NCBI GenBank assembly: GCA_021647705.1
Contig: JAKIUF010000004.1
Coordinates: 74,878 to 138,877 of the forward strand
Source of the DNA: Gammaproteobacteria bacterium
GTDB taxonomy: Bacteria > Pseudomonadota > Gammaproteobacteria > SZUA-152
Reading direction: 5' to 3'
DNA length: 64,000 nucleotides
Shown here: positions 1-64,000 of the stretch, piece after piece
How positions within the stretch are numbered: the stretch's first letter is position 1
Layout of the letters: the number at the start of each line of letters is the position of its first letter
Notes under the pieces: model-generated
What the model was told of the DNA's origin: nothing
Seen by the model: the letters and a program-made list of their open reading frames with translations, nothing else
Databases searched by the model: none
Translations under genes and position numbers: made by a program

Positions 1-105
1 TTTATAAAATCATAAACTTACGGTTCTGCTCAAAAATAACCTGGACCACAAAGTGAGCGTATTCGATATACAAATATTATATGCTTAAAAAATTATGGAA
101 GATAA

Positions 106-435
106 ATGGAACTTGAAATTTTTATAAAAGAGACTTTGGTTCAAGTATCAAATGGCATTAAATCAGCAAATGAAGATTTAGCGCCAGAAAGAAAAAAAGA
201 AGACGGTACAAATTTACCAAAACTATTTTTACTTTCTCCTGGTAAAAACCAAGATCTAGGTAGTGGCATTCACTTTGATGTTGCCGTTACAACCAAAACA
301 AACGATGAAGGCGGTGGCGGCGCTAAAGTAAAATTGGCAATTTTTGAAGCTGACCTCGGCGGTAAACTCAAATCATCAGGGCAAGCTGTTTCAAGAATTC
401 AGTTTTCTATAAATGTAAATCAGTGGCATGGTTAA
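106..435 (+). CDS. hypothetical small protein (Gly-rich centre)
   Basis: 109-aa ORF in an AT-rich accessory region; no recognisable motif. Confidence 0.3.
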   Translation: MELEIFIKETLVQVSNGIKSANEDLAPERKKEDGTNLPKLFLLSPGKNQDLGSGIHFDVAVTTKTNDEGGGGAKVKLAIFEADLGGKLKSSGQAVSRIQFSINVNQWHG

Positions 436-506
436 TAAAAAAGCAGATAACAAGTCACTGCGGTTGACCAATAATACGCCGCTTCACTCAACCAAACAAA
501 ATAAAA

Positions 507-1215
507 CTAGAGAGCGTTTAAAAGCCATTTTATCGAGTGATTGCGGGGTAACGGCGAAGGACAATCGTCGTTTTGTGGAAGAAGTGCTGTGAATAACTCG
601 AACGGGCCCACCCTGGTGAGACTTACCGGCGTACTTTGGCCATTGACACCGAGTGTATGTGCGTTATAACCGCTGGTCACATAAGGGAGTCTGGACACGG
701 GTTTTTGAGTGAGCCGGATTTGAAATACTTGATGGTCGATGGAAGTATTGTACGGGTGCATCAACATGGCGCACCCAAAAAAAGAACAAAAAACGGAAGC
801 GGTAGGCAAGTCACGCGGAGGATTGAGCACAAAGACCCATGCGGCGGTGAATGGATTAGGTAATCCAGTACGCCTGTTATTAACCAGAGGACAAGCCTCG
901 GAATATGGCCAATCTCAAGCACTTATTGAAGGATATAGGGCATAGCATGTACTGGGAGACAAAGGCTATGATTCAGATGAATTTATCTGTACGGTAGAAA
1001 TGAGTGGTGCCGTGCCTAGTAGTACCACCGAGGAAAAACAGAAAATGGGCAAGAGAATATGACAAGGACATTCATAAAGAGCGTAATTTGGTGGAACGGT
1101 CTTTTCAGAAGGCAAAACACTTCCGTCGCATCGCCACCCGCTATGAGCTGTTGGGAAGAAACTATTTGGCCATGCTCAGTTTGGTTGCCTCGGTCATTTG
1201 GCTGGCTTAATTGAG
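507..1215 (+). mobile_element. IS5-family (IS427-like) transposase remnant, frameshifted
   Basis: Three consecutive ORFs in three frames (636..863, 739..945, 1004..1210) carry IS5-type motifs (NRRFVEEVLWI..RTGP, GGLSTKTHAAVNGLGNPV, ERNLVERSFQKAKHFRRIATRYE). Confidence 0.7.
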
Positions 1216-1834
1216 AATGCCCTCTAGGTAATATTTGTGTTTAGCTAGTTTTAAGGGGTCGAAAATTAATATTCCAATTAAAAAAAAAAGATATATAGCT
1301 ATAGTTTGGATTTTACTTTGGTTGCCTATTAGTCAGTTATTTCCAGAAAATAGCCACTTTCCCTTAGGGCCAATGTTAGCGCCAGTTACAGCATGGTTAG
1401 CACCATTTTCTGTAGGGTCTCAAAGTAACTTTTTATTTGACCTTCAGTATTTATACTTCCCAGCATTATTTTTTTGGGGGGGAGGCTTTATGTCAGTGTA
1501 TTGGATAAATAAACTATCTGGAGGAGTGAAATAGTATGAAATATGATGGGCACGTAAAGATAACGAGAAAGGCCATGGAAAAACTGAAAAATAATTGCCC
1601 TATTTCAACTGGTATATGCAATGCCCCTATGTTTGAAAAGGCGAGAAGGGTTTGGCTGAGCGATGAAAAAAAAGTAATCCTTCCGATAATTATTCGTCTG
1701 CAATAGTTAATTATATAACCCATAGTATTACCCCTGATATTATAAGGCTGGCTTCTCTTCCCGATGTCGTAGCATTTGTTGATCTAAAGGAAAGGTGGAC
1801 TCACGAACACCCTGACGGGCAGCGCTATCATTTT

Positions 1835-2338
1835 ATGCGTGCACCTGGGGAGTCGAGCAAACAAGCGTTTGATAACGGTGTAAGATTTATCAAAACACAC
1901 ACTGAAAATTGGGTGGAAATGGCAATAGTATCGATGGAAAGTGATGTTAAAAATAATAGACCTTTACAAAATGCCACCTGGAAAAATACACGCACTTATG
2001 TTTGGGAGTTAGCGCTGGCTCTACATGCTCTTCAAGACTCATTTTCTCCTGGGCACGTGAGTAGAAAAAAAACCGTTAAACTAGCGCCAGATCATCCAGG
2101 CATTACAAATTGGTCTGCACCTGTATCGGAACTGTACATCTATTCGGAACAAGACCATGACAAACATGGAGAGCACGATTATAACTCTGGAGGCACGGAT
2201 TCTAAATGGGGGAATGCGGCAGTCAATGCTTCAATTTCACTAATGTCTGTGGGTATAGTATCTATCGCACAGAAAAACAAAAATCTTGTTGGCTGGGACC
2301 AATTTAAACTGAAGTGGCTGAAATCATCTTTACAATGA
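1835..2338 (+). CDS. hypothetical protein (HALQDSFSPGH motif, possibly a metal-dependent hydrolase)
   Basis: 167-aa ORF with coding-like composition; weak motif only. Confidence 0.35.
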   Translation: MRAPGESSKQAFDNGVRFIKTHTENWVEMAIVSMESDVKNNRPLQNATWKNTRTYVWELALALHALQDSFSPGHVSRKKTVKLAPDHPGITNWSAPVSELYIYSEQDHDKHGEHDYNSGGTDSKWGNAAVNASISLMSVGIVSIAQKNKNLVGWDQFKLKWLKSSLQ

Positions 2339-2426
2339 TGTTCATGTACGTGATATAGAGCAATCAAGCCTATTTTGCTTTCTTATTTAGTTTTCTGACC
2401 AAAGTTACGAACACCGCAAACAATGG

Positions 2427-2885
2427 GTGGTGGATAAACTCGCTGAATTAGCCGGTGTTTTTTCTATCGATGTCTGTGCTTATGCCGTCACCACCCCGGA
2501 AACCTCAGACTACACATCCATTCAGGCACGGATACGAGCCCATCAAAGCTCGACCTCACCCCCTGAACAAGATCAAGCTCAATCACACTCCTCCCCGACG
2601 ACCGTCAAACTGGCCGATTTCATTGGAGATGAACACAAAGAACAACCCGAAGGCATCGCCTTTTCATACCCGGATTACCTGGAACTCGTGGACTGGAGTG
2701 GTCGGGCCATACGCGATGATAAAGCTGGAGCGATTGCTGACAACTTACCGCCCATATTAGCTAGGCTGGGGATTGAACAACAAAGCTGGCTGGATATGAT
2801 CAATCACTACGAGCAACGATTCTTCAGGGCTGTAGGCGCGATGGACAAACTGAAACAGTTTGCCCATCGGTTAGGCCAGTGTTGA
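2427..2885 (+). pseudogene. C-terminal fragment of a COG1943/RayT-like (IS200-like) transposase
   Basis: RAIRDDKAGAI..LPPILARLGIEQQSWL is typical of the C-terminal extension of REP-associated tyrosine transposases; the N-terminal HuH domain is absent. Confidence 0.45.
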
Positions 2886-3099
2886 ATGAAAGGGCAGCCT
2901 GCGGACAAGTGCGCTTATAAACAGACACTGCCCACATAACCCTCAATCATTTTCTTCAGGTTTTTATTTTCAGGTCGTCTGAGTAACAGGCGAAGGTCTT
3001 CTGTTGCCTTATATTTGATTATTATATTTCTTATTATTTGACAAAACCTCTCTCAGGAATTAAAGTCTAGTCATACTAGTCCGTTAAATAGATGTAATT

Positions 3100-3354
3100 A
3101 TGAAAAATAATACATGGCAATTACAAGAAGCAAAGAGCAAATTTAGCCAGCTGGTTGAAGATGCAATGAATAAGGAACCACAAATCGTCACAAAACATGG
3201 TGACAAAGCAGTAGTGGTTTTATCATTTGAGGAATATATTAAAATCACTAAGCCACAAACGGATTTGATAAGATTTTTGAGAGAGTCTCCATTGGCAAAA
3301 GTGACACTTGAAGCTACAAGGAGTAAAGATATCCCAAGGGATATCAGCTTATGA
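3100..3354 (+). CDS. type II antitoxin, Phd/YefM family
   Basis: 84 aa; KHGDKAVVVLSFEEYIKI motif; 4-nt overlap with the downstream PIN toxin. Confidence 0.75.
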   Translation: MKNNTWQLQEAKSKFSQLVEDAMNKEPQIVTKHGDKAVVVLSFEEYIKITKPQTDLIRFLRESPLAKVTLEATRSKDIPRDISL

Positions 3355-3779
3355 AATATCTTCTTGATACCTGTGTAATTTCAGAAATTATAAAACCGAA
3401 AGCTGATAGAAAGGTTATCGGGTGGCTAAAAAAGCAAGATGAAGCAAATTTATATCTCAGTGTGCTCACATTTGGTGAGATTGAAAAAGACATTGAAAAA
3501 TCAGTTGATGGAAGGAAAAAAAATAAACTTAGATTGTGGGTCGAGGAAGACCTAAAGCAACGTTTTGAAGGGCGAATACTCCCAATAGATATGCAAGTCG
3601 CATCTAAGTGGGGAAAAATACAAGGTAAGTCAGAGGCAGCAGGTAAACCGCTCCCTTCAATTGATGGCTTAATAGCGGTTACAGGACTAGTAAATAATTG
3701 TGTTGTAGTTACAAGAAATATATCGGATATGGAACAAAGCTCAGTGGCATTACACAACCCTTGGGATAATAATACATAA
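3351..3779 (+). CDS. vapC: PIN-domain toxin (VapC/FitB-like)
   Basis: MKYLLDTCVISE..D..LSVLTFGEIE is the PIN acidic-residue pattern; paired with the antitoxin. Confidence 0.75.
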   Translation: MKYLLDTCVISEIIKPKADRKVIGWLKKQDEANLYLSVLTFGEIEKDIEKSVDGRKKNKLRLWVEEDLKQRFEGRILPIDMQVASKWGKIQGKSEAAGKPLPSIDGLIAVTGLVNNCVVVTRNISDMEQSSVALHNPWDNNT

Positions 3780-3830
3780 CAAGACGCTTTAACCACCTGG
3801 TTATAGGCGACCTTATAAGGCTCCCCCACT

Positions 3831-4184
3831 ATGAAACGACTGCTAGTATTTCTTTTTGTTGGTTTTGGCCTTTATCAAGCTTGGCAAGAAGTTTCTACAT
3901 GGGGTGGCATTGAGCCTCTGTATGCCGAGTCATACGTTGTAGTGTATGGCAGAGACTCTTGTGGCTGGACGCAAAAAATGATCAGGGACCTGGAAGCATC
4001 CAATGTCGATTATTATTACCGCATCGTCGACGAAACGTCTACTGCAGACGTGCTACATTCGAGAATGGAACAGTCAGGCATCTCTACACGTCGCTATAAT
4101 TTGCCGGTAGTAGACGTCAATGGACAACTCAGCGTGAGACCTGATGTTAACGATATTCTTCCTCTATACAAAGAAGCCCTATAA
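3831..4184 (+). CDS. glutaredoxin-like protein with N-terminal hydrophobic segment
   Basis: VVVYGRDSCGWTQKMIRDLE is a thioredoxin-fold CxxT/C motif; N-terminal TM/signal segment. Confidence 0.5.
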   Translation: MKRLLVFLFVGFGLYQAWQEVSTWGGIEPLYAESYVVVYGRDSCGWTQKMIRDLEASNVDYYYRIVDETSTADVLHSRMEQSGISTRRYNLPVVDVNGQLSVRPDVNDILPLYKEAL

Positions 4185-4396
4185 CCGTATCAATGAGCTC
4201 AGACTTTCGATTAATTTTAAAAATATTGAAAAGTTATGAACTACTCACGAAGCAGTGTCGAAAGAATGAGAAGAAAGGTTAAAAAAATTGGAAATTATCG
4301 AAAATCAAATGAGCCTGACTCCATCTATATATTGAGAAATATCGAGCTCAACTTGGGTATGGTTATATATTGCCATACCCAAGTGACCAACGTTTA

Positions 4397-4960
4397 TTAG
4401 GGATTAATGCCAAATTTTTCGGTTAAAAAACTGTTTAATGGGGTGATTTTAGAGATGAGGGTTAGCTCAGCCAAGGCAATTTTATGCACGGTTTCTCCGG
4501 GTATAATAGTCCCGTCAAATTCAAGTGAGCGTGTTGCACAAGAATCTTGAATGATCGTAGTTTCAAAACCTCTTTCCATTGCGGCTCTTGCTGTTGTACT
4601 CACACACATGTGAGTCATCATTCCAGCAAGCACTAAATGTTTAATATTGTTCTCTTTTAAATATTCTTCTAGCTTCGTCTGCCAAAAGGCGTTGGGATAG
4701 TGTTTGGTAAAACAAGCCTCATCACCTGAAGGTTTAATACTATCGTGGATTTTTTGTCCAAAGCTTCCTGGTAGCATTAACCCCATTTCTTGCTTGGTCG
4801 TTTCGTGTTGAATATGAACGATGGGTAATTTTTTATCCCTGAAAATATCGAGTAAACGACGAGCTTTTGTTGCTGCATCAATTACCTCATCCAGCACTAG
4901 TGCGCCGTTAGGAAAATAGTCATTTTGAATATCAATTATCACTATTGCCGTGTTCTTCAT
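4397..4960 (-). CDS. isochorismatase-family cysteine hydrolase
   Basis: IVIIDIQNDY..LVLAGMMTHMCVSTTARAA is the isochorismatase catalytic Cys motif. Confidence 0.8.
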   Translation of the reverse strand: MKNTAIVIIDIQNDYFPNGALVLDEVIDAATKARRLLDIFRDKKLPIVHIQHETTKQEMGLMLPGSFGQKIHDSIKPSGDEACFTKHYPNAFWQTKLEEYLKENNIKHLVLAGMMTHMCVSTTARAAMERGFETTIIQDSCATRSLEFDGTIIPGETVHKIALAELTLISKITPLNSFLTEKFGINP

Positions 4961-5017
4961 TTTAATTTCTCCCCTGGGTTAATGGAGAATAGGTTATAGA
5001 CATCGAGAAAAAAAAGA

Positions 5018-5977
5018 ATGGCTAAAAAGGACTTTAAATGGTTAAATAACGCCATCATGAAAAATAAGTTGACGTTGTATATTCTTAATTATCCGGATGC
5101 GATGTCGTCAGCAATGACCGGCATAAAAGATATTTTCACTATCGCCAACCATCAGGCAGAGCGGGAATTATTCTCAGTTCATCCTTTAACGTCAATAGTG
5201 CCAAAAACTCGCGGGGAGCAAAGAGTTGTATTTATTCCACCGTGCTTGAGCAAGCAGTTACCTTCATTTTCTGACCCTGACATATTGGCATTACTAAGCC
5301 GCTGGCATAAGTCTGGAGCGGTTCTCGTTGCGGCTTGTGCGGGTGTCTTTTGGCTGGCTAATGCGGGATTATTGGACGGAAAACAAGCAACAACACATTG
5401 GAGGCTTTGCCAGCGACTATCTGATGGTTATCCGGCAATCAAGCAGGTCAGTGGCCGGGAGATGGTGGTTGACCAAGGAGATATAGTGACTGCCGCTGGT
5501 CTATATGCCTTTCAGGACTTGTCATTACACCTTATAGCGAGATTCTCAGGGTTTGAATTGGCCAAAAAAGTATCAGATTTTTGCTTGCTTGATCTTAATG
5601 GTAGGCTACAGGCGTACTACCAAAGATTTTATCCAGACTTTTCGCATGGTGATACATTAATGGTCAAAGCACAGCAATTTTGTTCTAGCCATCTTTGTCC
5701 AAGCATGAGTGTTTCACAGATTGCTAGTCACTGTCACATAAGTGAACGGACTTTGTTGCGTCGTTTTAAAGAGGCAACGGGTTTTACTCCAAAGCAATAT
5801 ATTATTCAGTTGAAAATTGAAAAAGCAAAACAGTTTATGGCGTTAGGAAAAATTAGTATTGATGAAATTGGCTATAATCTTGGTTACTCAGATACCAGTA
5901 ACTTTATAAAGATCTTTAAAAAAATTGCAGGGGTAACCCCCGCGGAATTCAGGGCTAAGCAAAGAATATTAAATTAG
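5018..5977 (+). CDS. GlxA-type AraC family regulator (DJ-1/PfpI domain plus AraC HTH)
   Basis: N-terminal DJ-1-like domain (VLVAACAGVFWLANAGLLDG); C-terminal AraC HTH (IGYNLGYSDTSNFIKIFKKIAGVTPAEFR). Confidence 0.8.
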   Translation: MAKKDFKWLNNAIMKNKLTLYILNYPDAMSSAMTGIKDIFTIANHQAERELFSVHPLTSIVPKTRGEQRVVFIPPCLSKQLPSFSDPDILALLSRWHKSGAVLVAACAGVFWLANAGLLDGKQATTHWRLCQRLSDGYPAIKQVSGREMVVDQGDIVTAAGLYAFQDLSLHLIARFSGFELAKKVSDFCLLDLNGRLQAYYQRFYPDFSHGDTLMVKAQQFCSSHLCPSMSVSQIASHCHISERTLLRRFKEATGFTPKQYIIQLKIEKAKQFMALGKISIDEIGYNLGYSDTSNFIKIFKKIAGVTPAEFRAKQRILN

Positions 5978-6048
5978 TCGTAAATATGTCTTATGTGGTA
6001 GAAATGCTCTTCTCACAACAACGTCCATGGGGTGTTGACATCCCCATG

Positions 6049-6996
6049 TTATTTTTCAGACTCAAAAACTGCTTCCAAAAACCTTGTTTTCGATATGTTA
6101 CTGACGTCCTCCGCAATTTGCATCATTTGCCAATGTTTGTTCACATTATCCGTGCCAGGAGTATCGATGTGATATTTCCAGAAACGCCAACAAGAGGTTG
6201 CAGCTGCCGCGTACTGAACAAATATTTGTAAGGTTTCTTTTTCTGTCTGCTCTAATTTTCTGACTTGTTGGTATCCACTGACCAGAGCGTGCGCCTTATC
6301 AAGCACCACGGTCGCATTTTCGACACACAGCCCGAGAATTCCCATCCCTAGATCAAATGCTTTGTAATAGTGACAAGCTTCTTCAAAATCGATAATTGCT
6401 CTGAATTTTTTTTCCTCAAATATCACATTGTCATAAAACAAATCACCATGAATCAGCCCACAAGGCAGGCTGCTCAGGATGTTTTGTTTAAGATAATCGT
6501 GCTGTTTCGCCAGCCAGGATTCATACTCTGTATTGATATTACGACCAATGACATTTGAAAAAACCTGTAGCCCGTAGGCGTGTTTATCAGGTAAAAAATC
6601 AGGTGCAGGCACCTCATGTAATCGGGCCATTTCCATGCCCACCTGGTGCAACATATCATCATCCAGATTTTCACAAACCTGTCCATTTACATAGGCCTTC
6701 AACATCACAGGTTTATTCCTGTATTTTGTGATGACAGGTTGATTTATGGGAGGCAACAGACGTGTAGCGGGAAAATTGTGTGTTTTAAGCAGTAACAGTA
6801 AATGGCCCATGTTGGCCGCATCGCTCAGGCTTTTATCATCGCAAACGGTTAATACATATTTACCATTCCCAGTGTGCAACAAATAACTGGAATTGCCTGC
6901 GCCACCGTCAATAACCTCAAAGCGGGTGACCACAAGGTTATAATCGGCGGTTATTTTCTGGATGTCACTTTGATGCAGTTGTGTATATCTGGCCAT
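6049..6996 (-). CDS. phosphotransferase, APH / homoserine kinase type II family
   Basis: LIHGDLFYDNVIF..IIDFEEA has the kinase-fold HGD and DFE motifs; 315 aa. Confidence 0.7.
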   Translation of the reverse strand: MARYTQLHQSDIQKITADYNLVVTRFEVIDGGAGNSSYLLHTGNGKYVLTVCDDKSLSDAANMGHLLLLLKTHNFPATRLLPPINQPVITKYRNKPVMLKAYVNGQVCENLDDDMLHQVGMEMARLHEVPAPDFLPDKHAYGLQVFSNVIGRNINTEYESWLAKQHDYLKQNILSSLPCGLIHGDLFYDNVIFEEKKFRAIIDFEEACHYYKAFDLGMGILGLCVENATVVLDKAHALVSGYQQVRKLEQTEKETLQIFVQYAAAATSCWRFWKYHIDTPGTDNVNKHWQMMQIAEDVSNISKTRFLEAVFESEK

Positions 6997-7126
6997 TATG
7001 ATTTATAACATTTTCTCTGTAAAATGGTTTGCTAGAAGTTTCTGGCGGACTGGTCAGGGAATATGTATGCCCCTGACCGGTAGAATCATTTTCCTTGGCG
7101 GAAAAAGTTTGATGTTTCTCAAGAAA

Positions 7127-7900
7127 CTATCCTGATTGTGCATATGCCAGTTGATCAGGCCGTTCGAGATCCGGCTCATGAGAATAGCCTATCAGTAGCG
7201 TGTCACGAATGGCCTGTTTGCGAGGGTTCTCCGGGAGAAGGGCGCTGACTCCGTGCATGACCCGCGGATCCCACAGAATCATCGAATCCATGGGTTGGCT
7301 CAATGTGCAGCTTTCCAGTGGATTTCGGTCATTGTCATAAATGGTGCTGATACCACCAACAGCATTTTTTCGACTAACAAGATGTATGCAAACAAAATCA
7401 TTTTCGTCGTGATGAATTCCTTCAGGCGTGGGCAAGCCTTCGACATCTGGTGTGCCCACAACTCGTATTTGATGCACGTCAAGCCTCCATGGTTGTCGAG
7501 CCTTTTTCAGGCTCACCGGGAGCTGACAAAAATTAAATTTAATCAGATTATGGAGAAATTTATTTTGGAGTGTCGAATCTAGCAATGGCGCAAAATCACG
7601 TTCAATGCCGCCCGCATAGCTATTGAGTTCACTCGACTGGAAATAAGGTGTTGGAGGATAAGGCAAAATTTCTCCAGTGTCTGGTAGAAAATAAATGTAG
7701 GCAAACCGTCGTAGCCTAAAGCAGGCATTATCTTTCAGGTAGTTATCCGCCTGCAAATCATTCCAACCCATCGAAAAATGATGCCAGTCATCCAGCAATC
7801 GTGGGGCCACAGAAAAATCATCGGCCAAAATTTTTGCATATTTATTCTCCTTTAACTCAGAACAAATATCCAAATTAGTCGTAATCGGGTTTTTGACCAT
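7127..7900 (-). CDS. hypothetical protein, possibly a 2OG-Fe dioxygenase-like family member
   Basis: 257 aa; H..D...H-like spacing (IHHDENDFVCIHL ... VMHGVS); weak. Confidence 0.35.
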   Translation of the reverse strand: MVKNPITTNLDICSELKENKYAKILADDFSVAPRLLDDWHHFSMGWNDLQADNYLKDNACFRLRRFAYIYFLPDTGEILPYPPTPYFQSSELNSYAGGIERDFAPLLDSTLQNKFLHNLIKFNFCQLPVSLKKARQPWRLDVHQIRVVGTPDVEGLPTPEGIHHDENDFVCIHLVSRKNAVGGISTIYDNDRNPLESCTLSQPMDSMILWDPRVMHGVSALLPENPRKQAIRDTLLIGYSHEPDLERPDQLAYAQSG

Positions 7901-8439
7901 TTACCTTTTTTCCTTTTTTGGTAATTGATAAGACAAGCACTCATTACTGCCATAAAATTTCTGCATCGTTAAATAGAATGGCTGAAATGTAAGGGACGTA
8001 CACAAGTCAGAATGCAAAAGACCATCCCGGGCGACGTGCAGAGTTAATGCTATTGATGTGTGAGGGTTTAAACGATGACAGGTTTTTTTGTTATGCTTCT
8101 GCTGGCTTTATCGTTGGTCGATGACTAATGATTTTTGCCTTTATATTTTTTCCTGTATTACATTTTACTCATTTATGCCTATATTTTTCTTTGGGCTAAT
8201 TACTCATTTTTTTACCTTTTATTTTTTCATTAACCGCTAACAGCGGGCATCAGGAAGTGGCATGTTTCTGTTATCCGGTTCCCCGCTGCCTGACCCGGAG
8301 CGCACAGTACCATAAAGTAATGTTTTATGAGTGTTTTTCTTATCCAGAAAGACCGAAAACAAACTCGTGGTTTTCTATAACAGTAAAAGAGCTTTCTTTG
8401 TTGTTAAGCTGGTATCGCTCACAAGGGATGAGGCTTATA

Positions 8440-8650
8440 CCACGTAAACCACGTTTTTCTTGCCGGATGTGCCAGCTCATATTGTTCAGCGAGACACCAT
8501 CGTGAGTCGGTGTTTTTTAGGACAGTGATTATCAGGTCTATCTCTGCTGGTTGTTGGAGGCGGCTGAGCGTTATGATTGCGACATTCATGCTTACATGCT
8601 GATAACGAACCACATCCACATTTTATCAACGCCACATGAAACGCAGGGAA
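8440..8650 (+). pseudogene. N-terminal HuH fragment of a COG1943/RayT-like transposase
   Basis: Translation VPAHIVQRD...RYDCDIHAYMLITNHIHILSTPHETQGINRV contains the HuH motif; interrupted by stops. Confidence 0.5.
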
Positions 8651-9067
8651 TCAATCGAGTCTGCTCCCATCGATAATCGACTAGCAACAATTTCTGGAAA
8701 GCAAAGACAGCTTACCGGCCTGTGCCACATGTGGTTTAAAATCAACCAAAATGGTTGACGTATTACCGCAGCGTCAGGCGGCATAGCACGTTGGTTGAAG
8801 TATAATCATTTGAATCGTGAGGATTGACGGTGCCCGAAGGAAAATAAATGCGCATTGTAAAGTCAGCGGCGACATGTTGAAATGAAAGAACCCGGTATTT
8901 CCTGGGTTACACGGAGAAAAAAGACCCATTGAATGGCCATGAACCTAACAGCTTGGCGATCTCAGTGGGATGACTCATCTAACAAGTCGATAAAGGCGAC
9001 ACTAAAAATAAGGTGGCGCTGCGCGTTTTGGTCTGGGGGAATGCCGCTTATCTAAGCGTTATATGCA

Positions 9068-9391
9068 ATGAAAAATAATCAATTAACAAAAGGTGAAAAT
9101 CGCCGTGTGATGTACGTCGAAAACAAGGATGGTGACATAGACGGTGTTGATGCACGAATTGGCTGGGTTACATTCTCAAAGTCGGGACGTAGCGTTTACT
9201 ATCGAGGTAAAACACTTAAACGCGCTAAAGGCGGAGGCATAGCCGGCAATCACTTTGACGAAGAAACTGGGGAGGAGTATTGGGTTTCTGGTATTAAGAA
9301 ACGTGGGTCAAATGCACACTGGGCAGAATCCGCGAGTATCGCCGTGGATGATGACGCCAAAGAAGAATACGAGAGAATTTTGAATGAATAA
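9068..9391 (+). CDS. hypothetical protein
   Basis: 107-aa ORF; no motif. Confidence 0.3.
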   Translation: MKNNQLTKGENRRVMYVENKDGDIDGVDARIGWVTFSKSGRSVYYRGKTLKRAKGGGIAGNHFDEETGEEYWVSGIKKRGSNAHWAESASIAVDDDAKEEYERILNE

Positions 9392-9592
9392 AGCATATAA
9401 CAAATCATTAAACTGGGTCGGCGCAAAAAATGCGCCTCCCGGCTAACTCAAACGTTAGCAAAATATGGCCGGTTTGTTGGACAAGCCCGTTGGCTGGCAA
9501 TATGGATTTGTTATGCTAAAGTAGCTGAATCAGTCATTTGCTGTTGGAGTGCAAGAAACCAAAATTCCGCACGCACCGAAAACAGTGTGAAT

Positions 9593-10321
9593 TTATTTAC
9601 GCACATCCTTGATACACATGGCTTTTCCATCATTTCTCATTTCCACATCAAATAATTCACTGGCTCTTATCAAGTCACCCAGTTTCTTGTAACCATAATT
9701 GATGGATGAAAAAGAGCTGTTGTTGGATATATAGTGGCCGACTCTGCTCATGTCTGCCCAGCCATCATCATCGGATGTTTGTTCAACAGCCGTTCTCAGC
9801 AATCTGACGAGTGAAGTGTCTTTTCTGAGCTCCTTTTTACTTTTCTTGACCGGCTGTTGAGGCTTGTCCGTTTTCTCTTCTTCTGCTGAAGCGAGATTCT
9901 CTGTGTAAATAAAGGGCGAGCAGGCATCCACAAATGGCTTGGGTGTTTTCTTTTCTCCAAACCCATAAACAGGCAGTCCACTTTCCAATATTCTCAATAC
10001 AAGAGGAGTAAAGTCACTGTCGCTTGTCATCAATGCAAATGCATCCACATTTTTGCTGTAAAGCAAATCCATGGCATCGATAATCATCGCGGCATCTGTC
10101 GCATTCTTTCCTTTTGTGTATGCGAATTGTTGCATGGGCCTGATTGCGTAAGGGTGTAATCTGTCTATCCAGCCGGATAATGATGGGTTATTCCAGTCTC
10201 CATGCGCATGACGAATATTCACCATGCCATATTTTGCAAGTTCTTCGAGAACACCTTCAATGGAGTTATGACTCACATTGTCACAATCAATAAGAAGTGC
10301 TATTCGTTTCCGCTCTGCCAC
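9593..10321 (-). CDS. NYN-domain protein with C-terminal OST-HTH/LOTUS-like domain
   Basis: IALLIDCDNV...DAFALMTSDSDFTPLV is the NYN/LabA ribonuclease-fold motif; C-terminal part resembles an RNA-binding domain. Confidence 0.7.
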   Translation of the reverse strand: MAERKRIALLIDCDNVSHNSIEGVLEELAKYGMVNIRHAHGDWNNPSLSGWIDRLHPYAIRPMQQFAYTKGKNATDAAMIIDAMDLLYSKNVDAFALMTSDSDFTPLVLRILESGLPVYGFGEKKTPKPFVDACSPFIYTENLASAEEEKTDKPQQPVKKSKKELRKDTSLVRLLRTAVEQTSDDDGWADMSRVGHYISNNSSFSSINYGYKKLGDLIRASELFDVEMRNDGKAMCIKDVRK

Positions 10322-10367
10322 TGAAAGTCCGCCTAAATTTATAATCTGTTAAAGAAAGCCGAGTGGA

Positions 10368-11480
10368 TTACGGCGATACATCAAGCATGCGATTCAATGC
10401 CAGCAGGGCATGCTCGGCCTCGGCCTGTGGCACGGTGATTTGGTTCACCACCCTGCCCTCCAATAAGTTTTCCAGAACCCACAACAGGCTCGACGGCCCG
10501 ATGCGATACATGGTGGAGCACATGCTCACGGTACTGGACATGAAATGCACATTTTTACCTTCGTGTTTGAATTGCTCGTGCAGTCGGTTAACCAGATTCA
10601 GTTCAGTGCCCACCAGCCAGCGGGTACCGGGTTCAGCATCACGAATAGTATTAATAATGTATTCGGTGGACCCCACATAGTCCGATTTCTGACACACTTC
10701 GAAGGAAGATTCCGGGTGGGAAATCACCTTTGTTTCAGGGTATTTTTCTTTGAACTCGTCGATATATTCAGGTTTGAACAACTGATGCACCGAACAATAA
10801 CCTTTCCACAAAATGATTTTGGCTTTTTTGATCTGTTCCGGGGTCAAGCCGCCTAATGGTAAGTCGTAATCCCACACTACCATTTGATCCAACGGGATAT
10901 CCATGCTGAAACCCGTGTTGCGACCCAGGTGCTGATCCGGGAAAAACAATATTTTTTCGCGCTGTTTAAAGGCCCATTCCAGCACATGGGGCGCATTGGT
11001 GGAGGTGCAGACGATACCGCCGTGGCGACCACAAAACGCCTTTAAATCCGCCGCTGAATTGATGTAAGTCATGGGGGTAATCTGTTCGTCTGGCTCCAGC
11101 ACGGTGGATAACTCGCGCCAGGCGCGTTCCACGTTGGCAAGATTGGCCATATCAGCCATGGAACAACCGGCGGCCAGGTCAGGCAGAATGGCAATCTGTT
11201 CAGGACGGGAGACGATGTCCGCCACTTCTGCCATAAAATGCACGCCACAGAAGACGATGTACTCGGCTTTGGAATTCGCGGCACTGCGTGACAATTTTAG
11301 TGAATCACCGCTGACATCGGCATGCCGAAAGGTTTCCTCACGCTGGTAATGATGACCAAGAATGATCAGCCGATCGCCCAGCGCGGCCTTGGCGGCAACG
11401 ATACGTTCCTGGATTTCATCTTCACTCATGGCGGTGAAGTTTTGCATTTCTACTTTCAGCAATGTGGGATTTGCGGACAT
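10368..11480 (-). CDS. nadA: quinolinate synthase A
   Basis: IILGHHYQ, VHFMAE and GCSMADM motifs; 370 aa. Confidence 0.9.
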   Translation of the reverse strand: MSANPTLLKVEMQNFTAMSEDEIQERIVAAKAALGDRLIILGHHYQREETFRHADVSGDSLKLSRSAANSKAEYIVFCGVHFMAEVADIVSRPEQIAILPDLAAGCSMADMANLANVERAWRELSTVLEPDEQITPMTYINSAADLKAFCGRHGGIVCTSTNAPHVLEWAFKQREKILFFPDQHLGRNTGFSMDIPLDQMVVWDYDLPLGGLTPEQIKKAKIILWKGYCSVHQLFKPEYIDEFKEKYPETKVISHPESSFEVCQKSDYVGSTEYIINTIRDAEPGTRWLVGTELNLVNRLHEQFKHEGKNVHFMSSTVSMCSTMYRIGPSSLLWVLENLLEGRVVNQITVPQAEAEHALLALNRMLDVSP

Positions 11481-11706
11481 CTGACAATTTCTCGGTTACG
11501 TCGGTGAGACGATGGTATCACTTTATATTTGAAGTACAACTCAGGAGGGGAAAACGGCATGCATTTCGATGCCGAAAAGGAGTACGAAACCGGTATTTTG
11601 GGAGGGCTTGGGCATACTCAGCAGGCTAAATCCTGTCCGCGAATATGGTGGAATTGAGGCGTTTATCGATTTTTTTGTTCTGCTCTATTCAGCACAAAGT
11701 AAACCC

Positions 11707-11927
11707 GTAGGGTGGAACAAGCGTAGCGGTTCCACTAACAGGCTAGCAAGGAACAACAAATTGTCTCTGTGCTCACGACGGCTGACCCAAAAACCCTGCG
11801 ACAAAAATCCGATTGCTTGAAACAGGAGAGAAAAACCCTCATGCAATTGAGGGTCGAGGGCCGATCGAGCCTTTGAATATGTCCTTTGCCTGCTTGGTGG
11901 AACCGCTGCGCTTGTTCCACCCTACCC
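11707..11927. repeat. REP-like hairpin doublet (GTAGGGTGGAAC..GTTCCAC) in inverted orientation
   Basis: 11707-11737 and the reverse complement of 11893-11927 are near-identical; each is internally palindromic and begins GTAG. Confidence 0.7.
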
Positions 11928-12023
11928 GCTCATCCGTACTTTTAGATGGAATCCAGGCGTTTTAGCCTCCGGACAAGCGCCTCATAATACAAGAAGATTG
12001 TAATTATAATGGTGCTGAAAGTG

Positions 12024-12118
12024 ACGTGTTATAAGCGCAAAGACGCAGAGAACGCAAAGTCTGCTCTTTTTCTCTGCGCTCTCTGCGCCTTTGCATCTCT
12101 GCGTTAGGTTTTATAGCC
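12024..12118. repeat. internal hairpin fragment of the CTCTGCG-rich MITE family (no terminal inverted repeats)
   Basis: gcgcaaagacgcagagaacgcaaag ... ctctgcgctctctgcgcctttgc matches the cores of the full copies at 14685, 28889 and 36315. Confidence 0.6.
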
Positions 12119-12133
12119 CGGTGGGTGAAATGC

Positions 12134-13930
12134 CTACTGCGCCGCACTGTCCTCTTCCACCTTGGGTTTGCTGCGCAATTTAATACCCAATTCGCGTAAC
12201 TGGGCATCACTCACATCGGAAGGCGCATTGGTGAGCAAACAGGCGGCAGTCTGGGTTTTGGGGAAAGCCATCACTTCACGAATGCTGGCCGCGCCGGTCA
12301 TTAACATTACCAGCCGGTCCAGACCGAAGGCGATGCCGCCATGGGGCGGGCAACCGTATTTGAGCGCATCCAGCAGAAAACCAAACTTTTCCTGTGCCTC
12401 TTCGTCAGAAATACCCAATTGGCGGAACACCGCTGCCTGTATGTCCGCGCGATAAATACGCTGCGAGCCACCGCCCACTTCGGTGCCGTTAAGTACCATA
12501 TCGTAGGCACGGGACAGGCAATTGCCCGGGTCGGATTCCAATTTGTCGATATCACTTTCTTTCGGTGCGGTGAAAGGATGGTGCAGTGCCGTCCAACGTT
12601 TACCATCGTGCTCAAACATGGGGAAATCCACTACCCACAGCGGTTTCCAGCCGTGTTCCACCAGACCGCGATCATGGCCCAGCTTGACACGCAAGGCACC
12701 TAACGCCTCGCTGACAATATTAGCCTTGTCGGCACCGAAGAACACCAAATCGCCGTCTTCCGCGCCAGTACGCTGCATGATGCCATCGACGGTTTCATCC
12801 GGCAGGAATTTCAAAATCGGGGATTGCAGGCCATCACGACCTTTGGCCAGTTCGTTGACCTTGATATAAGCCAAGCCCTTGGCACCGTAAATACCCACGT
12901 ATTTGGTGTAATCGTCGATTTCTTTACGGCTTAATTCGTTGCCTTTGGGCAGACGCAACGCAGTCACACGCCCATTCGGGTCTTTGGCCGGACCGGCAAA
13001 CACTTTGAAATCCACGTTTTGCATCAGATCAGCAACATCCACCAATTCCAGTGGAATACGCAAATCCGGTTTATCGGAACCAAAACGCTGCATGGCCTCG
13101 GCATAAGGCATGCGCGGGAAGGGTTTGGGCAGCGGTGCTTCCAGCACATGCGCAAAAATATCGCGCATCATGTCTTCCATTAACGACATAAGCTCTTCCT
13201 CGTCCATAAACGAGGCTTCAATATCAAGCTGGGTGAATTCCGGCTGGCGATCAGCACGCAGATCTTCGTCACGGAAGCAACGCACGATCTGGTAATAACG
13301 ATCCATGCCGGACATCATCAGCAGCTGTTTAAACAACTGTGGCGACTGTGGCAGGGCAAAAAACTGCCCGGGATGGGTACGGCTGGGCACTAAATAATCG
13401 CGTGCGCCTTCCGGGGTGGCTGCGGTGAGCATGGGGGTCTCTATTTCGAGAAAACCCTTTTTATCCAGTGAGTTACGCAGTGTGCGGGCAATTTCAGAAC
13501 GCAGTTTGAGGCGCTGAAACATGGCCGGACGGCGCAGATCAATGTAACGATAACGCAGACGATGCTCTTCGGAGACTTCGTCGTCCTCGATGTCCAGCAT
13601 AAACGGTGGCGTCTCGGCACGGTTGAAAATCTCCAGTTCCTTGCCCAGCACTTCCACCATGCCGGTGGGCATTTCCGGATTTTCCGTGCCTTCAGGACGT
13701 TTGCGTACACGACCGACGACTTTCAGTACAAATTCATTGCGCACGCTTTCGGCCAGAGCAAAAGCTTCCACGGTATCCGGGTCGAACACCACCTGGCTGA
13801 TGCCTTCGCGGTCACGCAGGTCGATGAAAATCACCCCGCCATGGTCGCGACGACGATGCACCCAGCCGCAAAGAGTGACGGTTTCATCAATATTGGATTC
13901 GTTAATCTGGCCGCAATAATGGCTGCGCAT
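12134..13930 (-). CDS. aspS: aspartate--tRNA ligase
   Basis: 598 aa; class II aaRS motifs and AspRS N-terminal OB fold (MRSHYCGQI..). Confidence 0.95.
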
Positions 13931-14035
13931 GGTGATTCTGTCCTGTCAGTAGTGACTTAATTTGAGAAAGGCGGGAATGGTACGGATTGGGCCACTTCCT
14001 TGCAACCCGGGCCGCACCTGAGTCAGGGCGGCATA

Positions 14036-14668
14036 TCAGACATCTGTAGCTGGAATTGCTTTAGCACCGCCAGGGGCTTGCTTCCACTCCGGTACCATTA
14101 CTCCGGCAGAGATGATCATCTTCAGACCATCATCTACATTCATGTCCAGTTCCACCACATCACTGCGCGGTACCATGATAAAAAAACCGGAGGTGGGGTT
14201 TGGCGTGGTGGGAATGAATACATTAATCATCTCCTGCCCGGTTTTGATCTGTGCCTCACCCTGGGTAGTGCTGGACTGAAAAGCCAGCGTCCATAATCCT
14301 CTGCGCGGATACTCCACCAGCAGCACCTTGCGGAAAGACTGCCCGGAGGAAAACACGGTTTCCAGAATCTGTTTGACACTGGCATAAATCGTACGCACCA
14401 GCGGAATGCGGGCGAGGATATTCTCCCACACTTCCACCAGCTTGCGGCCAAACAGATTGGCAACCACCACCCCTGTGCCCAGCACAATAATCACCGACAG
14501 CACCACACCCAGGCCCGGTACATGAAAACCCAGCAGGGCTTCTGGCCGATAGGGCTCGGGCAGCCACAGCAAAGTCTGGTCCATGATGCCCACTAACAGT
14601 TTGATGACCATCACAGTCACCCCCAGAGGCACCCATACCAACAAACCGGCAATGAGATAACGCTTCAT
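14036..14668 (-). CDS. DUF502-family membrane protein
   Basis: Two N-terminal TM helices and a conserved DUF502 core (RIPLVRTIYASVKQI). Confidence 0.7.
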   Translation of the reverse strand: MKRYLIAGLLVWVPLGVTVMVIKLLVGIMDQTLLWLPEPYRPEALLGFHVPGLGVVLSVIIVLGTGVVVANLFGRKLVEVWENILARIPLVRTIYASVKQILETVFSSGQSFRKVLLVEYPRRGLWTLAFQSSTTQGEAQIKTGQEMINVFIPTTPNPTSGFFIMVPRSDVVELDMNVDDGLKMIISAGVMVPEWKQAPGGAKAIPATDV

Positions 14669-14684
14669 TTATTTGCTAACCCTT

Positions 14685-14911
14685 ACAATGTGAATTAAAC
14701 GCTAAAAACACGCTACTTTTAAAAATTACCGGGTATTTAACACAGAGGGCACAGAGTTTTGAGTGTTTTTCTCTGCGTTCTCTGCGCCTTTGCGACCTCT
14801 GCGTTTATAACACGCCACTTGGTCAGTACCACCACAACATAAGTTCCCAATGTATTGGAACGATTGCCCGCGGGTTTAAACCGCTGGATTCCAGCTAATT
14901 CACATTTAAAA
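14685..14911. mobile_element. MITE-like element, full copy (~228 bp)
   Basis: Terminal inverted repeats ACAATGTGAATTAAACGCTAAAAA / AGCTAATTCACATTTAAAA; CTCTGCG-rich core shared with other copies. Confidence 0.75.
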
Positions 14912-14921
14912 TGACCGGCGA

Positions 14922-15230
14922 TTAATGGCAGCCACAACCACCGGAACCACACCCTCCCGCTGGCTTGGACTTGGGTTTAGATTGGGCTTTAGTGGTGCTG
15001 TCAGCGGATTTTCCGGCTGACTCATCTTTACTGACATTCTTTTTATTACCGCCTTTAAAGTCGGTCTCATACCAACCGCCGCCCTTAAGACGAAACGCTG
15101 CGGCCGACACCAGCTTTTTCAATTCAGGCTTGTTGCAGACAGGACAATCCACCAGGGGATCATCACTCATTTTCTGAATGGCTTCCTGACGATGACCACA
15201 GGCTTTGCATTCATATTCGTAAATTGGCAT
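14922..15230 (-). CDS. FmdB-family zinc-ribbon protein
   Basis: MPIYEYECKACGH...CPVC plus C-terminal Gly/Cys tail; start taken at MPIYEY inside the longer ORF. Confidence 0.8.
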   Translation of the reverse strand: MPIYEYECKACGHRQEAIQKMSDDPLVDCPVCNKPELKKLVSAAAFRLKGGGWYETDFKGGNKKNVSKDESAGKSADSTTKAQSKPKSKPAGGCGSGGCGCH

Positions 15231-15344
15231 TTCTACCTCCTCAAACGGACCAACAAAAAAACATCCACGCATTATACCTGTCCGCTGGACCTTACCGCCA
15301 ATCTGCCCACGAATGCGGAATACTGATAAACTGCGCGCCGTCAG

Positions 15345-15830
15345 TTGGTTACCCCATTAATTAACAAACAAAATCCAACAGTATCAAGAACGAGCGATTC
15401 CATGTCCCCAAAAACCACCTTCAACGGCATCAAAATCACCACAGAAAACAAATGCGGTTTCTGTGACGGTGCCAAGTGCTGCACCTACATCACCGAAGAA
15501 TTGGAGACGCCACGCTCCATGCACGACTTCGACCATATGTTGTGGCAGATTTCTCACGAAAATATTCGTATTTATAAAGATGATGACGGCTGGTATCTGC
15601 TGGTGGAAACCACCTGCCTGCATCTGCAAAAAGATGGCCGCTGCGGCATTTATGACGACCGGCCGCATGTTTGCCGACAGCACGATAACGATTACTGCGA
15701 ATTCGACGCCCCGGCCGAAGATGGTTTTGACCTGTATTTCCAGGATTTTGAGCAGCTGACAAAATATTGTAAAAAACGCTTCAAGGGCTGGAAAAAACGG
15801 TTTAAAAAGTTTGAAAAAGAATACGAATAA
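15345..15830 (+). CDS. YkgJ-family Cys-cluster protein (PF03692 / UPF0153)
   Basis: CGFCDGAKCC...CLHLQKDGRCGIYDDRPHVCRQ. Confidence 0.75.
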   Translation: MVTPLINKQNPTVSRTSDSMSPKTTFNGIKITTENKCGFCDGAKCCTYITEELETPRSMHDFDHMLWQISHENIRIYKDDDGWYLLVETTCLHLQKDGRCGIYDDRPHVCRQHDNDYCEFDAPAEDGFDLYFQDFEQLTKYCKKRFKGWKKRFKKFEKEYE

Positions 15831-15838
15831 AGAATATT

Positions 15839-16537
15839 TCAGCGCTCAACGGTGGGCGGTGGCTGATCAGCTGGCGGCATAATATCGACAAAACTGTGAA
15901 TCGCGGCAAACTCACCCACATCCTTGTCCGGTGCCTGGCTGTCTGGCCGATGCACACACAACAGACTACCCATACCGTATTCCTGCGCCGAGCGCAGCAC
16001 CGGTAAACTGTCATCCACCAGCAACGTCGTTTCCCGCGCAAATAATTCCACGGTTTGCAGCTTGTTCCAAAAACCCGGATCTTCCTTCGGTACGCCAATA
16101 TCATGAGCACAGATAATGGCATCCAGATGCCCGGCCAGACGGGTACGCTCCATTTTCAGCGTAAGGCTCTTCATATGCGCATTGGTCACCAGCACGACAC
16201 GACGACCGCTGGTACGCACCACATCGAGAAAAGTCACTACATGAGGATGTATCGCAATGAGATGATCCACTTCCTCCTTGAGTGCCGCTACATCCATGTC
16301 CAGTTTCTCGGACCAATAATCGAGACAATACCAATTCATCGTACCCGCCACCGCACGATAGAGCCGAAATAACTCGGTGCGAGCCTCTTCCAGCGGCACC
16401 TCCCGCTCCTCTGCGTAACGGCGCGGCATATGCTCCCGCCAAAAATGGTTATCAAAATGCAAATCCAGCAAGGTGCCATCCATATCCAGCAGCACCGTGC
16501 GAATATCATTCCATTGGATCAAAGCCGTCTCGCTCAC
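15839..16537 (-). CDS. HAD-family GMP/IMP nucleotidase (YrfG-like)
   Basis: VLLDMDGTLLDLHFDNHFW is HAD motif I; 232 aa. Confidence 0.75.
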   Translation of the reverse strand: MSETALIQWNDIRTVLLDMDGTLLDLHFDNHFWREHMPRRYAEEREVPLEEARTELFRLYRAVAGTMNWYCLDYWSEKLDMDVAALKEEVDHLIAIHPHVVTFLDVVRTSGRRVVLVTNAHMKSLTLKMERTRLAGHLDAIICAHDIGVPKEDPGFWNKLQTVELFARETTLLVDDSLPVLRSAQEYGMGSLLCVHRPDSQAPDKDVGEFAAIHSFVDIMPPADQPPPTVER

Positions 16538-16702
16538 CGTCTATCGCTCCCGCTATCGCCAAATTCATCACAAAGTGTACCTGAATTTGGGGTTTGAGTA
16601 CGCAGCCCAGCCATTTTGGCCTAAACCCTGGCTACCAGATGCCGACGTTACAGTAGCGACCCTCTTTCCGCGGACAAAAAAACATCAAAACAGACCCGTG
16701 TT

Positions 16703-17170
16703 ATGCCAACAGAAAACGATAATATTTCGGCCATTCTGCAAAAACTGCCGGTATTTGCCGGGCTGACGGAGGATGAATACGGCCATATCCAGAAAATTTG
16801 CCAGCCTGCCCGTTTTAACGATGGGGAAACCCTGTTTGTGGAAGGCGACAGCAGCCCCTGCATGTATGTATTGCTGTCCGGCGACGTGCAATTGCGCACC
16901 CATAATCAGGGACCGATTCACTCGCTGAACCCTGGGGAACTGTTTGGTGAGATCGGTTTCATCAGCCAGCAAGACCGCACGGCCACCGCCATCGCGCGCG
17001 CGCGCGCTGTATTGCTGCAAATTAACTACGATGTCTTTCAGAATCTAGTACTACGCGAGCCACGCATCAGCTTCACCATCATGCGTAACATCATCATGAA
17101 TCTCTCCAACCACATCACACGTATGAACAAAGGCGACGTGCTGGATTTTATTTCCACGGACAACGCTTAA
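16703..17170 (+). CDS. cyclic-nucleotide-binding domain protein
   Basis: GELFGEIGFIS...RTATAIA is the cNMP-binding signature. Confidence 0.75.
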   Translation: MPTENDNISAILQKLPVFAGLTEDEYGHIQKICQPARFNDGETLFVEGDSSPCMYVLLSGDVQLRTHNQGPIHSLNPGELFGEIGFISQQDRTATAIARARAVLLQINYDVFQNLVLREPRISFTIMRNIIMNLSNHITRMNKGDVLDFISTDNA

Positions 17171-17284
17171 ATGTGAATTAAGGGCTAAATTATTCTGTTT
17201 TAGGCATATGCAGCAAAGTTTGGGGAATGAAAACCAATGATTTTATTCGTTTGGATATTTTTAGCGCTTAATTCACATTTAAAT
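17166..17284. mobile_element. short MITE-like copy (terminal repeats only, ~119 bp)
   Basis: CTTAAATGTGAATTAAGGGCTAAA ... TTTAGCGCTTAATTCACATTTAAA; lacks the CTCTGCG core. Confidence 0.7.
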
Positions 17285-17347
17285 CCGGACATAAATATAA
17301 TTATGTCCATAGCCTTTGCTTCAAATTGATTACTGAGCACCCATAAA

Positions 17348-17938
17348 TTATCGTATTAATGGTTCATTTTGTACCGCCGCCAATCGATCATCCGCAGTTT
17401 GTATCGTCACTGGCAAACAATTGGAAAGAACCAATTGTGGTGGTTCAAAAGAGAAAGTGAAATTACCGGCCTTGCGCAGCCCGCTAAGCCCCAGAATATG
17501 TCGTGTGCGACCAGGAAACACAGCCGCCTCCACATCATGCAACTCGCAATCGTCACCCAGGCGGATAACATCAAGACGATACACCGCAACCCGCTCACGC
17601 TGACCATTGGCGAGCACACCCGTAAGATCTCTAACAAAACTGGCCCGACCCTGCTCCTGCAATATTGCCAAACTGTGCTCATCAATCGTGTTGTAACTGG
17701 AGCCGGTGTCAACCAGGAAATCGACCCGACCAATCCCGGCAATCAAACCCTGTACATAAAAGGTCTTAACACGTTTTTCCACCATGGGGACAATATGCCC
17801 TGGCGGCACAGCTAAAGCCACGGAGCCCCCCCCCATGCCAAACAACAATACCCCACAGAGCAATCGTTTTGTTAAATTCACCCGCCATACCTCGTTTTGT
17901 TGCATACCACCGCGAGCAGGAAGCGGTAGCCTTACCAC
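17348..17938 (-). CDS. retropepsin-like aspartic protease (clan AA) with signal peptide
   Basis: FLVDTGSSYNTI is the DTG active-site motif; N-terminal hydrophobic signal. Confidence 0.7.
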   Translation of the reverse strand: MVRLPLPARGGMQQNEVWRVNLTKRLLCGVLLFGMGGGSVALAVPPGHIVPMVEKRVKTFYVQGLIAGIGRVDFLVDTGSSYNTIDEHSLAILQEQGRASFVRDLTGVLANGQRERVAVYRLDVIRLGDDCELHDVEAAVFPGRTRHILGLSGLRKAGNFTFSFEPPQLVLSNCLPVTIQTADDRLAAVQNEPLIR

Positions 17939-18157
17939 AAGAATAACGACTCAACCAACGTGATCCTGAAGGGATATCGCACTGCAAGGCAGGAAAACAA
18001 GTGTAATTGGAGCAGGAAGCGACTTACAATGCCTTCGCCCACATGAGCCACCAAGCCTTGAATATTATGACTAAGTCCAGGGATGTTGAGCACAAAAAAG
18101 CGATAAAAATATTGATGCGCAGAGTAATTTCAGACTAAGTTTTTTGGAGTTAATGAC

Positions 18158-18616
18158 ATGATTCACCACTACTCAATAGCAGTAAGTAATACGAAAAAAG
18201 TTGCCGATATTCTTTCCCGGTTGTTTGAAGGATCAGTTTCAGAATTTGGTCCTTATAAAAATTCGTACATGGTCTGGTTAGGAGACGAATATGGTACTGC
18301 CATAGAAGTGTACCCCGATGGCACTGAAATGATCCCGGACACAGAAAACGGGCAAGCCAGGTTTGCGCATAATGCGACACACTCTGGTTTTACTGCCACA
18401 CACGCAGCGATATCGATTAAACGAACGAGGGAAGAAATCTATACATTTGCAAAAGAATCAGGCTGGCGGGCTTTAGAATTATCGCGAGGCGAATTTAACG
18501 TAATCGAGTTTTGGATAGAAAACAAAGTAATGATTGAGCTGCTAACTCCTGATATGGCAAAAAATTATTTGGCGGTAACTGACAAATACAAATCAATTTC
18601 GACAACACCGGTTTAG
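18158..18616 (+). CDS. VOC/glyoxalase-like protein
   Basis: MIHHYSIAVSN...RLF N-terminal pattern typical of VOC folds. Confidence 0.45.
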   Translation: MIHHYSIAVSNTKKVADILSRLFEGSVSEFGPYKNSYMVWLGDEYGTAIEVYPDGTEMIPDTENGQARFAHNATHSGFTATHAAISIKRTREEIYTFAKESGWRALELSRGEFNVIEFWIENKVMIELLTPDMAKNYLAVTDKYKSISTTPV

Positions 18617-18641
18617 TAAGATTGAGATTTGAATTTTATAC

Positions 18642-19322
18642 TTACGCCGCAACTATGGCTTCAAAACTGCCAATCCATGCATTGAAAACCGGGCATTTTT
18701 CTCTCATTTGAATGACACCAATACGAGTTGCTATGGTAATACCAAGTGTTGTTTTAGAAAATTTTTTGTTTTTTGACCACTCGTCAAGATGTTTGGAAGG
18801 AGCTGTTTGAGGGCTGTTGTTAATAGCTTCTGGTTCGCCGTTTTGAGCTAAAACTCCTGAAATTTTGTGTTCATCAACATCAAGTTCCGCAGCAAGAATT
18901 TCACTGTCACTGAATAACAATGCTTCAAATTCATGGATTGCCATATAGGGAATAAACCTTCGTTCAGATTGTTGCTCTTTAAAAAGTGTATTAACTTCTG
19001 TTTTAGTTGCTTGGTTAATGCACGCTGCTATTTGTTCTGGCCCCGCATTGGGTGAAACTAAATCGATACCTGGCCACTCTTTGATTCCATAATAATCCAC
19101 CAAGGTTGTAACATAAGTATCTTGCTGCTGTTTCAAATGCAGCCCAAGATCTTTTTTGATGCGTTCAAAGCGAACATCGCCACCTTTTTGACCCGGCTTG
19201 CTCACTTGGGTGGCGACCATAAAAACCATCTTTTTTGCTAAATAAGGTGCAAGCACAGATTCCACAAAAATCTGTTCTGTTTTTCCCTCAACGATGGCAA
19301 CGACATTAATAAAATTACTCAT
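18642..19322 (-). CDS. DUF4276-family protein (TOPRIM-like), partner of the upstream ATPase
   Basis: Start taken at MSNFINVVAIVEGKTEQIFV, 4 nt after the ATPase stop; VEGKTE is the conserved DUF4276/TOPRIM-like N-terminal motif. Confidence 0.65.
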   Translation of the reverse strand: MSNFINVVAIVEGKTEQIFVESVLAPYLAKKMVFMVATQVSKPGQKGGDVRFERIKKDLGLHLKQQQDTYVTTLVDYYGIKEWPGIDLVSPNAGPEQIAACINQATKTEVNTLFKEQQSERRFIPYMAIHEFEALLFSDSEILAAELDVDEHKISGVLAQNGEPEAINNSPQTAPSKHLDEWSKNKKFSKTTLGITIATRIGVIQMREKCPVFNAWIGSFEAIVAA

Positions 19323-20421
19323 ATACCGGCCCCCCGGCAATGACATTTTTCGTCCAAAGCTCACCCACTGAATAATTTTCCAACCATTCAGAAAAGTCAG
19401 CTTCATTTAGCCTTTCAAACGATGAAGCCCCCTCTTTTCGGTTAACCACAATAATGTCATTAATGCCAAATTGGTCAACTAGTGCTGGGGACTGGGTCGC
19501 AACAATCACCTGAGTACGCTGTGCTGCTTGCTGAACCAGCTCTGCTAAAATCACAATTGCAGCAGGGTGTAGCCCTAACTCTGGCTCATCGATAATAATA
19601 GCGGAAGGTGGATTCGGTTGTAATAATGCTGTCGCAAGACAGATGAAACGTATAGAACCATCCGAAAGGTGATAAGGCTGCATAGGATAATCAGAGCCTT
19701 TTTGTGTCCAACTAATGTTGACTTCTTCTTTTTCACCACTTTGCCTGGGTTCTAATATAAAATCATCAAAAAATGGGGTAACCAAGCGTATAGCATTTAA
19801 TATTTCCTTGTATTCGCTGTTATGTTGGCCTCTTAACTTAAGCAAAAATGCACCCATATTTGATGCGTCTGTTCGCAGTACTTTGTTATCTTGCACGATC
19901 CCATAATGACGAATACCCGCTGTTGAGCCAGTATCATGGAAATGGTAAATCTGCCAGGATGCAATTGAGTTATAAACGGGCTGTGAATTTTTAGCGTCGG
20001 CTTTTTTATTTTTAACCTCGGCCACCATATGCGATGACCCCTCATCGCTGTCACCAAGCTCCCACCATTTTTTTAATCCGTCTTGATAATATCGTGCTTC
20101 ATCTTCAATAGCACAGGAATCACTCGGCGTTGCTACAAGCTTGAAGCGAAACCCACGAGGACCAAATCGTGTTTCAAACACCATTTTTTTGGTTACTTTT
20201 CTGCCGTGAAAAAGCAGATCACTGGCACCGCCATTATCTCTAACATAGCGATTCAAGTTCCCATCGATCAAAGCACTTAACATTTTAAAAAAGGAGATAA
20301 AGTTACTTTTACCCGCACCATTCCCCCCCACAATCACATTGAGGTTTTTTAATTCAAAGTCAACCAATTCACAGATTGATTTAAAGCCTTTTATGGTTAA
20401 TTTATCTAATGAATCAGTCAT
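19315..20421 (-). CDS. ABC-type AAA_21 ATPase (OLD/RecF-like)
   Basis: Walker A VIVGGNGAGKSNF; Walker B plus signature IIIDEPELGLHP; ATQSP D-loop region. Confidence 0.8.
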   Translation of the reverse strand: MTDSLDKLTIKGFKSICELVDFELKNLNVIVGGNGAGKSNFISFFKMLSALIDGNLNRYVRDNGGASDLLFHGRKVTKKMVFETRFGPRGFRFKLVATPSDSCAIEDEARYYQDGLKKWWELGDSDEGSSHMVAEVKNKKADAKNSQPVYNSIASWQIYHFHDTGSTAGIRHYGIVQDNKVLRTDASNMGAFLLKLRGQHNSEYKEILNAIRLVTPFFDDFILEPRQSGEKEEVNISWTQKGSDYPMQPYHLSDGSIRFICLATALLQPNPPSAIIIDEPELGLHPAAIVILAELVQQAAQRTQVIVATQSPALVDQFGINDIIVVNRKEGASSFERLNEADFSEWLENYSVGELWTKNVIAGGPVYE

Positions 20422-20657
20422 GGAACCTCCTAAATTGATTTCACTTCGGTGCCGGATATATCATAAAAAGCCATCGGTGTTTTTACCTGTGCCGATATCG
20501 ATCATTTTCATAACGCCGCGAAAATGATCATCTCTTTGATTTACTCACCGTGCCAAATTTAACGATTAGAAGATACCTGCTCAGGGTATTCGTTCCGAAT
20601 GATTTCATTTTCAGAAATCACAACCGCAGTACCCGTTTTTTTGAGTAATTTCTTACT

Positions 20658-21422
20658 TCAGGCTTCCGCACCCAAAACAGCGCGCACCACATCAAGATCC
20701 TTTTTGGTATCCACCCCGGCGAGCGGTACTTCAACTGCTTCGGCAACGTGGATACGATGCCCATGCCACAACACACGCAGCTGCTCGAGGGATTCCGTTT
20801 GCTCCAGCGGGCATGGTGACCACTGGCTGTACTCACGCAAAAAACTCGCACGATAAGCATAAAGGCCAATGTGCCGAAAGTGCTCACCATGATCGGGAAA
20901 AATTTCCGCCGTATTGGCAAAAGCCTCCCGGTCCCAGGGAATACTGGCGCGGCTGAAATAAAGTGCCATGCCCTGTCGGTCTTTCACCACTTTCACTGCG
21001 TGCGGATCAAATAATTCGGCCGTGGTGGTAATCCGGGTGCAGACGGTGGCCATGCTCGCTGCGGTACAAGCCGCAAGATTTTCCGCCACCTGATGGATCA
21101 CTGCCGAGGGCATCAATGGTTCATCACCTTGCAGATTCACCACAATCTGGTCGTCGGCAAATGTTAATTTTTCTGCTACTTCCGCAATACGATCAGTACC
21201 GGATTGATGTGCCACCGAAGTTAAACAGGTTTCAGCACCAAATTGCTGTGCGGCGGCTTCAATTTGTGAGCTGTCTGTAGCAATAATCACCTGTGCTGCA
21301 CCGCTTTCCAGCGCACGCTCGTAAACATGCTGAATCATCGGTTTGCCTGCAATATCCAGCAGCGGTTTTCCCGGCAGGCGGGTTGCCGCATAACGTGCAG
21401 GAATGATGACGCTGAACTTCAT
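20658..21422 (-). CDS. kdsB: 3-deoxy-manno-octulosonate cytidylyltransferase
   Basis: [16 protein letters not shown]...GDEP motifs; 254 aa. Confidence 0.9.
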
Positions 21423-21601
21423 GCAATTTCCTCATCAGCAGCCAGTACGCGCGCTTCTTCTTCGAGCATTACCGGAATATCGTCACGAATGGGATACGCC
21501 AGCCGGTCTGCTTTGCATACCAGTTCTTTTGCATCTTTTAAATAAACCAACGGCCCTTTGCAAATAGGACATACCAAAATATCGAGTAGTTTTTTATCCA
21601 C
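21419..21601 (-). CDS. Trm112/YcaR-family protein
   Basis: [14 protein letters not shown]...DIPVML; conserved position between kdsB and lpxK. Confidence 0.85.
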
Positions 21602-21659
21602 GTTATTTACCTGAAGTTGTTATCTAAATTGTTGCCCAAAAAGTATGTTTGATACACAC

Positions 21660-22631
21660 TCAGCGTTTTATCAAACGCAAAATTAATGGAATAATACGTT
21701 CATCCAGTGTTGCGTCAACCGGCACACACCAGTGTTGCTCTGTTGCAAATACCTGACATTTCACTGCATCTTTTTCCGTCATCAGCACGGGTAGCTCATC
21801 GCCAAAAATAATATCCTCCTGTGCAAAAGGATGATGGTCGGGAAACGCATGTTCAATCACTGTCATGCCCAGCCCTTCCAGCTGACGAAAAAACCGCGCC
21901 GGATTGCCGATACCTGCGATGGCATGCACGGTTTGCCCGGCAAAACTATCCAGCGTCACCCGCCGCTTTGGTCGTTTCATATTACGCACGGTGCCCGGAA
22001 TCAAGTCCATGCGATATTCACGCACACTTGGCATACCATTGGTGACCACGGCATCCACCGAACGTAACCGGCTCAGCGGTTCACGTAACGGCCCGGCAGG
22101 CAGACAATGTTGATTACCAAACCGGCGCACACCATCCACTACGGCAATTTCCATATCGCGCCCCAGTGCATAATGCTGCAAACCATCATCCGACACGATG
22201 ATGTCACACTCCGTGTGCGCCAGCAGTGCCTCGACCGCGTCAACACGATCAGGCCCCACGGCCATGGGGCAGGCGCAACGTTGTGACAATAATACGGCTT
22301 CATCACCTACCATGCGTGGGTCACTGTCGGCGCGCACCTGCTGTGGCCAGTTTGTCGCCTGTCCACCATAGCCTCGACTCACAATACCTGGGGTATAACC
22401 ATGATTACGCAACATATCCACCAGCCAGGTCACCAGTGGCGTTTTGCCTGTACCTCCCACGGAGATATTGCCTACAATAATCACCGGGATCGGCAGGTGA
22501 TAGACCTTCAGCACACCTGTACGATATAACAGCCGTCGGGTAACCGCGACAAGGCAAAATAACCAGGACACAGGCAACAACAATAAAGGAATAAAACCTT
22601 TGTTGTACCAATAATAATCCAGCCTTTTCAC
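21660..22631 (-). CDS. lpxK: tetraacyldisaccharide 4'-kinase
   Basis: VGNISVGGTGKTP P-loop; 323 aa. Confidence 0.9.
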   Translation of the reverse strand: MKRLDYYWYNKGFIPLLLLPVSWLFCLVAVTRRLLYRTGVLKVYHLPIPVIIVGNISVGGTGKTPLVTWLVDMLRNHGYTPGIVSRGYGGQATNWPQQVRADSDPRMVGDEAVLLSQRCACPMAVGPDRVDAVEALLAHTECDIIVSDDGLQHYALGRDMEIAVVDGVRRFGNQHCLPAGPLREPLSRLRSVDAVVTNGMPSVREYRMDLIPGTVRNMKRPKRRVTLDSFAGQTVHAIAGIGNPARFFRQLEGLGMTVIEHAFPDHHPFAQEDIIFGDELPVLMTEKDAVKCQVFATEQHWCVPVDATLDERIIPLILRLIKR

Positions 22632-22701
22632 AATGCCTCACCCACCGAAATAAACAATGCTTGCTTAAAGAGATAACCTGTACGTTCCAATATCACCACA
22701 G

Positions 22702-22789
22702 GTAGGGTGGGCATGTTTTTTTGCCCACGCGGTAATCCCGCAATGATTTTCTGTAACCCGTGAGCACAAACAACGTGCCCACCCTACCG
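22702..22789. repeat. REP-like hairpin doublet (GTAGGGTGGGCA..TGCCCAC), inverted pair
   Basis: 22702-22731 and the reverse complement of 22758-22789 match each other and the copy at 32851. Confidence 0.7.
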
Positions 22790-22794
22790 GGTAC

Positions 22795-24555
22795 TTACTT
22801 CTCTCCAACCTGGAGCTGGTAAAGCGATGCGTAATCTTTACCCGCCGCTAACAGTTCTGCATGCGTGCCGGACTCGACAATTTCCCCTTCGCGCATTACC
22901 AGGATTTTATCCGCATTTTCAATGGTTGATAACCGATGTGCAATCACCAGTGTTGTTCGATTTTTCATCAGAACACTCAGGGCATCCTGGATATAACGCT
23001 CGGACTCTGTATCCAGTGCCGATGTCGCTTCATCGAGAATCAGTATAGGCGCATCTTTCAGCAAGGCACGGGCAATGGCGATGCGTTGACGTTGGCCACC
23101 GGACAACAACACACCTTTGTCACCCACCTGGGTTTGATAACCTTCGGGCAATTGGGCGATAAATTCATCGGCGTGCGCGGCCTTGGCTGCCGCAATAATC
23201 TCTTCTTCAGAGTGGCTGGCCAGTGCGCCATAGGCAATATTGTTAAACACCGTGTCGTCAAACAGGGTGATATCCTGGCTCACCAGGGAAATGTGATTGC
23301 GCAAATCATCCAGTTTCAGTTCCTGTACCGGCACGCCATCCAGCAGAATCTCTCCCTGGCTGATGTCATAAAAACGTGGCAACAGGTTCACCAGTGTTGA
23401 TTTACCACTGCCGGAGCGTCCTACCATGGCGACAGTCTCGCCTGCGGCGGCAGAAAAACTGATGGATTTCAGCACATCACCCTTGGCTCGGTCGTAACTG
23501 AAAGTGACATCCCGAAATTCAATATCACCCTTTATCGGGGACAGTGTTTTTGTGCCGGTATCTTTTTCCGCTTCTTCGTCCAGCAGCGAAAAGACACTTT
23601 GCGCAGCAGCTATGCCTTGCTGCACCGTGGCTTGCACCATGGTCAGGCGTTTCATCGGTGCCAGTAATAACATGCTGGCGGCTAAAAAAGACATGAACGT
23701 ACCTACCGTTAACGCTTCCAACAGATCTTTCGAGGTGGCGACGTACAAAATCACCGCGACCCCACAGGCACCCAGAAACTGTGAAACCGGCACACTGATG
23801 GCGCGTGTTGCTGCCAGTTTCATATTCTGCCGACGATTAAACTCATTGGCTTTGGAAAATTGTTTGTCTTCACATGTTTCACCACCAAATATCTTTACCA
23901 CGCGATGACCTTCGGTGATCTGCTGTGATAGCTGTGTCACATTACCCATGGAGGCCTGAATACGCTGACTGATACGGCGAAAGCGTTTGCTCACCGCAAC
24001 GACCAAAAGGGTAATTACCGGACCTAACACTAAAAAGACAATCGCCAGTTTCCAGCTGGTATAAAACATCAAAATCAACAAACCGATAATCGTCAACGTA
24101 TCACGCACTACGATGGTGACCGCTTTGGTGGCCGCCTGGGCCACACGCTCTACGTCATAAATTAATTTTGAGGTTAATTGGCCCGAGGCATTGCGGTCAT
24201 AAAATGCAGTGGGCAGGCGCATTAAACGGGTAAACATCTGCTTGCGCATGTCGCGGATAATATTGCGCCCGACATGCTCCATACCGTAGGTGGCAACAAA
24301 ACCTGCCAGCCCGCGAACAATAAAAATACCCATAAAAGCAAAGGGCAACCAGCTGATAATCTCGGGGTCTTTTTCTACGAAACTGCCATCCAGCATGGGT
24401 TTTATGATCCAGGCCAGCCCCGCCTCTGTGCTGGCGACCACGGCCATGCCGATAATCGCCAGAATAAAAATAGAGGAATACTGCCAGGCGTAACCCAGCA
24501 GGCGTCTATAAACCTGGGTGGGAGACATGGGGTCAGTCCTGGGCTTCACGCACAA
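22795..24555 (-). CDS. msbA: lipid A export ABC transporter (ATP-binding plus permease)
   Basis: Six-TM N-terminal domain; Walker A GRSGSGKST; LSGGQRQR; ILILDEATSALD. Confidence 0.9.
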   Translation of the reverse strand: MCVKPRTDPMSPTQVYRRLLGYAWQYSSIFILAIIGMAVVASTEAGLAWIIKPMLDGSFVEKDPEIISWLPFAFMGIFIVRGLAGFVATYGMEHVGRNIIRDMRKQMFTRLMRLPTAFYDRNASGQLTSKLIYDVERVAQAATKAVTIVVRDTLTIIGLLILMFYTSWKLAIVFLVLGPVITLLVVAVSKRFRRISQRIQASMGNVTQLSQQITEGHRVVKIFGGETCEDKQFSKANEFNRRQNMKLAATRAISVPVSQFLGACGVAVILYVATSKDLLEALTVGTFMSFLAASMLLLAPMKRLTMVQATVQQGIAAAQSVFSLLDEEAEKDTGTKTLSPIKGDIEFRDVTFSYDRAKGDVLKSISFSAAAGETVAMVGRSGSGKSTLVNLLPRFYDISQGEILLDGVPVQELKLDDLRNHISLVSQDITLFDDTVFNNIAYGALASHSEEEIIAAAKAAHADEFIAQLPEGYQTQVGDKGVLLSGGQRQRIAIARALLKDAPILILDEATSALDTESERYIQDALSVLMKNRTTLVIAHRLSTIENADKILVMREGEIVESGTHAELLAAGKDYASLYQLQVGEK

Positions 24556-24567
24556 TGAGCAAAAAAA

Positions 24568-24990
24568 TCACTGCTCTTCGGGGGTGCGCGTTGTGGCGAA
24601 GTTCAGATGGACGAACCCGAGTCGGCTGGCGGCATCCATGACCGTTATCACTGACTGGTGCGGTGTTTTTGCATCGGCACTGAGGATGATCGGCGGGTCT
24701 TTGCGATCTCCTGCCACTTCCTGCATGGCTTTCATCAGGGTGGTCAGTTTGGTGTTGATCACTCGTTTGTTATTAACGTAATACGTGCCTTCGGCATCCA
24801 CAGTCACTTGCATGACAAAATCATCTGTCACTTTTTTGTCCGTCGTGGCCTGTGGCAGCATGATTTCAATTTCGGATTCACGCTCAAAGGTGGTGGACAC
24901 CATAAAAAAAATCAACAGCAAAAACACCACGTCAATGAGTGGCGTGATGTTAACGTCCAGTACTTCTTTTTGCTTGGGTGAAATATTCAC
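24568..24990 (-). CDS. exbD: ExbD/TolR biopolymer transport protein
   Basis: INITPLIDVVFLLLIFFMV is the ExbD motif; 140 aa. Confidence 0.85.
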   Translation of the reverse strand: MNISPKQKEVLDVNITPLIDVVFLLLIFFMVSTTFERESEIEIMLPQATTDKKVTDDFVMQVTVDAEGTYYVNNKRVINTKLTTLMKAMQEVAGDRKDPPIILSADAKTPHQSVITVMDAASRLGFVHLNFATTRTPEEQ

Positions 24991-25007
24991 AATGGTTAAC
25001 GGGCGGC

Positions 25008-25658
25008 TCAGGTTGCAGGGGGTGCCTGGGTGGTGGGTACGGAGACATCGGATTCACGATCACCGTGAATCACTTCCACCATTTTGATGGCTTCTTGCTC
25101 CATATACACTACCAGACCATCAATGAGCCCACGGAAATAACGGTGGGCCATCAGAGCAGGAATCGCCACCGACAAACCAGCGGCCGTGGTGATTAGCGCT
25201 TCGGAAATACCTCCGGCCAGCACGGCGGGATTACCCACGCCCTGGGAGGTAATCACGCTGAATACCTTGATCATGCCGATAACTGTGCCCAACAGGCCCA
25301 ATAAGGGTGTGATGGCGGCGATAGTGCCCAGACTGTTCATGTAACGCTCAAGCTCATGCACCACATGGCGACCGGTTTCTTCGATGCTTTCTTTCATCAC
25401 CTCGCGGCTGTTATTGACATTGCTCAACCCTGAGGCCAGCACCTGTCCCAGTGGGGAGCTGTTGCGTACCGTGCTGATCTGCTCGCCGGAAAGCTTTCCT
25501 TTGGATTGCAGGTGCCAGATTTGTGCCACCAGATGCTTGGGAATAATGCGTTTGCGCTGTAACGACCATAAGCGCTCGCCAATAATGGCCAGGGCCACGA
25601 TGGAACATAAAATGATGGGAACCATCAACCAGCCGCCGGATTTTACAATTTCAAACAC
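25008..25658 (-). CDS. exbB: MotA/TolQ/ExbB proton channel
   Basis: Three TM helices; conserved GLLGTVIGMI motif. Confidence 0.85.
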   Translation of the reverse strand: MFEIVKSGGWLMVPIILCSIVALAIIGERLWSLQRKRIIPKHLVAQIWHLQSKGKLSGEQISTVRNSSPLGQVLASGLSNVNNSREVMKESIEETGRHVVHELERYMNSLGTIAAITPLLGLLGTVIGMIKVFSVITSQGVGNPAVLAGGISEALITTAAGLSVAIPALMAHRYFRGLIDGLVVYMEQEAIKMVEVIHGDRESDVSVPTTQAPPAT

Positions 25659-25749
25659 GAATACTTGTCCTCTGGTATCAATTGCTGTCTTTCATTAATG
25701 GCAAAATGCGAAACGACTTTGCAAACAGGGCGCTACTTTAGCAGAGACC

Positions 25750-28200
25750 TTATTTTGCAGGAAGGTTTTGCTGAAAGGTTTTGTCGGCGGGGTGTATTAA
25801 AAGATGTGGTAGCTTTGCATCCGGTTTGTCCTTCACATGCCAATAGCGCGCAGCTTGCTGACGATGGGTGTTCACAGCATCCAGCCCGTCTTTACTGCCT
25901 AATTGCAGTTCGATGGCACCATGCCGGGCCGTGTCGAACAGGCGCACCTGCTGATCCCTATAACGTTGTACGATGTGTGCTTTGGGAAAACCGTAACGAT
26001 TACGGTAACCTACAGGAAACAACGCTACTGTCGGTGATACCGCCGCCAAAAATGCCGGGGTGGACGAGGTACGGCTGCCGTGATGCGGTGCCACCAGTAC
26101 ATCACTGGCCAGTTTGTTGCCAAACACTCTCACCAGTTCATCTTCTGCTGCCCGCTCGATATCACCTGTAAGCAATACACTGTGTTCACCCGCCTGCACC
26201 CGTAACACACAAGAGCGGTTGTTGCTCTCACGCCCACCCACATGCACATGTTTCCCCGGACTCAACATCGTAAAAATCACCCCATCCCATTGCCAGCGCT
26301 GCCCGGCCTGACACAGTTCGGCTCCGTCAATGCGCTGCGGCACACTGCTGAGCACCTGCTGTACCGAAATAGTTGCCCGCAGTCCTGCCACTCCGCCAAT
26401 GTGATCGTTATCACCGTGGCTCACCACCAACGTATCGATGTGCCGCCGTCCCTGCGCACGCAGATACGGCGCGACCACTGCCTCTCCGGTATTAAAGCCG
26501 CTGGAAAATTGTGGCCCCGTATCAAATACCAGTACGTGATTTTGTGTCTGCACCACCGCCGCCAGCCCCTGCCCCACATCCAGCAGAGTGAAGCGCGCCT
26601 GTCCCTGCGGAATAACTGCCGGGGATACAAACAACAATGGCAACAATCCAACCAGCCATACCCATCGCGCCGGTACACCCCGCGGTGCCAGTAACCAGAG
26701 AATACCCATCACCGCCACCGGCATGGCCCACAGCGGCGGAGCCATCTGCTGCCATGCGGCCAGTTTCCATTGTGCAAGCCCATCCAGCCACCACCACAAC
26801 GCATCCAGGCTCAATGTTGACAAGCCCAGCAGCCATCCGCCCAGCGTAGTGGAAAACCCCAGGCAAATACTGCCCAGCAACGTTAGAGGCACAGTCACCA
26901 GACTGACCCATGGCACCGCCAACAGGTTGGCCAGTGGTGCAACCACGGAGGCCTGCTGAAATAACAGCAGTAACGCAGGAAACAAACCCACAGCCACCAG
27001 CCATTGCACCCGTCCCCAGCGCCACCAGTACGAATTCATTGCCAACCGGCCAGACATGCCGTACACGATCACCGCCACTGCGCCAAACGATAACCAGAAA
27101 CCGGCGGCCATGACGGCCAACGGGTCAATCATCAATACCAGCAACAAAGCCAGCGCCAGCAAATGTGAAGGACGTGTGTGGCGCTGCACAATGATCGCCA
27201 GCATCACCACAGCCACCATTACCAACGCCCGCTGCGTGGGCACGGAAAAACCGGCCAGCATGGCGTACACGGCGGCGGCCAGCAAAGCGGCCACAGCACC
27301 CGCTTTGGCCGCAGGCCAGTGGATTACAGCATGGGCCGAGCAACGCCACAGCCTGTGCATCAGAAAAAAGGCAAAGCCTGCCACTAATCCCACATGCAGA
27401 CCGGAAATAGCCACCAGGTGATTGGTCCCGGTACGCATCAGCACATCCCACTGCGGCTGGCTGATTTGCTGACGGTCTCCAATGGCCAGTGCCAACACAA
27501 TGCCACGCAATGGATGATCATCGAGGGCCGCAAGAATCCGGGTACGCAGTGTTTCCCGTAGCTGGCCTACCCGGTAAGCATTGCCCGCCGGGGTCAGGCG
27601 TTGATTCAGCGAAACCGTAGCATCCACTGCCGGATGCTTTGTAGCATGACGCACGTAACCTTTGGCACGAATACCCTGCTGGAACAACCATGCCTCGTAA
27701 TCAAATCCTCCGGGGTTGGAAAAACCGTGCGGGCGTTTCAGGCGCACTTGCAGCCGCCAGCGCTCTCCCACATGGACAGAGGGTATTTTATGCTCCTTGC
27801 GGGAGTACCAGCTCAGTAACAGTTTACCCGGCACCGCTTGAATTTCGCCCTGCCAATGCAGGCTGTGCGGCACAAACTGAAAACGCAATCGACGCCCCTG
27901 CCACTCCGGCAACGAGGCGATATAACCTTCCACCACCACATCCTGCCCTTCCAGTTCCGTTGGCAGTGCGCCAGCCAATAATGAGTGGGCAATAATGCTG
28001 GCCATGAAAAAACCCATGCCGGTGCCGATAACCAAATTCATGAAAACCGGCCAGGGACGCCCCCGAAAAAACCAAGCCAGTGCGGTTACGGCCATCAGCA
28101 ACGTGACCAGTAAACCCAGCAGAAAAGCCCTGCCCGGCAACACCGATAATGGCTGCAAACCCGCAGTACCTATCAAAAATCCCAGCGCCATCCTGCGCAT
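25750..28200 (-). CDS. comEC: DNA internalisation competence protein ComEC/Rec2
   Basis: 816 aa; N-terminal OB/DUF4131, multi-TM competence domain, C-terminal metallo-beta-lactamase (VVSHGDNDHIGG). Confidence 0.85.
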   Translation of the reverse strand: MRRMALGFLIGTAGLQPLSVLPGRAFLLGLLVTLLMAVTALAWFFRGRPWPVFMNLVIGTGMGFFMASIIAHSLLAGALPTELEGQDVVVEGYIASLPEWQGRRLRFQFVPHSLHWQGEIQAVPGKLLLSWYSRKEHKIPSVHVGERWRLQVRLKRPHGFSNPGGFDYEAWLFQQGIRAKGYVRHATKHPAVDATVSLNQRLTPAGNAYRVGQLRETLRTRILAALDDHPLRGIVLALAIGDRQQISQPQWDVLMRTGTNHLVAISGLHVGLVAGFAFFLMHRLWRCSAHAVIHWPAAKAGAVAALLAAAVYAMLAGFSVPTQRALVMVAVVMLAIIVQRHTRPSHLLALALLLVLMIDPLAVMAAGFWLSFGAVAVIVYGMSGRLAMNSYWWRWGRVQWLVAVGLFPALLLLFQQASVVAPLANLLAVPWVSLVTVPLTLLGSICLGFSTTLGGWLLGLSTLSLDALWWWLDGLAQWKLAAWQQMAPPLWAMPVAVMGILWLLAPRGVPARWVWLVGLLPLLFVSPAVIPQGQARFTLLDVGQGLAAVVQTQNHVLVFDTGPQFSSGFNTGEAVVAPYLRAQGRRHIDTLVVSHGDNDHIGGVAGLRATISVQQVLSSVPQRIDGAELCQAGQRWQWDGVIFTMLSPGKHVHVGGRESNNRSCVLRVQAGEHSVLLTGDIERAAEDELVRVFGNKLASDVLVAPHHGSRTSSTPAFLAAVSPTVALFPVGYRNRYGFPKAHIVQRYRDQQVRLFDTARHGAIELQLGSKDGLDAVNTHRQQAARYWHVKDKPDAKLPHLLIHPADKTFQQNLPAK

Positions 28201-28337
28201 TTTTAACGTCCCTGTGTTGTACCTGGATTACCCTTATTGGTTGCTATCGAGACAACCCCTTTCCCACCGCCTGAAATTGTGGATAATGGCCGACCTTGCC
28301 GCCCATTAAAACAGCCCGTTAAAAACAAACAATCCGC

Positions 28338-28892
28338 ATGCCAAAACGATTTATCAAACGCTTCATGCCGAATCAACAAAAGATTCGTGACCATAAGCAT
28401 TTGCGATTTCTGGGCGTCCTGCTGCACGACCCCAACATTTTCCACTTGAACCGGCGTTCGGTCTCCGGCGCATTCAGCGTCGGCCTGTTTATGGCTTTTG
28501 TACCTATACCGCTGCAAATGATATTCGCCGCCATTGGGGCCATTGTATTGCGAGTAAACCTGCCCATTTCCGTGGCACTGGTATGGATCACTAACCCGCT
28601 AACCATCCCTCCCATCTATTATTTTACTTATAAAGTGGGCACCTGGATTTTGCAAACACCCACGCGGGACATCCAGTTTGAATTATCGACTCACTGGCTA
28701 ATGGGGGAGCTGGGTGTGATTTGGCAACCACTGTTGTTAGGCTGCCTTGTCACCAGTACGGTTCTTGCCGTGCTGGGCAATTTATCAATTCGCCTGTTTT
28801 GGCGTTTGTATGTCAATCAGAGCTGGCGCAAACGCCGACAGGATCGTGCCGAGAGAAAAAAGCAGAAAAAGGCAAAAAACAATACGGGTTAA
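28338..28892 (+). CDS. DUF2062-family membrane protein
   Basis: RGVLLHDPNIFHLNRRSV..GLFMAFVP is the DUF2062 pattern; the stop codon lies inside the MITE terminal repeat. Confidence 0.7.
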   Translation: MPKRFIKRFMPNQQKIRDHKHLRFLGVLLHDPNIFHLNRRSVSGAFSVGLFMAFVPIPLQMIFAAIGAIVLRVNLPISVALVWITNPLTIPPIYYFTYKVGTWILQTPTRDIQFELSTHWLMGELGVIWQPLLLGCLVTSTVLAVLGNLSIRLFWRLYVNQSWRKRRQDRAERKKQKKAKNNTG

Positions 28893-29178
28893 ATGTGAAT
28901 TAAGTGCTAAAAATATTCAACCGAATCACAGCGTCATAAAATCCAACGCAAAGGCGCGAAGACGCAGAGAGCGCAAAGGGTTTAGAGGATCACAAGCAAA
29001 AGACATGCCCCTCGTAGCCATTGCGATTTTATTGCATGCAGGTTCAGTAAACACCCGAATCACAAATGCTGTAGTGTATCTCTCTGCGCTCTTTGCGTCT
29101 TCGCGTTGGGTTTTCATTATTCAGGCCCAACCAGCATGCGAATAAAAACAAGGTAATTTAGCCCTTGATTCACATTTA
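28889..29178. mobile_element. MITE-like element, full copy (~290 bp)
   Basis: TTAAATGTGAATTAAGTGCTAAAAA ... TTTAGCCCTTGATTCACATTTA; internal long imperfect hairpin gcgcgaagacgcagagagcgcaaag / ctctctgcgctctttgcgtcttcgcg. Confidence 0.8.
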
Positions 29179-29183
29179 GCTGT

Positions 29184-29870
29184 TCAGCTTTCTTCAAATT
29201 CACCGTTCGTCAAACGCAACACCCGCGACATGCGTTGCGCCAGTTGCAGATCATGTGTCACCAGCACCAGACTAGTACCCAGTTCGTCATTAAGTTCCAG
29301 CATTAAATCGTAAACCTGTGCTGCGGTGTGCTGATCCAGATTACCCGTGGGCTCATCGGCCAGCACACACAGGGGTTTGGTGATCAGCGCACGGGCGATG
29401 GCGGTACGTTGACGTTCGCCGCCCGAAAGCTCCGCCGGTTTGTGCCGCAACCGTGCCGCCAGCCCCACTTTGCTCAGCAGGTCAGCCGCCTGATCACGGG
29501 CCTCTGCCGTTGATAAACCACGAATCAACAACGGCATGGCCACGTTTTCCAGCGCTGTGAACTCCGCCAGCAAATGGTGAAACTGGTAGACAAACCCCAG
29601 CATTTTATTGCGCAACCGACCTCGCTCCGCCTCGTTAAGTGCATCCAGACGCTGGCCATCCACGCTGACTTCGCCGCGTGTCGGTTTGTCGAGCCCGCCC
29701 AGCAAATGCAGCAAAGTGCTTTTACCCGAACCTGATGCCCCCACAATAGCCACCCGTTCACCGCGCTGGATATCCAGCTGGATATTGCGCAGCACTTCCA
29801 CGGCCAGTCCACCTTCATCGAAGGTTTTGTTCAGCCCCTGACACTGCAATACGCTGTGTTGATCACTCAT
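29184..29870 (-). CDS. lolD: lipoprotein-releasing ABC transporter ATP-binding protein
   Basis: Start taken at [10 protein letters not shown]; Walker [10 protein letters not shown]; LSGGERQR; overlaps lolE by 8 nt. Confidence 0.85.
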
Positions 29871-31116
29871 AACGCAATGCCTCCGCGGGTTGGGTGCGCG
29901 AGGCTCGCCAGGCCGGATACAAGGTCGCCAACACACTCAGTCCAAAGGAGATGGCGGAAATTTTGAACACATCATCCCAATGCAGCTCCGAGGGAAAGGT
30001 ATTGATGTAATACACATCCCCCGGCATGAACTGAATACCCAGCACCCCTTCCAGCCAACCCACCACAACATCGAGGTTAAGCGATAACGTGACGCCAAGC
30101 GCTGCGCCCAGTAATACGCCAATGATGCCAATCACTACGCCCTGTATAATGAAAATTGTCATAATAGAACCCGGTGTACTGCCCAGAGTGCGCAAAATGG
30201 CGATATCGGCCTGCTTGTCCGTCACCACCATCACCAACGTAGAAACGATATTAAACGCCGCCACGGCCACAATCAGCATCAAAATAATAAACATCATCAT
30301 TTTTTCAATTTTTACCGCACGGAACAGATTGGCATGCCGCATGGTCCAGTCGGAAATCCAGTAACCACCCGGCAATGCATCCGCCAGTTCATTACGCACA
30401 GGTACAGCCTCAAACATATCCGTCAGTTTCAAGCGCAGTCCGGTAACGCCATCCCCCATACGAAACAGGCGCGAAGCATCATCAAGATGAATCAGCGCCA
30501 GGGCGCTATCGTATTCATGCATGCCCACTTCAAAAATGCCCTTCACGGTAAAACGCTTCAAGCGCGGCAGAATGCCCGCCGGGGTATTACTGGCCTGCGG
30601 TGTCACCACGGTGACCTTGTCACCCAAAGCGGCGTTCAATTTACGCGCCAACCCCACCCCCAGTACGATGCCAAACTCCCCCGAGTGCAAATCATCCAAC
30701 TTGCCATAAATCATTTTCTGCCAGACATCTGACACCGCCGGATCACGATCAGGCAACACGCCGCGCAACAAACTGCCCTGCACTTGCGAACCAAAACTGA
30801 GCATCACCTCCTTGCGCACATAGGGTGCGAGCCCCACGACACGGGATTCATGTTTTTCGATAGCCTCCCCCAGCGCAGCCCAGTCCGTCAACGGCTCACT
30901 GCTCAAACGAGTGATGGTAATGTGCGAAGCCATGCCCAAAATGCGCTCGCGTAGTTCCTTTTCAAAGCCATTCATCACTGACAACACGGTAATCAGTGCC
31001 ATTACCCCAAGCACGATGCCCATCATGGATGTCAGGGAGATAAAAGAAATGAACTGGTTGCGACGTTTGGCGCGTAAATAACGCAGACCGATGTAAAGTT
31101 CCAGAGGTTTAAACAT
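29863..31116 (-). CDS. lolE: lipoprotein-releasing system permease
   Basis: 417 aa; FtsX/MacB-like topology with large periplasmic loop; conserved position upstream of lolD. Confidence 0.85.
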
Positions 31117-31346
31117 GAGGTGCCAATGTGGTAACTGAATTTAGTAGTGACGGTAAATAATACAATGTGCCCGACCGAGCACTACCCGCGAGCGCCGATG
31201 TTAACACGCGACAATTGACAGAGGTACTCAGAGCCTTGCCCCGGTATGAAATGAATCAGGTGGAAAGGTGGACTTTTCCAATCGCACCAAGCTGTATACA
31301 CTGCAAGACGATTTACACCGTTTTGCACCCGTAAGCGAGGTTACCG

Positions 31347-32267
31347 ATGCGCCAATACCATTCGACACCCAAATACCCGCACAATTTCCGCCCGGTCGCG
31401 CTGCTGCTCGTCCTGCTGGGTCTGAGTGCCTGTGCCACTTCGGACAAAATGACAGACACCACCGCAAACGACACCACCCTGCAAACTGTCACACAGATAC
31501 CTGATACTGCACAGAACGACAACACTGGCACCACTACCGAATCAACAGACATTGAGCCTTCCGCGACAGAGTCCGCCATAAGCGAACCCGAACCCAGCAC
31601 ACAAGAGCCTGTCACTTCTCGCACGGAAACCGAGCCAGTCTCCATTGACGCTCCCTGCAAAAATTCGCCCTACAACAAATATGAAAAACAGTCACTCGCC
31701 AGCATTGCCAAGGGATTGAGCGCAACCACCGCAGGCACTTACGGCGTCGGTTTCCGAAATCTCGACGAACACAAAAAATGGAGCGACACTCATAATGCAT
31801 TGTTCAGCGCGGTTAATCAGGCCTGCACCACATTGAGCAAATGTGCAAAACAGCATCCAGAAGACAAAACAACAGAATGTGCAAAAGAGGCCAAACAGTT
31901 TGACGAATGGCAAAACCTAGCAGCACGCTTCGCAGAAAAGGCAAAACAAAGCGAAACCACACAACCTCCGAAAATTTGTTCTTTCACTGCAAACCTTGAT
32001 GATGCTGCCAATTGCTTTCATGCCCTGGCCGACAATATCGATAACACTTGCACCACCAGTGATTGCAAAAAAACCAGCAACTGTTGGCGAGGTATCGGTT
32101 TTCTCGACGGCGCGATCAATCAAGCCGTTTCTGCCTGCGCATTTGTACGCACACCATTAGCGGAATGTCATGGTTATGTGACGGCAACCCAGCGACGCAA
32201 AGACAAGTTTGAACGCTGCGTGCAGATGCAGAAAGGCCTCAATACACGTATTATTCCCGTGTTATAA
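31347..32267 (+). CDS. lipoprotein with Thr/Glu-rich linker and Cys-rich C-terminal domain
   Basis: Lipobox LLGLSAC; low-complexity T/E/S region; about 12 Cys in the C-terminal 190 aa. Confidence 0.55.
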   Translation: MRQYHSTPKYPHNFRPVALLLVLLGLSACATSDKMTDTTANDTTLQTVTQIPDTAQNDNTGTTTESTDIEPSATESAISEPEPSTQEPVTSRTETEPVSIDAPCKNSPYNKYEKQSLASIAKGLSATTAGTYGVGFRNLDEHKKWSDTHNALFSAVNQACTTLSKCAKQHPEDKTTECAKEAKQFDEWQNLAARFAEKAKQSETTQPPKICSFTANLDDAANCFHALADNIDNTCTTSDCKKTSNCWRGIGFLDGAINQAVSACAFVRTPLAECHGYVTATQRRKDKFERCVQMQKGLNTRIIPVL

Positions 32268-32305
32268 GCGTCATGCAGATATTAACGAGACGCGCGTGAG
32301 AAAAT

Positions 32306-32539
32306 TTACCGCCCTGAAACACCATAATCGATAACTGATTGTGTTCTGGCTTTTATTTTATCGGTGTGCGCCTGTCCATTTTTTGCATTAATGGCCATTT
32401 GATACTTTTCTTTAACGGTGGCTTTCTCAACATCAGTGAGCTTGTCCCACTCCGTTTTGGTGTGACCGAAATAACCCGTTGAACATCCCGGTAATAAAAC
32501 AATGATAAAAGCGAGCGAGTAATATTTAAGCATTTTCAT
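32306..32539 (-). CDS. small lipoprotein
   Basis: Signal peptide plus lipobox LLPGC; 77 aa. Confidence 0.5.
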   Translation of the reverse strand: MKMLKYYSLAFIIVLLPGCSTGYFGHTKTEWDKLTDVEKATVKEKYQMAINAKNGQAHTDKIKARTQSVIDYGVSGR

Positions 32540-32584
32540 GACTATCCAAAAATTTGATCTGTTTATGTTAGCAACATCTGTCCT

Positions 32585-32740
32585 GTGATGTGAATTAAGG
32601 ACTCACTCTGCTCGCACTTTTTACTGAAAATACCGTCATCCCGTTGTTTTTCTCTGCGCCCTTTGCGCCTCTGCGACCTCTGCGTTAAATACTCGGTTAT
32701 TTTTTGAGCAACCCTGAGCGCTAAAATACCTTTTTAAACA
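32585..32740. repeat. partial or rearranged MITE-like copy
   Basis: TGTGATGTGAATTAAGGACT end plus tttttctctgcgccctttgcgcctctgcgacctctgcg core; opposite terminal repeat not intact. Confidence 0.6.
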
Positions 32741-32850
32741 ATCATCGGATATGTAATATTAAAAAACACAATGGTTTCTGCTTTTAAATGATCTTTATGT
32801 TTAGGGCTTCGGCATTACCCCAAAACAATCCGTTTTCTCATATGAAATAT

Positions 32851-32933
32851 GTAGGGTGGGCACGTTGTTTGTGCCCACGAGTTACAAGAAACCTTTCGGG
32901 GTGCCACGTGGGCAAAAAAACATGCCCACCCTA
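32851..32933. repeat. REP-like hairpin doublet (GTAGGGTGGGCAC..), inverted pair
   Basis: 32851-32879 and the reverse complement of 32901-32933; same family as 22702. Confidence 0.7.
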
Positions 32934-32997
32934 CTTATGCTGCGTTAAATACCCATGATTTTTAAAAGTAACGTGCTTTAAAACTCCTCAATTCATA

Positions 32998-34326
32998 TTA
33001 TAAATACACTTTGGCTTGCAAAATATCTTCCAGCTTAACCGGGAAAGAAAACTCGCCATTTCCAAATCTCATCAAAATACGGATGCGTTCGTCATCCACA
33101 CTTTCCAGTTGCCCCTGACGGCGTTTTCCTATTGACGTTTCCACTTGAATATTTTTCCCGATATATCGGGAAAGCTGTGATTTTCGAACCTTTCGATATT
33201 CCCTTGTTTTTGCAGAACCTGCTTTTGCTGGAGGACTTACTCGGGCGGCAGTCGGGTTTGACGAGCGCCCTCCTCTAACATTAGCTGTATCATTTTTTCT
33301 TGCTGTTGTTTTGCCAGCCGAGACATTCCATTCAATTTGACTAAAATCAACATTGTTTCCGTTAATAACAACTTCCATACCAAGAATATCCAGAATATCA
33401 GCTGTTTCATAAAATTCCAGACCACTCAGCAGGGTAGACTCAGCAGGATTCAAGCTGGCAGTAAAGCGTCCTCCAGTGGTCAGAAACTGACGGTAGTCAT
33501 CCACAACTTTTTTCGGGAAAACTGCGCCAAGTTCTGCCGTCAACTGAGCAGTATTGGCATCAACATATTGTTCAATACTGCCTCCGTTTTGCTCCGCACA
33601 GTATCTGTTCCTGAGTTTATAATAGCCTGTATCGTTATACTCTATTTCCAATTTTGATATTTCAGGTTCGGTGGGTTGTAAACCTGCCGACTTCATTTGA
33701 TTCAAATCAAGTCTGGTCTGTACAATAAGGCCAACACTATAAAGGTCACTATCCTTAATACGCATCTCCACGTTCATTTGTCCTGATTTTTGCTCAAATT
33801 TCATGGCAACACTAAGATTCAATAGGTTGTAGCCCATCGCAGAAAGTTCATTAATACCAAATTTTTTAATATCTCCACAGCCCAGCGCATCCATTCGCTC
33901 AATTAAAAGTGGCTCTTCAGGTGTTTCTGACTCTATTGACTGTGCCTGCATGTCACCCAGCATCACGAATATTTCACTATCGATATCAATATTCGCGTTT
34001 TTCATTTCAAAGCCAACATACTCTGGAAACTCCCCGTCCTTAATACGGCTCCCCAACATAAAAATATCAAGAATATTGGGGGCAGAAAAATTTATTTCCT
34101 GAATAGTGAATTCATCTGAAGTCATTTTTGGCCGAATAACAACACCTGTTATACCGATGACACCATCCAGCAATGAACTGAATATTGAGTCATAGGTTAT
34201 ATCAACAAAAGGAGCCACCGTAACAATAGCATCATCAACATTACTCTTGATGTCATACCAGATATAGGCCTTGATACCGCCATATCCTAAAACAGGCAGA
34301 ATTAATAGTAATTTCAAAAAACGCAT
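32998..34326 (-). CDS. hypothetical membrane-anchored protein
   Basis: Start taken at MRFLKLLLILPVLG (signal/TM); 443 aa; no recognisable motif. Confidence 0.45.
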   Translation of the reverse strand: MRFLKLLLILPVLGYGGIKAYIWYDIKSNVDDAIVTVAPFVDITYDSIFSSLLDGVIGITGVVIRPKMTSDEFTIQEINFSAPNILDIFMLGSRIKDGEFPEYVGFEMKNANIDIDSEIFVMLGDMQAQSIESETPEEPLLIERMDALGCGDIKKFGINELSAMGYNLLNLSVAMKFEQKSGQMNVEMRIKDSDLYSVGLIVQTRLDLNQMKSAGLQPTEPEISKLEIEYNDTGYYKLRNRYCAEQNGGSIEQYVDANTAQLTAELGAVFPKKVVDDYRQFLTTGGRFTASLNPAESTLLSGLEFYETADILDILGMEVVINGNNVDFSQIEWNVSAGKTTARKNDTANVRGGRSSNPTAARVSPPAKAGSAKTREYRKVRKSQLSRYIGKNIQVETSIGKRRQGQLESVDDERIRILMRFGNGEFSFPVKLEDILQAKVYL

Positions 34327-34679
34327 ATTGTTTTTCCTTTGGATTTCCTGAGGTCTAATTTCCTCAACGCACCTGTTTCTACCTAAACATTCACTTTTTG
34401 GGGATAGTACGAACACCATCATTGAGCAATACTGAAAGCGGATAAAGACAATCAGAACACCCATAGCAGGCAGTTTTTAGGTAATATGGCGCAGTATTAC
34501 TTATGAAAAATCGTGTATTATCAACAACTTTGCCAAAATAAAGCATCTCTACTCAGGCTTTATCGACATCCTGGCCTGTTACCTGAGGATCTTTGATTGC
34601 GGCGGCGAATATTGGACTCAATCTCAATTATCACCCTGCAACTTAACACCGGTATGAACCTGCCGATGACTAACATAAT

Positions 34680-35762
34680 ATGTTGATCATTCCCTACAGT
34701 GCTGAGCTGAGTCTGGCCAAACCTCCTTTGGTCACCTACGCTGTCATCCTACTGTGTTTGATCATTTATTATATGCAGGATACTAACCGTGCAGACATCA
34801 TTCAGGCAACCCAGCCATTTTGCAACCAGCTCTACGATGAAACCTTGGATCAGAACGATCTTGATTTCCTCAGCACCCAAAAATCCACCTGTGTCGGTTT
34901 TATCTACAATATGCACTCCCAACCGGATAAAAGCATTATTGACCACTGGATAAAAAAAGAAAATGACAAATCACACATATATTCTGATGAAGAACTAGAG
35001 GACGTAATACAGATAGCCAAACAACATTATAATAATTTCAGTCTGGAGGCACCGGCCAGCCTTGATGCCAAACTAATGTATAACCCGGCATCCTGGAACC
35101 CCATCAGAACAATATCCTCCGCACTTTCACATGCAAGCTGGTGGCATGTTATCGGCAATCTGATTTTCTTTTTTGCCTTCGCCGCCGCTATTGAAACATT
35201 GCTTGCTCGTAAACTGCACTATATCGGCTTTATGATAATGGTGGCATTAATCACCGATATCACCTATTCCCTCACCATCGCGATCAACAACTCTCCTCCC
35301 ATACCTTCTTTGGGATTATCTGGTGTGGTATCTGGCGTCATTGGTTTATCAGCCTTTTTGATGCCCAAAGCCCGTATTCGCACCTTTATCTGGGTGATCG
35401 TATTTTTTGTTAGGGCATTTCCAATGCCCGCTTGGATATTGGCACTCTGGTTTATTGGCTGGGATGCCTATAATCTGATGGCTTATTCAGACCACGGCGG
35501 GATCAATCTCGTTGCCCATGTCAGTGGAGGAGTAGCCGGTTACCTTTATGGCTTTTTCTTTTTAAAAAACCGCCGAGAGGAAATCCAGGATGAATTGAAT
35601 GATGAAATTGAATATATGAAAAGCACCCGCAATAAACAATTCGCTACCACAAACTCCTACAAACTCCTACAAAGGGGGAGACAAGTATCTACAAAATATC
35701 CGAGAGCAGGACGCAAAGCGAGAATACGCAAATTACAACCAAAAACTGTATCGATTAGTTAA
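34680..35762 (+). pseudogene. rhomboid intramembrane serine protease; apparent N-terminal part of a split rhomboid-TPR gene
   Basis: Catalytic GLSGVVSG (Ser) and AHVSGGVAG (His) in TM helices; the reading frame is broken after a 10-bp tandem duplication at 35651-35670. Confidence 0.7.
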
Positions 35763-35856
35763 TGCTGGCAATAGCAGTGAAGCAATTATTCTGTTTCTGA
35801 AAGATTATGACCATTATAAAGATAGCATAGAAGTTTACGAAGAATTATTTCAGGAA

Positions 35857-36264
35857 ATGGAAAAATGGCAGAAATGCCGTGCGTTACTATGCCTGGGCCG
35901 ACTTGTTATCAGCTTGTTCCTTGAGAAAAATAATAATAAAGATGCATTAAGAATCACAAAACGCTGCCTGGATATACAAGAGGACTTTGTGCTTTCCGAA
36001 CCGGCTGAAGCATTGAAACTCACTCTCTATGCTATAGATCTACAGCAATATCCGCTGGCTTTACGAGTTATTCGTAGAGCCGATCTACGCTACGGCGAGC
36101 ATATTGACTTGGTATACAGTCAGTTATTGGAGGCCAGACTGCTATTATTGCACTTGGACAATCGGAATGAAGCAAAAGCTGTCTTAAAAAGACTGATCGA
36201 AAAAAAACCGGACACATATCGAAAAGAGATTTCTACATTGATACAAATATATAAACACGGATAA
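35857..36264 (+). pseudogene. C-terminal helical/TPR-like part of the split rhomboid gene
   Basis: Frame +1 is open from at least 35671 and joins the rhomboid frame if one 10-bp repeat unit is removed. Confidence 0.5.
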
Positions 36265-36314
36265 ATTTAGCATCTTTAGAGGTCGGCATTAACACCCAAA
36301 TTCAAAGGACATGG

Positions 36315-36621
36315 CTTAAATGTGAATCAAGTATGAAAACACGCTACTTTTAAAAGTCACTGAGCATTTAACATAGAAATCGCAGAGACGCAGAGAGAAA
36401 CAACACTAAACACTCTGTGCACTTTGCGTCTCTGCGTCTCTGCGACCTCTGTGTTTATAACACGCCACTGAGCAATGCCACGACAACCTAACTTCCCAAT
36501 GTATTGGAACGCTTATCCGGGAATGTAAACCTCTGGAGGTCCGACTAAAAACAGGTCGGAATGATAGTGTTTTCAGCAAAAATAGCTAACAAAATTATTT
36601 AGCGTTTAATTCATATTTAAA
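36315..36621. mobile_element. MITE-like element, full copy (~307 bp)
   Basis: CTTAAATGTGAATCAAG...TTTAGCGTTTAATTCATATTTAAAG terminal repeats; core nearly identical to the 14685 copy (cccaatgtattggaacg, ctctgcgacctctgtgtttataacacgccact). Confidence 0.8.
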
Positions 36622-37309
36622 GAAATGACTTAAAGAGCCAAACAAAAGCCCTGCTGCTATTAAACATATCGGCAATTTGATAAGTAATTATAAAAAACAC
36701 AGGATAAAACATTTCGGGCCTGGCCTTTGGGAAATGATGAGCTGATTGAGCGAGCTTCTCAATAAAATTATTTGAGTTACACAGTAAAACAACGGCTATA
36801 CCAACAAATGCGCCGCCAATGATATCAGTAGGGTAATGTAGGCCCAAATATACCCGTGGAAAGGCTATAAATAGCGTTGTGTATACAAGCGAAAATATTC
36901 CAACTTTTTTAGATATATAAAACATTCCAGCGGATAAGGCATAAAATAATACTGCATGATCACTGGGAAATGAAGACCATCCTTCCAATGCTGTTATCTG
37001 CATAGTATAGGGAAGTGTAAAATCCAGGCTTTCCTCATGTATAGGACGAGGCCGGAACGGTAACAACATTGCCAAAGCTCTTGCTAAAACCATAGCAATA
37101 AAACAACTAAACAATGTAGAAATTAAATGTACCTGAACAGCCGATTGATTTTTATCAACCCGAAACCAACCCCACCAAAAAATAGCGAGCAAAACACCAC
37201 CTTTAACCAGGTGATTTTCTGAAATAAACTTTATTGTAGAATCAACAGTCCATGACTGTTGGGAAAATTGATTGAAAAAATCAATTATTATTGAGTCAAA
37301 TAAATTCAT
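36617..37309 (-). CDS. PAP2-family phosphatase
   Basis: SFPSDHA and GLHYPTDIIGG are PAP2 motifs; the stop codon lies in the MITE terminal repeat. Confidence 0.8.
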   Translation of the reverse strand: MNLFDSIIIDFFNQFSQQSWTVDSTIKFISENHLVKGGVLLAIFWWGWFRVDKNQSAVQVHLISTLFSCFIAMVLARALAMLLPFRPRPIHEESLDFTLPYTMQITALEGWSSFPSDHAVLFYALSAGMFYISKKVGIFSLVYTTLFIAFPRVYLGLHYPTDIIGGAFVGIAVVLLCNSNNFIEKLAQSAHHFPKARPEMFYPVFFIITYQIADMFNSSRAFVWLFKSFL

Positions 37310-37361
37310 TACAATCCCATCATTGCGTTTAAAAAAAGAAACTAAAATTATTATTAATATT

Positions 37362-38489
37362 TTATCTGCTACCGACTAACTCATAAATTTCATTCTTAAT
37401 ATTGCTGACATAGCTTTTCTCAGAAAACTTTTTATCAACCATTTCCTCACCGCACAATCCCATTTCCAACCTTAGCTTATTGGATGATGCAAGACGCTGT
37501 ATATATCTTGATAATTCATCTTTATTATTTTCTTTAAATAAAAATCCGGTTCGACTATGTATTATGGTTTCTTTTATGCCGGTGCCATTTGTACCTATAT
37601 TAGGCAACCTACAAGCCGATGCCTGCAATAATACCAAACCCAATCCTTCTTCATTTGAAGCCAATATATTGACATCAACAACTTGTAAAAAATATTCAGC
37701 CACACTATCGACATAACCTAAAAATAATATCGAATCTGTTAATCCTCTTTCTTTTACGATCGTTAGGTATTTTTCTTTTTCTGGGCCATCCCCAATAAAT
37801 ACAAGCTTAATATTAGGGTTTGTTTTTTTAACTTCTTCAAAAGCATTAATCACTAATCCAACGCCTTTATATTCCCCGACAAAACCAACCTGAGAAAATA
37901 CTACATCAGCAGAATCTATTCCCAATGCATTTCTATATCGGCATTCCCTTTTATTTTTTATTGCATACACATCAATATTATCAATACCAAGGTAAATGAC
38001 TTTACCGTCCAGGTTAGCCTTATATTTAGAATGATTTGCAGTGAATTGGCTTGGAAAAAATACTCTATCTGCCAATTTAACAAGCCAAATATAATAATAT
38101 CTTTTTGGTGCAGGATGATGAAACTGGCAAATAAGAGGGATTTTTATTATTTTCTTGAGTGGGACAGCTAATTGACAGGGTCTTCCACCATTAGCATAGA
38201 GTAAATCTATTTTTGACCTCTTACACAGGTTTAACAACCAACGAAAAGCACGGACATATTGAAATAACGGAAATGATGCGTAACTACCCTCAAACATAAA
38301 CTCAGGAAATTTTCGCAAATAACATTCAATATTAATTGATTTCAGTTTTAATAAAAAAACCTCGCTATCACAAACGACAATTGGATAAAAAACACTTTTA
38401 TCCAAGCTCTTAAGTACAGTAATAAGCGTGAACTCTGTTCCTCTTATTTGGTTTCCACCGCTATGTAAAAATAAAATATTTTTTTTCAT
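37362..38489 (-). CDS. glycosyltransferase family 4
   Basis: C-terminal GT4 E..E region (SNEEGLGLVLLQASACRLP). Confidence 0.75.
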   Translation of the reverse strand: MKKNILFLHSGGNQIRGTEFTLITVLKSLDKSVFYPIVVCDSEVFLLKLKSINIECYLRKFPEFMFEGSYASFPLFQYVRAFRWLLNLCKRSKIDLLYANGGRPCQLAVPLKKIIKIPLICQFHHPAPKRYYYIWLVKLADRVFFPSQFTANHSKYKANLDGKVIYLGIDNIDVYAIKNKRECRYRNALGIDSADVVFSQVGFVGEYKGVGLVINAFEEVKKTNPNIKLVFIGDGPEKEKYLTIVKERGLTDSILFLGYVDSVAEYFLQVVDVNILASNEEGLGLVLLQASACRLPNIGTNGTGIKETIIHSRTGFLFKENNKDELSRYIQRLASSNKLRLEMGLCGEEMVDKKFSEKSYVSNIKNEIYELVGSR

Positions 38490-38991
38490 TTATGTTTTAT
38501 CACTGTAAAAACCCAACAAATCACCCTACAGAAACCTGTAAAACAATCAGCCCGAGGAGACTAAATGAAATGCCATGCTTAATTTTATAGCTATAAATAA
38601 TAATCACTAATCTTCGTGTTTTGGTAAAAATAAACACAACCATAGAATAAATAAAGCATGAAATAAAATCGAAACGACTACGAGCAGTATAATATTTGTT
38701 TCTTCCCAGCCCCGATGAAGCACTAAAATTAATTCAATATGCTATAGAAGATCTACAACAATATCTACTTATGAATTAGTCATTAAAAAGAATGGGTGAG
38801 TAAATTTATTTACACTTAAAAGTTCAGTGATAATAAAAACGCGGATAAATTTCTATAAAAATACATACAACTGATTTTTTTGCAAAACCATTCGCATTCT
38901 GCGATTACTCAAAGAAAGTTATCACTAACTCCGAGCATGAGATTAATATAATTCCTTGTTTTCATTGATCTAAAATAATTCTATTGCCTGC

Positions 38992-39007
38992 TGGCATGGT
39001 CTCTGCT
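38992..39007 (+). promoter_or_regulatory. candidate sigma54 promoter (-24 TGGCAT / -12 CTGCT)
   Basis: TGGCATGGTCTCTGCT has GG and GC spaced 12 nt apart, ~40 nt upstream of the STAS gene. Confidence 0.35.
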
Positions 39008-39047
39008 CTATCCCTCCAAAACAAGCAAACTATTTTTGGAGGTGGTA

Positions 39048-39404
39048 ATGGACTTTGAATGTATCGACACGACCGATGGTGATCTGATCGTCAAGCTATG
39101 TGGTGAAATGGATGCCCTGGGCTGCACAAAGATACGCACCGAGCTGGAACAGATAACTAATACTGAAAATAGCAATGTGTCTCTTGACTTAAGTCAGGTG
39201 AGTTTTCTCGATTCCTCTGGAATTGGTGCTATCGTTTTTCTGTACAAACGCCTTAAAGCCCAGGGAAGAACACTGATTATTGTCGGCGTGCAAGGTCAGC
39301 CTCAAGAGCTAATGAAACTACTGCGTATCGATAGCGCTATCCCGGTCAGCGTGATGCCTGTTAATGAATTATATGACGCCACCCCTTTACAGAAAACACA
39401 CTAA
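39048..39404 (+). CDS. STAS-domain anti-sigma-factor antagonist
   Basis: Start taken at MDFECIDTTDGDLIVKLCGEMD; VSFLDSSGIGAIV is the conserved phosphorylatable-Ser region. Confidence 0.8.
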   Translation: MDFECIDTTDGDLIVKLCGEMDALGCTKIRTELEQITNTENSNVSLDLSQVSFLDSSGIGAIVFLYKRLKAQGRTLIIVGVQGQPQELMKLLRIDSAIPVSVMPVNELYDATPLQKTH

Positions 39405-40219
39405 TGCACCAGTTAAGTATTAGCATTATTTGCTTTGCTTTGCTTGCTCTTGGTGGATGCGTGAATTGGCCTGTCGGGGGCCATGGTGGCATGGCTGAAC
39501 ATTATCAAGGAACACTAACCCCTGTTATGCCTGATCAACCACTAGGCCCGGAGCATGGCTTACGTTTTGATTTGGACCTGGCCCGCCAGCACCTGGACAT
39601 ACTCATACTGGAAGGTGCGGAATTGTGTTTTCCTGCAACGGTAATACAGGCCAGACAACGCCAAAATGATATCACTCGCGAGCTTTACGGTAATCTTGAT
39701 TTTGATGCGGCCAACAATCTGGTTGTGCAGCGTAAATTGTTGGCCCGTCTGGAGCGTCAACTTGACTATGTAAAACAACAAAGTGTTTGTATCCTGCCCA
39801 TAACTGAAGGCCAGGAAAAACCCGGAGATATTGGCAAGCATATCTATGATTTATTAAATGGTGATAATCAGTTTTCCGCTGACTCACCTGAGCTCAACCC
39901 CAAATATGTGGGCCAACTGGCTGAGGCTGCTCAACTGTTGCGCAACCAGCCGGGTTATCATTTGCGCATCATTGGTCATCCCGACACTTTGGAAAGACCG
40001 GAATATAATCGCAAACTCTCTTTGCAACGAGCCAAAAAGGTCGGACGTTATTTACAAGTTATGGGACTTCCCACTGAACGCATCCTGGTTGATGCAGTTG
40101 GTCCAGACCATCCATTATTGGCTACTGATGATAAACAGACACACACTCAACGGATAAACCGGCGTGTCAGTATTGAATTAATAGAAGCCCCGCCCTTGCC
40201 CCAAACAACCCGGAAATAA
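39404..40219 (+). CDS. OmpA-family lipoprotein
   Basis: Lipobox LALGGC; C-terminal OmpA-like domain (YHLRIIGHPD...NRKLSLQRAKKV...NRRVSI). Confidence 0.75.
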   Translation: MHQLSISIICFALLALGGCVNWPVGGHGGMAEHYQGTLTPVMPDQPLGPEHGLRFDLDLARQHLDILILEGAELCFPATVIQARQRQNDITRELYGNLDFDAANNLVVQRKLLARLERQLDYVKQQSVCILPITEGQEKPGDIGKHIYDLLNGDNQFSADSPELNPKYVGQLAEAAQLLRNQPGYHLRIIGHPDTLERPEYNRKLSLQRAKKVGRYLQVMGLPTERILVDAVGPDHPLLATDDKQTHTQRINRRVSIELIEAPPLPQTTRK

Positions 40220-40224
40220 ACACA

Positions 40225-42027
40225 ATGCCATCAAAAATAAACCTGGGGATAACCCTGTTATTACTTTTTTTTCCATTGCTGGTAAATGCTGAGGAGTACC
40301 GGGTACAGGTAAGCGATCTGATCCAGGTATCACTACCGGGTGAAAAAACCCTGGAAAAACCCATCAGCGTGAATCGACAAGGCAGTATCTTGTTACCCGA
40401 AATAGGCCTTATACCGGTAGCTGGTATAACCGAATCCGAAATGAAAATACGGGTCACTGATCACCTAAGCAATGTATTTCGTGACCTAACTCATTTACAA
40501 GTTTATGTCTATAAAAAACAATTGCTAATAAATGTATCAGGATATGTAAATCGACCGGGCGAGTTTACATTAGAAGCCAACGGATCAATACAAATGGCAC
40601 TTCATGCCGCCGATGGGCTACGCACCGGGGCACAACTGGACCGTATACAATTGATTCGCGACGGTACTACCCAAGTGTTTAATTATAAACAATACCTCGA
40701 TAGCGGAAATCATAGCTCACTACCTAAACTGAAGTCTCTGGATACCCTTTTCATACCCGCATCACCCATGACAGGGAATGTTGAAGTAGACTTTGACCCA
40801 TCCAAAATTGCAGATGCCGGTGATGCTGCTGATAACCGCAATGCGGTCAAAATATTTGGGGAAGTAAACCGGCCGGGTAGCTTTTCTCACCGGAAGTCGA
40901 TGAACATTGTCGATCTGCTTATGCGTGCTGGAGGTGTTACTCGTCATGCTGGGGTTGAACAAATCCGGGTAATCACTCAAGGCACACCTGTTTTGTTTGA
41001 TCTGACACAATACCTTGATACCGGTGACGAAAAATTTTTACCCATAATGATGCCGGGTGCTACCATTTTTGTCCCGCGACAAGAGGATGAAATAAAAACC
41101 GGTGAAAACCGGATTTATGTAATGGGTGCGGTCGCCCGACCCGGTGCATTCCAAGGTAAAGAGGGGGCCACATTAATGGATGTGCTGGCCAATGCAGGTG
41201 GGCCAACACGTTTCGCCGAATCAGAACAGATTCGCATTATAAAAACCAACGGTAATATCATCCCGTTTAATCTGGTTGGCTACATGGAAGGCACAACCTC
41301 CCTCCCGCTCCCCGAAATTACACCGGGTGATGCCATTTTCATCCCCGAAAAAAGAAATAGCAATGATAAAAAATCACAATGGATACACCAGGCCTCAGAA
41401 AAATCCATTTACATCTTTGGCCAGGTCGGCTCACCAGGTCGATATGTATTTACTGATGCTATGCATTTTCTGGATATTCTTTCCGCTGCTGATGGCCCTA
41501 CAGGTAATGCCGATATTCACAATATCCGCATTAGTCATCGTAATGCTAAACATGCCCGGGTCAGTAAATTAAATCTGGCATTGTATTTTGAAACCGGTGA
41601 TGAATATCTATTACCTTCAGTAAAAACAGGGGATACTATTTATGTGCCAGAAAAAAACCGCATTTGGCTGGATCAAAGCAAAGAAACTACAATACGTGTA
41701 CTCGGTGCCGTTAATAAACCAGGACGCTATCGCTTCAACAACAGCATGACCCTGCTCGATCTACTTGCAGAAGCTGGCGGCCCAAGCTCAAATGCATATG
41801 TTAAAAAAATTACTGTGGTAAATCTCTCATGTTGCCGGGATCAGGCCCGCAGTTTCGATTTAGCAAAATTCAGCCGTACCGCATCCTTTGCAGACTTACC
41901 CGTATTGCGAGTCGGTGACACCGTATATGTACCCAGCAAAGATGAAAGCACTCTGGAAAAAATGCGCGCCGGCTTGAATGATATATTTCAGCTGACTGCA
42001 CTCTCTGCACTGCTAGGCTTTCTCTAA
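40225..42027 (+). CDS. periplasmic polysaccharide export protein (Wza/EpsA-like, five SLBB repeats)
   Basis: Sec signal; five repeats of a [VI]xGxVxxPGxF...L...L..AGG...A....I.[IL] unit. Confidence 0.8.
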   Translation: MPSKINLGITLLLLFFPLLVNAEEYRVQVSDLIQVSLPGEKTLEKPISVNRQGSILLPEIGLIPVAGITESEMKIRVTDHLSNVFRDLTHLQVYVYKKQLLINVSGYVNRPGEFTLEANGSIQMALHAADGLRTGAQLDRIQLIRDGTTQVFNYKQYLDSGNHSSLPKLKSLDTLFIPASPMTGNVEVDFDPSKIADAGDAADNRNAVKIFGEVNRPGSFSHRKSMNIVDLLMRAGGVTRHAGVEQIRVITQGTPVLFDLTQYLDTGDEKFLPIMMPGATIFVPRQEDEIKTGENRIYVMGAVARPGAFQGKEGATLMDVLANAGGPTRFAESEQIRIIKTNGNIIPFNLVGYMEGTTSLPLPEITPGDAIFIPEKRNSNDKKSQWIHQASEKSIYIFGQVGSPGRYVFTDAMHFLDILSAADGPTGNADIHNIRISHRNAKHARVSKLNLALYFETGDEYLLPSVKTGDTIYVPEKNRIWLDQSKETTIRVLGAVNKPGRYRFNNSMTLLDLLAEAGGPSSNAYVKKITVVNLSCCRDQARSFDLAKFSRTASFADLPVLRVGDTVYVPSKDESTLEKMRAGLNDIFQLTALSALLGFL

Positions 42028-42734
42028 TGCATATCCCATCACAACACATCGAAATCGAACGAATTTACTCCCAGGTTCTCGGCGAAGGAAAACGCTCGAT
42101 AGCCATCAGTTCGGCAAACTCCGGTGAAGGTGTAAGTTCCCTTGCCCAGGCATTGGTACAACGTAATCTTCTGGCCGGTCATTCCACACTGCTGGTTGAC
42201 CTTAATTTACATCATCCTTCTCTCAGCAGCCTGCTCAAACTGGACGAATCGGAACAGGAGGCGGACCTGCTTGATAAACCACAACTGGTTACCGTACAAC
42301 AATCCATTGCATTAACCGGAGTCACTCCTCCAACCCATCGCAGTCTAGTGATGAAACTGCGCAAACCTGGCGTGCTCGAACAATATATCGCAGAGTGGCA
42401 ACAGACATATGATGCTGTAATTTTCGACACGTCACCCATTAATCGCACTAATGCCAACAATATTCCGCCAGAACGGGTTGCTGCTGCCTGTGATGGCAGT
42501 TTGCTGGTTGTGTTGGCAGGCAGTACGACCGAAGCAATGGTTTCCACCGCAGTGAATAAACTAAATGCCGCAGGCGCACAATTATTGGCTTGCATATACA
42601 ATGATCGTGATAACTCTTCCCTCAAAAGTGAATTACTCCGCGAACTTCATCGCCTGGAACCACGTTTCAGTAATATTTCTCATCGTCTCAAAAATTGGGT
42701 GCAACAGAATCAACTACTTTCTATGGAAACCTGA
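42027..42734 (+). CDS. BY-kinase-like P-loop ATPase with degenerate Walker A and A', no TM domain
   Basis: Aligns to the Wzc/CapB kinase domain, but Walker A reads SANSGEGVSS (Lys replaced by Val), A' reads LLVDLNLH (second Asp to Asn), Walker B VIFDTSP; no Tyr-rich tail. Confidence 0.6.
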   Translation: MHIPSQHIEIERIYSQVLGEGKRSIAISSANSGEGVSSLAQALVQRNLLAGHSTLLVDLNLHHPSLSSLLKLDESEQEADLLDKPQLVTVQQSIALTGVTPPTHRSLVMKLRKPGVLEQYIAEWQQTYDAVIFDTSPINRTNANNIPPERVAAACDGSLLVVLAGSTTEAMVSTAVNKLNAAGAQLLACIYNDRDNSSLKSELLRELHRLEPRFSNISHRLKNWVQQNQLLSMET

Positions 42735-42778
42735 AAAGGCGATCACTCAGGTGCCACAAAACTATTAACGGGATAATC

Positions 42779-44320
42779 ATGGATCGCCTACTATTTGAAA
42801 CTCAAAAACCAGTTACGCTGGAAGCAGTCCGTGAATTACGCCACCTGCTTGAGCCGGTTGTACAGGCCACTGTACCTGACCTTTCCATTCAACATCGTAT
42901 TTTGCTCTGCCTTTCTGAAGCAGTGACAAATCTCGTTTTACATGCCGCTCCCAAAGCAAACCTAGTCACTATGTGTTTTGGGCTCAATAGCTATGGATGG
43001 TGGCTGGAACTCCTGGACGATGGTGCATCATGGGATCCATCCCAACATAAACCAATCCATACCCAAAATCAGTTTGAATTGAGTGAACATGGGCGAGGTA
43101 CTTCTCTGCTACACACACAATGCGAACGAATGAAATATTATTCTGGTGATACTGAAAAGCCCAATCAATTACGAATGATCTGGGCAACACCGAAACAGCA
43201 CCTTCGTCCAACTATCTTGATAGTAGAAGACGATGCGTCTTTACGCCGAGTCTATGCCGCTTATCTTACTGAAGATTTCGAGCTACGCATGGCATCCAAT
43301 GGTCATGAAGCACTACAACAATTAAATACCAATAAAATTGATTTGGTTTTATCAGATATTAACATGCCACAGATGAGCGGATTTTCCTTACGGAAAAACC
43401 TGAAACAAGCATCGGGCACAAATATAATGCCCTTTATATTTTTAACTGCTTTTAATGATGCTCACATGCAAAAACAGGCAGCAAGCTTGGGTATTGATGA
43501 TTATTTGGTAAAGCCCGTTGATAAAACACAATTGGTTCACACGATTAACCGTGTGTTAGGACGTTCACAACAAATATATCGACACCTGACAGACCGAATA
43601 GATAAAAATATTACATCATCACTGGCTCCGAAATTACCGGATAAATCACACGGCTGGCGTCTTTGTTTTGCCAACCGTCATACAGGCATTGGTGGGGGAG
43701 ATTTACTCCTACACCGAAGCAGTGAAGAACAATTGGTACTTGTGTTAATTGATATCATGGGCCATGACGACTGTGCTAAGTTTTTTGCTTACGCTTATGG
43801 AGGATATCTTCGCGGATTAATGCACAGCAGTGCAACCGACATATCTCCTTCACAGTTATTGGAAAAACTATCAGAAAGTGCGCTACAGGATGAATTGTTG
43901 TCACAAGTGACATTAACCAGCTGCGTGGTAACTCTTTCACCAGGAGGGAAAATAACACTGGCCAGTGCAGGCCACCCACCGCCACTTATAATCAGTAAAA
44001 ACGGCACTGAAGCAATACCCATTGGCGGCATACTACCTGGCCTTTTGCCCGCCACAACGTATCAAACAAAATCCATACACCTTGCAAATGGGGAGCGTGT
44101 AGCCCTTTATACTGATGGTCTGTTCGAATCAGCTGAAGACAGTGATACCCGAAAAAAACTGGAATCCCGCATAACCACTGCGTTAACAGATACTCTCAAC
44201 AACCCCATTGAACAATCGATACAGACAGCTATGGACGTATTTGATGAACTTGCAGGAACCCCCCCCAAAGATGACACATTATTATTATTAATGGAGAAGA
44301 TAAAACCTTGCCCAATATAA
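42779..44320 (+). CDS. anti-sigma kinase (HATPase_c_2) - receiver - PP2C/SpoIIE phosphatase fusion
   Basis: EAVTNLVLHA...WWLELLDDGASWDP resembles RsbW/SpoIIAB; REC residues PTILIVEDD...LVLSDINMP...VKP; PP2C residues GGDLL...DIMGHD...YTDGLFE. Confidence 0.75.
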   Translation: MDRLLFETQKPVTLEAVRELRHLLEPVVQATVPDLSIQHRILLCLSEAVTNLVLHAAPKANLVTMCFGLNSYGWWLELLDDGASWDPSQHKPIHTQNQFELSEHGRGTSLLHTQCERMKYYSGDTEKPNQLRMIWATPKQHLRPTILIVEDDASLRRVYAAYLTEDFELRMASNGHEALQQLNTNKIDLVLSDINMPQMSGFSLRKNLKQASGTNIMPFIFLTAFNDAHMQKQAASLGIDDYLVKPVDKTQLVHTINRVLGRSQQIYRHLTDRIDKNITSSLAPKLPDKSHGWRLCFANRHTGIGGGDLLLHRSSEEQLVLVLIDIMGHDDCAKFFAYAYGGYLRGLMHSSATDISPSQLLEKLSESALQDELLSQVTLTSCVVTLSPGGKITLASAGHPPPLIISKNGTEAIPIGGILPGLLPATTYQTKSIHLANGERVALYTDGLFESAEDSDTRKKLESRITTALTDTLNNPIEQSIQTAMDVFDELAGTPPKDDTLLLLMEKIKPCPI

Positions 44321-44419
44321 AATAAAATCATTGGTTGATATTCAGTGGAGCAAGCTGTTTCTCGTTCACGAATCACAACATGATAACAAGAAAAATATAT
44401 TAAAAAATTCCAAATACCG

Positions 44420-44480
44420 TGAATCTCTGCATTCCTTGCGTCTTCGCACCTTTGCTTTGCTTTGCATTTTCATTATTCAG
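44420..44480. repeat. fragment of the MITE core
   Basis: gaatctctgcattccttgcgtcttcgcacctttgc...ttttcattattcag matches 29060-29125. Confidence 0.5.
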
Positions 44481-46791
44481 ATTTCACAAGTACAGCACCC
44501 TCATACCCGGTTAGACTAATCGTATTAGTGGCGGCTGTGAGTGTTCCATCATAATTTACACGACGGTAATAGCCGGGCAATACAAGTTCATGTGTAACGG
44601 ACATGAATTCTGGGTCACCACCAAAGAAATCAGTATGATACAAAACAAGGCCATTAGTGTAATCACGAGCAATAATCATTTGTTGCGGAAAATTAACACC
44701 ACCAATGGATTTTTTATCGTCTGATTGCCAAGCGTAGTAAATGTTCGACGGAGTCACTGGCACAGAACCCACCTGGTCAAACGTGGCTATACCTGGGTGA
44801 GCTAATACTAACTGAGTGCTATCACCTATCACCGCATAGTCATTATCTGTTGTTTTTGCTGTATAACGCAAAGGCTGAACAGTTTGATCAGGCCACTCTT
44901 GAACCTTTTTTGCAGGACTTCCGATATCGACAGATAACATGAGAGATGGTTGGTAAGCAATATTCTTAGGGATTCCTGGTTGATAAAAATTCCCTTCTTC
45001 AGTATTTCCAGAACCATAGTTATAACTATTATTCCAACTGGTATAAAAAGTTTTCCCAGGAATATTAACTAGATAATACATGGCCAGTCCCGTTGAAATT
45101 CTCGACTCCCAAGCAGTCTTTGTATTCAACATTGGAATAGAACCTGTCCACCCGGCATGAGCAATAATAGTTGTTGTTTTATTGCTTTGTGCCAGAGCAA
45201 AAATATCCCACATTTTTGCTATACCAAAATAACCATCAAGCCCCTGTCCAGGGCGAATATAATCTTCACGAAGAAACGTATCAAATACATCAACATATTT
45301 CATTTTGTTATTTCGGAGTGAAAAGATATTTTCCGCTGATGTGTTTGCTGCCACCCAAGAACTCCCTGACACGGACTTTATTTCCCGGATAGTGTCAAGA
45401 AAAGCATCCTGATACTTTTCTTTAAATACCGGATCATCAACCATAAGTCCATGTTCTATCGTTTTACCACCAACTCCGGCAACATTTACCCCCTCAAGTT
45501 TGAAGACATCATCGTTATATGCACCTGCCCGAGAATTTTTAATCCATTCCTGGTTTATGACATTTGCTATAGCTGCCCTGTAGGATGGGTTAAGAAAATC
45601 AGGCCTTTGAAAATTTGAGGTCTTACCCCACATATTACCAAGTGGTGTTACTCTTGATTCATAACGAAACCGTGCGGAAGCTGTCGTATTCACACGACCT
45701 TTAAATTCTGCGGCATCAATATACCCGTCACCATTTTTATCATTTTCCGAATCCCACCCACGAATCAGGCGCTTCTGGTTGAGTTTATTAATATATGGCA
45801 TAAAGTCTTTTATCATAATATCCTGAACAACCGGTTGATCATTAATATCTTCATCAACACGGCATATTTTTACAATATAAAACTTTTTGCCCTCCTTAAT
45901 ATACTTATTCCCAAAAAATTGCCCTGTTTTATTATTTGGGTCATATGTCGCCGCTTTCACCCAGTCACTAGCAGGCTGCCAACTTATGACACCCGAAATT
46001 TTCAACCCGTTAGTACCATCCATCATACCTGAATCACTGGTATTCCATTGATTCACTACACCATTATCGGCATCAATTCCGGAAGGATATTTCACAACCA
46101 ATCGCCCTGTTGTCGCTGTCGATTTCAGCATAAATTCCACTTGGTCAAACTTCTCTGGCATATAAATAAAAACACACCCCCCCTTTTCTGATCCGTTGAA
46201 AGGCTCAATTTCATAAGGGGGAAATTTCCAGACAAGAAACCCCGAGTGATTTTCCTCCGCTGTCCAGCCAGCAATCCATGGGCGTCGGTTTAAGGGTGTA
46301 TATATTGAATGATCTGGATATTGACCCTGAACAATAGTGTCTTCTGCGAAATGAAGAAAGTAACTTTCATAATCCTCACTAACACGTTCAGCATATTCAC
46401 GCAAATCAAACCCGACTGAGGTCGGAGAAAAATCTATTTTTTGAACATATATATAACCAATGTTAATTATATTATCAGCTGCTGACTTATCATAAGTTGA
46501 GCCAAATACAGCATCAGCATGATTCAACTCCCAGTCAATCAGTTGATCTTTTGTTGAAATGGGATACCCCATGGGGTCATAACTGTCAGCGTGATAACCA
46601 GGAATAATCCATGCTGTTAAAGTGGATGGATACACTTCTGTACGAAAGTTGGAATCAGTTACTGGTGCCGTGGCATCAATAGGGGTTTCTTCGCTTGCAC
46701 CCCCTCCACAGGAACTCAACAACGAAACGAAAATTATCATCAATAATAATCTATGAATAAAACGAGGAAATATAACCGGGTCTCTTTGCAT
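44473..46791 (-). CDS. large secreted lipoprotein, possibly a glycoside-hydrolase-like enzyme
   Basis: Lipobox LLSSCGGG; 772 aa; NGDGYIDAAEF is a Ca-binding-like loop; no confident family assignment. Confidence 0.45.
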   Translation of the reverse strand: MQRDPVIFPRFIHRLLLMIIFVSLLSSCGGGASEETPIDATAPVTDSNFRTEVYPSTLTAWIIPGYHADSYDPMGYPISTKDQLIDWELNHADAVFGSTYDKSAADNIINIGYIYVQKIDFSPTSVGFDLREYAERVSEDYESYFLHFAEDTIVQGQYPDHSIYTPLNRRPWIAGWTAEENHSGFLVWKFPPYEIEPFNGSEKGGCVFIYMPEKFDQVEFMLKSTATTGRLVVKYPSGIDADNGVVNQWNTSDSGMMDGTNGLKISGVISWQPASDWVKAATYDPNNKTGQFFGNKYIKEGKKFYIVKICRVDEDINDQPVVQDIMIKDFMPYINKLNQKRLIRGWDSENDKNGDGYIDAAEFKGRVNTTASARFRYESRVTPLGNMWGKTSNFQRPDFLNPSYRAAIANVINQEWIKNSRAGAYNDDVFKLEGVNVAGVGGKTIEHGLMVDDPVFKEKYQDAFLDTIREIKSVSGSSWVAANTSAENIFSLRNNKMKYVDVFDTFLREDYIRPGQGLDGYFGIAKMWDIFALAQSNKTTTIIAHAGWTGSIPMLNTKTAWESRISTGLAMYYLVNIPGKTFYTSWNNSYNYGSGNTEEGNFYQPGIPKNIAYQPSLMLSVDIGSPAKKVQEWPDQTVQPLRYTAKTTDNDYAVIGDSTQLVLAHPGIATFDQVGSVPVTPSNIYYAWQSDDKKSIGGVNFPQQMIIARDYTNGLVLYHTDFFGGDPEFMSVTHELVLPGYYRRVNYDGTLTAATNTISLTGYEGAVLVKSE

Positions 46792-47788
46792 CGCGATTGC
46801 TCCATTTTTTATTTATTAATGCGGCAACAAATTTTCTGCGGAACTTTTTCCAGCATTAACCATAATAATTTCAGGAAAGTCTTATTTCTTGATACCGCGA
46901 CGGTCTAAAATTACGATAAGATTAAATGATGCATCACCACTATTTGATGAAAAACAGTATAACGAGTTCAGCATTACAATGATATTGTACAAAAAAACAT
47001 TAAAGGCACACATTATGTGCTTTTATCTATTGAAGCTAATGAATGAACAATACTGAGAATAATTTTTGTATTCTTATTACTTAATATTGACAACCAAACG
47101 CAGATAAAACCCTGCCGTTCTTTTGCAAAACGCAAAGCAAAATAAAAAATAACTCGCACTAAAATCTCAATTTGATAAAAATATAACAACTAAGCTTTAA
47201 AAAATCTGTAAATCACTAGCCATACAAAGTATATTACAAGAAATGATTCATTGGCACGATAGTTGCTAATTTTACCTTGGGTGGGTTCCAGCCATATATA
47301 GATGCTATTAAAGAACCCCTTGGCGTTCATCATCACTAATAAAAATACTCATCATACTCAAGCATGCGTTAATTTTTTCATGCTTGGTTAAGGGTAGACG
47401 AAAAATGTAAGGACCTCCACGGAAGAAAAAAATCCTTGTATAAGCCGATTCCACCACCTTCGGTTCAGAAACTTACCTGTAATAATTCCCCTATCAGGCA
47501 TTCAGGCTTAGTCTGTAATTTTCCTAACTCACCTACTTTTGGTGCTCGTTATAATTTCCTGTTATTTTTAAGGAAAGAAAAACAGACAAGACGATAAAGT
47601 TCTAAATAAATATACAGGGAAATATTTTATTTCAAATTTTTTCATTAAAAAAATAGACGCCAAAAGCAAATGCTTTAGGCAAAAACTGGCTGAACAAAAT
47701 AATCGCAAGGATGCGGAAGGTAGGACGACTCAATAGATAAAACAAAATGGGGAAATAATTACATGCATATTTTAAAGGCAGGTATAAA

Positions 47789-50140
47789 TTGAACCTTTGC
47801 AAACACGGACAAACCCTATTGATCTATATTTCCAGATCAACCCACATACGACGGTGGCCCCTCTGGTTACAACTGGCACTGGCAATGACGATTGTTTTTT
47901 TTCTAGTCAATTTAATTGCTGCATCATTAGTCCGCTATGTGGTCAGTAATTTTGAATTCAAACAGGCGGAAGAACAAAGCCACAATTCTTTTGCGCTTTT
48001 TTCTGTCGCCATCATTGATGCTGTTATCACGGAAGATATACCCTTGATAAACACTGTTGTGGCGCGCTCTTTGGAGCGTATCCCCAACATCACGGCTCTC
48101 TCCATTGAAAGTGAGAAAGGTAAATTATTTGCCAAGCATTCACGAGAAGACACCATAATCAGCAACAATATACGTGACTACCACTACGCTATCGAGCTTG
48201 AAGGAAAGCGATTGGGCACTATTAATATCAGCTGGAATATGGCTCCGATCCAGAAAAAAATAAATCGTCATATAACCAAATTTCAATTATTTATTGCTAC
48301 TATTTTTTCTCTTTTGACCGGCCTGACAATCATACTCATACATTACCTTACCGTTCGCCCGATACATAATGCAACTCACTACCTAACTGCATTGTCAGAG
48401 AATAAACAATCTTTTCCGCTAAAAAATAGGTTCCTTACCAATCGCGAACTAGAGCTCCTCAAAATATCAGCGGACAATTTTGTCCGCATCATGCAACAAC
48501 GTGAGCACGATCTACTACAAACATGCAAAAAATTACAAATTTCCCGTGACGAAACCCTCAATGCCAACCGGGAAAAATCAGATTTTCTGGCTACGGTGAG
48601 CCATGAAATCCGCATTCCGATGAATGCTGTGCTAGGCGTTCTCAGCTTGCTTAAAAACACCTCTCTGGATAATAAACAGCTACAGTTGGTACGCACTGGC
48701 TGTGATTCTGGTGAACTGCTATTGACCATTATCAATGATATTCTCGATTTTTCCAAAATGGAAGCTGACAAATTACAATTAAAGCACACCAGCTTTAATT
48801 TACATCGACTGCTCACCAATAGCGTCGAATTGCTAAAACCACAGGCAGACCAAAAAATGCTGGCCCTCATTCTTTTTTTAGAGGCCGATCTTCCCTGTTA
48901 CGCCAAGGGAGACCCAGATCGCCTGTGCCAAATTCTAATCAACCTGATCAATAATGCCATTAAGTTTACTTCCGTCGGCAGAATCAGCATCAGAGCCTCA
49001 GCAACCTATCTTGGCAATGAAAGCTTTACCTTTCGCTGCTCTGTGCAGGACACAGGCATAGGTATTGCCAAAGACTTCCAGGCATCACTGTTTGAAAAAT
49101 TTACGATGGGAAATCAAAGCCACTCCAGAAACCATGAGGGTACCGGCCTGGGTCTGGCCATCTGTAAACACTTAGTTACTCTTATGCAGGGCAATATCAA
49201 CTTTGACAGCACACCTGGAAATGGCAGCACTTTTACATTTACCATTACACTGGGAACCGCAAACGAGCAGGAAAGCACGGATAGAACGACATTAAATAAA
49301 ATCCAAGAATTACCGACAACTAATACCCGAATTTTACTGGCTGAAGACAATCCGGCCAATCAAATGGTCATCAAAAATATTCTGGAACATGCCGGCCTGC
49401 AAGTGGATATTGCCACCAACGGCCGCGAGGCAATAGAAGCTGTACGCACCCTGCCCTATGATATTGTGCTAATGGATGTTTCTATGCCGGATATGGATGG
49501 TATCAGCGCTACACGAGAAATCCGCCAACTCCCCGGAGAAACCGGAAAACTGCCTATTGTAGCACTCACTGCTCATTCTCTGTCAGGCGATAGAGAACGC
49601 TTTATTCAAGCCGGTATGGATGATTATTTAACCAAACCCATAGACCATATTGCCACCTTGCATTGCATCGCCCGTTGGACAAAAAGCATTAACACCCAAG
49701 AATTGAAAAATGACCGTACAATAAAGCACACCAACCCATCTTCTGCCAATGCCGGGGATGGATATGTTGCCCCATTAGTCGATACAGATATACTACAACA
49801 GTTGGTATATGACACTTCACCAGAAATCATAACTGAATTGTTGACGCTGTATATTAATGATGCCCGTAAACGAATAAAGAAAATACAGGCTGCAATAACA
49901 ACGCCTGATTTCAACATTTTGGAATTTGAAAGCCATACCCTGAGTAGTAGTGCTATCACCCATGGCAACCTTAAACTCCATCACCTTGCGAAAAAAATTG
50001 AACAATTTTGTCAACGGGGTGATTATGAGAAAGTGCTCACATACGCCAGCTCGCTGTCAGCACTTGCGAATGAGTCCTTTATTTCATTAGAAAAATATCG
50101 GTCTACGATAAAGGTGGGACAGGAATCGCCCGAATCTTGA
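47789..50140 (+). CDS. hybrid sensor histidine kinase (two TM periplasmic sensor, HisKA, HATPase, REC, Hpt)
   Basis: H-box ATVSHEIRIPMN; G-boxes DTGIGI/GTGLGLAI; REC ILLAEDNPANQ...LMDVSMP; C-terminal Hpt ESHTLSSSA. Confidence 0.9.
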   Translation: MNLCKHGQTLLIYISRSTHIRRWPLWLQLALAMTIVFFLVNLIAASLVRYVVSNFEFKQAEEQSHNSFALFSVAIIDAVITEDIPLINTVVARSLERIPNITALSIESEKGKLFAKHSREDTIISNNIRDYHYAIELEGKRLGTINISWNMAPIQKKINRHITKFQLFIATIFSLLTGLTIILIHYLTVRPIHNATHYLTALSENKQSFPLKNRFLTNRELELLKISADNFVRIMQQREHDLLQTCKKLQISRDETLNANREKSDFLATVSHEIRIPMNAVLGVLSLLKNTSLDNKQLQLVRTGCDSGELLLTIINDILDFSKMEADKLQLKHTSFNLHRLLTNSVELLKPQADQKMLALILFLEADLPCYAKGDPDRLCQILINLINNAIKFTSVGRISIRASATYLGNESFTFRCSVQDTGIGIAKDFQASLFEKFTMGNQSHSRNHEGTGLGLAICKHLVTLMQGNINFDSTPGNGSTFTFTITLGTANEQESTDRTTLNKIQELPTTNTRILLAEDNPANQMVIKNILEHAGLQVDIATNGREAIEAVRTLPYDIVLMDVSMPDMDGISATREIRQLPGETGKLPIVALTAHSLSGDRERFIQAGMDDYLTKPIDHIATLHCIARWTKSINTQELKNDRTIKHTNPSSANAGDGYVAPLVDTDILQQLVYDTSPEIITELLTLYINDARKRIKKIQAAITTPDFNILEFESHTLSSSAITHGNLKLHHLAKKIEQFCQRGDYEKVLTYASSLSALANESFISLEKYRSTIKVGQESPES

Positions 50141-50741
50141 CGATTGTGCCGCTTGCCACCTTCGATATCCAAAAAATAAATAGAAACCTTGAGCTTATGT
50201 GCTTTCTTAAGTTTCTCGTTATCAAGCAAAAGGTTGTCGCCTTTGCCCAAAACATGGTTTTCACTGTGTTTTTCTGTACAAATAGAAACCCAAGAGACTT
50301 CTTGACAGGACTCATTACCCGATCTTGAAAAAATAATGATGGCTAAAGAATGCCCATGTTCCTGAATATTCCCTTGCGACACCAGCTTTTCATATTACCG
50401 ATAAAACTCACCATTACTTGCAAAATGCAAAGCAAATTGAAAATTTGTACCTTTTCAATATTTCGACCTATAAGGGAAACCGCTAAACCAATCAGTATTA
50501 TCCCGAAAAACACTAACAATGCTCCACCTGCTTCTGATCGTCCCCGCGCTGCATAAAAAGCAACCACCCATGCGTGTAAATTCCGTATTTTTCTGTGTTC
50601 CCGAACAAACCAAAGGAAAGCTGAGCATTTATTGTACACTTTCAATGCAGGCCAAATAATTATAGGAACCCATTGGCATGATCATTGCTGACATATTCAA
50701 AAGACCTGTTCCAGTTATTGGCATGTCACGAGGGAACCTCT

Positions 50742-51140
50742 ATGTTTTTTATCGCAAATAAGAAAAAAGTGCTCATTATCGATGATGACCCCAGTCTACA
50801 ACGACTACTGCATGCTCGCCTGGAAAGGCACGAGAATGTAAAGATCATAAAAGCAATGGATGGAAAAAACGGTCTTATACAGGCCAGCCTCCATAATCCT
50901 GATTTAATCATCCTGGACTGGATGTTACCGGACATCCAGGGGATTGAGGTTCTTGAACGCCTCAAATGCGAAAGAAAAACAAAAAACACCCCGGTATTAA
51001 TGCTCACTGGGTGCAATAAAACCGGTAACATCGAAGATGCTTTTTATCTTGGGGCTGATGCTTACCTCACCAAAACTGCTTCTTTACAGATATTAGGAAA
51101 GAAAGTCGATGAAATGCTGAGTTCATCCCGTTCGTATTAG
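50742..51140 (+). CDS. single-domain response regulator receiver (CheY-like)
   Basis: KKKVLIIDDDPS...LIILDWMLPD...LTGC...DAYLTKT. Confidence 0.8.
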   Translation: MFFIANKKKVLIIDDDPSLQRLLHARLERHENVKIIKAMDGKNGLIQASLHNPDLIILDWMLPDIQGIEVLERLKCERKTKNTPVLMLTGCNKTGNIEDAFYLGADAYLTKTASLQILGKKVDEMLSSSRSY

Positions 51141-51396
51141 GGATCATTCAAACGAGTCAAGCCAACGTATCTCCTGCCGATACCAAAGACACATTCTGGA
51201 TAGCAATATCATTCCCTATGACAACCTCAAACGTCACTATATCTATAGTGTTTGAGACTCAGGTGTTAAGTGTGCGTCATATCCATCATATGACTCCACT
51301 AAAAGCAGACGATCTTCGACTAGGAAAATAATACGCAACAGAAAAACCATTTTACAAAATTTAATGCATCCATGGAATAAAGAGAGCATGTGACCA

Positions 51397-54300
51397 ATGC
51401 CAGAGTCTCAAATGCTATGGTTGCCTCAGTACTTGCCGTTCAATAGAAAGATATCTTTCCAAAATAAAAGTCTGCGAGAAGCGTTTCTACAAAATGTATT
51501 ATTGACCCGGTTACTGGAGCCGTTTGAAAACATGCGCAATACATTAACTAATATATTCGCAACAAAGACAAGTAATACCAGTAGCCAAATTCCCACATCC
51601 CTGACTGTGGGGATTTTACTCGTCTGTGTGATGCCTTTTGTGCTCACACTTCTAGGTATGGATTTCGGGACTCGTGGTATACCCGTTGATCATTCATGGG
51701 CACTACAAGCGCCAGAATATGATGTGATTGATGCCCAGTTTCGCGCACTGTCCGGTGCCTTTACCCACACGCTACTGGAATGGAGTGCATTCTGTGTGGC
51801 AACCTTCGTGGTATTTCTGGCTTTCAGCCACTACAAAATCACCCATGATGTCACCACTCCTATTATTGGTGTCGCTTTTTTCATGGCAGGCTGCATGGAT
51901 GCTTTTCATACTTTGGCGGCAGACCGACTATTCGATGCAGTAGCAGACAACCACGACCTGATTCCTTTTACTTGGGCTATTTCCCGTTTGTTCAGCGCAC
52001 TCATTATGATCATTGGTGTGGGCATTGTGTTATTCCGCAACCCGGAAACCAATAAAAAACCCGGTTTTGGTTTTGTTATCGGCATCAGTCTGCTTTTTGG
52101 AATAGCTGCCTATATCATTATTCATATTTCCGCCACATCCACCCAACTGCCACAAACAACTTACCCTGATGCTATTTTAACACGACCATACGATGCCTTA
52201 CCGTTGGTACTGTTTGCTTTTGCCGGGTTAATAATATTTCCCCGCCTGTATAAACGTCATCCAAGTTTGTTCGCTTATACGCTCATTATCAGTGCAGTAC
52301 CGGAAGTTATCACCCAGCTGCATATGACTTTTGGCTCCACAGCACTGTTCGATAATCATTTTAATATCGCCCATTTTCTGAAAATCGTTGCCTATACCGT
52401 TCCTCTCATTGGCCTGACCCTGGATTATATCCGTGCTCAGCAAACATTGCAGCTGGAAATCGCAGAACGCATGGAAGCAGAAAGTGCATTAAAAATCATC
52501 GAAACCCGTCAGCGTACTATTCTGGAAACAGTGGCTGATGCCATCATCACTATCAATAAAAAAGGCATCATTCAAACATTCAATCCCGCTGCTGAGAAAA
52601 TTTTCGGTTACCCTGCTGCCGAAGCGTTAGGGAATAATATATCCATGCTTCTGCCGGAAAAAGAACAAAAGGAACACGACTGCTATGTCATAAATTCTCA
52701 ACTACATTCTCCCCGCATTTTCAATCAAGACCGTGAGCTACAAGGGCGACGTAAAGATGGTTCTCTATTACCGCTGGAACTCAATATCGCACCAATGAGA
52801 CTAGAGAAAGAACAAGGATTTGTTGGCGTCCTGCGTGATATCACTGAACGTAAAAAAAATGAAAGTGCGTTACAAAGTGCGATAGAAAAAGCCGAGGCGG
52901 CCAGTCAGGCCAAATCTCTTTTTTTAGCGACCATGAGCCATGAAATTCGTACTCCGATGAATGCTGTATTAGGCATTCTTGGCCTGCTCAAGGAAAGCAC
53001 TCTGAATAACCAACAGCGGCATTTAGTACACACGGGTCGTGAATCTGGTGAACTGCTGCTGACAATTATCAATGACATCCTCGACTTTTCCAAAATGGAG
53101 GCTGACAAGCTGCAATTGGAGCACACTTGTTTTGATCTTCATCGCTTACTGACTAACAGTATTGAGCTGCTCAAACTACAGGCTGAACGTAAAGGGCTTA
53201 TCCTTGAACTGAACCTCGATTCAGACTTGCCACGGTATGCCAAAGGTGACCCGGACCGGCTACGCCAAATTTTGCTCAAACTAGGTAATAATGCGACTAA
53301 ATTTACCCGCGATGGCCGGATTAACATTAGCGCCTCCGCTGCTCGCATTAATGATACAGCGTTCACCCTCCACTGTACCGTACAAGACACGGGCATTGGT
53401 ATTTCCCAAGAACACCAAGCTACCTTGTTCGAAGAATTCACAATGGCAGACCAGGGACACACCAGAACCCACGAAGGAACGGGACTGGGACTCGCCATTT
53501 GTAAACGCCTGGTCTCACTCATGCAGGGCAGTATTAACATGAGTAGTGAAGCTGGAAAAGGCAGCCTCTTCTTCTTTGATGTGAAGCTCGAATTGGCAAC
53601 AGAACAGGAATGTGGCAACGCACAAGCAATAATGAAACCACAGCAACTGCCTCCAACCAATACACGTATTCTGTTAGCAGAAGATAACCCCGCTAATCAG
53701 ATGGTGATCAAAAATATCCTGGAATCTTCTAACTTGCGAGTCGATATTGTTGCCAACGGTCGTGAAGCCATTGAGGCCGTACGCCATCTACCTTACGACA
53801 TCGTACTAATGGATATTTCCATGCCGGAAATGGATGGCATAACAGCGACGCGGGAAATTCGCCAACTCCCCGGAAAAATGAGCAAACTTCCCATTATTGC
53901 TCTTACCGCTCATTCACTCTCAGGGGATAAAGAACGCTTTCTTGCGGCAGGCATGGATGAGTACCTGAGCAAACCCATAGACCGCGCCGCCATGTTACAC
54001 TGCATCGCCCACTGTATCGGTAAAACCATAGAACAAAAAACCATCGAACAAAAACCTCAACCAGACTCAGTGATACCACAACCCAACACACCTCCTGCCA
54101 ATACCACAGATAATCATATGGATCCGTTTGTAGATGAAAGTGTACTGCAACAACTGACGCACGACACTGCCCCCGAAATCGTTCCTGGACTACTGATGTT
54201 TTACATCGAGGATGCCCGCAAGCGGGTAGAACAAATCCAGAATGCCATCATAAAAAAAGATATTGAAGCCCTGGAATTTGAAAGCCATACATTAGGCAGT

Positions 54301-54495
54301 AGCGCTGCGGCTCACAGCAACGCAAAACTGTGCGCTCTGGCACGAAAAATAGAATGTCTTTGCCAGGAAGGTGCCTATCAACAAGCACTATCGGAAGCTG
54401 CGTCGTTATCATCCATTGCCAATGAGTCTTTCCGTCAGCTGGCAGAGCGTGCCAACAAGAAATTTGAAATAACCAATAAAGAAGAAAAAACATGA
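51397..54495 (+). CDS. hybrid sensor histidine kinase (about 8-TM N-terminal domain, PAS, HisKA, HATPase, REC, Hpt)
   Basis: Multi-TM N-terminal ~340 aa; PAS LETVADAIITINKKGIIQTFN; H-box ATMSHEIRTPMN; REC plus Hpt ESHTLGSSA; C-terminal 600 aa about 70% identical to the 47789 kinase. Confidence 0.9.
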   Translation: MPESQMLWLPQYLPFNRKISFQNKSLREAFLQNVLLTRLLEPFENMRNTLTNIFATKTSNTSSQIPTSLTVGILLVCVMPFVLTLLGMDFGTRGIPVDHSWALQAPEYDVIDAQFRALSGAFTHTLLEWSAFCVATFVVFLAFSHYKITHDVTTPIIGVAFFMAGCMDAFHTLAADRLFDAVADNHDLIPFTWAISRLFSALIMIIGVGIVLFRNPETNKKPGFGFVIGISLLFGIAAYIIIHISATSTQLPQTTYPDAILTRPYDALPLVLFAFAGLIIFPRLYKRHPSLFAYTLIISAVPEVITQLHMTFGSTALFDNHFNIAHFLKIVAYTVPLIGLTLDYIRAQQTLQLEIAERMEAESALKIIETRQRTILETVADAIITINKKGIIQTFNPAAEKIFGYPAAEALGNNISMLLPEKEQKEHDCYVINSQLHSPRIFNQDRELQGRRKDGSLLPLELNIAPMRLEKEQGFVGVLRDITERKKNESALQSAIEKAEAASQAKSLFLATMSHEIRTPMNAVLGILGLLKESTLNNQQRHLVHTGRESGELLLTIINDILDFSKMEADKLQLEHTCFDLHRLLTNSIELLKLQAERKGLILELNLDSDLPRYAKGDPDRLRQILLKLGNNATKFTRDGRINISASAARINDTAFTLHCTVQDTGIGISQEHQATLFEEFTMADQGHTRTHEGTGLGLAICKRLVSLMQGSINMSSEAGKGSLFFFDVKLELATEQECGNAQAIMKPQQLPPTNTRILLAEDNPANQMVIKNILESSNLRVDIVANGREAIEAVRHLPYDIVLMDISMPEMDGITATREIRQLPGKMSKLPIIALTAHSLSGDKERFLAAGMDEYLSKPIDRAAMLHCIAHCIGKTIEQKTIEQKPQPDSVIPQPNTPPANTTDNHMDPFVDESVLQQLTHDTAPEIVPGLLMFYIEDARKRVEQIQNAIIKKDIEALEFESHTLGSSAAAHSNAKLCALARKIECLCQEGAYQQALSEAASLSSIANESFRQLAERANKKFEITNKEEKT

Positions 54496-55889
54496 GCGAT
54501 AAACCAAATGTACTTTTAGTGGAGGATGCAAAACCCCAGGCGGTACTCTTCCAGCAATATCTGAAAAATGAAATGATTAACCTGACCCATGTTGCTACAG
54601 GAGAGGATGCCAAGACAATCATTGCCACAAACCCACCTGATTTAATCCTGCTCGATCTTAAATTGCCGGATATGGAGGGACAGGAAATCCTGCGCTGGAT
54701 AAAACAGGAAAAGTTTCCCACATCTGTCATTATCATCACCGGCCACAGCTCAGTGGATGTTGCTGTAGATGTTATGCGCATCGGCGCAGAAGACTTTTTG
54801 GAAAAACCGGTCACTGCAAGCAGACTACAAATAACTGTCAGAAATCTGCTGGAACGGTCCCGCCTGCAACATTTAATTGATGACTACCAGAACACATTTG
54901 ATCGTCAACGCTACCACGGTTTTATCGGTTACAGTCTACCCATGCAAGCGGTCTACCGTATTATCGATGCCGCTGCTCCCAGTAAAGCTACCGTATTTAT
55001 TACGGGTGAAAGTGGTACTGGCAAAGAAGTTTGTGCCGAAGCAATCCACGCACAAGGCACCCGTGCCGAACACTCCTTTATCGCATTGAATTGTGCGGCC
55101 ATTCCCCACGACCTGATGGAGAGTGAAATTTTTGGGCACATTAAAGGTGCCTTTACTGGAGCTTCTGCCGAACGTAAGGGTGCCGCTTTACTTGCTAATG
55201 GCGGTACTTTATTTCTGGATGAAATTGGCGAAATGGATCTGGATCTGCAAACCAAATTATTGCGATTCATCCAAACCGGCAGCTTTCAAAAAGTTGGTGG
55301 CAGTAATCTGGAAAAAGTTGATGTGCGCTTTATTTGTGCCACCAACCGCGATCCACTGGAAGATATCGCTGCCGGACGCTTTAGAGAAGACCTCTACTAC
55401 CGGTTACATGTCGTTCCTTTGCATTTGCCACCTTTACGCGAACGTGGTGACGACATCATAGAAATTGCCCAGCACTTCCTGATTGCCTATGCGCAGGAAG
55501 AGGGCAAAGGGTTCACAACATTCACCCCTGAGGTCGAGGTTATTCTTCGTCGTTACAATTGGCCAGGAAATGTGCGCCAGCTACAAAATGTCATCCGTAA
55601 CATTGTCGTTCTGCACGATGAAAAATCCGTCACTCTGGCTCACCTTCCAGCACCACTCAACACGTCATTAAACAATCTGGAAATTTCTCATCTAACGCAA
55701 CCATTACAACAAACGGAGGCGACAGACAATCTCAAACATGCGCCAATAAAACCATTAGCCAGCGTCGAGCGTGATGTTATTGAACGAGCGATTAAAATCT
55801 GTGATGGCAATATCCCAAAAGCTGCCGCTCTGCTTGAAGTGAGCCCTTCAACAATATATCGGAAAAAGCAGGGTTGGGAGTCAACCTGA
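54492..55889 (+). CDS. sigma54-dependent NtrC-family response regulator (REC, AAA+, HTH)
   Basis: GESGTGKE Walker A; GAFTGA sigma54-contact motif; C-terminal Fis-type HTH; 4-nt overlap with the upstream kinase. Confidence 0.9.
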   Translation: MSDKPNVLLVEDAKPQAVLFQQYLKNEMINLTHVATGEDAKTIIATNPPDLILLDLKLPDMEGQEILRWIKQEKFPTSVIIITGHSSVDVAVDVMRIGAEDFLEKPVTASRLQITVRNLLERSRLQHLIDDYQNTFDRQRYHGFIGYSLPMQAVYRIIDAAAPSKATVFITGESGTGKEVCAEAIHAQGTRAEHSFIALNCAAIPHDLMESEIFGHIKGAFTGASAERKGAALLANGGTLFLDEIGEMDLDLQTKLLRFIQTGSFQKVGGSNLEKVDVRFICATNRDPLEDIAAGRFREDLYYRLHVVPLHLPPLRERGDDIIEIAQHFLIAYAQEEGKGFTTFTPEVEVILRRYNWPGNVRQLQNVIRNIVVLHDEKSVTLAHLPAPLNTSLNNLEISHLTQPLQQTEATDNLKHAPIKPLASVERDVIERAIKICDGNIPKAAALLEVSPSTIYRKKQGWEST

Positions 55890-56834
55890 TTTACGGCATT
55901 GCATAACATCGAAACTTATAGCTTCGGAGCGATCAATAAACATCTGCAATCCCTGGGCTAAGGTATACTTAGCCGTTACACCTAAAGCCTGTTGCGCATA
56001 ACCAGGATCGCCAACTGATACACGTATATCACCTTTGCGTGTTGATTGGTATACAACCGGTACTTGCAGTGCGGTAATCGACATCACTGTTTTTGCAAGC
56101 TGATTGATCGTAACAGCCTCACCAGTACAAACATTAAATACAGTGGGAGTGCGGTTTATATTTTTCATGGAGACACATAAAAACCGCACAACATCTCCAA
56201 CATAAATAAAGTCACGAGTCTGTTCTCCATCACCAAAAATAGTCAACGCCTGATGATTCATGATCCGATCCACAAAAATTGAAATAACGCCCGAGTAGAA
56301 TGAGGCAGGGTTTTGACGTGGTCCATAGACATTAAAGAAGCGCATACCCGTGGTGGGAACACCATGTACTAATGATGCAACTTGCGCATGCAATTCCGAA
56401 CCAAGTTTATCGGCCCCGTAGGCTACCAGAGGGCTTACCGCCGAACTTTCCTTCAAGGGAATATCGGCATTATCACCATAAACTGCGGCGGACGAGGCAT
56501 ACACCACTGGTATTCTTTTTTCTTTGGCCGCATCAAATACGTTAATTGTGCCAGTCAAGTTTACCTGATGAGTGCGAACCCAGTCTTCATTGGATTGTTG
56601 TACTGAGGCAATAGCCGCAAGGTGGAAACACCCATCCATATCTCGCATACAGTGACGAACCGTTTCACTGTCAGCAACATCTCCCGTAATAACTTCACAT
56701 TGAGGTGGAACATTCTCCATCTTACCGGTGGAAAAATCATCAAGGATACGTACCTGATGACCATCCTTCAGCAGACTTTCAGCCAAGTGTGAACCAATAA
56801 AACCACAACCACCGGTAACCAGATAATTTGCCAT
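55881..56834 (-). CDS. NAD-dependent nucleotide-sugar epimerase/dehydratase
   Basis: Start taken at MANYLVTGGCGFIGSHL (Rossmann GxxGxxG); YASSAAVYG catalytic region. Confidence 0.8.
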   Translation of the reverse strand: MANYLVTGGCGFIGSHLAESLLKDGHQVRILDDFSTGKMENVPPQCEVITGDVADSETVRHCMRDMDGCFHLAAIASVQQSNEDWVRTHQVNLTGTINVFDAAKEKRIPVVYASSAAVYGDNADIPLKESSAVSPLVAYGADKLGSELHAQVASLVHGVPTTGMRFFNVYGPRQNPASFYSGVISIFVDRIMNHQALTIFGDGEQTRDFIYVGDVVRFLCVSMKNINRTPTVFNVCTGEAVTINQLAKTVMSITALQVPVVYQSTRKGDIRVSVGDPGYAQQALGVTAKYTLAQGLQMFIDRSEAISFDVMQCRKSG

Positions 56835-56867
56835 TTTATACACTCTCTTTAATTTAGGTATTTGATA

Positions 56868-56950
56868 TTAATTAATCACTGAAAACATACCGGGATACGG
56901 TATTTTCAGTAACTAAAGTGCGAAAGAAAGATTTAGCCCTTAATTCACAC
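56868..56950. repeat. degenerate MITE fragment (terminal-repeat-like end plus CTGAAAATACCG hairpin)
   Basis: TTTAGCCCTTAATTCACA at 56931-56950; cactgaaaacataccgg..cggtattttcag resembles 32620-32640. Confidence 0.45.
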
Positions 56951-57227
56951 CTTACCTGCACGATAGGCAAGCGGCATGCCAAGCTAAAATAAGCAGGATT
57001 CAGGTTGTTTTTCAGAATACTGGAGAATGGTAGGCGACACTCTGCATTGCACTTTGCGGCAGTAGGTGTCGATTCTTGCAATCTGCACCCTTTAATAATG
57101 CGCATTAATATCACAATATCGTTAATTTAAGCGAAGTTTTCTGCATGTTACAAATAATCGGTAAGCTTGCTGTCCCCAACAGCGTTGATATTAATATTTT
57201 ACCCTGATCGATTTACGCAAATAAAAA

Positions 57228-57243
57228 CGGCATCAATATTGCA
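57228..57243 (+). promoter_or_regulatory. candidate sigma54 promoter (CGGCAT-N5-TTGCA)
   Basis: GG and GC spaced 12 nt apart; -12 element TTGCA exact; 30 nt upstream of the GT4 gene start. Confidence 0.45.
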
Positions 57244-57272
57244 GCTATATCTATAAAAAAATAAGGATTGAC

Positions 57273-58289
57273 ATGGAACAAAAAAATAACGGTATCTGGA
57301 TTTTATTGGATAGCCGAAAACCGGGTGGTATCGAATCCCATGTACTGCAATTGGCCAGGGGATTACATAACCATAATAAAAACGTAACTGTGGTCTTTCT
57401 TACTCACTATGGGAATCATCCATTGCGCGTTGACCTTCAGCAGTTTGGCATCAACACCCTCTGTCTGGATGGGCGTATCACCACGTTGTGGAGAGAAATA
57501 CAAAAAGCACAACCGTTGATTCTTCACACACACGGTTACAAAGCGGGAATTTTGGGTCGCATTGTCGCCATGTTCTGTAAAATTCCGGTTGCATCCACAT
57601 ATCATGCTGGTGAAGTTTCATCCGGAAAAATGAACATATATGACTGGCTGGACCGGAAAACCGCTTGCCTTGCTTCCAGTGTCTTTGCCGTTAGTCCACA
57701 AATTGCACAACGTTTACCTGTCAATGCTAAGGTGGTTGATAATTTTGTTGATTGTAATCACCTGAAAATGTCGAACGGACAGCAAATTGCTTTTGTGGGA
57801 CGACTTAGCTCAGAAAAAGGCCCCGATTATTTTTTGAGATTGGCCAGTCGATTTCCAGAATGCCATTTCCATGTTTATGGCGATGGACCACAGACAAAAG
57901 AACTAAAAATCTCTGCATCCGGAAACCTCTATTTTCACGGCCAACAGCATGACATGACATCGATCTGGCCCCGGATTGGGCTTCTGGTTATGCCTTCACG
58001 TCACGAGGGTATGCCCATGGCAGCACTGGAAGCGATGGCTCAAGGCATTCCGGTACTGGCTTCCCGCATCGGAGCACTCGACCAACTGGTCGATACCAAC
58101 AGCAATGGTTGGTTGGTAGCACCAGGAAATGATGATGAGCTGGCAGACCGTTTGCAATTATGGCTTAGCATGAGTGAACAGAAAAAATATTTATTCAAAC
58201 AGGCTGCAAGGCAAACAATCTTGCAACGTTTTTCTGCCGATATCGCCATACCGCAACTCATCTTCAACTACGGGCAGATCGCAAGCTGA
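57273..58289 (+). CDS. glycosyltransferase family 4
   Basis: EGMPMAALEAMAQGIPVLASRIG is the GT4 motif. Confidence 0.8.
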   Translation: MEQKNNGIWILLDSRKPGGIESHVLQLARGLHNHNKNVTVVFLTHYGNHPLRVDLQQFGINTLCLDGRITTLWREIQKAQPLILHTHGYKAGILGRIVAMFCKIPVASTYHAGEVSSGKMNIYDWLDRKTACLASSVFAVSPQIAQRLPVNAKVVDNFVDCNHLKMSNGQQIAFVGRLSSEKGPDYFLRLASRFPECHFHVYGDGPQTKELKISASGNLYFHGQQHDMTSIWPRIGLLVMPSRHEGMPMAALEAMAQGIPVLASRIGALDQLVDTNSNGWLVAPGNDDELADRLQLWLSMSEQKKYLFKQAARQTILQRFSADIAIPQLIFNYGQIAS

Positions 58290-58387
58290 TTGCAATCTGC
58301 GAAGCAAACCAGAAAAACATACTGATAAAAATAATATTTCTTATTATTTTTCGATGAAAATCAATTAACAAACCTCATTACAGCGCT

Positions 58388-58403
58388 TGGCTCGTCTCTT
58401 GCA
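58388..58403 (+). promoter_or_regulatory. candidate sigma54 promoter (TGGCTC-N5-TTGCA)
   Basis: 11 of 12 consensus positions with correct spacing; ~137 nt upstream of the next glycosyltransferase. Confidence 0.45.
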
Positions 58404-58539
58404 AACCCTTTGATTACAGAGCATTTAGCCATTCAGGGTATCCGTATGCAATTACATCATATCAACCACCAGAGTATCGTCCTTACCTTTTTTCATCATT
58501 GGGCCGCACACGAAACAAATACCCCAATAAGGTCACATT

Positions 58540-59691
58540 ATGCGCTCTAAACGCCACTTACTGGTTATCGATCCCATCGCTTTCACAGGTGGATCAAAAA
58601 TTGCCACCGAAAATATTTTACGCCTACTCGATAGCGAACAAATACGCATCACTATTCTGACAGCAGATGCCGACTCATGGCATTGGCCACAACTAAAACG
58701 AGTGCGCCTGATTGAACCCAAATGGCTATCCCGGCAGGAACAAGGCATTCCTTATTTCCTGCGCCATCTGTTCATTGCCTTTCAACTGATGTTGACACGC
58801 TTACGTTTTGGTCGATTAGATATTACTATGGGCGCGTCAGGTCCCGGAGTTGATCTGGCACTTTATTTGTTAAAACCTGTTTTGGGATTTTGTCTTGTAC
58901 AATTAATACATGGCCCGGTTGCCCGTTCTCGCACTATTGCCCGCTGTCTACACGCGGCGAATGAAGTTCATTATTTAGAAAGTACGGCCGCTTCCCTGAT
59001 TGATGCACTACACACGCTTACTTCTACACAACATAAACTCACAGCACCCCATTTTCAAATCATGCAAAATGGTCTACCCGGTCATGCTTGGCCAAGCCGC
59101 TGCCAAAACAAGCGTCCTGTTATTTTCTGGGCTGCTTCACTACTGAAATGGAAGGGACTGGAAACGCTGCTCGATGCATTAAAACTTCTTGAAACCGGGA
59201 CACGCCCCGACACTCATATCTGTTATATACGACCTCAAAAAAACCCACTGCCAATAAGTGATGCCCCAGTGACACTTGATGCGGTGTACTGGCATGAAAA
59301 TCCTGTGCATCTGGATAAAATACGTGCCACCGCTAATATCTTCGTTTCCACCAGTCATCATGAACCCTTTGGTCTTTCCATACTGGAAGCCATGGCGGCG
59401 GGTCACTGTATATTGATCCCCGCAGATGATGCCTACTGGGATCGCACTCTGAAAAACAATATCAACTGTATCAAATACAGCCCGGGCGATACGATGGATC
59501 TGGCCAACAAGCTACGTTCTCTCAGTTGTGACATGGAACGCATCCGAAACCTGGGAAGTGCTGCCGCCAAAATAGCTTGTCACTATCGCGCTGAAACCCG
59601 ATACGCCACAATTAAAAATTCCCTGCAAGGACAAATAACGTCTCAAGAGAATGGGCAAACCACCCAGGCAAATACGGAAAATATTCCATGA
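58540..59691 (+). CDS. glycosyltransferase (GT4/GT1-like)
   Basis: HHEPFGLSILEAMAAGHCILIP is the E..7E-like motif. Confidence 0.7.
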   Translation: MRSKRHLLVIDPIAFTGGSKIATENILRLLDSEQIRITILTADADSWHWPQLKRVRLIEPKWLSRQEQGIPYFLRHLFIAFQLMLTRLRFGRLDITMGASGPGVDLALYLLKPVLGFCLVQLIHGPVARSRTIARCLHAANEVHYLESTAASLIDALHTLTSTQHKLTAPHFQIMQNGLPGHAWPSRCQNKRPVIFWAASLLKWKGLETLLDALKLLETGTRPDTHICYIRPQKNPLPISDAPVTLDAVYWHENPVHLDKIRATANIFVSTSHHEPFGLSILEAMAAGHCILIPADDAYWDRTLKNNINCIKYSPGDTMDLANKLRSLSCDMERIRNLGSAAAKIACHYRAETRYATIKNSLQGQITSQENGQTTQANTENIP

Positions 59692-61121
59692 TTCATCAAC
59701 TACGCCGTTTGCCTGATGGATTAAAACAGGCCATCCTTTACGGCACAAGCATTGCGCTGATGAAGGGAGTATCACTGCTGATGCTGCCATTTATTGCCTA
59801 CCATTTGTCACCAGAAGAATTCGGTCGGCTTGAGGTCATCAGCACCTTCGCCATTATCGGCAGTATCCTGGTAGGCATGGGCATGGAAAATACCTTATTC
59901 CGCTTTGCTGGAATGTCACGTAACGCCAAAGATCGTCAACGCCTGGCCGCAGAAATTTTTACCCTGACCTTGATTATCGGCAGTACCGCTTGGCTTATCG
60001 GATGGTTTGCAGCGGAATTAATCGCCAGCTGGATACCGGGCAACCCCAGTCCCTATGAACTGCGACTGGTAATCTCAATGCTTGCACTAGAAGGATGTAT
60101 TTCCATCCCGCTTGGCTGGCTGCGTATGCGTAACCGAGCGACCCATTTTTTTCTTGCCACAGTCGGGCGCGCGCTAGCTCAGGCATTACTTGTTGTTATT
60201 TTATTAAATCTCGACAGAGGCGTGGAAGGTGTGTTGGAAGCAGGCCTGATAGCCGCTGTAGTGCAAGCACTGATACTCAGCTATCTGCATATTCGTGATA
60301 CCGGATTCGGCCTTAGTCGCACAACAGGGGTTCGCACACTTATTTATAGCCTTCCCCTTGTCGGCAGTGGCCTAGTGGCGTTTGCATTGAATGGTTTGGA
60401 TCGCTGGATTCTAGCGGACTATGCCTCCTTGACCGATGTAGCCCAGTTCGCTGTCGCCGCTAAATTTGCATTAGCGGTGGTGTTACTGCTACAACCCTTT
60501 GGCATGTGGTGGTTACCACGCCGTTTTGAGGTCATTAATGAACCTGACGGACATAAAAAAGCTGCTCATTTTATTGCACTGGGCATTGTCCTGGCTTTGA
60601 TTATCACAGTATTAGTCGGCCTTAGCTCCCCTCTACTGATAAACTGGTTGCTGCCCGACAGCTATGCCACAGCCAGTCAATATGCAATCGGACTAGTACT
60701 GGTTATGTTGCTCAAGGAAATGGCCGAGATGATCAACCCAGGGTGTTTCATTGGCAAAACTACCGGCACCCAGCTGCTTATCAATACTATTGGGGCCATT
60801 GTCGGCATTGTCGGCATGCTCTGGTGGACACCTGATTATGCTGTATGGGGTATTATCTTTGCGCTGCTGTCAGCGCAAGCTCTCCGTCTGCTGTTATTCT
60901 TCATTGCCAGTCAATATTTTTTACCATTACCCTATCCCGCCCGCTCACTGCTGATAATAATGATAATCAGTAGTGGCTGGTTAGCGCTAGGTTCTCAGGT
61001 CTCTACTATTGGGCAACAACTGCTGCTTATTACAGCAGCGATGATTACCCTGTTAGCAACCTCCCTACTACTCAAACTTATCCCGCTACCTAAAATGGCA
61101 GCAAAAAAAGTGTTCTCGTGA
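59688..61121 (+). CDS. polysaccharide flippase (Wzx/MOP superfamily)
   Basis: 477 aa; about 12-14 TM helices; start overlaps the upstream GT stop. Confidence 0.75.
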   Translation: MIHQLRRLPDGLKQAILYGTSIALMKGVSLLMLPFIAYHLSPEEFGRLEVISTFAIIGSILVGMGMENTLFRFAGMSRNAKDRQRLAAEIFTLTLIIGSTAWLIGWFAAELIASWIPGNPSPYELRLVISMLALEGCISIPLGWLRMRNRATHFFLATVGRALAQALLVVILLNLDRGVEGVLEAGLIAAVVQALILSYLHIRDTGFGLSRTTGVRTLIYSLPLVGSGLVAFALNGLDRWILADYASLTDVAQFAVAAKFALAVVLLLQPFGMWWLPRRFEVINEPDGHKKAAHFIALGIVLALIITVLVGLSSPLLINWLLPDSYATASQYAIGLVLVMLLKEMAEMINPGCFIGKTTGTQLLINTIGAIVGIVGMLWWTPDYAVWGIIFALLSAQALRLLLFFIASQYFLPLPYPARSLLIIMIISSGWLALGSQVSTIGQQLLLITAAMITLLATSLLLKLIPLPKMAAKKVFS

Positions 61122-62533
61122 TGGTTTTGGGCACCCAATGCCGATCCACTCAGATACTGCTGACACTGATTTTATGTCTGTTGATCGGCATTTTATGGAA
61201 ATTAATCCCACATCCGGCTGTGGCTATTGCCATCGGTTTGTTTCCTATCGCAATATTATTCACACTACACCAGCCTTTCCTGATAGTTTTATTGTTTGTA
61301 ATTTTTTCCTTCTTCCGCATTCATGAAGTCTTTCCACAACTCTACGATTTAAAAATCCCCTTATTACTCTCCATAGCCTCACTGGGTGCATTAAGCTGGC
61401 ATATCGGGCTGACACAAAAAATTAAAGCCTGGTGGTGCCCGGAACTCTCTGCCATGTCAGTGTTCTTTGGACTGGTATTGCTTGGCACTTTAATGGCCAG
61501 CAACATCCCCATCGCCATAGAGTATTTCAAAAACATCTATTGGAAAATTATCGTAATGACCTTTGCCATCGCCTGGCTTGCCTCCACCGCCCAGGATTTT
61601 TCCCTAGCCTCTAAACTCATTACATTCTCCGGCATGCTGGTCGGCTTAGTCGCCCTTTCCAACAAGATTAATGGTATCGGCCTAGTGGAAGAAACACGAG
61701 TCACCATCGGTCGAAATATTGGCTCGGTTTTGGGTGATCCTAATGATCTGGCTCTGGTATTAATGCTACCTGTTGCCTTTGCTATCAGCTTGGTCATGAC
61801 AGACAGCATGGGACGCTTCACCAAATTCTTCGGTTTGTTCAGTATGCTGGTGCTTTTTTTTGCGATAATTGCTACTCAAAGTCGAGGAGGCCTTCTCGGC
61901 ATCATGGCAATATTCGGAGTTTACGGTTATCGTCGTATTCAATCCAAAGCACTGTTTTTCAGCTTTGCAGGGATAGCCGCCATTGCGCTTTTTGTACTTG
62001 CCGACATCTCAGGCCGTGCCTCGGGTGGTGCCGCAGAAACAGGCATTGATGCCTCATCCATGGGTCGCTTGTATGCCTGGGAAGCTGCATATGGGATGGC
62101 GCTGCACAACCCCTTTAGCGGTGTCGGCATTAATAATTTTTACGCTAACTATTTTTCCTACAGCCCGCATTGGGATGGACGCAATCATGCCGTACATAGT
62201 ACCTGGTTCGGCGTACTGGCCGAAACCGGTTTTCTGGGGCTCATCGTCTTTGTCACCGCCATCGTCATGCTGGTGAAAACATCTCTTCGTTCCCTGTATC
62301 GTATCGAACAAAACCTCAACCAGGTTGATCCCGCAATACATGCCACAGCACAAGCAGTACTGGCAGGCCTGTTAGGCACAGTGGTTTCCGCCACATTCCT
62401 GACTCAGGGGTTTACCTGGCCAATCTACATTCTTGCCGCGCTGGTGATAGCTATTGCTCGATGGGTGAATTTACATCTTCCTCCAATACCGGTAACAAAA
62501 TCGCCCCCACATAATATCAATCCTAATAGGTAA
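61118..62533 (+). CDS. O-antigen ligase / Wzy-like polymerase family membrane protein
   Basis: Multi-TM; IATQSRGGLLGIMAI and a periplasmic loop typical of the Wzy_C domain. Confidence 0.7.
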   Translation: MMVLGTQCRSTQILLTLILCLLIGILWKLIPHPAVAIAIGLFPIAILFTLHQPFLIVLLFVIFSFFRIHEVFPQLYDLKIPLLLSIASLGALSWHIGLTQKIKAWWCPELSAMSVFFGLVLLGTLMASNIPIAIEYFKNIYWKIIVMTFAIAWLASTAQDFSLASKLITFSGMLVGLVALSNKINGIGLVEETRVTIGRNIGSVLGDPNDLALVLMLPVAFAISLVMTDSMGRFTKFFGLFSMLVLFFAIIATQSRGGLLGIMAIFGVYGYRRIQSKALFFSFAGIAAIALFVLADISGRASGGAAETGIDASSMGRLYAWEAAYGMALHNPFSGVGINNFYANYFSYSPHWDGRNHAVHSTWFGVLAETGFLGLIVFVTAIVMLVKTSLRSLYRIEQNLNQVDPAIHATAQAVLAGLLGTVVSATFLTQGFTWPIYILAALVIAIARWVNLHLPPIPVTKSPPHNINPNR

Positions 62534-62539
62534 GGAAAT

Positions 62540-63487
62540 ATGCGTACCAACAAACAACCGTACACACAACCATTATCAATTCTGATCATCGATGATTCCA
62601 GCAGTGAGCGCATACTACTGGGAACCATATTGAGAAAACAAGGGCATGCGGTAACAGAAGCCGCTATTGGTCTTCAGGCACTTACGCTTCTCTCTGATCA
62701 ATCAAAAATATTTGATCTTATTTTTCTGGATGTTCGTATGCCGGGCATAGATGGTTATGAAACCGCACGGCGTATTCGTGCCATTGAAAAAGAACAATCC
62801 GAAGAATGGTGTCCAATTATTTTTCTCAGCGGACAAACCAATCCTGAAAATATTGCTGATGGTATTGCTGCTGGCGGTGATGATTATTTGGCAAAGCCCG
62901 TCAACTCCATTGTATTAAATTCCAAAATAGCCGCTATGCAACGTATTGCTGATATGCGACAACAACTGCTCATATCCAATCAACAGCTGGAAGTGCTGGC
63001 GCATACGGACGAGCTAACACAACTGCCGAACCGTCGCCATTTCCTTGGCATACTCGATTCCGAACTGGCGCGAGCGCGACGCCACAATACGCCACTCTCA
63101 ATTGCCTATATGGACCTGGATCATTTTAAAGAAATCAACGACACACACGGCCACGAAGCTGGAGATGCTGTATTATTGTCCGTTGCCAAAGTGCTTTCCA
63201 AAAACTTGCGTATCGAAGACAGTATAGGCCGTATTGGTGGTGAAGAATTTTGCATTTGTTTACCGGGTGCAGATACAGCCCATTCTTTAGAACCCTGTGA
63301 ACGATACCGCTCACTCATTGAACGTTTAAAAATCCCAATGTCTTCTCAAGTATTAACCGTAACGGCAAGCTTCGGGCTGACCAGTATTCTCCCTGATTCA
63401 GATGATTCCACTCGCCTGCTGGCACGCGCAGACGAAGCCCTTTATCAAGCCAAACAGCATGGGCGCAATTGCATCGAAGTTATTTAA
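62540..63487 (+). CDS. response regulator with GGDEF diguanylate cyclase domain
   Basis: REC (ILIIDDSSSE...IFLDVRMPG); GGEEF active-site motif RIGGEEFCI; RxxD-like I-site region. Confidence 0.85.
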   Translation: MRTNKQPYTQPLSILIIDDSSSERILLGTILRKQGHAVTEAAIGLQALTLLSDQSKIFDLIFLDVRMPGIDGYETARRIRAIEKEQSEEWCPIIFLSGQTNPENIADGIAAGGDDYLAKPVNSIVLNSKIAAMQRIADMRQQLLISNQQLEVLAHTDELTQLPNRRHFLGILDSELARARRHNTPLSIAYMDLDHFKEINDTHGHEAGDAVLLSVAKVLSKNLRIEDSIGRIGGEEFCICLPGADTAHSLEPCERYRSLIERLKIPMSSQVLTVTASFGLTSILPDSDDSTRLLARADEALYQAKQHGRNCIEVI

Positions 63488-63752
63488 GGAATGATTATCA
63501 ATTAAACCCACTCTTTAAAAACTTATTTGCAAAGCGCACAGCAGTTTGCAAATTATCCATTATTGCAACCCTCCCACCCCGAAAACAATCGGTAACTTAT
63601 TGTTTTTGTTGAGCTATTAAAACTGGCCCGTTCCCTGCAATACCTTTCGTGAATAAACACAAAATATACCGACATGGATGGATTTTCCGAAGTGCGCAAT
63701 GAACCATCAACTTCACAAATCCCGTTAGCATTGGGCCATTAATATGATAAAT

Positions 63753-64000
63753 ATCAGCCTGAACAAAACCAAACAATGGCTGAAGCGTAGCGAAACTCCC
63801 TTGGCAAAAGGGTTGTTCACACAACTCAAAAAAATAGGTCGATTCGAAATACCCGCGCCTCGACTTGCTGTTACACCCTTGTATTTTATTCACTGCTCCC
63901 TACGCACGCTGATCACAACATTGACTCGAATATTATGGTGGACACCTTTATTGAAAGGACGATGTGACAGTGTTGGCCATAATTTGAATCTTTTTGGCGG
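63753..64000 (+). CDS. partial ORF running off the window end (possible acyltransferase N-terminus)
   Basis: Open frame from the ATG at 63753 to the window end; weak similarity only. Confidence 0.25.
   Translation, partial: MSLNKTKQWLKRSETPLAKGLFTQLKKIGRFEIPAPRLAVTPLYFIHCSLRTLITTLTRILWWTPLLKGRCDSVGHNLNLFG

Follow-up and report, generated by a model that had tools for sequence, protein, structure and literature searches.

Repeat elements at gene boundaries

The window, meaning the whole 64,000-nt stretch of DNA analysed here, contains five elements with the inverted ends ATGTGAATTAAG…CTTAATTCACAT, together with three fragments (Table 1). Among the neighbouring genes, the names DUF502, cNMP-binding, DUF2062 and PAP2, given in an earlier sequence-only reading of the window, were backed by Pfam. 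The repeats are real, and all the copies listed in that reading are present. A search for the 14-mer AAATGTGAATTAAG with up to three mismatches returned 23 matches, compared with 11.5 ± 2.9 in shuffled sequences; 10 had at most two mismatches, against a calculated expectation of about 0.4, and all 10 lay at claimed element ends. An independent repeat search recovered the end families, the CTCTGCG arms and the shared body of two copies, as well as the terminal arms of the short element at 17171-17278 (23 nt, 96%).

The terminal inverted repeats are 18-20 nt long (ATGTGAATTAAG[A/G/C]GCTAAA), and the tips read ATGTG...CACAT. The limits first given for four copies had to be redrawn to 14688-14905, 17171-17278, 28893-29175 and 36320-36616, with the TTAA beyond the tips lying outside the elements as target duplication. 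The three full copies had been assigned to one family; they do share their ends and hairpin arms, but these are all that they have in common, and they fall into two sub-families, type A (14688 and 36320) and type B (28893). The short copy, described as terminal repeats only, is actually a type B element minus its hairpin, and its junction recurs identically in another genome (L054). Similarly, the partial copy reported at 32585-32740 proved to be just the left-hand portion of a complete copy of 411 bp, which has an internal insertion. The fragment at 12022-12118 is a decayed copy in which one flank is type A-like and the other type B-like. Three of the five elements are probably old and immobile, since their flanking 4-mers are imperfect or their ends degenerate. 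No association of the elements with tRNA or tmRNA genes was found.

Table 1. Elements and fragments of the repeat family in the window, with a nested repeat of a separate family.
Feature	Position	Strand	Length	Flanking 4-mers	Structure	Neighbouring genes
Hairpin-core fragment	12022-12118	.			No terminal repeats	16 nt past aspS stop
Type A MITE	14688-14905	+	218 bp	TACA 14684-14687; TTAA 14906-14909	Left hairpin arm partly deleted; right sub-terminal part deleted	19 nt upstream of DUF502 ATG (14668); 3' of co-directional Zn_ribbon_8 gene
Short MITE	17171-17278	+	108 bp	Perfect TTAA/TTAA, 17167-17170 and 17279-17282	Type B backbone without hairpin core	cNMP-binding gene TAA stop (17168-17170) in left duplication
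Type B MITE	28893-29175	-	283 bp	TTAA 28889-28892; TTAG 29176-29179	Long hairpin, arms 28944-28978 and 29082-29107, loop ~100 nt	DUF2062 stop in TTAA 28889-28892
Type A MITE, reverse orientation	32588-32998	-	411 bp		Ends degenerate; single hairpin arm only, 32645-32695; ~245-bp internal insertion including REP-like doublet	Stop (32998-33000) of 488-aa gene overlaps right tip
Nested inverted doublet of GTAG-headed hairpins (REPIN-like)	32851-32934	.			Separate repeat family	
Type A MITE	36320-36616	+	297 bp	Perfect TTAA/TTAA, 36316-36319 and 36617-36620	Most complete copy in window; hairpin 36370-36455	PAP2 stop (36617-36619) in right duplication
Decayed type B right half	44420-44484	.			One arm and degenerate end	Adjoins stop of gene 44473-46791
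Type A right-terminal fragment	56868-56950	.	~85 bp		End repeat intact	Divergent intergenic region, 25 nt upstream of epimerase gene start (56843)

Target-site duplication and empty sites

The motif extends beyond the window: at least 109 stretches from other genomes carry an exact 19-mer of the family's ends. Among the matches listed, the carriers were mostly Beggiatoaceae, Methylococcales and vent Gammaproteobacteria, and the elements fell into size classes of about 130, 210-300, 350-480 and 990-1010 bp. The same MITE interiors recur across many loci and many genomes.

Target duplication was assessed in 73 elements with ATGTGAATTAAG...CTTAATTCACAT at both ends, comprising the five window copies and 68 others. 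The flanking 4-mers, of the form T-(T/A)-(A/T)-A and most commonly TTAA, were identical in 37 of the 73 (permuted mean 8.4, maximum 16) and differed by a single base in another 21; duplications of 2, 3, 5 or 6 bp gave no signal across the same elements. The orthologous DUF2062/ABC junction, which corresponds to the site of 28893-29175, carries an empty single TTAA in two relatives (L045 and L164), a 53-bp mini-element flanked by TTAA/TTAA in L165 and a nested, rearranged pair in L001, a relative that is 96-97% identical. The family thus has definable shared ends with a 4-bp, TTAA-like duplication, and both this duplication and the empty TTAA in relatives bear out the proposed insertion at TTAA-like targets. 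Logan contigs sought by exact protein at the other flanking genes, for empty sites, end within elements.

The short ORFs annotated within the copies had been called spurious, and we concur that they are annotation artefacts; the ORF at 28747-29145 cannot be a conserved gene because it consists mostly of element sequence that is missing at orthologous loci. As even genomes with 96-97% identity differ in these elements, the elements could be used as markers to tell strains apart in metagenomes from hydrothermal vents.

A cognate IS982-family insertion sequence

The sequence-only reading had suggested looking for an insertion sequence (IS) with the same terminal repeats, and we found one. Autonomous elements of about 1 kb with the same ends (988-1007 bp at L060, L064, L076, L075, L005 and L113), which occur in Methylococcales and Beggiatoaceae, encode a 296-aa DDE transposase of the IS982 family. 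In the 988-bp element at L060, the single intact 296-aa ORF matched the NCBIfam model NF033520 (transpos_IS982) with 138.3 bits (cutoff 130; E 3e-40) and also matched Pfam DDE_Tnp_1, whereas the scores of IS5 models were far under their cutoffs. The 1861 homologues of the transposase carry the source name 'IS982 family transposase'.

The cognate IS resembles the IS982 family in its size of ~1 kb, single DDE ORF, ~20-bp repeats, T at position 9 and short direct repeats (PMC7335449). The terminal-repeat consensus of that family is 5'-AC(N)6T(N)5TT, with 57 of the 69 ISfinder members starting with AC and 12 of the 69 lacking this start (PMC7335449). The tips of the cognate IS, ATGTGAATTAAGAGCT, do not follow this consensus throughout: A1, T9 and T16 fit, but T replaces C at position 2, so that the tips begin with AT instead of the usual AC, and position 15 is C. 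A further difference is that the end repeat contains the stop codon of the transposase. Transposase variants with SP or SA at the C-terminus correspond to the MITE end variants AAGGGCT and AAGCGCT; when such variants were sought as a route to the window lineage's own IS, those recovered (L113 and L114) came from unbinned metagenome assemblies. At position 13, the end repeats of the window lineage have G or C where the sequenced IS has A.

The window elements are non-coding derivatives and not ISs themselves, and only the 18-20-nt ends are common to the MITE interiors and the IS. An origin of the MITEs by internal deletion of the IS was rejected on this ground. A tblastn search with the cognate transposase detected no IS982-type transposase in the 64-kb window, yielding only chance matches with E above 1, and none was found in loci sampled from the closest genomes (M_MetaBat.51 and S013_42). 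A partner IS within the same genome is therefore assumed, and we infer that the elements are mobilised in trans in the window's own genome.

The elements are 108-411 bp long, contain no transposase ORF, share inverted ends and have a fixed-length duplication, empty sites and a cognate IS, as MITEs do. We consider it highly probable (about 0.9) that they are non-autonomous MITEs with the ends of an IS982-family IS of about 1 kb, inserting at TTAA-like sites, and the interpretation offered in the sequence-only reading is supported. Such an IS, located elsewhere in the genome, would provide its DDE transposase in trans, and the enzyme would bind both ends and insert the element at T-(T/A)-(A/T)-A, preferably TTAA; the 4-bp staggered cut would then be repaired to give the 4-bp duplication.

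A pseudogene with a Y1_Tnp domain lies at 8388-8670 of the window, and an intact paralogue is present in L001. It might accordingly be asked whether the elements are of the REP/REPIN type, moved by a tyrosine (Y1/RAYT) transposase of this kind, especially as genuine GTAG-headed hairpin doublets are present in the window and are polymorphic, the doublet at 32851-32934 being absent from L001 (97% identical). This reading has next to no likelihood, since the target duplication and the cognate DDE IS both contradict it. REP/REPIN elements are recognised by a GTAG head, the lack of a duplication and a Y1 transposase, features found in the separate window family; the ATGTGAATTAAG family lacks the GTAG head, its terminal inverted repeats are long, its target duplication is 4 bp, and a DDE IS exists whose ends are identical to its own. 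The two families differ in sequence, and the REP-like one simply happens to be nested in one copy.

Location at gene ends and stop codons

Three host stops had been placed inside the element ends, in the cNMP-binding, DUF2062 and PAP2 genes. These TAA stops do sit at the ends, but within the target duplication and outside the element, and a fourth host stop (32998-33000) also abuts an element end. Across the family, element ends abutted ORF stops in 14 of 106 cases, compared with 2.9% of all TTAA sites (P = 2e-6). Only one of 42 MITEs was within a long ORF, and divergent regions were depleted. The claim that most copies separate convergent genes is true of the window (five of eight) but weakens family-wide to an enrichment of only about 2-fold, with 13 of 41 elements placed convergently against 95 of 663 intergenic gaps. 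The distance of one copy from the DUF502 start codon, where an upstream copy is indeed present, is 19 nt, or 15 nt counting the flanking 4-mer, rather than the 17 bp first given.

The target itself offers a clean mechanistic reason for elements sitting exactly on stop codons. Because TTAA holds TAA on both strands and would be duplicated by insertion, an element entering a stop, or overlapping convergent stops, would spare both genes. Copies would then pile up at the 3' ends of genes, because insertion there is neutral and insertions into coding or promoter sequence are selected against.

The hairpin core

The hairpin consists of three to four tandem CGCAGAG(R) units facing their complement and is carried by both backbones, A and B, in this vent gammaproteobacterial lineage. 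Its loop is flipped in many copies and its arms are often asymmetric or half-deleted; an A/B chimera joined at the hairpin was seen in L154. The palindrome is unstable, prone to loop flips, arm loss and A/B chimeras, and deletions give rise to the 108-bp and 53-bp derivatives.

The occurrence of a core of like kind in two unrelated backbones raises the question of whether it is a palindromic mobile element in its own right, which invaded older short MITEs, making the full copies nested composites of two independent families. The core-less short form with an identical junction in two genomes, the 5-bp AAACC repeat bordering the extra segment of type B and the core without terminal repeats at 12022-12118 could all be read in this way. 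However, picking loci from metagenomes by nothing but the loop sequence of the core gave 36 cores, 29 of them with a MITE end no more than 350 nt away, and this core-only scan disfavours the core as an independent mobile element. The distance from core to end is usually fixed (~78 nt), and end-less cores are embedded in recognisable, decayed type A sequence. Moreover, the chimera in L154 shows that recombination at the palindrome can transfer the core between backbones, and AAACC is equally explicable as a microhomology deletion junction. We regard an independent core as very improbable; the CGCAGAG/CTCTGCG hairpin belongs integrally to the two sub-families, as a module prone to recombination, and is not a separate mobile unit.

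Possible roles in transcription

Roles of the elements as terminators, mRNA stabilisers or promoters, which had been suggested for them, are speculation, and any effect on transcription is inferred. As RNA, the copies fold very stably, at -35 to -103 kcal/mol and with z scores from -5.5 to -9.0 (by copy, -5.5 for 17171-17278, -9.0 for 28893-29175 and -6.2 for 36320-36616). The end repeat contains an outward TTCACA hexamer that resembles a -35 box, and at 17272-17301 this hexamer is part of an 11/12 match to a sigma-70 promoter; hybrid promoters are known from IS982 members (PMC7335449). Together with the convergent enrichment, these features are consistent with elements kept mainly for host use, whether as portable promoters or, between convergent genes, as hairpins that terminate transcription in both directions or stabilise mRNA, with mobility being secondary.

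Other observations make such a primary host function unlikely. The 20 terminator-like sites in 11500-17800 and 28300-37300 all lie outside the elements, and no copy combines the canonical stem of an intrinsic terminator (GC-rich, 5-20 bp, with a loop of 3-8 nt) with a T-run after it: the core loops are at least 14 nt, and the tails after the hairpin, TTTATAAC or TTAAATAC, are not T-runs. The asymmetric or half-deleted arms and flipped loops argue against purifying selection on the structure, and the orthologous site works element-free in L045 and L164. The promoter match at 17272-17301 would run antisense into the neighbouring gene, and the TTAA target, together with selection against harmful insertions, accounts for the 3'-end location. 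Rfam gave no matches in the whole window at the gathering threshold; at a permissive E-value, two copies matched only eukaryotic miRNA-precursor models, far under the cutoffs, a generic hairpin effect.

We attach little weight to a related idea, in which the hairpin may be a functional cassette, for example an array of protein-binding sites or a signal for RNA processing or termination that needs no U-tract, and is switched between two states by its flippable loop. Spread by the MITE between touching or overlapping stops, which would be left unharmed, it would form a mobile 3'-end regulatory module.

Relation to known elements

A search of the literature on the end sequence and on MITEs of Methylobacter or Beggiatoa found no description of this family. 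The family is previously undescribed, the kind of element already well known; it adds a well-documented case of an IS982-mobilised MITE, for which the parent is identified, the 4-bp target is defined as TNNA and empty sites exist, and does not overturn the current understanding of MITEs. The Correia elements (CREE/NEMIS) of Neisseria are MITEs of ~100-150 bp whose long terminal repeats include GTG[G/A]ATTAA, and we treat this resemblance in end sequence as a lead only. Like the window family, they have AT-rich palindromic targets, lie at gene boundaries, form hairpin RNAs and can carry outward promoters; however, they duplicate TA (2 bp) instead of 4 bp. They are not known outside Neisseria, nor is a parent IS known for them, whereas the parent IS family of the window elements is identified.

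Another parallel is MITECca01 of the Cardinium endosymbiont of Oedothorax gibbosus, a multi-copy element of ~240 bp that likewise lacks a transposase, has ends matching an IS982-family IS, ISCca4, and is presumed to be mobilised in trans by this parent (PMC9769881). Its host belongs to a different phylum, and its ends are those of a different IS. MITECca01 keeps a short parental stretch beyond the repeat, whereas the window family keeps nothing beyond 18-20 nt; its parent resides in the same Cardinium genome, whereas none was found for the window lineage in the window or the sampled loci. The text of that paper describes no tandem-unit hairpin core, family with unrelated interiors or stop-codon association (PMC9769881).

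Abundant MITEs also fragment the assemblies of Candidatus Thiomargarita nelsonii, one of the large sulfur bacteria in the Beggiatoaceae (PMC4853749). Those MITEs are not the window family: they carry a 10-bp direct repeat along with an inverted one of 19 bp, or else end in TATAG, and no DDE parent is identified for them (PMC4853749). Assemblies of uncultured vent, sulfur-oxidising and methanotrophic bacteria break at the repeats described here as well, as in the Logan contigs L111 and L112, and many Halobeggiatoa and Marithrix contigs end ~100-125 bp from an end repeat.

Repeat copies in the window

The MITE-like repeats that the sequence-only reading had placed at gene boundaries within and around 14685-36621 are directly visible in the sequence, and Pfam confirmed the flanking genes it had named (DUF502, cNMP_binding, DUF2062, and PAP2). 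All of the loci it listed hold repeats: five end-bounded units, delimited by ATGTGAATTAAG...CTTAATTCACAT, and three fragments, which combined occupy approximately 2.5% of the window (see table). The 14-mer AAATGTGAATTAAG with up to two mismatches occurred 10 times in the window, against a calculated expectation of approximately 0.4, and all 10 matches were located at the claimed element ends; with up to three mismatches, there were 23 matches compared with 11.5 +/- 2.9 in shuffles. The repeat search of the window recovered the end repeat as direct repeats D5, D6, and D14 and inverted repeat I18 (arms of 23 nt, 96%), the CTCTGCG/CGCAGAG arms as D3, D4, I14, and I21, and a body of approximately 120 nt common to the copies at 14688 and 36320 as D7 and D11. 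The two MITE backbones, types A and B, had nothing in common beyond their ends and hairpin arms.

Repeat elements, junction alleles, and other features of the window and comparison loci (L numbers)
Feature	Position	Strand	Size or state
Type A, partly deleted	14688-14905		218 bp
Type B without hairpin	17171-17278		108 bp
Type B	28893-29175		283 bp
Type A, reversed, one arm, with internal insertion	32588-32998		411 bp
Type A, most complete copy	36320-36616		297 bp
Fragment, core only	12022-12118		
Fragment, decayed right half of type B	44420-44484		
Fragment, right end of type A	56868-56950		
DUF2062/ABC-transporter junction, window			TTAA[28893-29175]TTAG
Same junction, L045 (MAG M_MetaBat.51, 88-92% identical)			empty, single TTAA, ...GAATTAACTGTTCAGC...
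Same junction, L164 (D96SM.bin.23)			empty, single TTAA, ...GGATTAACCGTTCAGC...
Same junction, L165			53-bp ends-only element between TTAA and TTAA
Same junction, L001 (96-97% identical)			complete type A copy adjoining right part of type B copy, loop inverted
GTAG-headed hairpins	11707-11738/11894-11925, 22694-22787, 32847-32942		
GTAG hairpin in type A	L119 ~5690-5860; L133 reverse complement of 1350-1760; window 32851-32934		
IS200-like Y1_Tnp pseudogene	8388-8670	+	stop-riddled
368-aa ORF	19315-20421	-	sub-threshold similarity to anti-phage AAA ATPases

Target site and insertion

Across the flanks of all pairs listed, a 4-bp direct duplication lay directly outside ATGTG...CACAT. The flanking 4-mers were identical in 37 of 73 non-redundant elements (permuted mean, 8.4; maximum, 16) and differed by one base in a further 21, and these 73 elements gave no signal for a duplication of 2, 3, 5, or 6 bp. 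The duplication consensus was T-(T/A)-(A/T)-A, with TTAA the most frequent, which upholds the proposed insertion at TTAA-like targets. In the window, perfect TTAA/TTAA flanks were found at copies 17171 and 36320, and the remaining copies had degraded flanks (TTAA/TTAG, TACA/TTAA, and TGTG/TATA).

Four of the five copies in the window had a host stop codon within or overlapping the flanking 4-mer, namely the three recognized previously (17168, 28890, and 36617) and a fourth at 32998. Over all loci, 14 of 106 element ends abutted the stop codon of an open frame with 80 or more codons, compared with 2.9% of all TTAA sites (binomial P = 2e-6), and three elements (L036, L065, and L073) abutted convergent stops at both ends. 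Insertions at stops disrupt nothing, because either strand of TTAA contains TAA and the site is duplicated when the element inserts. Only 1 of 42 MITEs was inside a long ORF; MITEs were enriched in convergent gaps (13/41 vs 95/663) and depleted in divergent gaps (2/41 vs 96/663).

The DUF2062/ABC-transporter junction was compared across the window and four comparison loci, and the site alleles in these relatives show that the insertion is real. The insertion has been rearranged after the divergence of close relatives, and the original TTAA target included the DUF2062 stop codon. L001 also carries an extra segment of approximately 3.6 kb (299-3912) beside the comEC 3' end (compared with window ~25836-25945); it is bordered by a duplication of approximately 110 bp of window sequence and contains a type B MITE (397-650), a Y1_Tnp gene, and three ORFs without a Pfam match.

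Hairpin core

The arms of the core consist of three to four CGCAGAG(R) units in tandem opposite their complement. Predicted RNA energies were -24 to -74 kcal/mol for the cores and -35 to -103 kcal/mol (z, -5.5 to -9.0) for whole elements. A metagenome scan that used only the loop and adjoining bases as the query found 49 loci, including hydrothermal-vent metagenome assemblies (UOFV01). An independent core element is unlikely, since a MITE end was present within 350 nt of 29 of the 36 cores that lay away from contig edges and the others were embedded in decayed type A sequence; the core is thus part of the MITE. Once loop orientation was fixed, type A flanks occurred in both orders (34 vs 16). 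Unequal arm lengths were frequent, L154 held a chimera in which A and B meet at the hairpin, and the 108-bp short form had an identical junction in two genomes. The core behaves as an unstable palindrome, and its structure does not seem to be tightly selected.

Distribution in other genomes

The motif was also present outside the window: at least 109 stretches from GTDB representative genomes contained an exact match to the 19-mer ATGTGAATTAAGNGCTAAA. Among the matches listed, nearly all hosts were Beggiatoaceae (Thioploca, Marithrix, Halobeggiatoa, and Thiomargarita), Methylococcales (Methylobacter, Methylovulum, and Crenothrix), or vent Gammaproteobacteria; end-paired units measured approximately 130 bp (the mode), 210-300, 350-480, or 990-1010 bp; and many matches were 100-125 bp from a contig end, as expected because the repeat breaks assembly. 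Two Logan short-read assemblies from samples containing the source organism, which is represented by the MAG of an uncultured gammaproteobacterium (163-kb contig; proteins MCF6255283.1 and MCF6255300.1), stop inside or at a MITE copy, 108 nt past the cNMP gene (L111, SRR32233993) and 195 nt past the 135-aa gene (L112, SRR32233990); the family therefore fragments assemblies of the lineage. The same end repeat occurred in MAGs labelled Saprospiraceae, Lokiarchaeon, Roseivirgaceae, Thermodesulfovibrionales, and Nitrospinaceae (L020, L040, L055, L060, L081, and L088), reflecting either horizontal transfer or mis-binned contigs; the L060 transposase is approximately 97% identical to that of Methylobacter tundripaludum.

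Abundant MITEs are a known feature of Beggiatoaceae. Those reported from Thiomargarita, however, have ends and duplications unlike those of the present family (PMC4853749), and literature searches, run both on the end sequence and on MITEs of Methylobacter or Beggiatoa, retrieved no account of it. The kind to which the family belongs, the IS982-derived MITE, is already known in Cardinium (PMC9769881).

Cognate IS982-family element

The approximately 1-kb class of end-paired units encodes a transposase, and a cognate IS with the same terminal repeats was thereby found. In L060 (2702-3689), an intact 296-aa ORF scored above the NCBIfam IS982 equivalog cutoff (138.3 vs 130 bits; E 3e-40) and also matched Pfam DDE_Tnp_1. 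IS copies in M. tundripaludum SV96 (L076), L064, L075, and L005 showed 74-97% protein identity, some with frameshifts, and 1861 transposase homologues were detected at E <= 1e-20, one cluster of which carries the source name 'IS982 family transposase [Methylobacter sp.]'. The IS has the defining features of IS982 elements, except that its tips are AT instead of AC (PMC7335449). The end repeat itself encodes the last codons and TAA stop of the transposase (...YLRVSS*), and transposase variants with an SP or SA C-terminus match the AAGGGCT and AAGCGCT end variants of the window MITEs.

The MITEs and the IS share only 18-20 terminal nucleotides; the MITE interiors are unrelated to the IS and differ from one host lineage to another. 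No IS982-type transposase was found within the 64-kb window. From the ends common to the MITEs and the IS, the duplication, and the polymorphism seen among near-identical genomes, we infer that the MITEs were mobilized in trans in the source genome.

Possible regulatory roles

Regulatory roles of the MITE copies are possible but not supported. No window copy contained a consensus terminator, and Rfam gave no match at the gathering score; with permissive thresholds, the only matches were to hairpins and fell below cutoff. An outward-facing TTCACA lies three bases from the tip of each end and at 17272-17301 gives an 11/12 sigma-70 match; this predicted promoter would be directed antisense into the neighbouring gene. 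Upstream of DUF502, we read only a poor -10 box overlapping the ATG. Creation of hybrid promoters is known for IS982 members (PMC7335449).

Other features of the window

A second, unrelated repeat family consists of GTAG-headed hairpins (GTAGGGTGGGCA...TGCCCAC or GTAGGGTGGAAC...GTTCCAC) that form REPIN-like inverted doublets. The doublet at ~32859-32940 is cleanly missing from L001, where window positions 32858 and 32941 meet at the blastn junction. L001 also has an intact version of the IS200-like Y1_Tnp gene (1114-1557, Pfam E 1e-7), and the hairpins and Y1_Tnp form a candidate RAYT/REPIN system. In several genomes, such hairpins are nested in the right-hand portion of type A, or take its place, just past the ...GGAATGACGGTATTT... 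hairpin, which suggests that REP-like elements land preferentially in type A MITEs.

The 368-aa ORF scored 88.8 bits with the MADS3 model (cutoff, 420) and gave weaker matches to the retron Eco8 and PtuA effector models; it may be a defense gene. Positions 48563-49589 and 52900-53926, which are 4.3 kb apart, are 72-74% identical, with further matching pairs at 49920-49977/54272-54329 and 50898-50941/54636-54679. These stretches are inside two large adjacent ORFs (47789-50140 and 51397-54495), indicating tandem paralogous genes.

Follow-up and report, generated by a model that had tools for sequence, protein, structure and literature searches.

The two adjacent genes on the minus strand at positions 18642-20421 raise the question of whether an ATPase and a DUF4276 protein form a mobile phage defence cassette, as the original prediction proposed, and whether such a cassette would work on its own. 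Both open reading frames are present at the predicted coordinates in the window, by which we mean the whole stretch of 64,000 nucleotides that was analysed.

Organization of the gene pair and its surroundings

The first gene (19315-20421, minus strand) encodes an ABC-type (SMC/Rad50/OLD-like) ATPase of the AAA_21 family with 368 amino acids, identified with the aid of Pfam, PADLOC, AF2 and Foldseek and here called HEC-01A. The second gene (18642-19322, minus strand) encodes HEC-01B, a DUF4276 protein of 226 amino acids that, judging from Pfam, PADLOC and AF2, is a putative OLD/TOPRIM-like metal-dependent nuclease effector. Its N-terminus is MSNFINVVAIVEGKTE, and the predicted start, at 19322, is backed by an alignment of homologues; an upstream ATG at 19346, which is chosen by gene callers, would lengthen the overlap with the ATPase gene further. 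The two genes had been described as separated by 4 nt, but instead they overlap by 8 nt (19322-19315, minus strand), and the sequence at this site, ATGAGTAA, reads as both the start codon of the DUF4276 gene and the stop codon of the ATPase gene. The junction ATGAGT(A/G)A is kept in all six homologous loci compared (seven of seven counting the present locus), and the overlap suggests that the two genes are translationally coupled. The ATPase and DUF4276 genes are neighbours in 11 of the 11 contexts examined.

The pair is preceded by an AT-rich leader with a GC content of 0.39 (20422-20657, minus strand), which contains a Shine-Dalgarno sequence, AGGAGG, located 7 nt ahead of the ATG of the ATPase gene, and a single promoter-like site (20556-20527). 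A part of the leader (20558-20652) is the frameshifted remnant of a 63-codon open reading frame that is intact in the allele L106.

One flank of the pair is occupied by kdsB, a Trm112-like gene, lpxK and msbA, so that the predicted kdsB-lpxK-msbA block was found with one more gene in it. On the other flank is a gene (17348-17938) whose product is an aspartyl protease of clan AA (Asp_protease_2 E=5e-10), in agreement with the retropepsin-like protease that had been predicted there. The VOC label, on the other hand, found no support in any family match. The open reading frame between the protease gene and the pair (18158-18616, plus strand), which is convergent with the pair, encodes 152 amino acids of unassigned function with no significant match in Pfam, NCBIfam, PADLOC or PDB sequences. 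L097 and L109, both of which lack the pair, have this open reading frame beside the protease gene, and it is missing from L092, L093 and L095.

As expected from the prediction, the pair is more AT-rich than its flanks. The GC content of the two genes is 0.395 and 0.413 (GC3 0.31 and 0.36), as compared to 0.51-0.54 in the flanking genes (GC3 0.48-0.63). Among all 1780-bp windows of the stretch, the GC content of the pair falls at the 15.6th percentile, which makes it low relative to the flanks but not extreme. The GC content goes down to 0.31 in a region near 37 kb in the window.

Motifs and structure of the ATPase

The ATPase matches the full profile of Pfam AAA_21 (E=5.7e-41), and the predicted motifs could be located in it. 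The Walker A motif (P-loop), GGNGAGKSN, is placed at residues 32-40 (20302-20328, minus strand), with G32, N34, G35, G37, K38, S39 and N40 invariant in 48 homologues. An ABC signature-like motif, LSDGSIRF, is located at residues 252-259 (19645-19668, minus strand), and its residues S253, D254 and G255 are invariant in the same homologues. The Walker B motif and the D-loop, IIIDEPELGLHP, are found at residues 275-286 (19564-19599, minus strand), where 10 of the 12 residues (I275, I276 and D278 through P286) are invariant in the 48 homologues and I277 and A287 are nearly so. The H-loop position contains a glutamine in place of the usual histidine (ATQSP), and this residue, Q310, is also invariant in all 48. 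The catalytic motifs of the protein are intact.

A Foldseek search of the PDB with the AF2 model of the ATPase (pLDDT 81.7) identified the heads of SMC, Rad50 and RecN, along with PtuA, the Thermus OLD protein (6p74) and GajA, at E-values from 1e-13 to 1e-11 and with a probability of 1.00 for the SMC, Rad50 and RecN heads. At the sequence level there are weak matches to AriA, OLD and GajA, and the N-terminus shows weak matches to the SMC_N, RecF and RecN models. With its Walker A motif, signature, Walker B motif with D-loop, and head fold, the protein is an ABC ATPase of the SMC/Rad50 type. It belongs to the AAA_15/21 group of ABC ATPases that is common to OLD, PARIS, Septu, Gabija and MADS, which bears out the likeness to OLD, PARIS and Septu that had been pointed out.

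The DUF4276 protein and the TOPRIM fold

The second protein is a member of DUF4276 (PF14103, E=7.4e-54), as predicted. The acidic residues E12, E16, E131, E133 and E165 are invariant in 123 diverse DUF4276 representatives, and D76 is kept in 122 of them. E12 and E16 are located in the motif IVEGKTE (19275-19295, minus strand) at the end of strand beta1. In the AF2 model (pLDDT 92.9), E12 directly follows the strand formed by residues 5-11 and thus has the position of the glutamate at the end of beta1 in TOPRIM domains. Using hhalign, this motif was paired with VEGxTE in an alignment of OLD TOPRIM sequences, and the counterparts of E12 and E16 are the TOPRIM glutamates E400 and E404 of the B. 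pseudomallei OLD protein (BpOLD). D76, which is part of LVDYYG (19086-19103, minus strand) at the end of strand beta3, pairs with the first aspartate of the TOPRIM DxD motif, which here is D-x-Y. The canonical DxD is absent from the 123 aligned representatives, in which position 78 is a tyrosine in 109, a phenylalanine in 13 and an aspartate in none. E131 and E133, in the segment HEFEALLFSD (18906-18935, minus strand) after strand beta4, are matched to PEED, an acidic segment of OLD, to which T506 and E508 correspond in BpOLD.

In a relaxed hhalign comparison, E12, E16, D76 and the segment with E131 and E133 are co-linear with VEGxTE, FDAD and PEED of the OLD TOPRIM alignment. These three motifs correspond to E400, E404, D455, T506 and E508, the ligands of the two metals in BpOLD (PMC6755086). 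The order of the secondary structure elements in the AF2 model, b1-a1-b2-a2-b3-...-b4, is compatible with TOPRIM. The hhalign comparison with the OLD TOPRIM alignment gave a P-value of 0.007 and a probability of 5.5%, and a comparison with one OLD sequence alone was uninformative. The Pfam model OLD-like_TOPRIM scored 13.3 bits on the DUF4276 protein (E=0.12), which is below the cut-off of 23.2, as compared to 57.7 bits for the true OLD protein of L086. Foldseek searches of PDB and BFVD with the DUF4276 model yielded no match at E<=0.001 to TOPRIM structures, whether solved or viral. The strongest leads, above this threshold, came from a RloB-like protein of viral origin (TM 0.43-0.46, E=0.22) and the PARIS structure 8ux9_A (E=0.03, probability 0.12). 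Searches of PDB by hmmsearch with two DUF4276 alignments gave chance matches only.

As regards the suggestion that the protein is TOPRIM-like, HEC-01B/DUF4276 has been published as a TOPRIM-like or TOPRIM-superfamily domain with a conserved metal site, and the acidic residues are co-linear, but our own fold and profile tests were only weakly positive and the DxD motif is absent. Judging from its sequence, HEC-01B is a putative small nuclease-like protein that carries an acidic metal site of the OLD/TOPRIM type.

The pair is a member of the HEC-01 family

Both proteins match the PADLOC models for HEC-01 over their full lengths. The ATPase aligns with the HEC-01A model PDLC04175 (E=1.9e-142, 472.6 bits) from residue 3 to 365 out of 368, corresponding to profile positions 4-362 of 363, and the DUF4276 protein aligns with the HEC-01B model PDLC04188 (E=5e-68) from residue 4 to 223, corresponding to profile positions 12-226 of 230. 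The locus thus combines a match to the A model of HEC-01 in PADLOC, a match to the B model and adjacent genes on the same strand. Given that both matches span the whole proteins, the pairing falls under a candidate defence system that already has a name. The designation stands for Hma-embedded candidate 01, which is included in PADLOC-DB (Payne et al., bioRxiv 10.1101/2024.01.29.577857). The match to HEC-01A/B agrees with the original view of the pair as a phage defence candidate; what is new here is one more example of an already catalogued cassette type, solitary and located in a hotspot of gene turnover of an uncultured gammaproteobacterium. The cassette type is widespread, with 3,676 clusters at 50% identity for the DUF4276 profile and near-identical ATPases from Enterobacterales to Desulfobacterota.

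In the literature we found two experiments in which HEC-01 cassettes were challenged with phages, and their results disagree. HEC-01 gave no protection against any phage of the panel in the study of Payne et al. (bioRxiv 10.1101/2024.01.29.577857), whereas a HEC-01 cassette from a cold seep, cloned alone, is reported to have made E. coli B resistant to at least one phage among T4, T5 and T7. The positive report is based on IPTG-induced expression and does not give the effect size for HEC-01. In the literature consulted, neither a nuclease activity nor a complex, a trigger or a substrate has been demonstrated for any HEC-01, and no mechanism is established, which is consistent with the prediction in this respect; the pairing has nonetheless already been named and tested, with mixed results.

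Comparison with related systems

The present copy resembles other HEC-01 members in that an ABC ATPase is followed on the same strand by a TOPRIM-like DUF4276 protein. It differs from them in that typical copies are embedded in Hma, whereas this one is solitary in a chromosomal hotspot that extends from kdsB to the aspartyl-protease gene.

PARIS, which consists of the ABC ATPase AriA and the TOPRIM nuclease AriB, is likewise a mobile two-gene cassette for an AAA_15/21 ATPase and a small nuclease. The AriA model PDLC02980 recognises the ATPase (E=1.3e-34), which in its C-terminal part only also resembles AriA chains of PDB structures (E about 2e-5), and the PARIS paper placed systems with an ABC ATPase and DUF4276 (MADS3-4) in the same ATPase tree. 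PARIS is the best mechanistic template, in that its ATPase scaffold senses a phage protein and releases the nuclease. However, the partner in the present pair is a DUF4276 protein of 226 amino acids with no DUF4435 match at E<=10, while the partner in PARIS is DUF4435/AriB with about 300 amino acids, and the ATPase has 368 amino acids as compared to 464 in AriA. In addition, the similarity reported by Foldseek between the DUF4276 model and 8ux9_A falls short of significance, and no trigger or tRNA target is assigned to HEC-01.

The fold of the ATPase is also shared with OLD and GajA, as indicated by the Foldseek matches to Thermus OLD 6p74 (E=7.5e-13) and GajA 8sm3 (E=7.6e-12), and the PADLOC models for Old and GajA match the ATPase at E-values of 1e-16 to 1e-18. 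The acidic residues of the DUF4276 protein are, as described above, co-linear with the metal ligands of the OLD TOPRIM domain. Unlike in OLD and GajA (classes 1 and 2), the ATPase and the nuclease are encoded by two open reading frames rather than one polypeptide, the DxD motif of OLD is reduced to D-x-Y, and the UvrD/GajB helicase partner of Gabija is absent here.

In MADS, Mad3 and Mad4 form a pair of an AAA_21 ATPase and a DUF4276 protein, and Mad4 has been called a DUF4276 homologue (PMC12065111). The ATPase matches the mad3 models in PADLOC (E=1.5e-28) and MAD3 in NCBIfam (E=4e-25), and most of the close homologues of the pair are located inside a methyltransferase-containing operon, as are Mad3 and Mad4. 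The NCBIfam model NF047739 MAD3, however, reaches only 88.8 bits, where the cut-off is 420, and the window contains neither a methyltransferase nor other MADS genes. The DUF4276 protein matched no NCBIfam model at E<=0.1, and its only PADLOC matches at E<=10 were to the HEC-01B models and, weakly, to PDC-M31B.

AbiL also consists of two genes, for the ABC ATPase AbiLi and the small RloB-like TOPRIM protein AbiLii. The ATPase matches the AbiLi model (E=1e-20), although far more weakly than HEC-01A, and the viral RloB-like protein was the match with the highest TM-score among those listed for the DUF4276 model (0.43/0.46, not significant). The DUF4276 partner differs from AbiLii in that it has no RloB match in Pfam. 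As for Septu, the PtuA model covers only residues 251-330 of the ATPase (E=1.8e-13), and the partner is a DUF4276 protein rather than the HNH nuclease PtuB.

Turnover of the cassette at a chromosomal hotspot

The pair was found next to kdsB in none of 80 related genomes, which rules out universal conservation at the locus. Among close relatives, in which kdsB is 94-98% identical, the site occurs in four states: empty, with an intact pair, with a deleted remnant, or with other cargo. In the replaced allele, Fic/DOC genes abut a stub of the DUF4276 gene, and decay of the cassette is seen in the related hotspot alleles L091 and L111. In blastn comparisons of the empty-site alleles L092, L093 and L095 with the window, homology ends at 20667 and restarts at 17975, which delimits a variable segment between kdsB and the aspartyl-protease gene (17976-20666) that also includes the 152-amino-acid open reading frame. 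In the empty-site alleles, this segment is swapped for an unrelated spacer about 170-190 bp in length. Neither repeats, direct or inverted, nor att-like sites mark the borders of the island, where genes for tRNAs, integrases and transposases are likewise absent. The two genomes that are closest at the species level, L005 and L006, break off at kdsB or shortly after it and do not reach the far junction, for which metagenomes were therefore scanned. Pfam scans of the small open reading frames in L106 and in the tail of L006 found nothing.

Homologues with 72-93% identity are spread over different phyla and also found on conjugative plasmids, and plasmids of this kind from Desulfotalea and Aeromonas carry the pair. 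The ATPase is 79% identical to the copies in Oleiphilus and Desulfuromonas, whereas kdsB is merely 56% identical to kdsB of Oleiphilus. Since some close relatives have the pair and others lack it, and since its phylogeny is incongruent, the horizontal acquisition of the pair, which had been suggested from base composition, is well supported. No DUF4276 homologue was found in phage records, three of which contain remote relatives of the ATPase (23-24% identical). With the pair as the query, blastn gave nothing at the DNA level in complete genomes of E. coli, and protein searches identified an ATPase homologue in E. coli.

A solitary copy under purifying selection

In seven of the 11 close-homologue contexts (L086, L087, L088, L089, L090, L114 and L115), the pair is placed exactly between a gene for an N6_N4 methyltransferase (Mod) and a ResIII+RE_endonuc gene (Res), in an Hma or type III-like arrangement that often has SNF2 and DUF4391 genes upstream. 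An eighth context, L113, has a Mod gene beside the pair. Examples of the embedded form are found in Oleiphilus messinensis (CP021425) and Aeromonas veronii (pHX3). These close homologues embedded in Hma-like Mod/Res arrangements are 64-87% identical to the present copy, and homologues elsewhere also adjoin genes for OLD nuclease, Mrr, HNH or RhuM proteins. At the present locus, the neighbours are instead kdsB and the 152-amino-acid open reading frame, and tblastn searches with queries from L087 and L088 found no homologue of Mod, Res, SNF2 or DUF4391 in the 64-kb window. A second solitary copy is located on a conjugative plasmid of Desulfotalea.

In comparison with the allele L106, the dN/dS ratio is 0.098 for the ATPase gene and 0.111 for the DUF4276 gene, with dS of 0.22-0.28. 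The solitary pair is under purifying selection, with a dN/dS ratio of about 0.1. A solitary natural copy under such selection speaks for a pair that can function independently of its customary Mod and Res neighbours, but its autonomy is not proven, since in seven of the 11 contexts it lies between these genes and in an eighth beside Mod.

Proposed function and alternative explanations

We assign a probability of roughly 60% to the reading that the pair is a horizontally acquired, autonomous HEC-01 cassette, in which an ABC ATPase and a small OLD/TOPRIM-like nuclease serve as sensor and effector in defence. By analogy with PARIS, OLD and Gabija, the two proteins would form a complex in which the ATPase dimerises around ATP and acts as a sensor and regulator that holds the nuclease in check. 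A phage-derived cue would then shift the state of the ATPase and license the DUF4276 nuclease, which might cut phage DNA, host DNA or tRNA and thereby keep the phage from replicating, perhaps with the loss of the infected cell. From the same analogies we infer the complex, its trigger, its substrate, the outcome for the cell and the anti-phage activity of the present copy.

A more specific proposal, which we put forward tentatively and consider rather unlikely, is that HEC-01 is a PARIS-like guard of restriction. The ATPase would sense anti-restriction factors of the phage or interference with Mod/Res and free the nuclease. This effector would be a TOPRIM domain without DxD, having D-x-Y plus an extra triad of ExE and E, and its target would be not DNA but one particular RNA, for instance a tRNA. 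If true, this would explain why the close homologues are nearly always wedged between Mod and Res and yet are selected for when solitary.

The position between Mod and Res in seven of the 11 contexts may also be taken to mean that the pair is an accessory module of an Hma or type III-like restriction-modification system, either as a regulator or as a second nuclease, comparable to Mad3 and Mad4 as such partners within MADS. The solitary copy would then be an orphan that has lost or changed its function, which fits with the Mod gene retained beside the pair in L113, the lack of protection by HEC-01 alone in Payne et al. and the cassette decay in L091 and L111. We nevertheless find this doubtful, as both genes are intact and under purifying selection in a window that contains no Mod, Res, SNF2 or DUF4391 gene, another solitary copy is found on the Desulfotalea plasmid, and HEC-01 cloned by itself has been reported to be protective. 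Moreover, Payne et al. observed many unrelated, independently active systems that are embedded in the same manner.

Another explanation starts from the Pfam description of AAA_21 as a 'putative AbiEii toxin, Type IV TA system' and from the overlapping two-gene layout, which is typical of toxin-antitoxin (TA) modules: a nuclease toxin restrained by the ATPase would stabilise mobile DNA by addiction and mainly maintain plasmids and islands. The presence of the pair on conjugative plasmids and of Fic/DOC genes in neighbouring hotspot alleles is consistent with such a role, but the chromosomal cassette has been cleanly lost or has decayed in close relatives with no obvious compensation, and the closest characterised relatives, PARIS, OLD, Gabija and Septu, are defence systems. 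Some of these act by abortive infection, which blurs the distinction between defence and addiction and leaves addiction in its pure form unsupported and, in our judgement, very unlikely. Finally, the weak matches of the N-terminus of the ATPase to SMC_N, RecF and RecN and the similarity to the SMC, Rad50 and RecN heads in Foldseek might point to a housekeeping function in DNA repair or chromosome maintenance, with the pair as a RecF/SMC-like ATPase and a nuclease of the host core genome. This explanation is exceedingly improbable and effectively refuted by the presence/absence data, the pair being missing at the locus in 80 of 80 related genomes and in close relatives with 94-98% identity in kdsB. 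It also conflicts with the atypical composition of the pair, the scatter of homologues with 72-93% identity over unrelated phyla and plasmids, and the models of defence candidates being by far the best matches.

The defensive HEC-01 cassette that we favour is no discovery by itself in the present instance, and HEC-01 is a reasonable target for mechanistic work, to which this locus makes three additions. It provides a solitary natural copy under purifying selection. It provides an allele series (empty, filled, decayed and replaced) that documents rapid turnover at a single chromosomal hotspot. And it has drawn attention to a pattern in DUF4276, seen in 123 representatives, where D-x-Y/F is found in place of the TOPRIM DxD and the ExE pair and a further glutamate are invariant.

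Identification of the gene pair as HEC-01

The two genes are located on the minus strand, at the positions proposed in the original prediction. The ATPase gene extends from 20421 to 19315 (368 aa) and matches the whole Pfam AAA_21 profile (E=5.7e-41), while the DUF4276 gene, with the start MSNFINVVAIVEGKTE, extends from 19322 to 18642 (226 aa; Pfam DUF4276, E=7.4e-54). Rather than being separated by 4 nt, as first thought, they share an 8-nt overlap (ATGAGTAA). The same ATGAGT(A/G)A overlap is present in all seven loci compared, which fits translational coupling and suggests that the two proteins may form a stoichiometric complex. The pair has a GC content of 0.40-0.41 and a GC3 of 0.31-0.36, compared to 0.51-0.54 and 0.48-0.63 for the flanking genes, and is AT-rich relative to its flanks as anticipated, although its GC content ranks no lower than the 15.6th percentile within the window and a patch near 37 kb is even more AT-rich. 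This most AT-rich part, at about 36600-38500 (GC 0.31-0.34), contains genes for a PAP2 phosphatase and a group-1 glycosyltransferase, adjoins STAS, OmpA-like and polysaccharide-export (SLBB) genes, and is probably a surface-polysaccharide island.

The proteins showed essentially full-length PADLOC matches to HEC-01A (E=1.9e-142) and HEC-01B (E=5e-68), respectively, and the ATPase had weaker matches to AriA, mad3, PDC-M07A, NsnB, AbiLi, Old, GajA and PtuA. By all the sequence criteria of PADLOC, the pair is a member of HEC-01 (“Hma-embedded candidate 01”; Payne et al., bioRxiv 10.1101/2024.01.29.577857), a known but poorly understood candidate family. Payne et al. described HEC-01 as pairing an ABC ATPase with a TOPRIM protein whose metal site is shared with Burkholderia pseudomallei OLD, and found it not to be protective against any phage of their panel. 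According to a subsequent study on microbes from cold seeps, E. coli B was protected by one HEC-01 from one or more of T4, T5 and T7, with no magnitude given. Two further papers assign the DUF4276 domain to the TOPRIM superfamily and connect it with Mad4 of MADS (PMC12065111), and none of the literature that we found to mention DUF4276 gives a mechanism for it.

Structure and conserved residues of the two proteins

The Walker A motif (aa 32-40, GGNGAGKSN), the ABC signature-like motif (aa 252-259, LSDGSIRF) and the Walker B/D-loop (aa 275-286, IIIDEPELGLHP) of the ATPase have most of their residues invariant among 48 homologs. The H-loop usually contains a histidine, which is present in many ABC and AAA_21 ATPases. 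The corresponding position here (residues 308-312, window 19486-19500) reads ATQSP, and Gln310 is invariant in the 48 homologs. In Foldseek, the AlphaFold model (pLDDT 81.7) matched the SMC, Rad50 and RecN heads as well as PtuA, Thermus OLD and GajA, which are defence ATPases (E 1e-13 to 1e-11), which confirms, for the predicted structure, that the fold is of the ABC type rather than AAA+.

The model of the DUF4276 protein (pLDDT 92.9) has the element order b1 (5-11), a1, b2 (33-39), a2, b3 (69-76), a helical insert, b4 (123-128) and a helical C-terminal half. The alignment of 123 representatives (28-60% identical) reveals that E12, E16, E131, E133 and E165 are invariant and that D76 is present in 122 of them. 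Residues 76-78 (window 19089-19097), at the position of the TOPRIM DxD motif, read D-[YFL]-[YF], with position 78 never being Asp in the 123 representatives; the second Asp is replaced by Tyr or Phe. For Menshen systems, in contrast, it has been published that their DUF4276 domains retain the DxD motif.

The proposed TOPRIM-like fold found weak support in these tests. A Foldseek search of the model against PDB and viral models gave no significant match, profile searches of PDB were empty, and the scores were weak both for Pfam OLD-like_TOPRIM (E=0.12) and in hhalign (P=0.007) for an OLD TOPRIM alignment built from homologs of the Aeromonas pHX3 OLD nuclease. In a relaxed hhalign comparison, however, the key residues were co-linear with OLD TOPRIM, pairing VEGkTE with VEGpTE, the D76 strand with FDAD, and RRFIPY..HEFE with RRLLRY..PEED. 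The B. pseudomallei OLD active site contains E400, E404, D455, D457, T506 and E508 (PMC6755086), and E12, E16, D76, E131 and E133 map onto five of these six ligands. From the co-linearity and the ligand mapping, the DUF4276 protein is likely, but not proven, to be an OLD/TOPRIM-like metal nuclease, and with Tyr/Phe at the second Asp its family departs from the canonical motif.

Alleles at the site between kdsB and the aspartyl protease gene

The original prediction proposed checking for variable presence among relatives, which was observed: the site has empty, intact, remnant and replaced alleles. The only occurrences of the exact ATPase sequence were on metagenome contigs, where its neighbors are the same, and none of the 80 species-level relatives in the kdsB genome scan (kdsB 51-92% identical) contains the pair within 10 kb of kdsB. 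In the closest informative relative (L006, kdsB 91%), synteny extends up to the kdsB stop codon and the sequence beyond is unrelated. The contig of L005, another of the closest species-level genomes, stops 18 bp past kdsB and that of L006 about 370 bp further, with no match between this tail and the window. These contig ends would be accounted for if the assembly broke at a site that varies between strains.

Alleles in near-identical backgrounds were found by scanning metagenomes with the aspartyl protease. Three of these (L092, L093 and L095; kdsB 94-95% identical) have kdsB and the protease gene joined by an unrelated spacer of ~170-190 bp. Allele L106, in which kdsB is not on the contig, contains the intact pair (ATPase 95% identical) and extra small ORFs upstream, while L091 (kdsB 98%) lacks the pair and retains 95 bp of the leader and a truncated 152-aa ORF. 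In L111:1-8075 (metagenome contig VAPF01068941.1; kdsB 98%), the site contains 6.5 kb of other genes, encoding an SDR dehydrogenase, a LysR regulator, a 126-aa ORF and two Fic/DOC-family proteins. The second of the Fic genes has its stop codon at 6709, right next to the final ~42 codons of a DUF4276 gene (about 6713-6839), which indicates that a HEC-01 cassette was overwritten there.

The variable segment covers 17976-20666 in the window, and its borders are free of repeats and of tRNA and recombinase genes. A 23-nt inverted repeat (17167-17189 and 17260-17282; 96% complementary, 70 nt between the arms) lies between the cNMP-binding and aspartyl-protease genes, which are convergent and separated by an AT-rich gap. 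The leader upstream of the ATPase gene contains, at 20558-20652, a frameshifted remnant, the 3' part of a 63-codon ORF (MMSSDEKETNIKQ...), which is intact in L106 (130-321) and there overlaps the terminal part of a further, partial ORF at a TA-like ATGATGA junction; neither ORF has a Pfam match. The 152-aa ORF (18158-18616, plus strand; GC 0.41) has no significant family match and no PDB match, leaving its earlier VOC label unconfirmed. Relatives that are more distant and lack the pair (L097 and L109) still have it beside the protease gene, and it is missing from the empty-site alleles.

Distribution and genomic context of the homologs

Homologs of the pair (ATPase 72-93% and DUF4276 62-91% identical) are present in Enterobacterales, Vibrio, Aeromonas, Oleiphilus, Desulfuromonas, Desulfovibrio, Desulfotalea and Victivallaceae, some of them on conjugative plasmids. 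The housekeeping kdsB, by comparison, shares only about 56-60% identity with its counterparts in such organisms, so that the pair is phylogenetically incongruent. In 7 of the 11 close-homolog contexts, the pair is located exactly between an N6_N4 methyltransferase (Mod) gene and a ResIII+RE_endonuc (Res) gene, usually with SNF2 and DUF4391 genes upstream. The HEC-01 type was discovered in this Hma-like arrangement (Payne et al.). The embedded pairs (L086 on Aeromonas veronii pHX3, L087-L090, L114 and L115) have defence-like genes nearby, including OLD nuclease, SLFN/AlbA_2, Mrr, HNH, RhuM and AAA_13 ATPase genes, and L090 additionally encodes another AAA_21 ATPase, which has a partner of 199 aa. 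In L113:81-4995, a metagenome locus from the same sample series, the pair (87% identical) follows a Mod and a Bro-N gene and is directly followed by tilS, with no Res gene in the locus. This arrangement stands between the embedded and the solitary one. The Desulfotalea plasmid copy is preceded by an HTH gene.

Functional model and alternatives

The pair was rejected as a member of OLD, Gabija, PARIS, MADS, Septu and AbiL on their defining features. The ATPase and nuclease are fused in one polypeptide in OLD and Gabija but encoded by two genes here, and the partner is not DUF4435 as in PARIS, HNH as in Septu, or RloB as in AbiL. For MADS, the MAD3 score was 88.8 bits against a cut-off of 420, and no methyltransferase is present. 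By analogy, the pair probably works like these systems without being one of them.

The Mod/Res-embedded contexts are compatible with a role as an accessory of such operons, orphaned in the window, which we consider unlikely. No homologs of Mod, Res, SNF2 or DUF4391 were found in the 64-kb window, and the low dN/dS relative to L106 (0.098 for the ATPase and 0.111 for DUF4276, with dS of 0.22-0.28) shows that the solitary pair is maintained by selection without Mod/Res partners there. An addiction or TA-like module, which might also consist of two coupled genes, is less probable still. A housekeeping repair function might suit an ATPase with a Rad50- and RecN-like fold, but is contradicted by the presence/absence data and seems hardly credible.

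In the best-supported model, to which we assign a probability of roughly 0.6, the ATPase would act as a sensor and regulator dependent on ATP, holding back or licensing the DUF4276 metal nuclease, which would be turned on by a phage cue, in line with either PARIS logic or the ATPase-regulated cleavage of the OLD/Gabija type. The family, motifs, coupling, mobility and selection were observed here, and we infer complex formation, a trigger, a substrate (DNA or tRNA) and an outcome by analogy. To what is known of HEC-01, these results add evidence for autonomous maintenance, an allele series at a kdsB-proximal hotspot and a family-wide D-x-Y variant of the TOPRIM motif.

Follow-up and report, generated by a model that had tools for sequence, protein, structure and literature searches.

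A probable syp-type regulatory and export cassette in an uncultured marine gammaproteobacterium

In V. fischeri, SypE, described as a protein with an HPK-like Ser kinase, a receiver (REC) and a PP2C phosphatase (PMC3610818), phosphorylates the STAS protein SypA at S56, and SypA is the downstream partner, acting below syp transcription (PMC4517449, PMC3610818, PMC10120452, PMC12369376). The syp table of A. salmonicida runs from an anti-sigma antagonist (sypA), OmpA (sypB), export (sypC) and capsular synthesis (sypD) through a response regulator (sypE) and a kinase (sypF) to a LuxO-like regulator (sypG) (PMC6420764). The scv and rbd loci are without sypE and sypF (PMC4517449, PMC8941931), and in V. 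parahaemolyticus scvABCD form one operon by RT-PCR (PMC8941931). That syp/scv loci are widely distributed is already published.

Here we analyse a 64-kb stretch of DNA (the window) from an uncultured marine gammaproteobacterium, in which a sequence-only reading had picked out five co-oriented genes as a STAS/kinase/phosphatase switch set within a polysaccharide operon. The genes are real, all five ORFs lying on the + strand (39048-44320), and the switch is borne out by their domains and by a conserved syp-type gene order. Judged from these features, they are very probably the sypA-sypB-sypC-sypD-sypE-type genes for regulation and export at the head of a biofilm polysaccharide locus of the syp/scv/rbd type. 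The novelty that the reading implied falls away because the module is already published as SypA/SypE of the syp (scv, rbd) locus: since the five genes correspond to SypA–SypE, which have been studied before and with which the ‘symbiosis polysaccharide’ (syp/scv) locus begins, the arrangement is a known system, of which this locus is a further example. Exact sequence matches to the locus came from metagenomic runs only.

The five-gene cassette

A gene-neighbourhood comparison, as the sequence-only reading had proposed, found the same order in nine further loci, which represent at least six lineages of Gammaproteobacteria, with cassette identities of 38-92%. These relatives are a metagenomic locus (L081) and loci from Psychromonas, Bacterioplanes, Enterovibrio, Parasalinivibrio, Cycloclasticus, a Chromatiales MAG, a Porticoccaceae MAG and a Plesiomonas replicon. 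Because the order recurs in nine other loci, the five-gene arrangement is not due to chance; also kept is the succession of cassette, kinase(s), SypG-like activator and glycosyltransferases. The domains assigned in the sequence-only reading (STAS, OmpA, Poly_export/SLBB, HATPase_c_2, REC and SpoIIE) all score above their Pfam cut-offs, as detailed below.

The first gene (39048..39404, +) encodes a sypA-like, single-domain STAS protein of 118 aa (Pfam STAS, 69.8 bits against a gathering cut-off of 22.6), and most likely starts at ATG 39048, with GGAGGTGG upstream, rather than at the alternative TTG 39036. By homology its phosphorylatable serine would be S56, within DSSG. The published functional residues of SypA (D22, F53, S56, S57, K67, R68, Q84, E87 and L91) have identical numbers in this protein and, together with G25, are invariant across eight orthologues. 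Our comparison with V. fischeri SypA and SypE draws on fragments derived from primers, on residue numbers in the literature and on gene order; the sypA fragments, reconstructed from published primer sequences, can be aligned without gaps under the same numbering, and 15 of 18 residues around S56 are identical.

Overlapping the STAS gene by 1 nt is a sypB-like gene (39404..40219, +) for an OmpA-family lipoprotein of 271 aa, with a lipobox (LALGGC) and an OmpA domain at residues 157-245 (Pfam, 58.9 bits, cut-off 27.2). This is the least conserved member of the cassette, and in two loci (L084, L090) the second gene is short and without an OmpA match. After a 5-nt gap comes a sypC-like gene (40225..42027, +) for a Wza-type polysaccharide export protein of 600 aa, which has a signal peptide, a Poly_export domain (Pfam, 42.5 bits, cut-off 28) and five SLBB repeats (Pfam SLBB, 146 bits over four stretches; SLBB_2, 141 bits over five). 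Its orthologues share 49-93% identity in five loci, and its length is the same in L081 but about 700 aa in the other loci.

The fourth, sypD-like gene (42027..42734, +), which overlaps sypC by 1 nt, encodes a P-loop protein of 235 aa that the sequence-only reading had called a degenerate BY-kinase. The label is correct: all BY-kinase family scores are below cut-off (for example 54 bits against 108 for NCBIfam TIGR01007; matches to BceF/CapB in the PDB have E = 9e-6 to 7e-4), the Walker A motif, GEGVSS, has Val where Lys is expected, and there is no Tyr in the final 40 residues and hence no C-terminal tyrosine cluster. The Lys-to-Val change is invariant (six of six aligned orthologues). As Walker A lysine and tyrosine cluster are missing from every orthologue, the SypD-like protein would not be under autophosphorylation control as true BY-kinases are.

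The last gene (42779..44320, +) encodes a sypE-like response regulator of 513 aa in which an N-terminal HPK-like Ser kinase (Pfam HATPase_c_2, 42.2 bits, cut-off 27.4), a central receiver (Response_reg, 93.9 bits, cut-off 30.2) and a C-terminal PP2C phosphatase (SpoIIE, 100.5 bits, cut-off 25) follow one another. Catalytic residues are intact in the kinase (E47/N51, D80, G105-R106-G107), the receiver (E150-D151-D152, D193, T223, K245) and the phosphatase (D308, D325, D446, D498-D499), and the published SypE residues R19, R22, E48, N52 and R107 correspond, one residue earlier here, to the invariant R18(R)/R21, E47, N51 and R106. The closest named SypE homologue (62% identity) is from a ‘Gammaproteobacteria bacterium’ MAG, followed by those of an Oceanospirillales MAG, Moritella and Psychromonas (52-57%). 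An AF2 model has a pLDDT of 81.6, and among solved folds RssB, Rv1364c and SiaA come nearest. The start at ATG 42779 is favoured over an unlikely TTG 42695 because homologues have 503-525 aa and independent gene calls give 513 aa. Only with the TTG would the gene overlap sypD (by 40 nt); most likely, then, the two are separated by a 44-nt gap, so that the 0-6 nt spacing or overlap previously claimed for the whole series holds for the first three junctions and fails at the fourth.

Promoters and downstream genes

A sigma-54 type -24/-12 promoter, TGGCATGGTCTCTGCT (38992..39007, +), begins exactly where the sequence-only reading had begun the module and ends 41 nt ahead of the start codon of the STAS gene. 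This promoter is identical in L081, and GG-N10-GC sites are equally placed in L082, L083, L001 and L002. About 90 nt before it lies an enhancer-like element, TGCAAAACCATTCGCATTCTGCGA (38881..38904, +); a single mismatch separates its core TTCGCATTCTGCGAT from the SypG site published for V. fischeri, TTCTCANNNTGMDWN (SypG and LuxO site motifs from PMC10162802). The element is unique in the window, where no chance matches are expected; upstream of the STAS gene, L081 and L083 have it in conserved and L082 in degenerate form. We infer that a SypG-like activator binds there.

Altogether, sigma-54 sites precede the STAS gene and four further transcription units, always on the coding strand. One promoter, TGGCACGATAGTTGCT (47252-47267, +), has the next ORF 537 nt downstream of it and is accompanied by a LuxO-type enhancer-like site, TTGCAAAACGCAAAGCAAA (47123-47141, +); both are kept in L081 despite an otherwise diverged spacer. 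Another, TGGCATGATCATTGCT (50674-50689, +), follows an enhancer-like site matching the LuxO motif, TTGCAAAATGCAAAGCAAA (50418-50436, +), which contains a perfect TTGCAWWWTGCAA. Further sigma-54-like sites lie before the epimerase/dehydratase gene (56981-56966, -) and in the biosynthesis region (57228 and 58388, +), the latter with an enhancer-like site at 58290 (+). At three promoters the enhancer-like sites are of the LuxO type (TTGCAWWWTGCAA-like) and not of the published SypG type, which suggests that the regulatory wiring may differ from that of V. fischeri.

Convergent with sypE is a lineage-specific gene (44473..46791, -) for a lipoprotein of 772 aa with a lipobox (LLSSC) and no Pfam or NCBIfam match. 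An exhaustive search found 220 representative clusters, some fused to GH5 cellulase or Ig-like domains; among the compared loci it is present in L081 only, and it stands outside the canonical syp cassette. The two Hpt-containing hybrid kinases reported downstream are both there, the first beginning 3.47 kb after the sypE stop at 44320. This one is SypF-like (47789..50140, +; HisKA-HATPase_c-REC-Hpt) and in this lineage seems to be an additional copy; the other, also a hybrid sensor kinase, is of the MASE3-PAS type and carries REC and Hpt domains (51397..54495, +). Between them lies a gene for a single-domain receiver (50685..51140, +), whose listed TTG start overlaps the promoter and whose true start is probably downstream; a REC gene of 127-133 aa directly follows sypE in L082, L083 and L084, and does so with one gene between in L086.

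Next come a SypG/ScvE-like sigma-54-dependent response regulator (54492..55889, +; REC-AAA+-HTH_8), a LuxO paralogue that scores best against the LuxO model of NCBIfam (661 bits, below the cut-off of 800) and is 63-69% identical in relatives, and an NAD-dependent sugar epimerase/dehydratase (55881..56843, -), whose position and orientation are the same in L001, L083, L084 and L086. The biosynthesis block (57228..63487, +) contains glycosyltransferases (57273-58289 and 58540-59691, +), a SypK-like flippase (59688-61121, +), a SypL-like Wzy_C protein (61118-62533, +) and, directly after this Wzy-like gene, a REC-GGDEF protein (62540-63487, +).

A putative switch and its possible targets

By homology with V. 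fischeri, the hybrid kinases would hand phosphate on to two receivers by way of their Hpt domains. Once phosphorylated, the SypG-like activator would turn on the sigma-54 promoters, that of the STAS gene included. Through its N-terminal kinase domain, the unphosphorylated SypE-like protein would phosphorylate S56 of the STAS protein and so inactivate the latter, while phosphorylation of the SypE-like receiver (D193) would favour the PP2C domain and thereby dephosphorylation of the STAS protein, which might then allow polysaccharide production at a post-transcriptional step via a putative partner. Such post-translational control, as the sequence-only reading had suggested, fits the literature, since V. 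fischeri SypE phosphorylates SypA at S56 and SypA acts below syp transcription; gating of export in particular would be a further hypothesis.

Possible, if rather unlikely, is direct gating of export or polymerization by the STAS protein: in its unphosphorylated form it would bind a protein encoded in the same operon, with the Lys-less SypD and the Wza-like SypC as the most plausible candidates. This refines the preferred explanation by naming a candidate target and does not replace it. In each of the ten loci the A-(B)-C-D block begins with the STAS gene, which keeps that place in vibrios without sypE (PMC4517449, PMC8941931), although adjacency of genes would be equally explained by co-regulation. 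Loss of the Walker A lysine and tyrosine cluster from every SypD-like orthologue, and the action of SypA below transcription (PMC10120452, PMC12369376), also point this way. In Anabaena, a STAS domain has been proposed to control a polysaccharide glycosyltransferase directly (bioRxiv 10.64898/2026.04.08.717354), but that precedent concerns a glycosyltransferase and not an exporter.

That the STAS protein, in either phosphorylation form, binds a diguanylate cyclase, possibly the REC-GGDEF protein (62540-63487), so that c-di-GMP sets polysaccharide output, seems to us improbable. Such a gene does lie within the locus, right after the Wzy-like gene, the P. aeruginosa partner-switch modules SiaABCD and HsbA-HsbD act on diguanylate cyclases, and the PP2C domain of SiaA structurally matches the sypE-like phosphatase domain; yet the 18-gene V. 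fischeri syp locus is not known to have a REC-GGDEF gene, and SypA is essential there. According to a preprint, the S. meliloti Bgr partner switch likewise acts on diguanylate cyclases (bioRxiv 10.64898/2026.04.08.717354). Very improbable indeed is a canonical switch, in which the kinase domain of the three-domain protein would be an anti-sigma factor holding a locus-specific sigma factor, such as the sequence-only reading had offered, until the STAS protein releases it. The STAS protein does match the NCBIfam anti-sigma factor antagonist superfamily (57.8 bits, cut-off 53.45), but there is no sigma factor gene among ORFs of at least 150 aa in the window, nor one in related loci, and the locus appears instead to rely on sigma-54 promoters together with an enhancer-binding protein. 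Moreover, the V. fischeri sypA sypE double mutant behaves as a sypA mutant, which places SypA downstream of SypE, and SypE is without the dimerization residues of RsbW/SpoIIAB (PMC10120452). On the preferred reading, the STAS protein would be the output of the switch rather than an anti-sigma factor antagonist.

Comparison with known systems

With the B. subtilis switches RsbV/RsbW/RsbU and SpoIIAA/SpoIIAB/SpoIIE the locus shares a STAS fold with the DSSG serine, a HATPase_c_2 kinase and PP2C chemistry, but here no sigma factor gene occurs among the ORFs of at least 150 aa, a single protein unites kinase and phosphatase with a receiver, and the signalling direction is predicted to be reversed. 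The earlier comparison with P. aeruginosa HptB-HsbR-HsbA stands as an analogy: there, too, one response regulator combines receiver, PP2C and RsbW-like kinase and acts on a STAS protein, with Hpt domains as input and the STAS protein as output. The domain order of HsbR is REC-PP2C-kinase, however, rather than kinase-REC-PP2C, HptB is a stand-alone Hpt protein and that module is not known to lie within a polysaccharide export operon. With the order different and no stand-alone Hpt protein at this locus, we do not count the module as a member of that system. The SypD-like protein resembles the BY-kinases of Wzx/Wzy-type systems (Wzc, CapB, BceF) in its P-loop fold, Wza-like neighbour and Walker B-like FDTSP, and departs from them in the Val of Walker A, an A' motif of VDLNL and the missing tyrosine cluster.

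Closer are V. parahaemolyticus scv and V. vulnificus rbd, which likewise have a STAS-OmpA-Wza-SypD block as first operon, a sigma-54 activator (ScvE/RbdG there), aquatic Gammaproteobacteria as hosts and signs of horizontal transfer (here a GC content of 36-46% in the locus against 50-58% in adjoining core genes). Unlike scv and rbd, this locus and nine of nine relatives have both sypE and sypF. Compared with V. fischeri syp, the local oddities are the 772-aa lipoprotein gene and extra hybrid kinase inserted after sypE, the LuxO-type enhancer sites at three promoters and the REC-GGDEF gene; the single-domain receiver and MASE3-PAS kinase are additional too, and the STAS protein has 118 aa instead of 105. 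Shared with V. fischeri are the three-domain order of SypE, the S56 number, the published interface residues and sigma-54 promoters before several transcription units. As in both V. fischeri and A. salmonicida, sypA-B-C-D-E is followed by an Hpt hybrid kinase, a sigma-54 LuxO-like activator and, downstream, glycosyltransferases, a flippase and a Wzy-like gene, and the gene order and annotations are identical to those of the published A. salmonicida syp table.

A syp/scv-type locus and its five-gene block

The locus adds one more representative to the syp/scv family of biofilm polysaccharide loci (syp in Vibrio fischeri, scv in V. parahaemolyticus, rbd in V. vulnificus), carried by an uncultured marine gammaproteobacterium and accompanied by local additions. 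Five co-oriented ORFs span positions 39036–44320 of the forward strand and match the order of the first syp/scv/rbd operon, with a STAS gene (sypA, 39048–39404), an OmpA-like gene (sypB, 39404–40219), a Wza-like gene (sypC, 40225–42027) and sypD (42027–42734), followed by a three-domain, sypE-like gene (42779–44320). In the published A. salmonicida syp table, sypA is listed as a putative anti-sigma factor antagonist, sypB as OmpA family, sypC as polysaccharide export, sypD as capsular polysaccharide synthesis, sypE as a response regulator, sypF as a histidine kinase, sypG as a LuxO-like regulator, and sypH onwards as glycosyltransferases (PMC6420764, Table 4). In V. parahaemolyticus, scvABCD is a single operon by RT-PCR (PMC8941931).

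The sequence-only reading had proposed five co-oriented genes with these domains, and in the STAS, OmpA-like, Wza-like and three-domain proteins every claimed domain exceeds its Pfam gathering score: STAS (69.8 bits), OmpA (58.9), Poly_export (42.5) with SLBB in four stretches and SLBB_2 in five, and, in the three-domain protein, HATPase_c_2 (42.2), Response_reg (93.9) and SpoIIE (100.5), which supports the STAS, RsbW-like and PP2C assignments alike. The sypB-like protein carries a lipobox (LALGGC) and the sypC-like protein a plain signal peptide. The Wza-like protein is 600 aa long here and in the metagenome contig L081, whereas every other relative has one of roughly 700 aa (for example, 7032–9152 in Psychromonas and 7190–9292 in Bacterioplanes); tblastn covered 93% of it.

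Spacing of 0–6 nt or overlaps had been proposed throughout the block, which holds for the first three junctions (1-nt overlap, 5-nt gap, 1-nt overlap) but fails at the fourth, where the start of the sypE-like gene decides: a TTG at 42695 would give a 40-nt overlap with gene 4, and the ATG at 42779 a 44-nt gap. Since homologues are 503–525 aa long (120 among the matches listed) and genes predicted independently on matching metagenome contigs encode 513 aa, the TTG start was rejected and the gap is taken as 44 nt. The STAS gene most likely starts at ATG 39048, preceded by GGAGGTGG.

Downstream of the three-domain protein lie a 772-aa ORF of no known family (44473–46791, minus strand), a HisKA-HATPase-REC-Hpt hybrid kinase (47789–50140), a single-domain receiver, and a second hybrid kinase, MASE3-PAS-HisKA-HATPase-REC-Hpt (51397–54495); two Hpt-bearing hybrid kinases had been correctly anticipated here. 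These are followed by a SypG/ScvE-like REC-Sigma54_activat-HTH_8 regulator (54492–55889), a minus-strand epimerase, and then, at 57273–62533, two GT4 glycosyltransferases, a SypK-like Polysacc_synt flippase and a SypL-like Wzy_C (O-antigen-ligase/Wzy) protein. As in syp, then, the cluster holds glycosyltransferases with SypK- and SypL-like proteins, as well as a LuxO-related sigma-54-dependent regulator with sigma-54 promoters before operons; the window ends before any sypM–R equivalents. Directly after the Wzy-like gene is a REC-GGDEF (PleD/WspR-like) gene (62540–63487, forward strand), which the V. fischeri syp locus is not known to have.

Conservation of the cassette and local additions

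Homologues of the three-domain protein form at least 348 clusters at E <= 1e-10, nearly all with the same three Pfam domains. Nine loci were inspected, being those whose SypE-like protein is 38–90% identical to that of the window: L081, Psychromonas ossibalaenae, Bacterioplanes sanyensis, Enterovibrio nigricans, Parasalinivibrio latis, MAGs of Cycloclasticus, Chromatiales and Porticoccaceae, and a 300-kb replicon of Plesiomonas shigelloides. In all nine, the STAS gene, a second gene, and the Wza-like, SypD-like and SypE-like genes occur in this order and are tightly spaced, and so a chance arrangement is rejected; neither the domains nor the gene order contradicts the sequence-only reading. 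The Cycloclasticus and Plesiomonas loci have a short second gene with no OmpA match. A contig scan with generic receiver/PP2C peptide patterns returned full-length relatives only in Enterovibrio and Parasalinivibrio among the 80 loci listed.

The sypE-containing cassette is thus widespread and closely conserved far beyond the Vibrionaceae, and with more than 340 homologue clusters of one three-domain architecture and an identical gene order in 9 of 9 loci inspected, the sypE-less form of V. parahaemolyticus and V. vulnificus looks like the exception. A wide distribution of scv/syp loci had already been described by Liu et al., who found them in 148 species belonging to 28 aquatic genera and eight orders and noted signs of horizontal transfer (PMC8941931). 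Base composition similarly suggests that the present locus was acquired horizontally, as it and its flanks (the 32000–64000 half of the window) have 36–46% GC, compared with 50–58% in the core genes at 10000–32000 (nadA, aspS, msbA, lpxK, kdsB, comEC and lolCDE-like genes). A plasmid-borne cassette was rejected, as a relative was found only on two non-mobilizable Plesiomonas replicons of 300–396 kb.

In the enterobacterium Plesiomonas, the syp-like cluster of the 300-kb replicon (NZ_CP062197.1, 177205–202671) runs from a GNVR protein through glycosyltransferases and a sugar transferase to the STAS, short, SLBB, SypD-like and SypE-like genes, a permuted order also seen in Psychromonas and the Chromatiales MAG. 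Next to a distant homologue with the kinase-REC-PP2C architecture (L087, 5483–8230; 31% identity) come a STAS gene and then a REC-GerE regulator, but no polysaccharide genes, so that the fused switch also occurs in settings other than syp. Within the higher-GC core genes of the window, a 41% GC patch (18642–20421, minus strand) contains an overlapping pair of AAA_21 (AbiEii/OLD-like ATPase) and DUF4276 genes, which looks like a small defence-type island.

Downstream of sypE, most of the inspected loci carry a small receiver gene, then a single hybrid kinase, the sigma-54 regulator and an epimerase on the minus strand. Among the compared loci, only L081 shares with the window the 772-aa ORF and the first of its two hybrid kinases, which therefore look like a lineage-specific insertion. 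The ORF, convergent with sypE, encodes a predicted lipoprotein (lipobox LLSSC) with no Pfam or NCBIfam match, whose family comprises 220 representative clusters in an exhaustive search. Its module of about 720 aa is sometimes fused to GH5 cellulase or Ig-like surface domains, and the protein may thus be a secreted glycan-processing or glycan-binding protein.

Sigma-54 promoters and enhancer-like sites

There is an exact sigma-54 -24/-12 match, TGGCATGGTCTCTGCT (38992–39007, forward strand), with its end 41 nt short of the STAS start codon; the sequence-only reading had begun the module at the first base of this match. Further -24/-12 matches lie at 47252, 50674, 57228, 58388 and, on the minus strand, 56981. 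Three copies of the pattern TGGCAYN6TGCW occur in the window where 1.2 would be expected, always on the forward strand and in intergenic DNA of the syp-like locus, and one-mismatch sites precede both glycosyltransferase genes and the epimerase. Equivalent sites stand before the STAS gene in five relatives.

About 90 nt upstream of the first match is an enhancer-like sequence, TGCAAAACCATTCGCATTCTGCGA (38881–38904), which occurs once in the window, is conserved in L081 and Bacterioplanes, and is degenerate in Psychromonas. Its core, TTCGCATTCTGCGAT, is one position off the published V. fischeri SypG site TTCTCANNNTGMDWN (PMC10162802). Ahead of three further promoters lie TTGCAAAAYGCAAAGCAAA-like sites, which match exactly by construction, the pattern having been derived from those same sites; one of them holds a perfect LuxO site, TTGCAWWWTGCAA, and the enhancer-promoter pair at 47123/47252 is kept in L081 amid a diverged spacer. 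The best NCBIfam model for the sigma-54 regulator is LuxO (661 bits, under the cut-off of 800), which fits SypG as a LuxO paralogue. Judged from these motifs, a SypG-like regulator would bind the enhancer-like sites, and the lineage is predicted to use enhancer sites of the LuxO type.

Intrinsic terminators within the five genes amount to weak 5–7 bp hairpins inside coding sequence, with none at the junctions; the spacer between sypE and the lipoprotein gene folds no better than shuffles (z = 0.26). Nothing points to termination inside the block, nor is there a clear operon terminator. In that spacer, between the two stop codons, the minus strand at 44440–44465 reads GAAAATGCAAAGCAAAGCAAA, which looks like the 3′ portion of the enhancer-like motif that precedes three sigma-54 promoters, with no promoter nearby. 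The orphan promoter at 47252–47267 and its LuxO-type site at 47123–47141, both conserved in L081, sit 537 nt ahead of the next ORF, and a conserved block, ATCATCACTAATAAAAATACTC, comes after the promoter. Rfam yielded no known RNA family in the window and no Qrr-type sRNA behind this promoter; the region 47123–47788 (forward strand) may represent a long leader, or else a small RNA not described before.

The predicted SypA/SypE switch and its possible target

The comparison with V. fischeri used published residue numbers and primer-derived fragments of its proteins. The SypA residues at the SypE interface are D20, D22, F53, S56, S57, Q85/N84, E87 and L91; S56 is the phosphorylation site, and conserved residues that have been mutated include G25, Y66, K67, R68 and Q84 (PMC10120452, PMC4517449). 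The window STAS protein has E20, D22, G25, F53, S56, S57, Y66, K67, R68, Q84, E87 and L91 at exactly these numbers, most of them invariant in eight orthologues, and conserves the substrate motif FLDSSGIG, which contains S56. Three sypA pieces rebuilt from mutagenic primers (Table 3, PMC10120452) align ungapped under the same numbering: residues 13–29, LVLSVQGDMDAIGCRDI against LIVKLCGEMDALGCTKI, are identical at 8 of 17 positions; residues 46–63, IDLSHVAFLDSSGIGAIV against LDLSQVSFLDSSGIGAIV, at 15 of 18; and the third has IPV at residues 98–100. A short primer-derived SypE piece of seven residues reads PNDDALL against PKDDTLL. Identities to Enterovibrio and Parasalinivibrio, rather than V. 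fischeri, proteins are 50–52% for STAS and 45–46% for the SypE-like protein.

SypE is built as an HPK-like Ser kinase, a receiver and a PP2C phosphatase; N52 of the kinase N-box is essential for inhibition, and R19, R22 and E48 contact SypA (PMC3610818, PMC10120452). The window protein has the same order, with HATPase_c_2 at 40–163, Response_reg at 174–284 and SpoIIE at 344–534 (numbered in the 541-aa TTG form), and SypE R19, R22, E48, N52 and R107 correspond, at a constant one-residue offset, to R18, R21, E47, N51 and R106, the last four being invariant in a 12-sequence alignment. The receiver is intact (D193 with E150-D151-D152, T223 and K245), as are the PP2C metal-binding aspartates (D308, D325, D446, D498-D499), which are invariant in 12 homologues. 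An AlphaFold2 model (mean pLDDT 81.6) is nearest to P. aeruginosa RssB (REC-PP2C), M. tuberculosis Rv1364c (PP2C plus RsbW-like kinase) and SiaA; none of the solved structures compared has kinase, REC and PP2C in that order.

In V. fischeri, unphosphorylated SypE phosphorylates SypA at S56 and blocks biofilm formation, while SypF phosphorelay input favours the SypE phosphatase; biofilm formation depends on unphosphorylated SypA, whose action lies below the level of syp transcription. As the sypA sypE double mutant resembles the sypA mutant, SypA is the output (PMC4517449, PMC3610818, PMC10120452, PMC12369376). All residues that these steps require are conserved in the window, and the same logic is therefore assigned to its module, by homology and with high confidence.

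Export is one candidate for the step on which SypA acts, made somewhat more plausible by the position of the STAS gene and by the nature of SypD. The STAS gene accompanies the B-C-D block in each of the ten loci, as it does in vibrios that lack sypE. SypD matches tyrosine autokinases below threshold only (NCBIfam TIGR01007, 54 bits against a cut-off of 108; PDB entries BceF and CapB, E = 9e-6 to 7e-4), has GEGVSS as Walker A and VDLNL as A′ motif, and lacks any tyrosine in its last 40 residues, in agreement with the ‘degenerate’ BY-kinase proposed earlier. GEGV[ST][ST] recurs in six of six aligned orthologues, each having lost the Walker A lysine, and every orthologue is without the lysine and tyrosines that regulate true BY-kinases; SypD is thus a predicted conserved pseudo-kinase. 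It is conceivable, though we consider it unlikely, that the SypA-type STAS protein would act on a product of its own conserved operon, with SypD as best candidate, and that the switch would replace the tyrosine autophosphorylation controlling a Wza/Wzc-like export and polymerisation machine; if so, it would be the direct post-translational gate that the sequence-only reading guessed at.

A cyanobacterial STAS-glycosyltransferase precedent points to biosynthesis instead of export (bioRxiv 10.64898/2026.04.08.717354), and as a third option the STAS protein might act on a diguanylate cyclase, given the REC-GGDEF gene within the locus and known partner switches acting on such cyclases. A canonical switch, in which the kinase would hold a sigma factor as its anti-sigma factor, is disfavoured, as the syp-like locus runs on sigma-54 and an enhancer-binding protein. 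The locus-specific sigma factor once suggested was not found, there being no sigma factor domain in window ORFs of at least 150 aa or in the nine related loci, and one would have to be encoded elsewhere. What SypA binds is made no more testable by this single instance alone; the broader ortholog set could help to address it.

The module differs from the RsbV/RsbW/RsbU type in that no cognate sigma factor was found, either in window ORFs of at least 150 aa or in the nine related loci. It differs from HptB-HsbR-HsbA, in which HsbR has the order REC-PP2C-kinase and a stand-alone Hpt protein takes part, in having the order kinase-REC-PP2C and Hpt domains only within hybrid kinases. Unlike BY-kinases such as Wzc and CapB, its SypD-like protein lacks both a GxxxxGK[ST] Walker A and a C-terminal tyrosine cluster. 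The proposal of a partner switch inside a polysaccharide operon therefore stands in outline, in its domains and conserved gene order, but describes a system already known: for some 15 years, work on SypA/SypE of V. fischeri, a squid symbiont, has dealt with just such a module inside a polysaccharide export operon. The locus would not surprise a specialist, and the main value of recognizing it is that a false claim of novelty is averted.

Follow-up and report, generated by a model that had tools for sequence, protein, structure and literature searches.

A probable SypE-type bifunctional response regulator in a syp-type exopolysaccharide locus of an uncultured marine gammaproteobacterium

The syp-type locus and its sypE-like gene

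The window analyzed here, a 64,000-nt stretch of DNA, comes from an uncultured marine gammaproteobacterium. On its forward strand it carries a gene whose product joins a serine kinase domain, a receiver and a PP2C phosphatase domain in one polypeptide, within a locus of the syp type. The genes and elements of this locus are given below in window coordinates, with the basis of each assignment in parentheses.

38992..39007, forward strand: sigma-54-type -24/-12 promoter-like element, TGGCATGGTCTCTGCT, followed 40 nt later by the STAS start codon (read from the sequence)
39048..39404, forward strand: sypA-like gene for a single-domain STAS protein, 118 aa from its ATG (Pfam STAS, E 2e-19; TIGR00377 above cut-off)
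39404..40219, forward strand: sypB-like gene for an OmpA-family protein (Pfam OmpA; synteny)
40225..42027, forward strand: sypC-like gene for a polysaccharide export protein with Poly_export and SLBB repeats (Pfam; synteny)
42027..42734, forward strand: sypD-like gene for a 235-aa relative of polysaccharide tyrosine-autokinase ATPase domains (sub-threshold NCBIfam matches; synteny)
42779..44320, forward strand: sypE-like gene, 513 aa, kinase, receiver and PP2C phosphatase (ORF, Pfam, AF2 model, homologues of the same length)
42812..43183, forward strand: RsbW/SpoIIAB-like GHKL serine kinase domain, residues 12-135 (Pfam HATPase_c_2, RsbW profile match, fold matches)
43214..43546, forward strand: receiver domain, residues 146-256 (Pfam Response_reg, E 8e-27)
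43724..44296, forward strand: SpoIIE/PP2C serine phosphatase domain, residues 316-506 (Pfam SpoIIE, E 1.3e-28)
47789..50140, forward strand: hybrid sensor kinase, HisKA-HATPase_c-REC-HPt (Pfam)
50685-51140: stand-alone receiver (Pfam)
51397..54495, forward strand: second hybrid sensor kinase, MASE3-PAS-HisKA-HATPase_c-REC-HPt (Pfam)
54492..55889, forward strand: sypG-like gene for a sigma-54-dependent response regulator with REC, AAA+ and HTH_8 (Pfam; most related loci also have it on the downstream side of their sypE-like gene)
55881-62533: putative epimerase, glycosyltransferases, flippase and O-antigen-ligase-like protein (ORF size and sequence reading alone)
62540-63487, forward strand: putative REC-GGDEF protein of the diguanylate cyclase type, last in the cluster (judged from its translation)

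The sypE-like reading frame is intact and encodes 513 residues from the ATG at 42779. A longer frame, opening at TTG 42695, would give 541 aa and overlap the end of the upstream gene, whose stop codon lies at 42732-42734. Homologues are ~503-530 aa long and their alignment begins at residue 1, the methionine encoded by this ATG; because of these lengths and alignments and the overlap of the TTG frame with the preceding gene, we rejected the TTG and take ATG 42779 as the better start. An earlier note on this DNA gave the same start, which stands, but its residue ranges for the three domains (~60-165, ~170-290 and ~300-541) follow the numbering of the 541-aa frame.

Synteny was assessed by tblastn of the window proteins against 48 related loci, 37 of which extend 4 kb or more upstream. 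In 34 of those 37 the STAS, OmpA-like, SypC-like, SypD-like and SypE-like genes occur in the same order, and a kinase and a sigma-54 activator are usually found downstream of this five-gene block in related loci. Among these 34 are loci from the Vibrionaceae genera Enterovibrio and Parasalinivibrio; the ORFs of the Enterovibrio norvegicus locus measure 108, 269, 704, 235, 511, 1023 and 478 aa. In the window, the STAS gene lies 3.4 kb upstream of the sypE-like gene, and the predicted phosphorylation site of its product is Ser56 in the motif FLDSSG. The SypD-like protein matches TIGR01007 (54 bits against a cut-off of 108) and TIGR03029 below threshold, with weak ParA and AAA_31 matches. Its Walker A region, SSANSGEGVSS, is without lysine, which suggests a degenerate ATPase.

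A 772-aa lipoprotein-like ORF on the reverse strand (44473-46791) is inserted after the sypE-like gene and ahead of the sensor kinases. Among the 48 related loci it is present only in those of the two closest MAGs; it matches no Pfam or NCBIfam family, and a weak EF-hand-like loop at residues 351-365 is its sole recognizable feature. The two hybrid kinases are 63% identical over the 524 aa of their transmitter-REC-HPt portions, and their sensor ends are unrelated. Relatives from Glaciecola and Sedimenticola also have genes similar to the REC-GGDEF ORF at 62540-63487 close to the locus. Base composition shifts along the window: the housekeeping stretch at 10000-32000 (which includes, for example, a putative aspartyl-tRNA synthetase at 12134-13930, read from sequence) has a GC content of 0.49-0.58, apart from a low-GC pocket at 18-20 kb, whereas the syp-like locus lies within 32000-64000 at 0.36-0.47. 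To judge by this step, the locus may have been acquired horizontally.

The promoter-like element ahead of the STAS gene has counterparts elsewhere. Of 32 related loci, 11 have the pattern TGGCAY-N5-CTGCW in an equivalent place, 52-77 nt ahead of their STAS genes, and further sigma-54-like sites in the window lie at 47252-47267 (a perfect consensus, ahead of the hybrid kinase gene at 47789-50140), 50674 and 58388. These sites fit the sigma-54 dependence known for syp. A 19-bp motif, TTGCAAAAYGCAAAGCAAA, is found in three copies (47123-47141, 50418-50436 and 58290-58308) against 0.21 expected, and a related sequence, TTGCAAAACCATTCGCA, lies at 38880-38896, upstream of the STAS gene. Each of these copies precedes a sigma-54-like site (47252, 50674, 58388 or 38992) by ~80-260 bp, and the motif may serve the SypG-like activator as an enhancer. 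An Rfam scan of the entire 64,000-nt window returned no matches.

Domain architecture and catalytic residues

Three Pfam domains, all above their gathering scores, place kinase, receiver and PP2C phosphatase in that order in a single polypeptide, as the earlier note had read from the sequence. For the N-terminal domain, the HATPase_c_2 match at residues 12-135 has E 8.8e-11 and 42.3 bits against a cut-off of 27.4, and covers the 127-position profile from 3 to 127. Modeled by AF2, residues 1-140 (pLDDT 87, pTM 0.81) have the topology beta-alpha-alpha-beta-beta-(disordered lid)-alpha-beta-beta. The top PDB matches of this model in Foldseek are SpoIIAB (1l0o and 1til; TM 0.74-0.75, E 2e-7), followed by RsbW, UsfX and SiaB, and the catalytic domains of histidine kinases score far lower. 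A profile built from 28 N-terminal domains matches Bacillus subtilis RsbW (6m36) with E 2e-8 over residues 7-124, and SpoIIAB with E ~0.01; a single-sequence phmmer search of the domain against the PDB returned a weak RsbW match alone (E 0.094). The GHKL-ATPase fold, on which the earlier note had staked its reading beforehand, is thus borne out by the Pfam match above cut-off, the RsbW profile match and the SpoIIAB and RsbW folds at the head of the list. The kinase motifs are an N-box with E47 and N51, D80-x-G82, and G105-R106-G107.

The receiver has an acidic pocket at D150/D151, a predicted phospho-acceptor at D193 (the Asp in LSDINMP) and K245; a long helix (residues 249-282 in the full-length AF2 model) joins it to the PP2C domain. 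The metal-binding motifs of the phosphatase are GGGD308, D325-IMGH-D330, T-D446-G and D498-D499, with the conserved GGGD motif (residues 305-308) lying just upstream of the Pfam SpoIIE span. In fold, the PP2C domain matches the phosphatase domain of Pseudomonas aeruginosa RssB, SpoIIE, SiaA and RsbX. The full-length model has a pLDDT of 88.1 and a pTM of 0.56, a value at which the relative placement of the domains is unreliable. Its best structural match for the receiver, linker helix and PP2C domain is P. aeruginosa RssB, a REC-PP2C protein (PDB 3f7a and 3eq2; E 6e-24). RssB, unlike the window protein, has no N-terminal kinase domain, and its role is different. An assignment to the two-domain RssB type was rejected, since the kinase domain of the window protein is confidently folded.

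Conservation was read from an alignment of 80 homologues with identity down to ~31%. E47, N51, D80 and G107 of the kinase domain never vary, and G105 and R106 hardly do; D151, D193 and K245 are invariant in the receiver, as are G305-G306-G307-D308, D325, G328-H329, D446-G447 and D498-D499 in the phosphatase. Because these invariant columns are the expected catalytic residues, the receiver and both enzymatic domains look functional. The resemblance to RssB also bears on a different possibility, namely that one catalytic domain is degenerate and solely regulatory, as in the E. coli RssB pseudo-phosphatase, and that the protein is monofunctional. RssB proteins are indeed the best full-length structural matches, and in Vibrio fischeri overexpressing sypG no role was seen for the phosphatase domain of SypE (PMC3610818). 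Set against this, the invariance of the PP2C aspartates and of the N-box and G-box residues of the kinase, maintained down to ~31% identity, argues for selection on both activities, and we consider loss of either one highly improbable.

The earlier note had described the domain order as unusual and rearranged, a description that is not supported: V. fischeri SypE has been described with just this kinase-REC-PP2C arrangement (PMC3610818, PMC10120452), which is also very common. When a profile was run against 1.84 billion cluster representatives (50% identity), the best 150 matches all had E 6e-118 or better, and ~140 of them match the full-length profile end to end in one stretch; these proteins are ~500-560 aa long, with a profile match that starts within the first 17 positions and ends at ~500-509. 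By this measure at least 140 protein clusters at 50% identity have the complete predicted three-domain layout. The combination PF13581-PF00072-PF07228 is likewise found in nearly all of the 189 distinct clusters (90% identity) listed by two homologue searches, and equally in nearly all of the best 120. Homologues come from Psychromonas, Moritella, Enterovibrio, Grimontia, Photobacterium, Vibrio, Aeromonas, Glaciecola, Motilimonas, Sedimenticola, Cycloclasticus and Endozoicomonadaceae, and the nearest relatives of the window protein are from MAGs, at 86-91% identity. Full-length three-domain homologues (~38% identity and 97% coverage in tblastn) are also carried on Plesiomonas shigelloides megaplasmids of 300-400 kb (NZ_CP062197.1 and NZ_CP027853.1).

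Other proteins use the same parts in different arrangements. In the Bacillus subtilis RsbW/RsbV/RsbU and SpoIIAB/SpoIIAA/SpoIIE systems, the kinase fold, STAS substrate and PP2C chemistry are alike, but these are separate proteins that include no receiver and whose output is sigma-factor release. Mycobacterium tuberculosis Rv1364c (PDB 3ke6) has a PP2C domain and an RsbW-like kinase fused, both parts of which match the window protein structurally; it differs in its PAS-PP2C-kinase-STAS order, in having no receiver and in carrying the substrate fused to the enzyme.

Correspondence with Vibrio fischeri SypE and SypA

In V. fischeri, unphosphorylated SypE phosphorylates the STAS protein SypA at Ser56, which blocks biofilm formation, and phosphotransfer through RscS/SypF makes SypE a phosphatase that reactivates SypA (PMC10120452, PMC4517449). 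The kinase function of SypE requires N52 (PMC3610818). Sequence and locus features of this type of regulator are present in the window: an N-box asparagine in the kinase, a receiver aspartate, intact PP2C aspartates, a STAS protein with Ser56 and a syp-type locus around them. The earlier note overlooked SypE, the STAS gene at 39048-39404 and the surrounding locus.

Comparison with the V. fischeri proteins was made through residues named in the literature and not through sequence alignment. Five of the six published N-terminal residues of SypE are matched, R19, R22, E48, N52 and R107 corresponding to R18, R21, E47, N51 and R106 of the window protein with a constant offset of one; the sixth, N40, a published contact residue, differs (H39). 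The STAS protein agrees with SypA at fifteen positions bearing the same numbers (D22, G25, D47, F53, D55, S56, S57, Y66, K67, R68, G83, Q84, E87, L91 and R93) and differs at six (D20 to E, R27 to T, Y64 to F, E71 to A, K72 to Q and D73 to G). R27 of SypA is needed for control by SypE, and in the window protein K28 is adjacent to the altered position. For the receiver and phosphatase domains, the residues mutated in V. fischeri SypE are D192, D443 and D495, which play no part in this comparison. The queries for homologues were the protein of the window, its Enterovibrio orthologue and a relative from Photobacterium whose residues match the published SypE numbering; V. fischeri SypE itself is absent from the matches listed and from those of a tblastn search of a plasmid collection.

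The two loci also resemble each other in arrangement. As in V. fischeri, the window gene is fifth in the order sypA-B-C-D-E, its partner STAS protein has Ser56, and the locus is of the sigma-54-dependent type, with an HPt hybrid kinase and a SypG-like activator. Past sypE, in contrast, the loci are not colinear: the window has the 772-aa gene on the opposite strand, two paralogous hybrid kinases and a stand-alone receiver before the activator. The coinciding residues give strong indirect evidence, short of an alignment, that both partners are orthologous to V. fischeri SypE and SypA. A convergent origin, in which the SypE domain order would have arisen independently by fusion and would serve a different STAS-dependent process, draws some support from the use of published residues in place of an alignment, and from the fast evolution of SypE, reported to be the least conserved syp product (bioRxiv 10.1101/471292). 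Yet the order of the genes is shared and the gene has the same place in it, the SypE and SypA residues named in the literature are found again at corresponding positions, and members of the family are found in the Vibrionaceae themselves (Enterovibrio, Grimontia, Photobacterium and Vibrio). Convergence is on these grounds very unlikely.

A predicted kinase/phosphatase toggle and its place in the family

We propose, with a probability of roughly 0.8, that the window protein is a SypE-type bifunctional response regulator that toggles the upstream STAS protein in a syp-type exopolysaccharide (biofilm) locus. With its receiver unphosphorylated, the RsbW-like kinase domain would phosphorylate Ser56 of the STAS protein, which is likely the substrate; this modification would inactivate the STAS protein and block polysaccharide and biofilm production post-transcriptionally. 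A hybrid sensor kinase of the locus would pass phosphate through its HPt domain to Asp193, and both hybrid kinases are candidate phosphodonors for this residue. The balance would then shift to the PP2C phosphatase, which would dephosphorylate and so reactivate the STAS protein. The same phosphorelay would probably activate the SypG-like sigma-54 activator and drive the promoters of the locus. What the analysis establishes is the three domains and their folds, the catalytic residues that do not vary, the partner gene, whose product has a serine that could be phosphorylated, and the synteny; how receiver state sets activity, which kinase donates phosphate and the post-transcriptional output on polysaccharide and biofilm are points that we infer from V. 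fischeri. The receiver-controlled toggle on a STAS protein that the earlier note had suggested is thereby supported, by analogy, as essentially the published SypE model.

The earlier note had compared the protein with HsbR, whose order it gave correctly: HsbR of P. aeruginosa and CrsR of Shewanella oneidensis are both REC-PP2C-kinase proteins (PMC6482189). Like the window protein, they hold the three domain types in one response regulator whose receiver state switches between phosphorylation and dephosphorylation of a STAS protein. The STAS site is also Ser56 in HsbA, the input is an HPt phosphorelay and the output is biofilm versus motility. They differ from the window protein in their domain order, in having an adjacent STAS gene and a separate HPt protein (HptB), in a kinase domain that also binds RpoS, and in not being encoded in a polysaccharide locus. 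An HsbR-type assignment was rejected on the order of the domains, and HsbR and CrsR are the wrong comparator for this protein.

A partner switch of the HsbR/CrsR kind could nonetheless operate with another domain order, the kinase domain acting mainly as an anti-sigma factor that sequesters, for example, RpoS, and the STAS protein being its upstream antagonist and not the effector. The best fold matches of the N-terminal domain are true anti-sigma factors (SpoIIAB, RsbW and UsfX), and HsbR and CrsR, which combine the same three domains, do bind RpoS (PMC6482189). However, the domain order in the window is not theirs, and no sigma-factor gene was found in the locus among the ORF translations or by Pfam. 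In V. fischeri, moreover, epistasis places SypA downstream of SypE (PMC10120452), and 34 loci show close linkage of the sypE-like gene with genes for polysaccharide export. We judge such a partner switch improbable, and favor the SypE-type toggle, with the STAS protein as effector.

Where the STAS protein acts may be sought in the locus itself. Its downstream target might be encoded inside the five-gene block, the SypD-like protein being one candidate, in which case the toggle would gate the export or polymerization machinery directly and without a sigma factor; we offer this as a speculative extension, with the odds against it. The block is kept across many gammaproteobacterial genera while the surrounding kinases and glycosyltransferases vary, a pattern compatible with a target inside the block.

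The sypE-like gene adds an uncharacterized member to a family that is already known and widespread, and its discovery value is small, as work on V. fischeri SypE set out both the architecture and the toggle over ten years ago. The SypE/SypA module is, at the same time, not specific to V. fischeri: it forms a large family in marine Gammaproteobacteria, in which the four genes upstream are nearly always the same, and this conserved linkage provides comparative material for finding the target of SypA.
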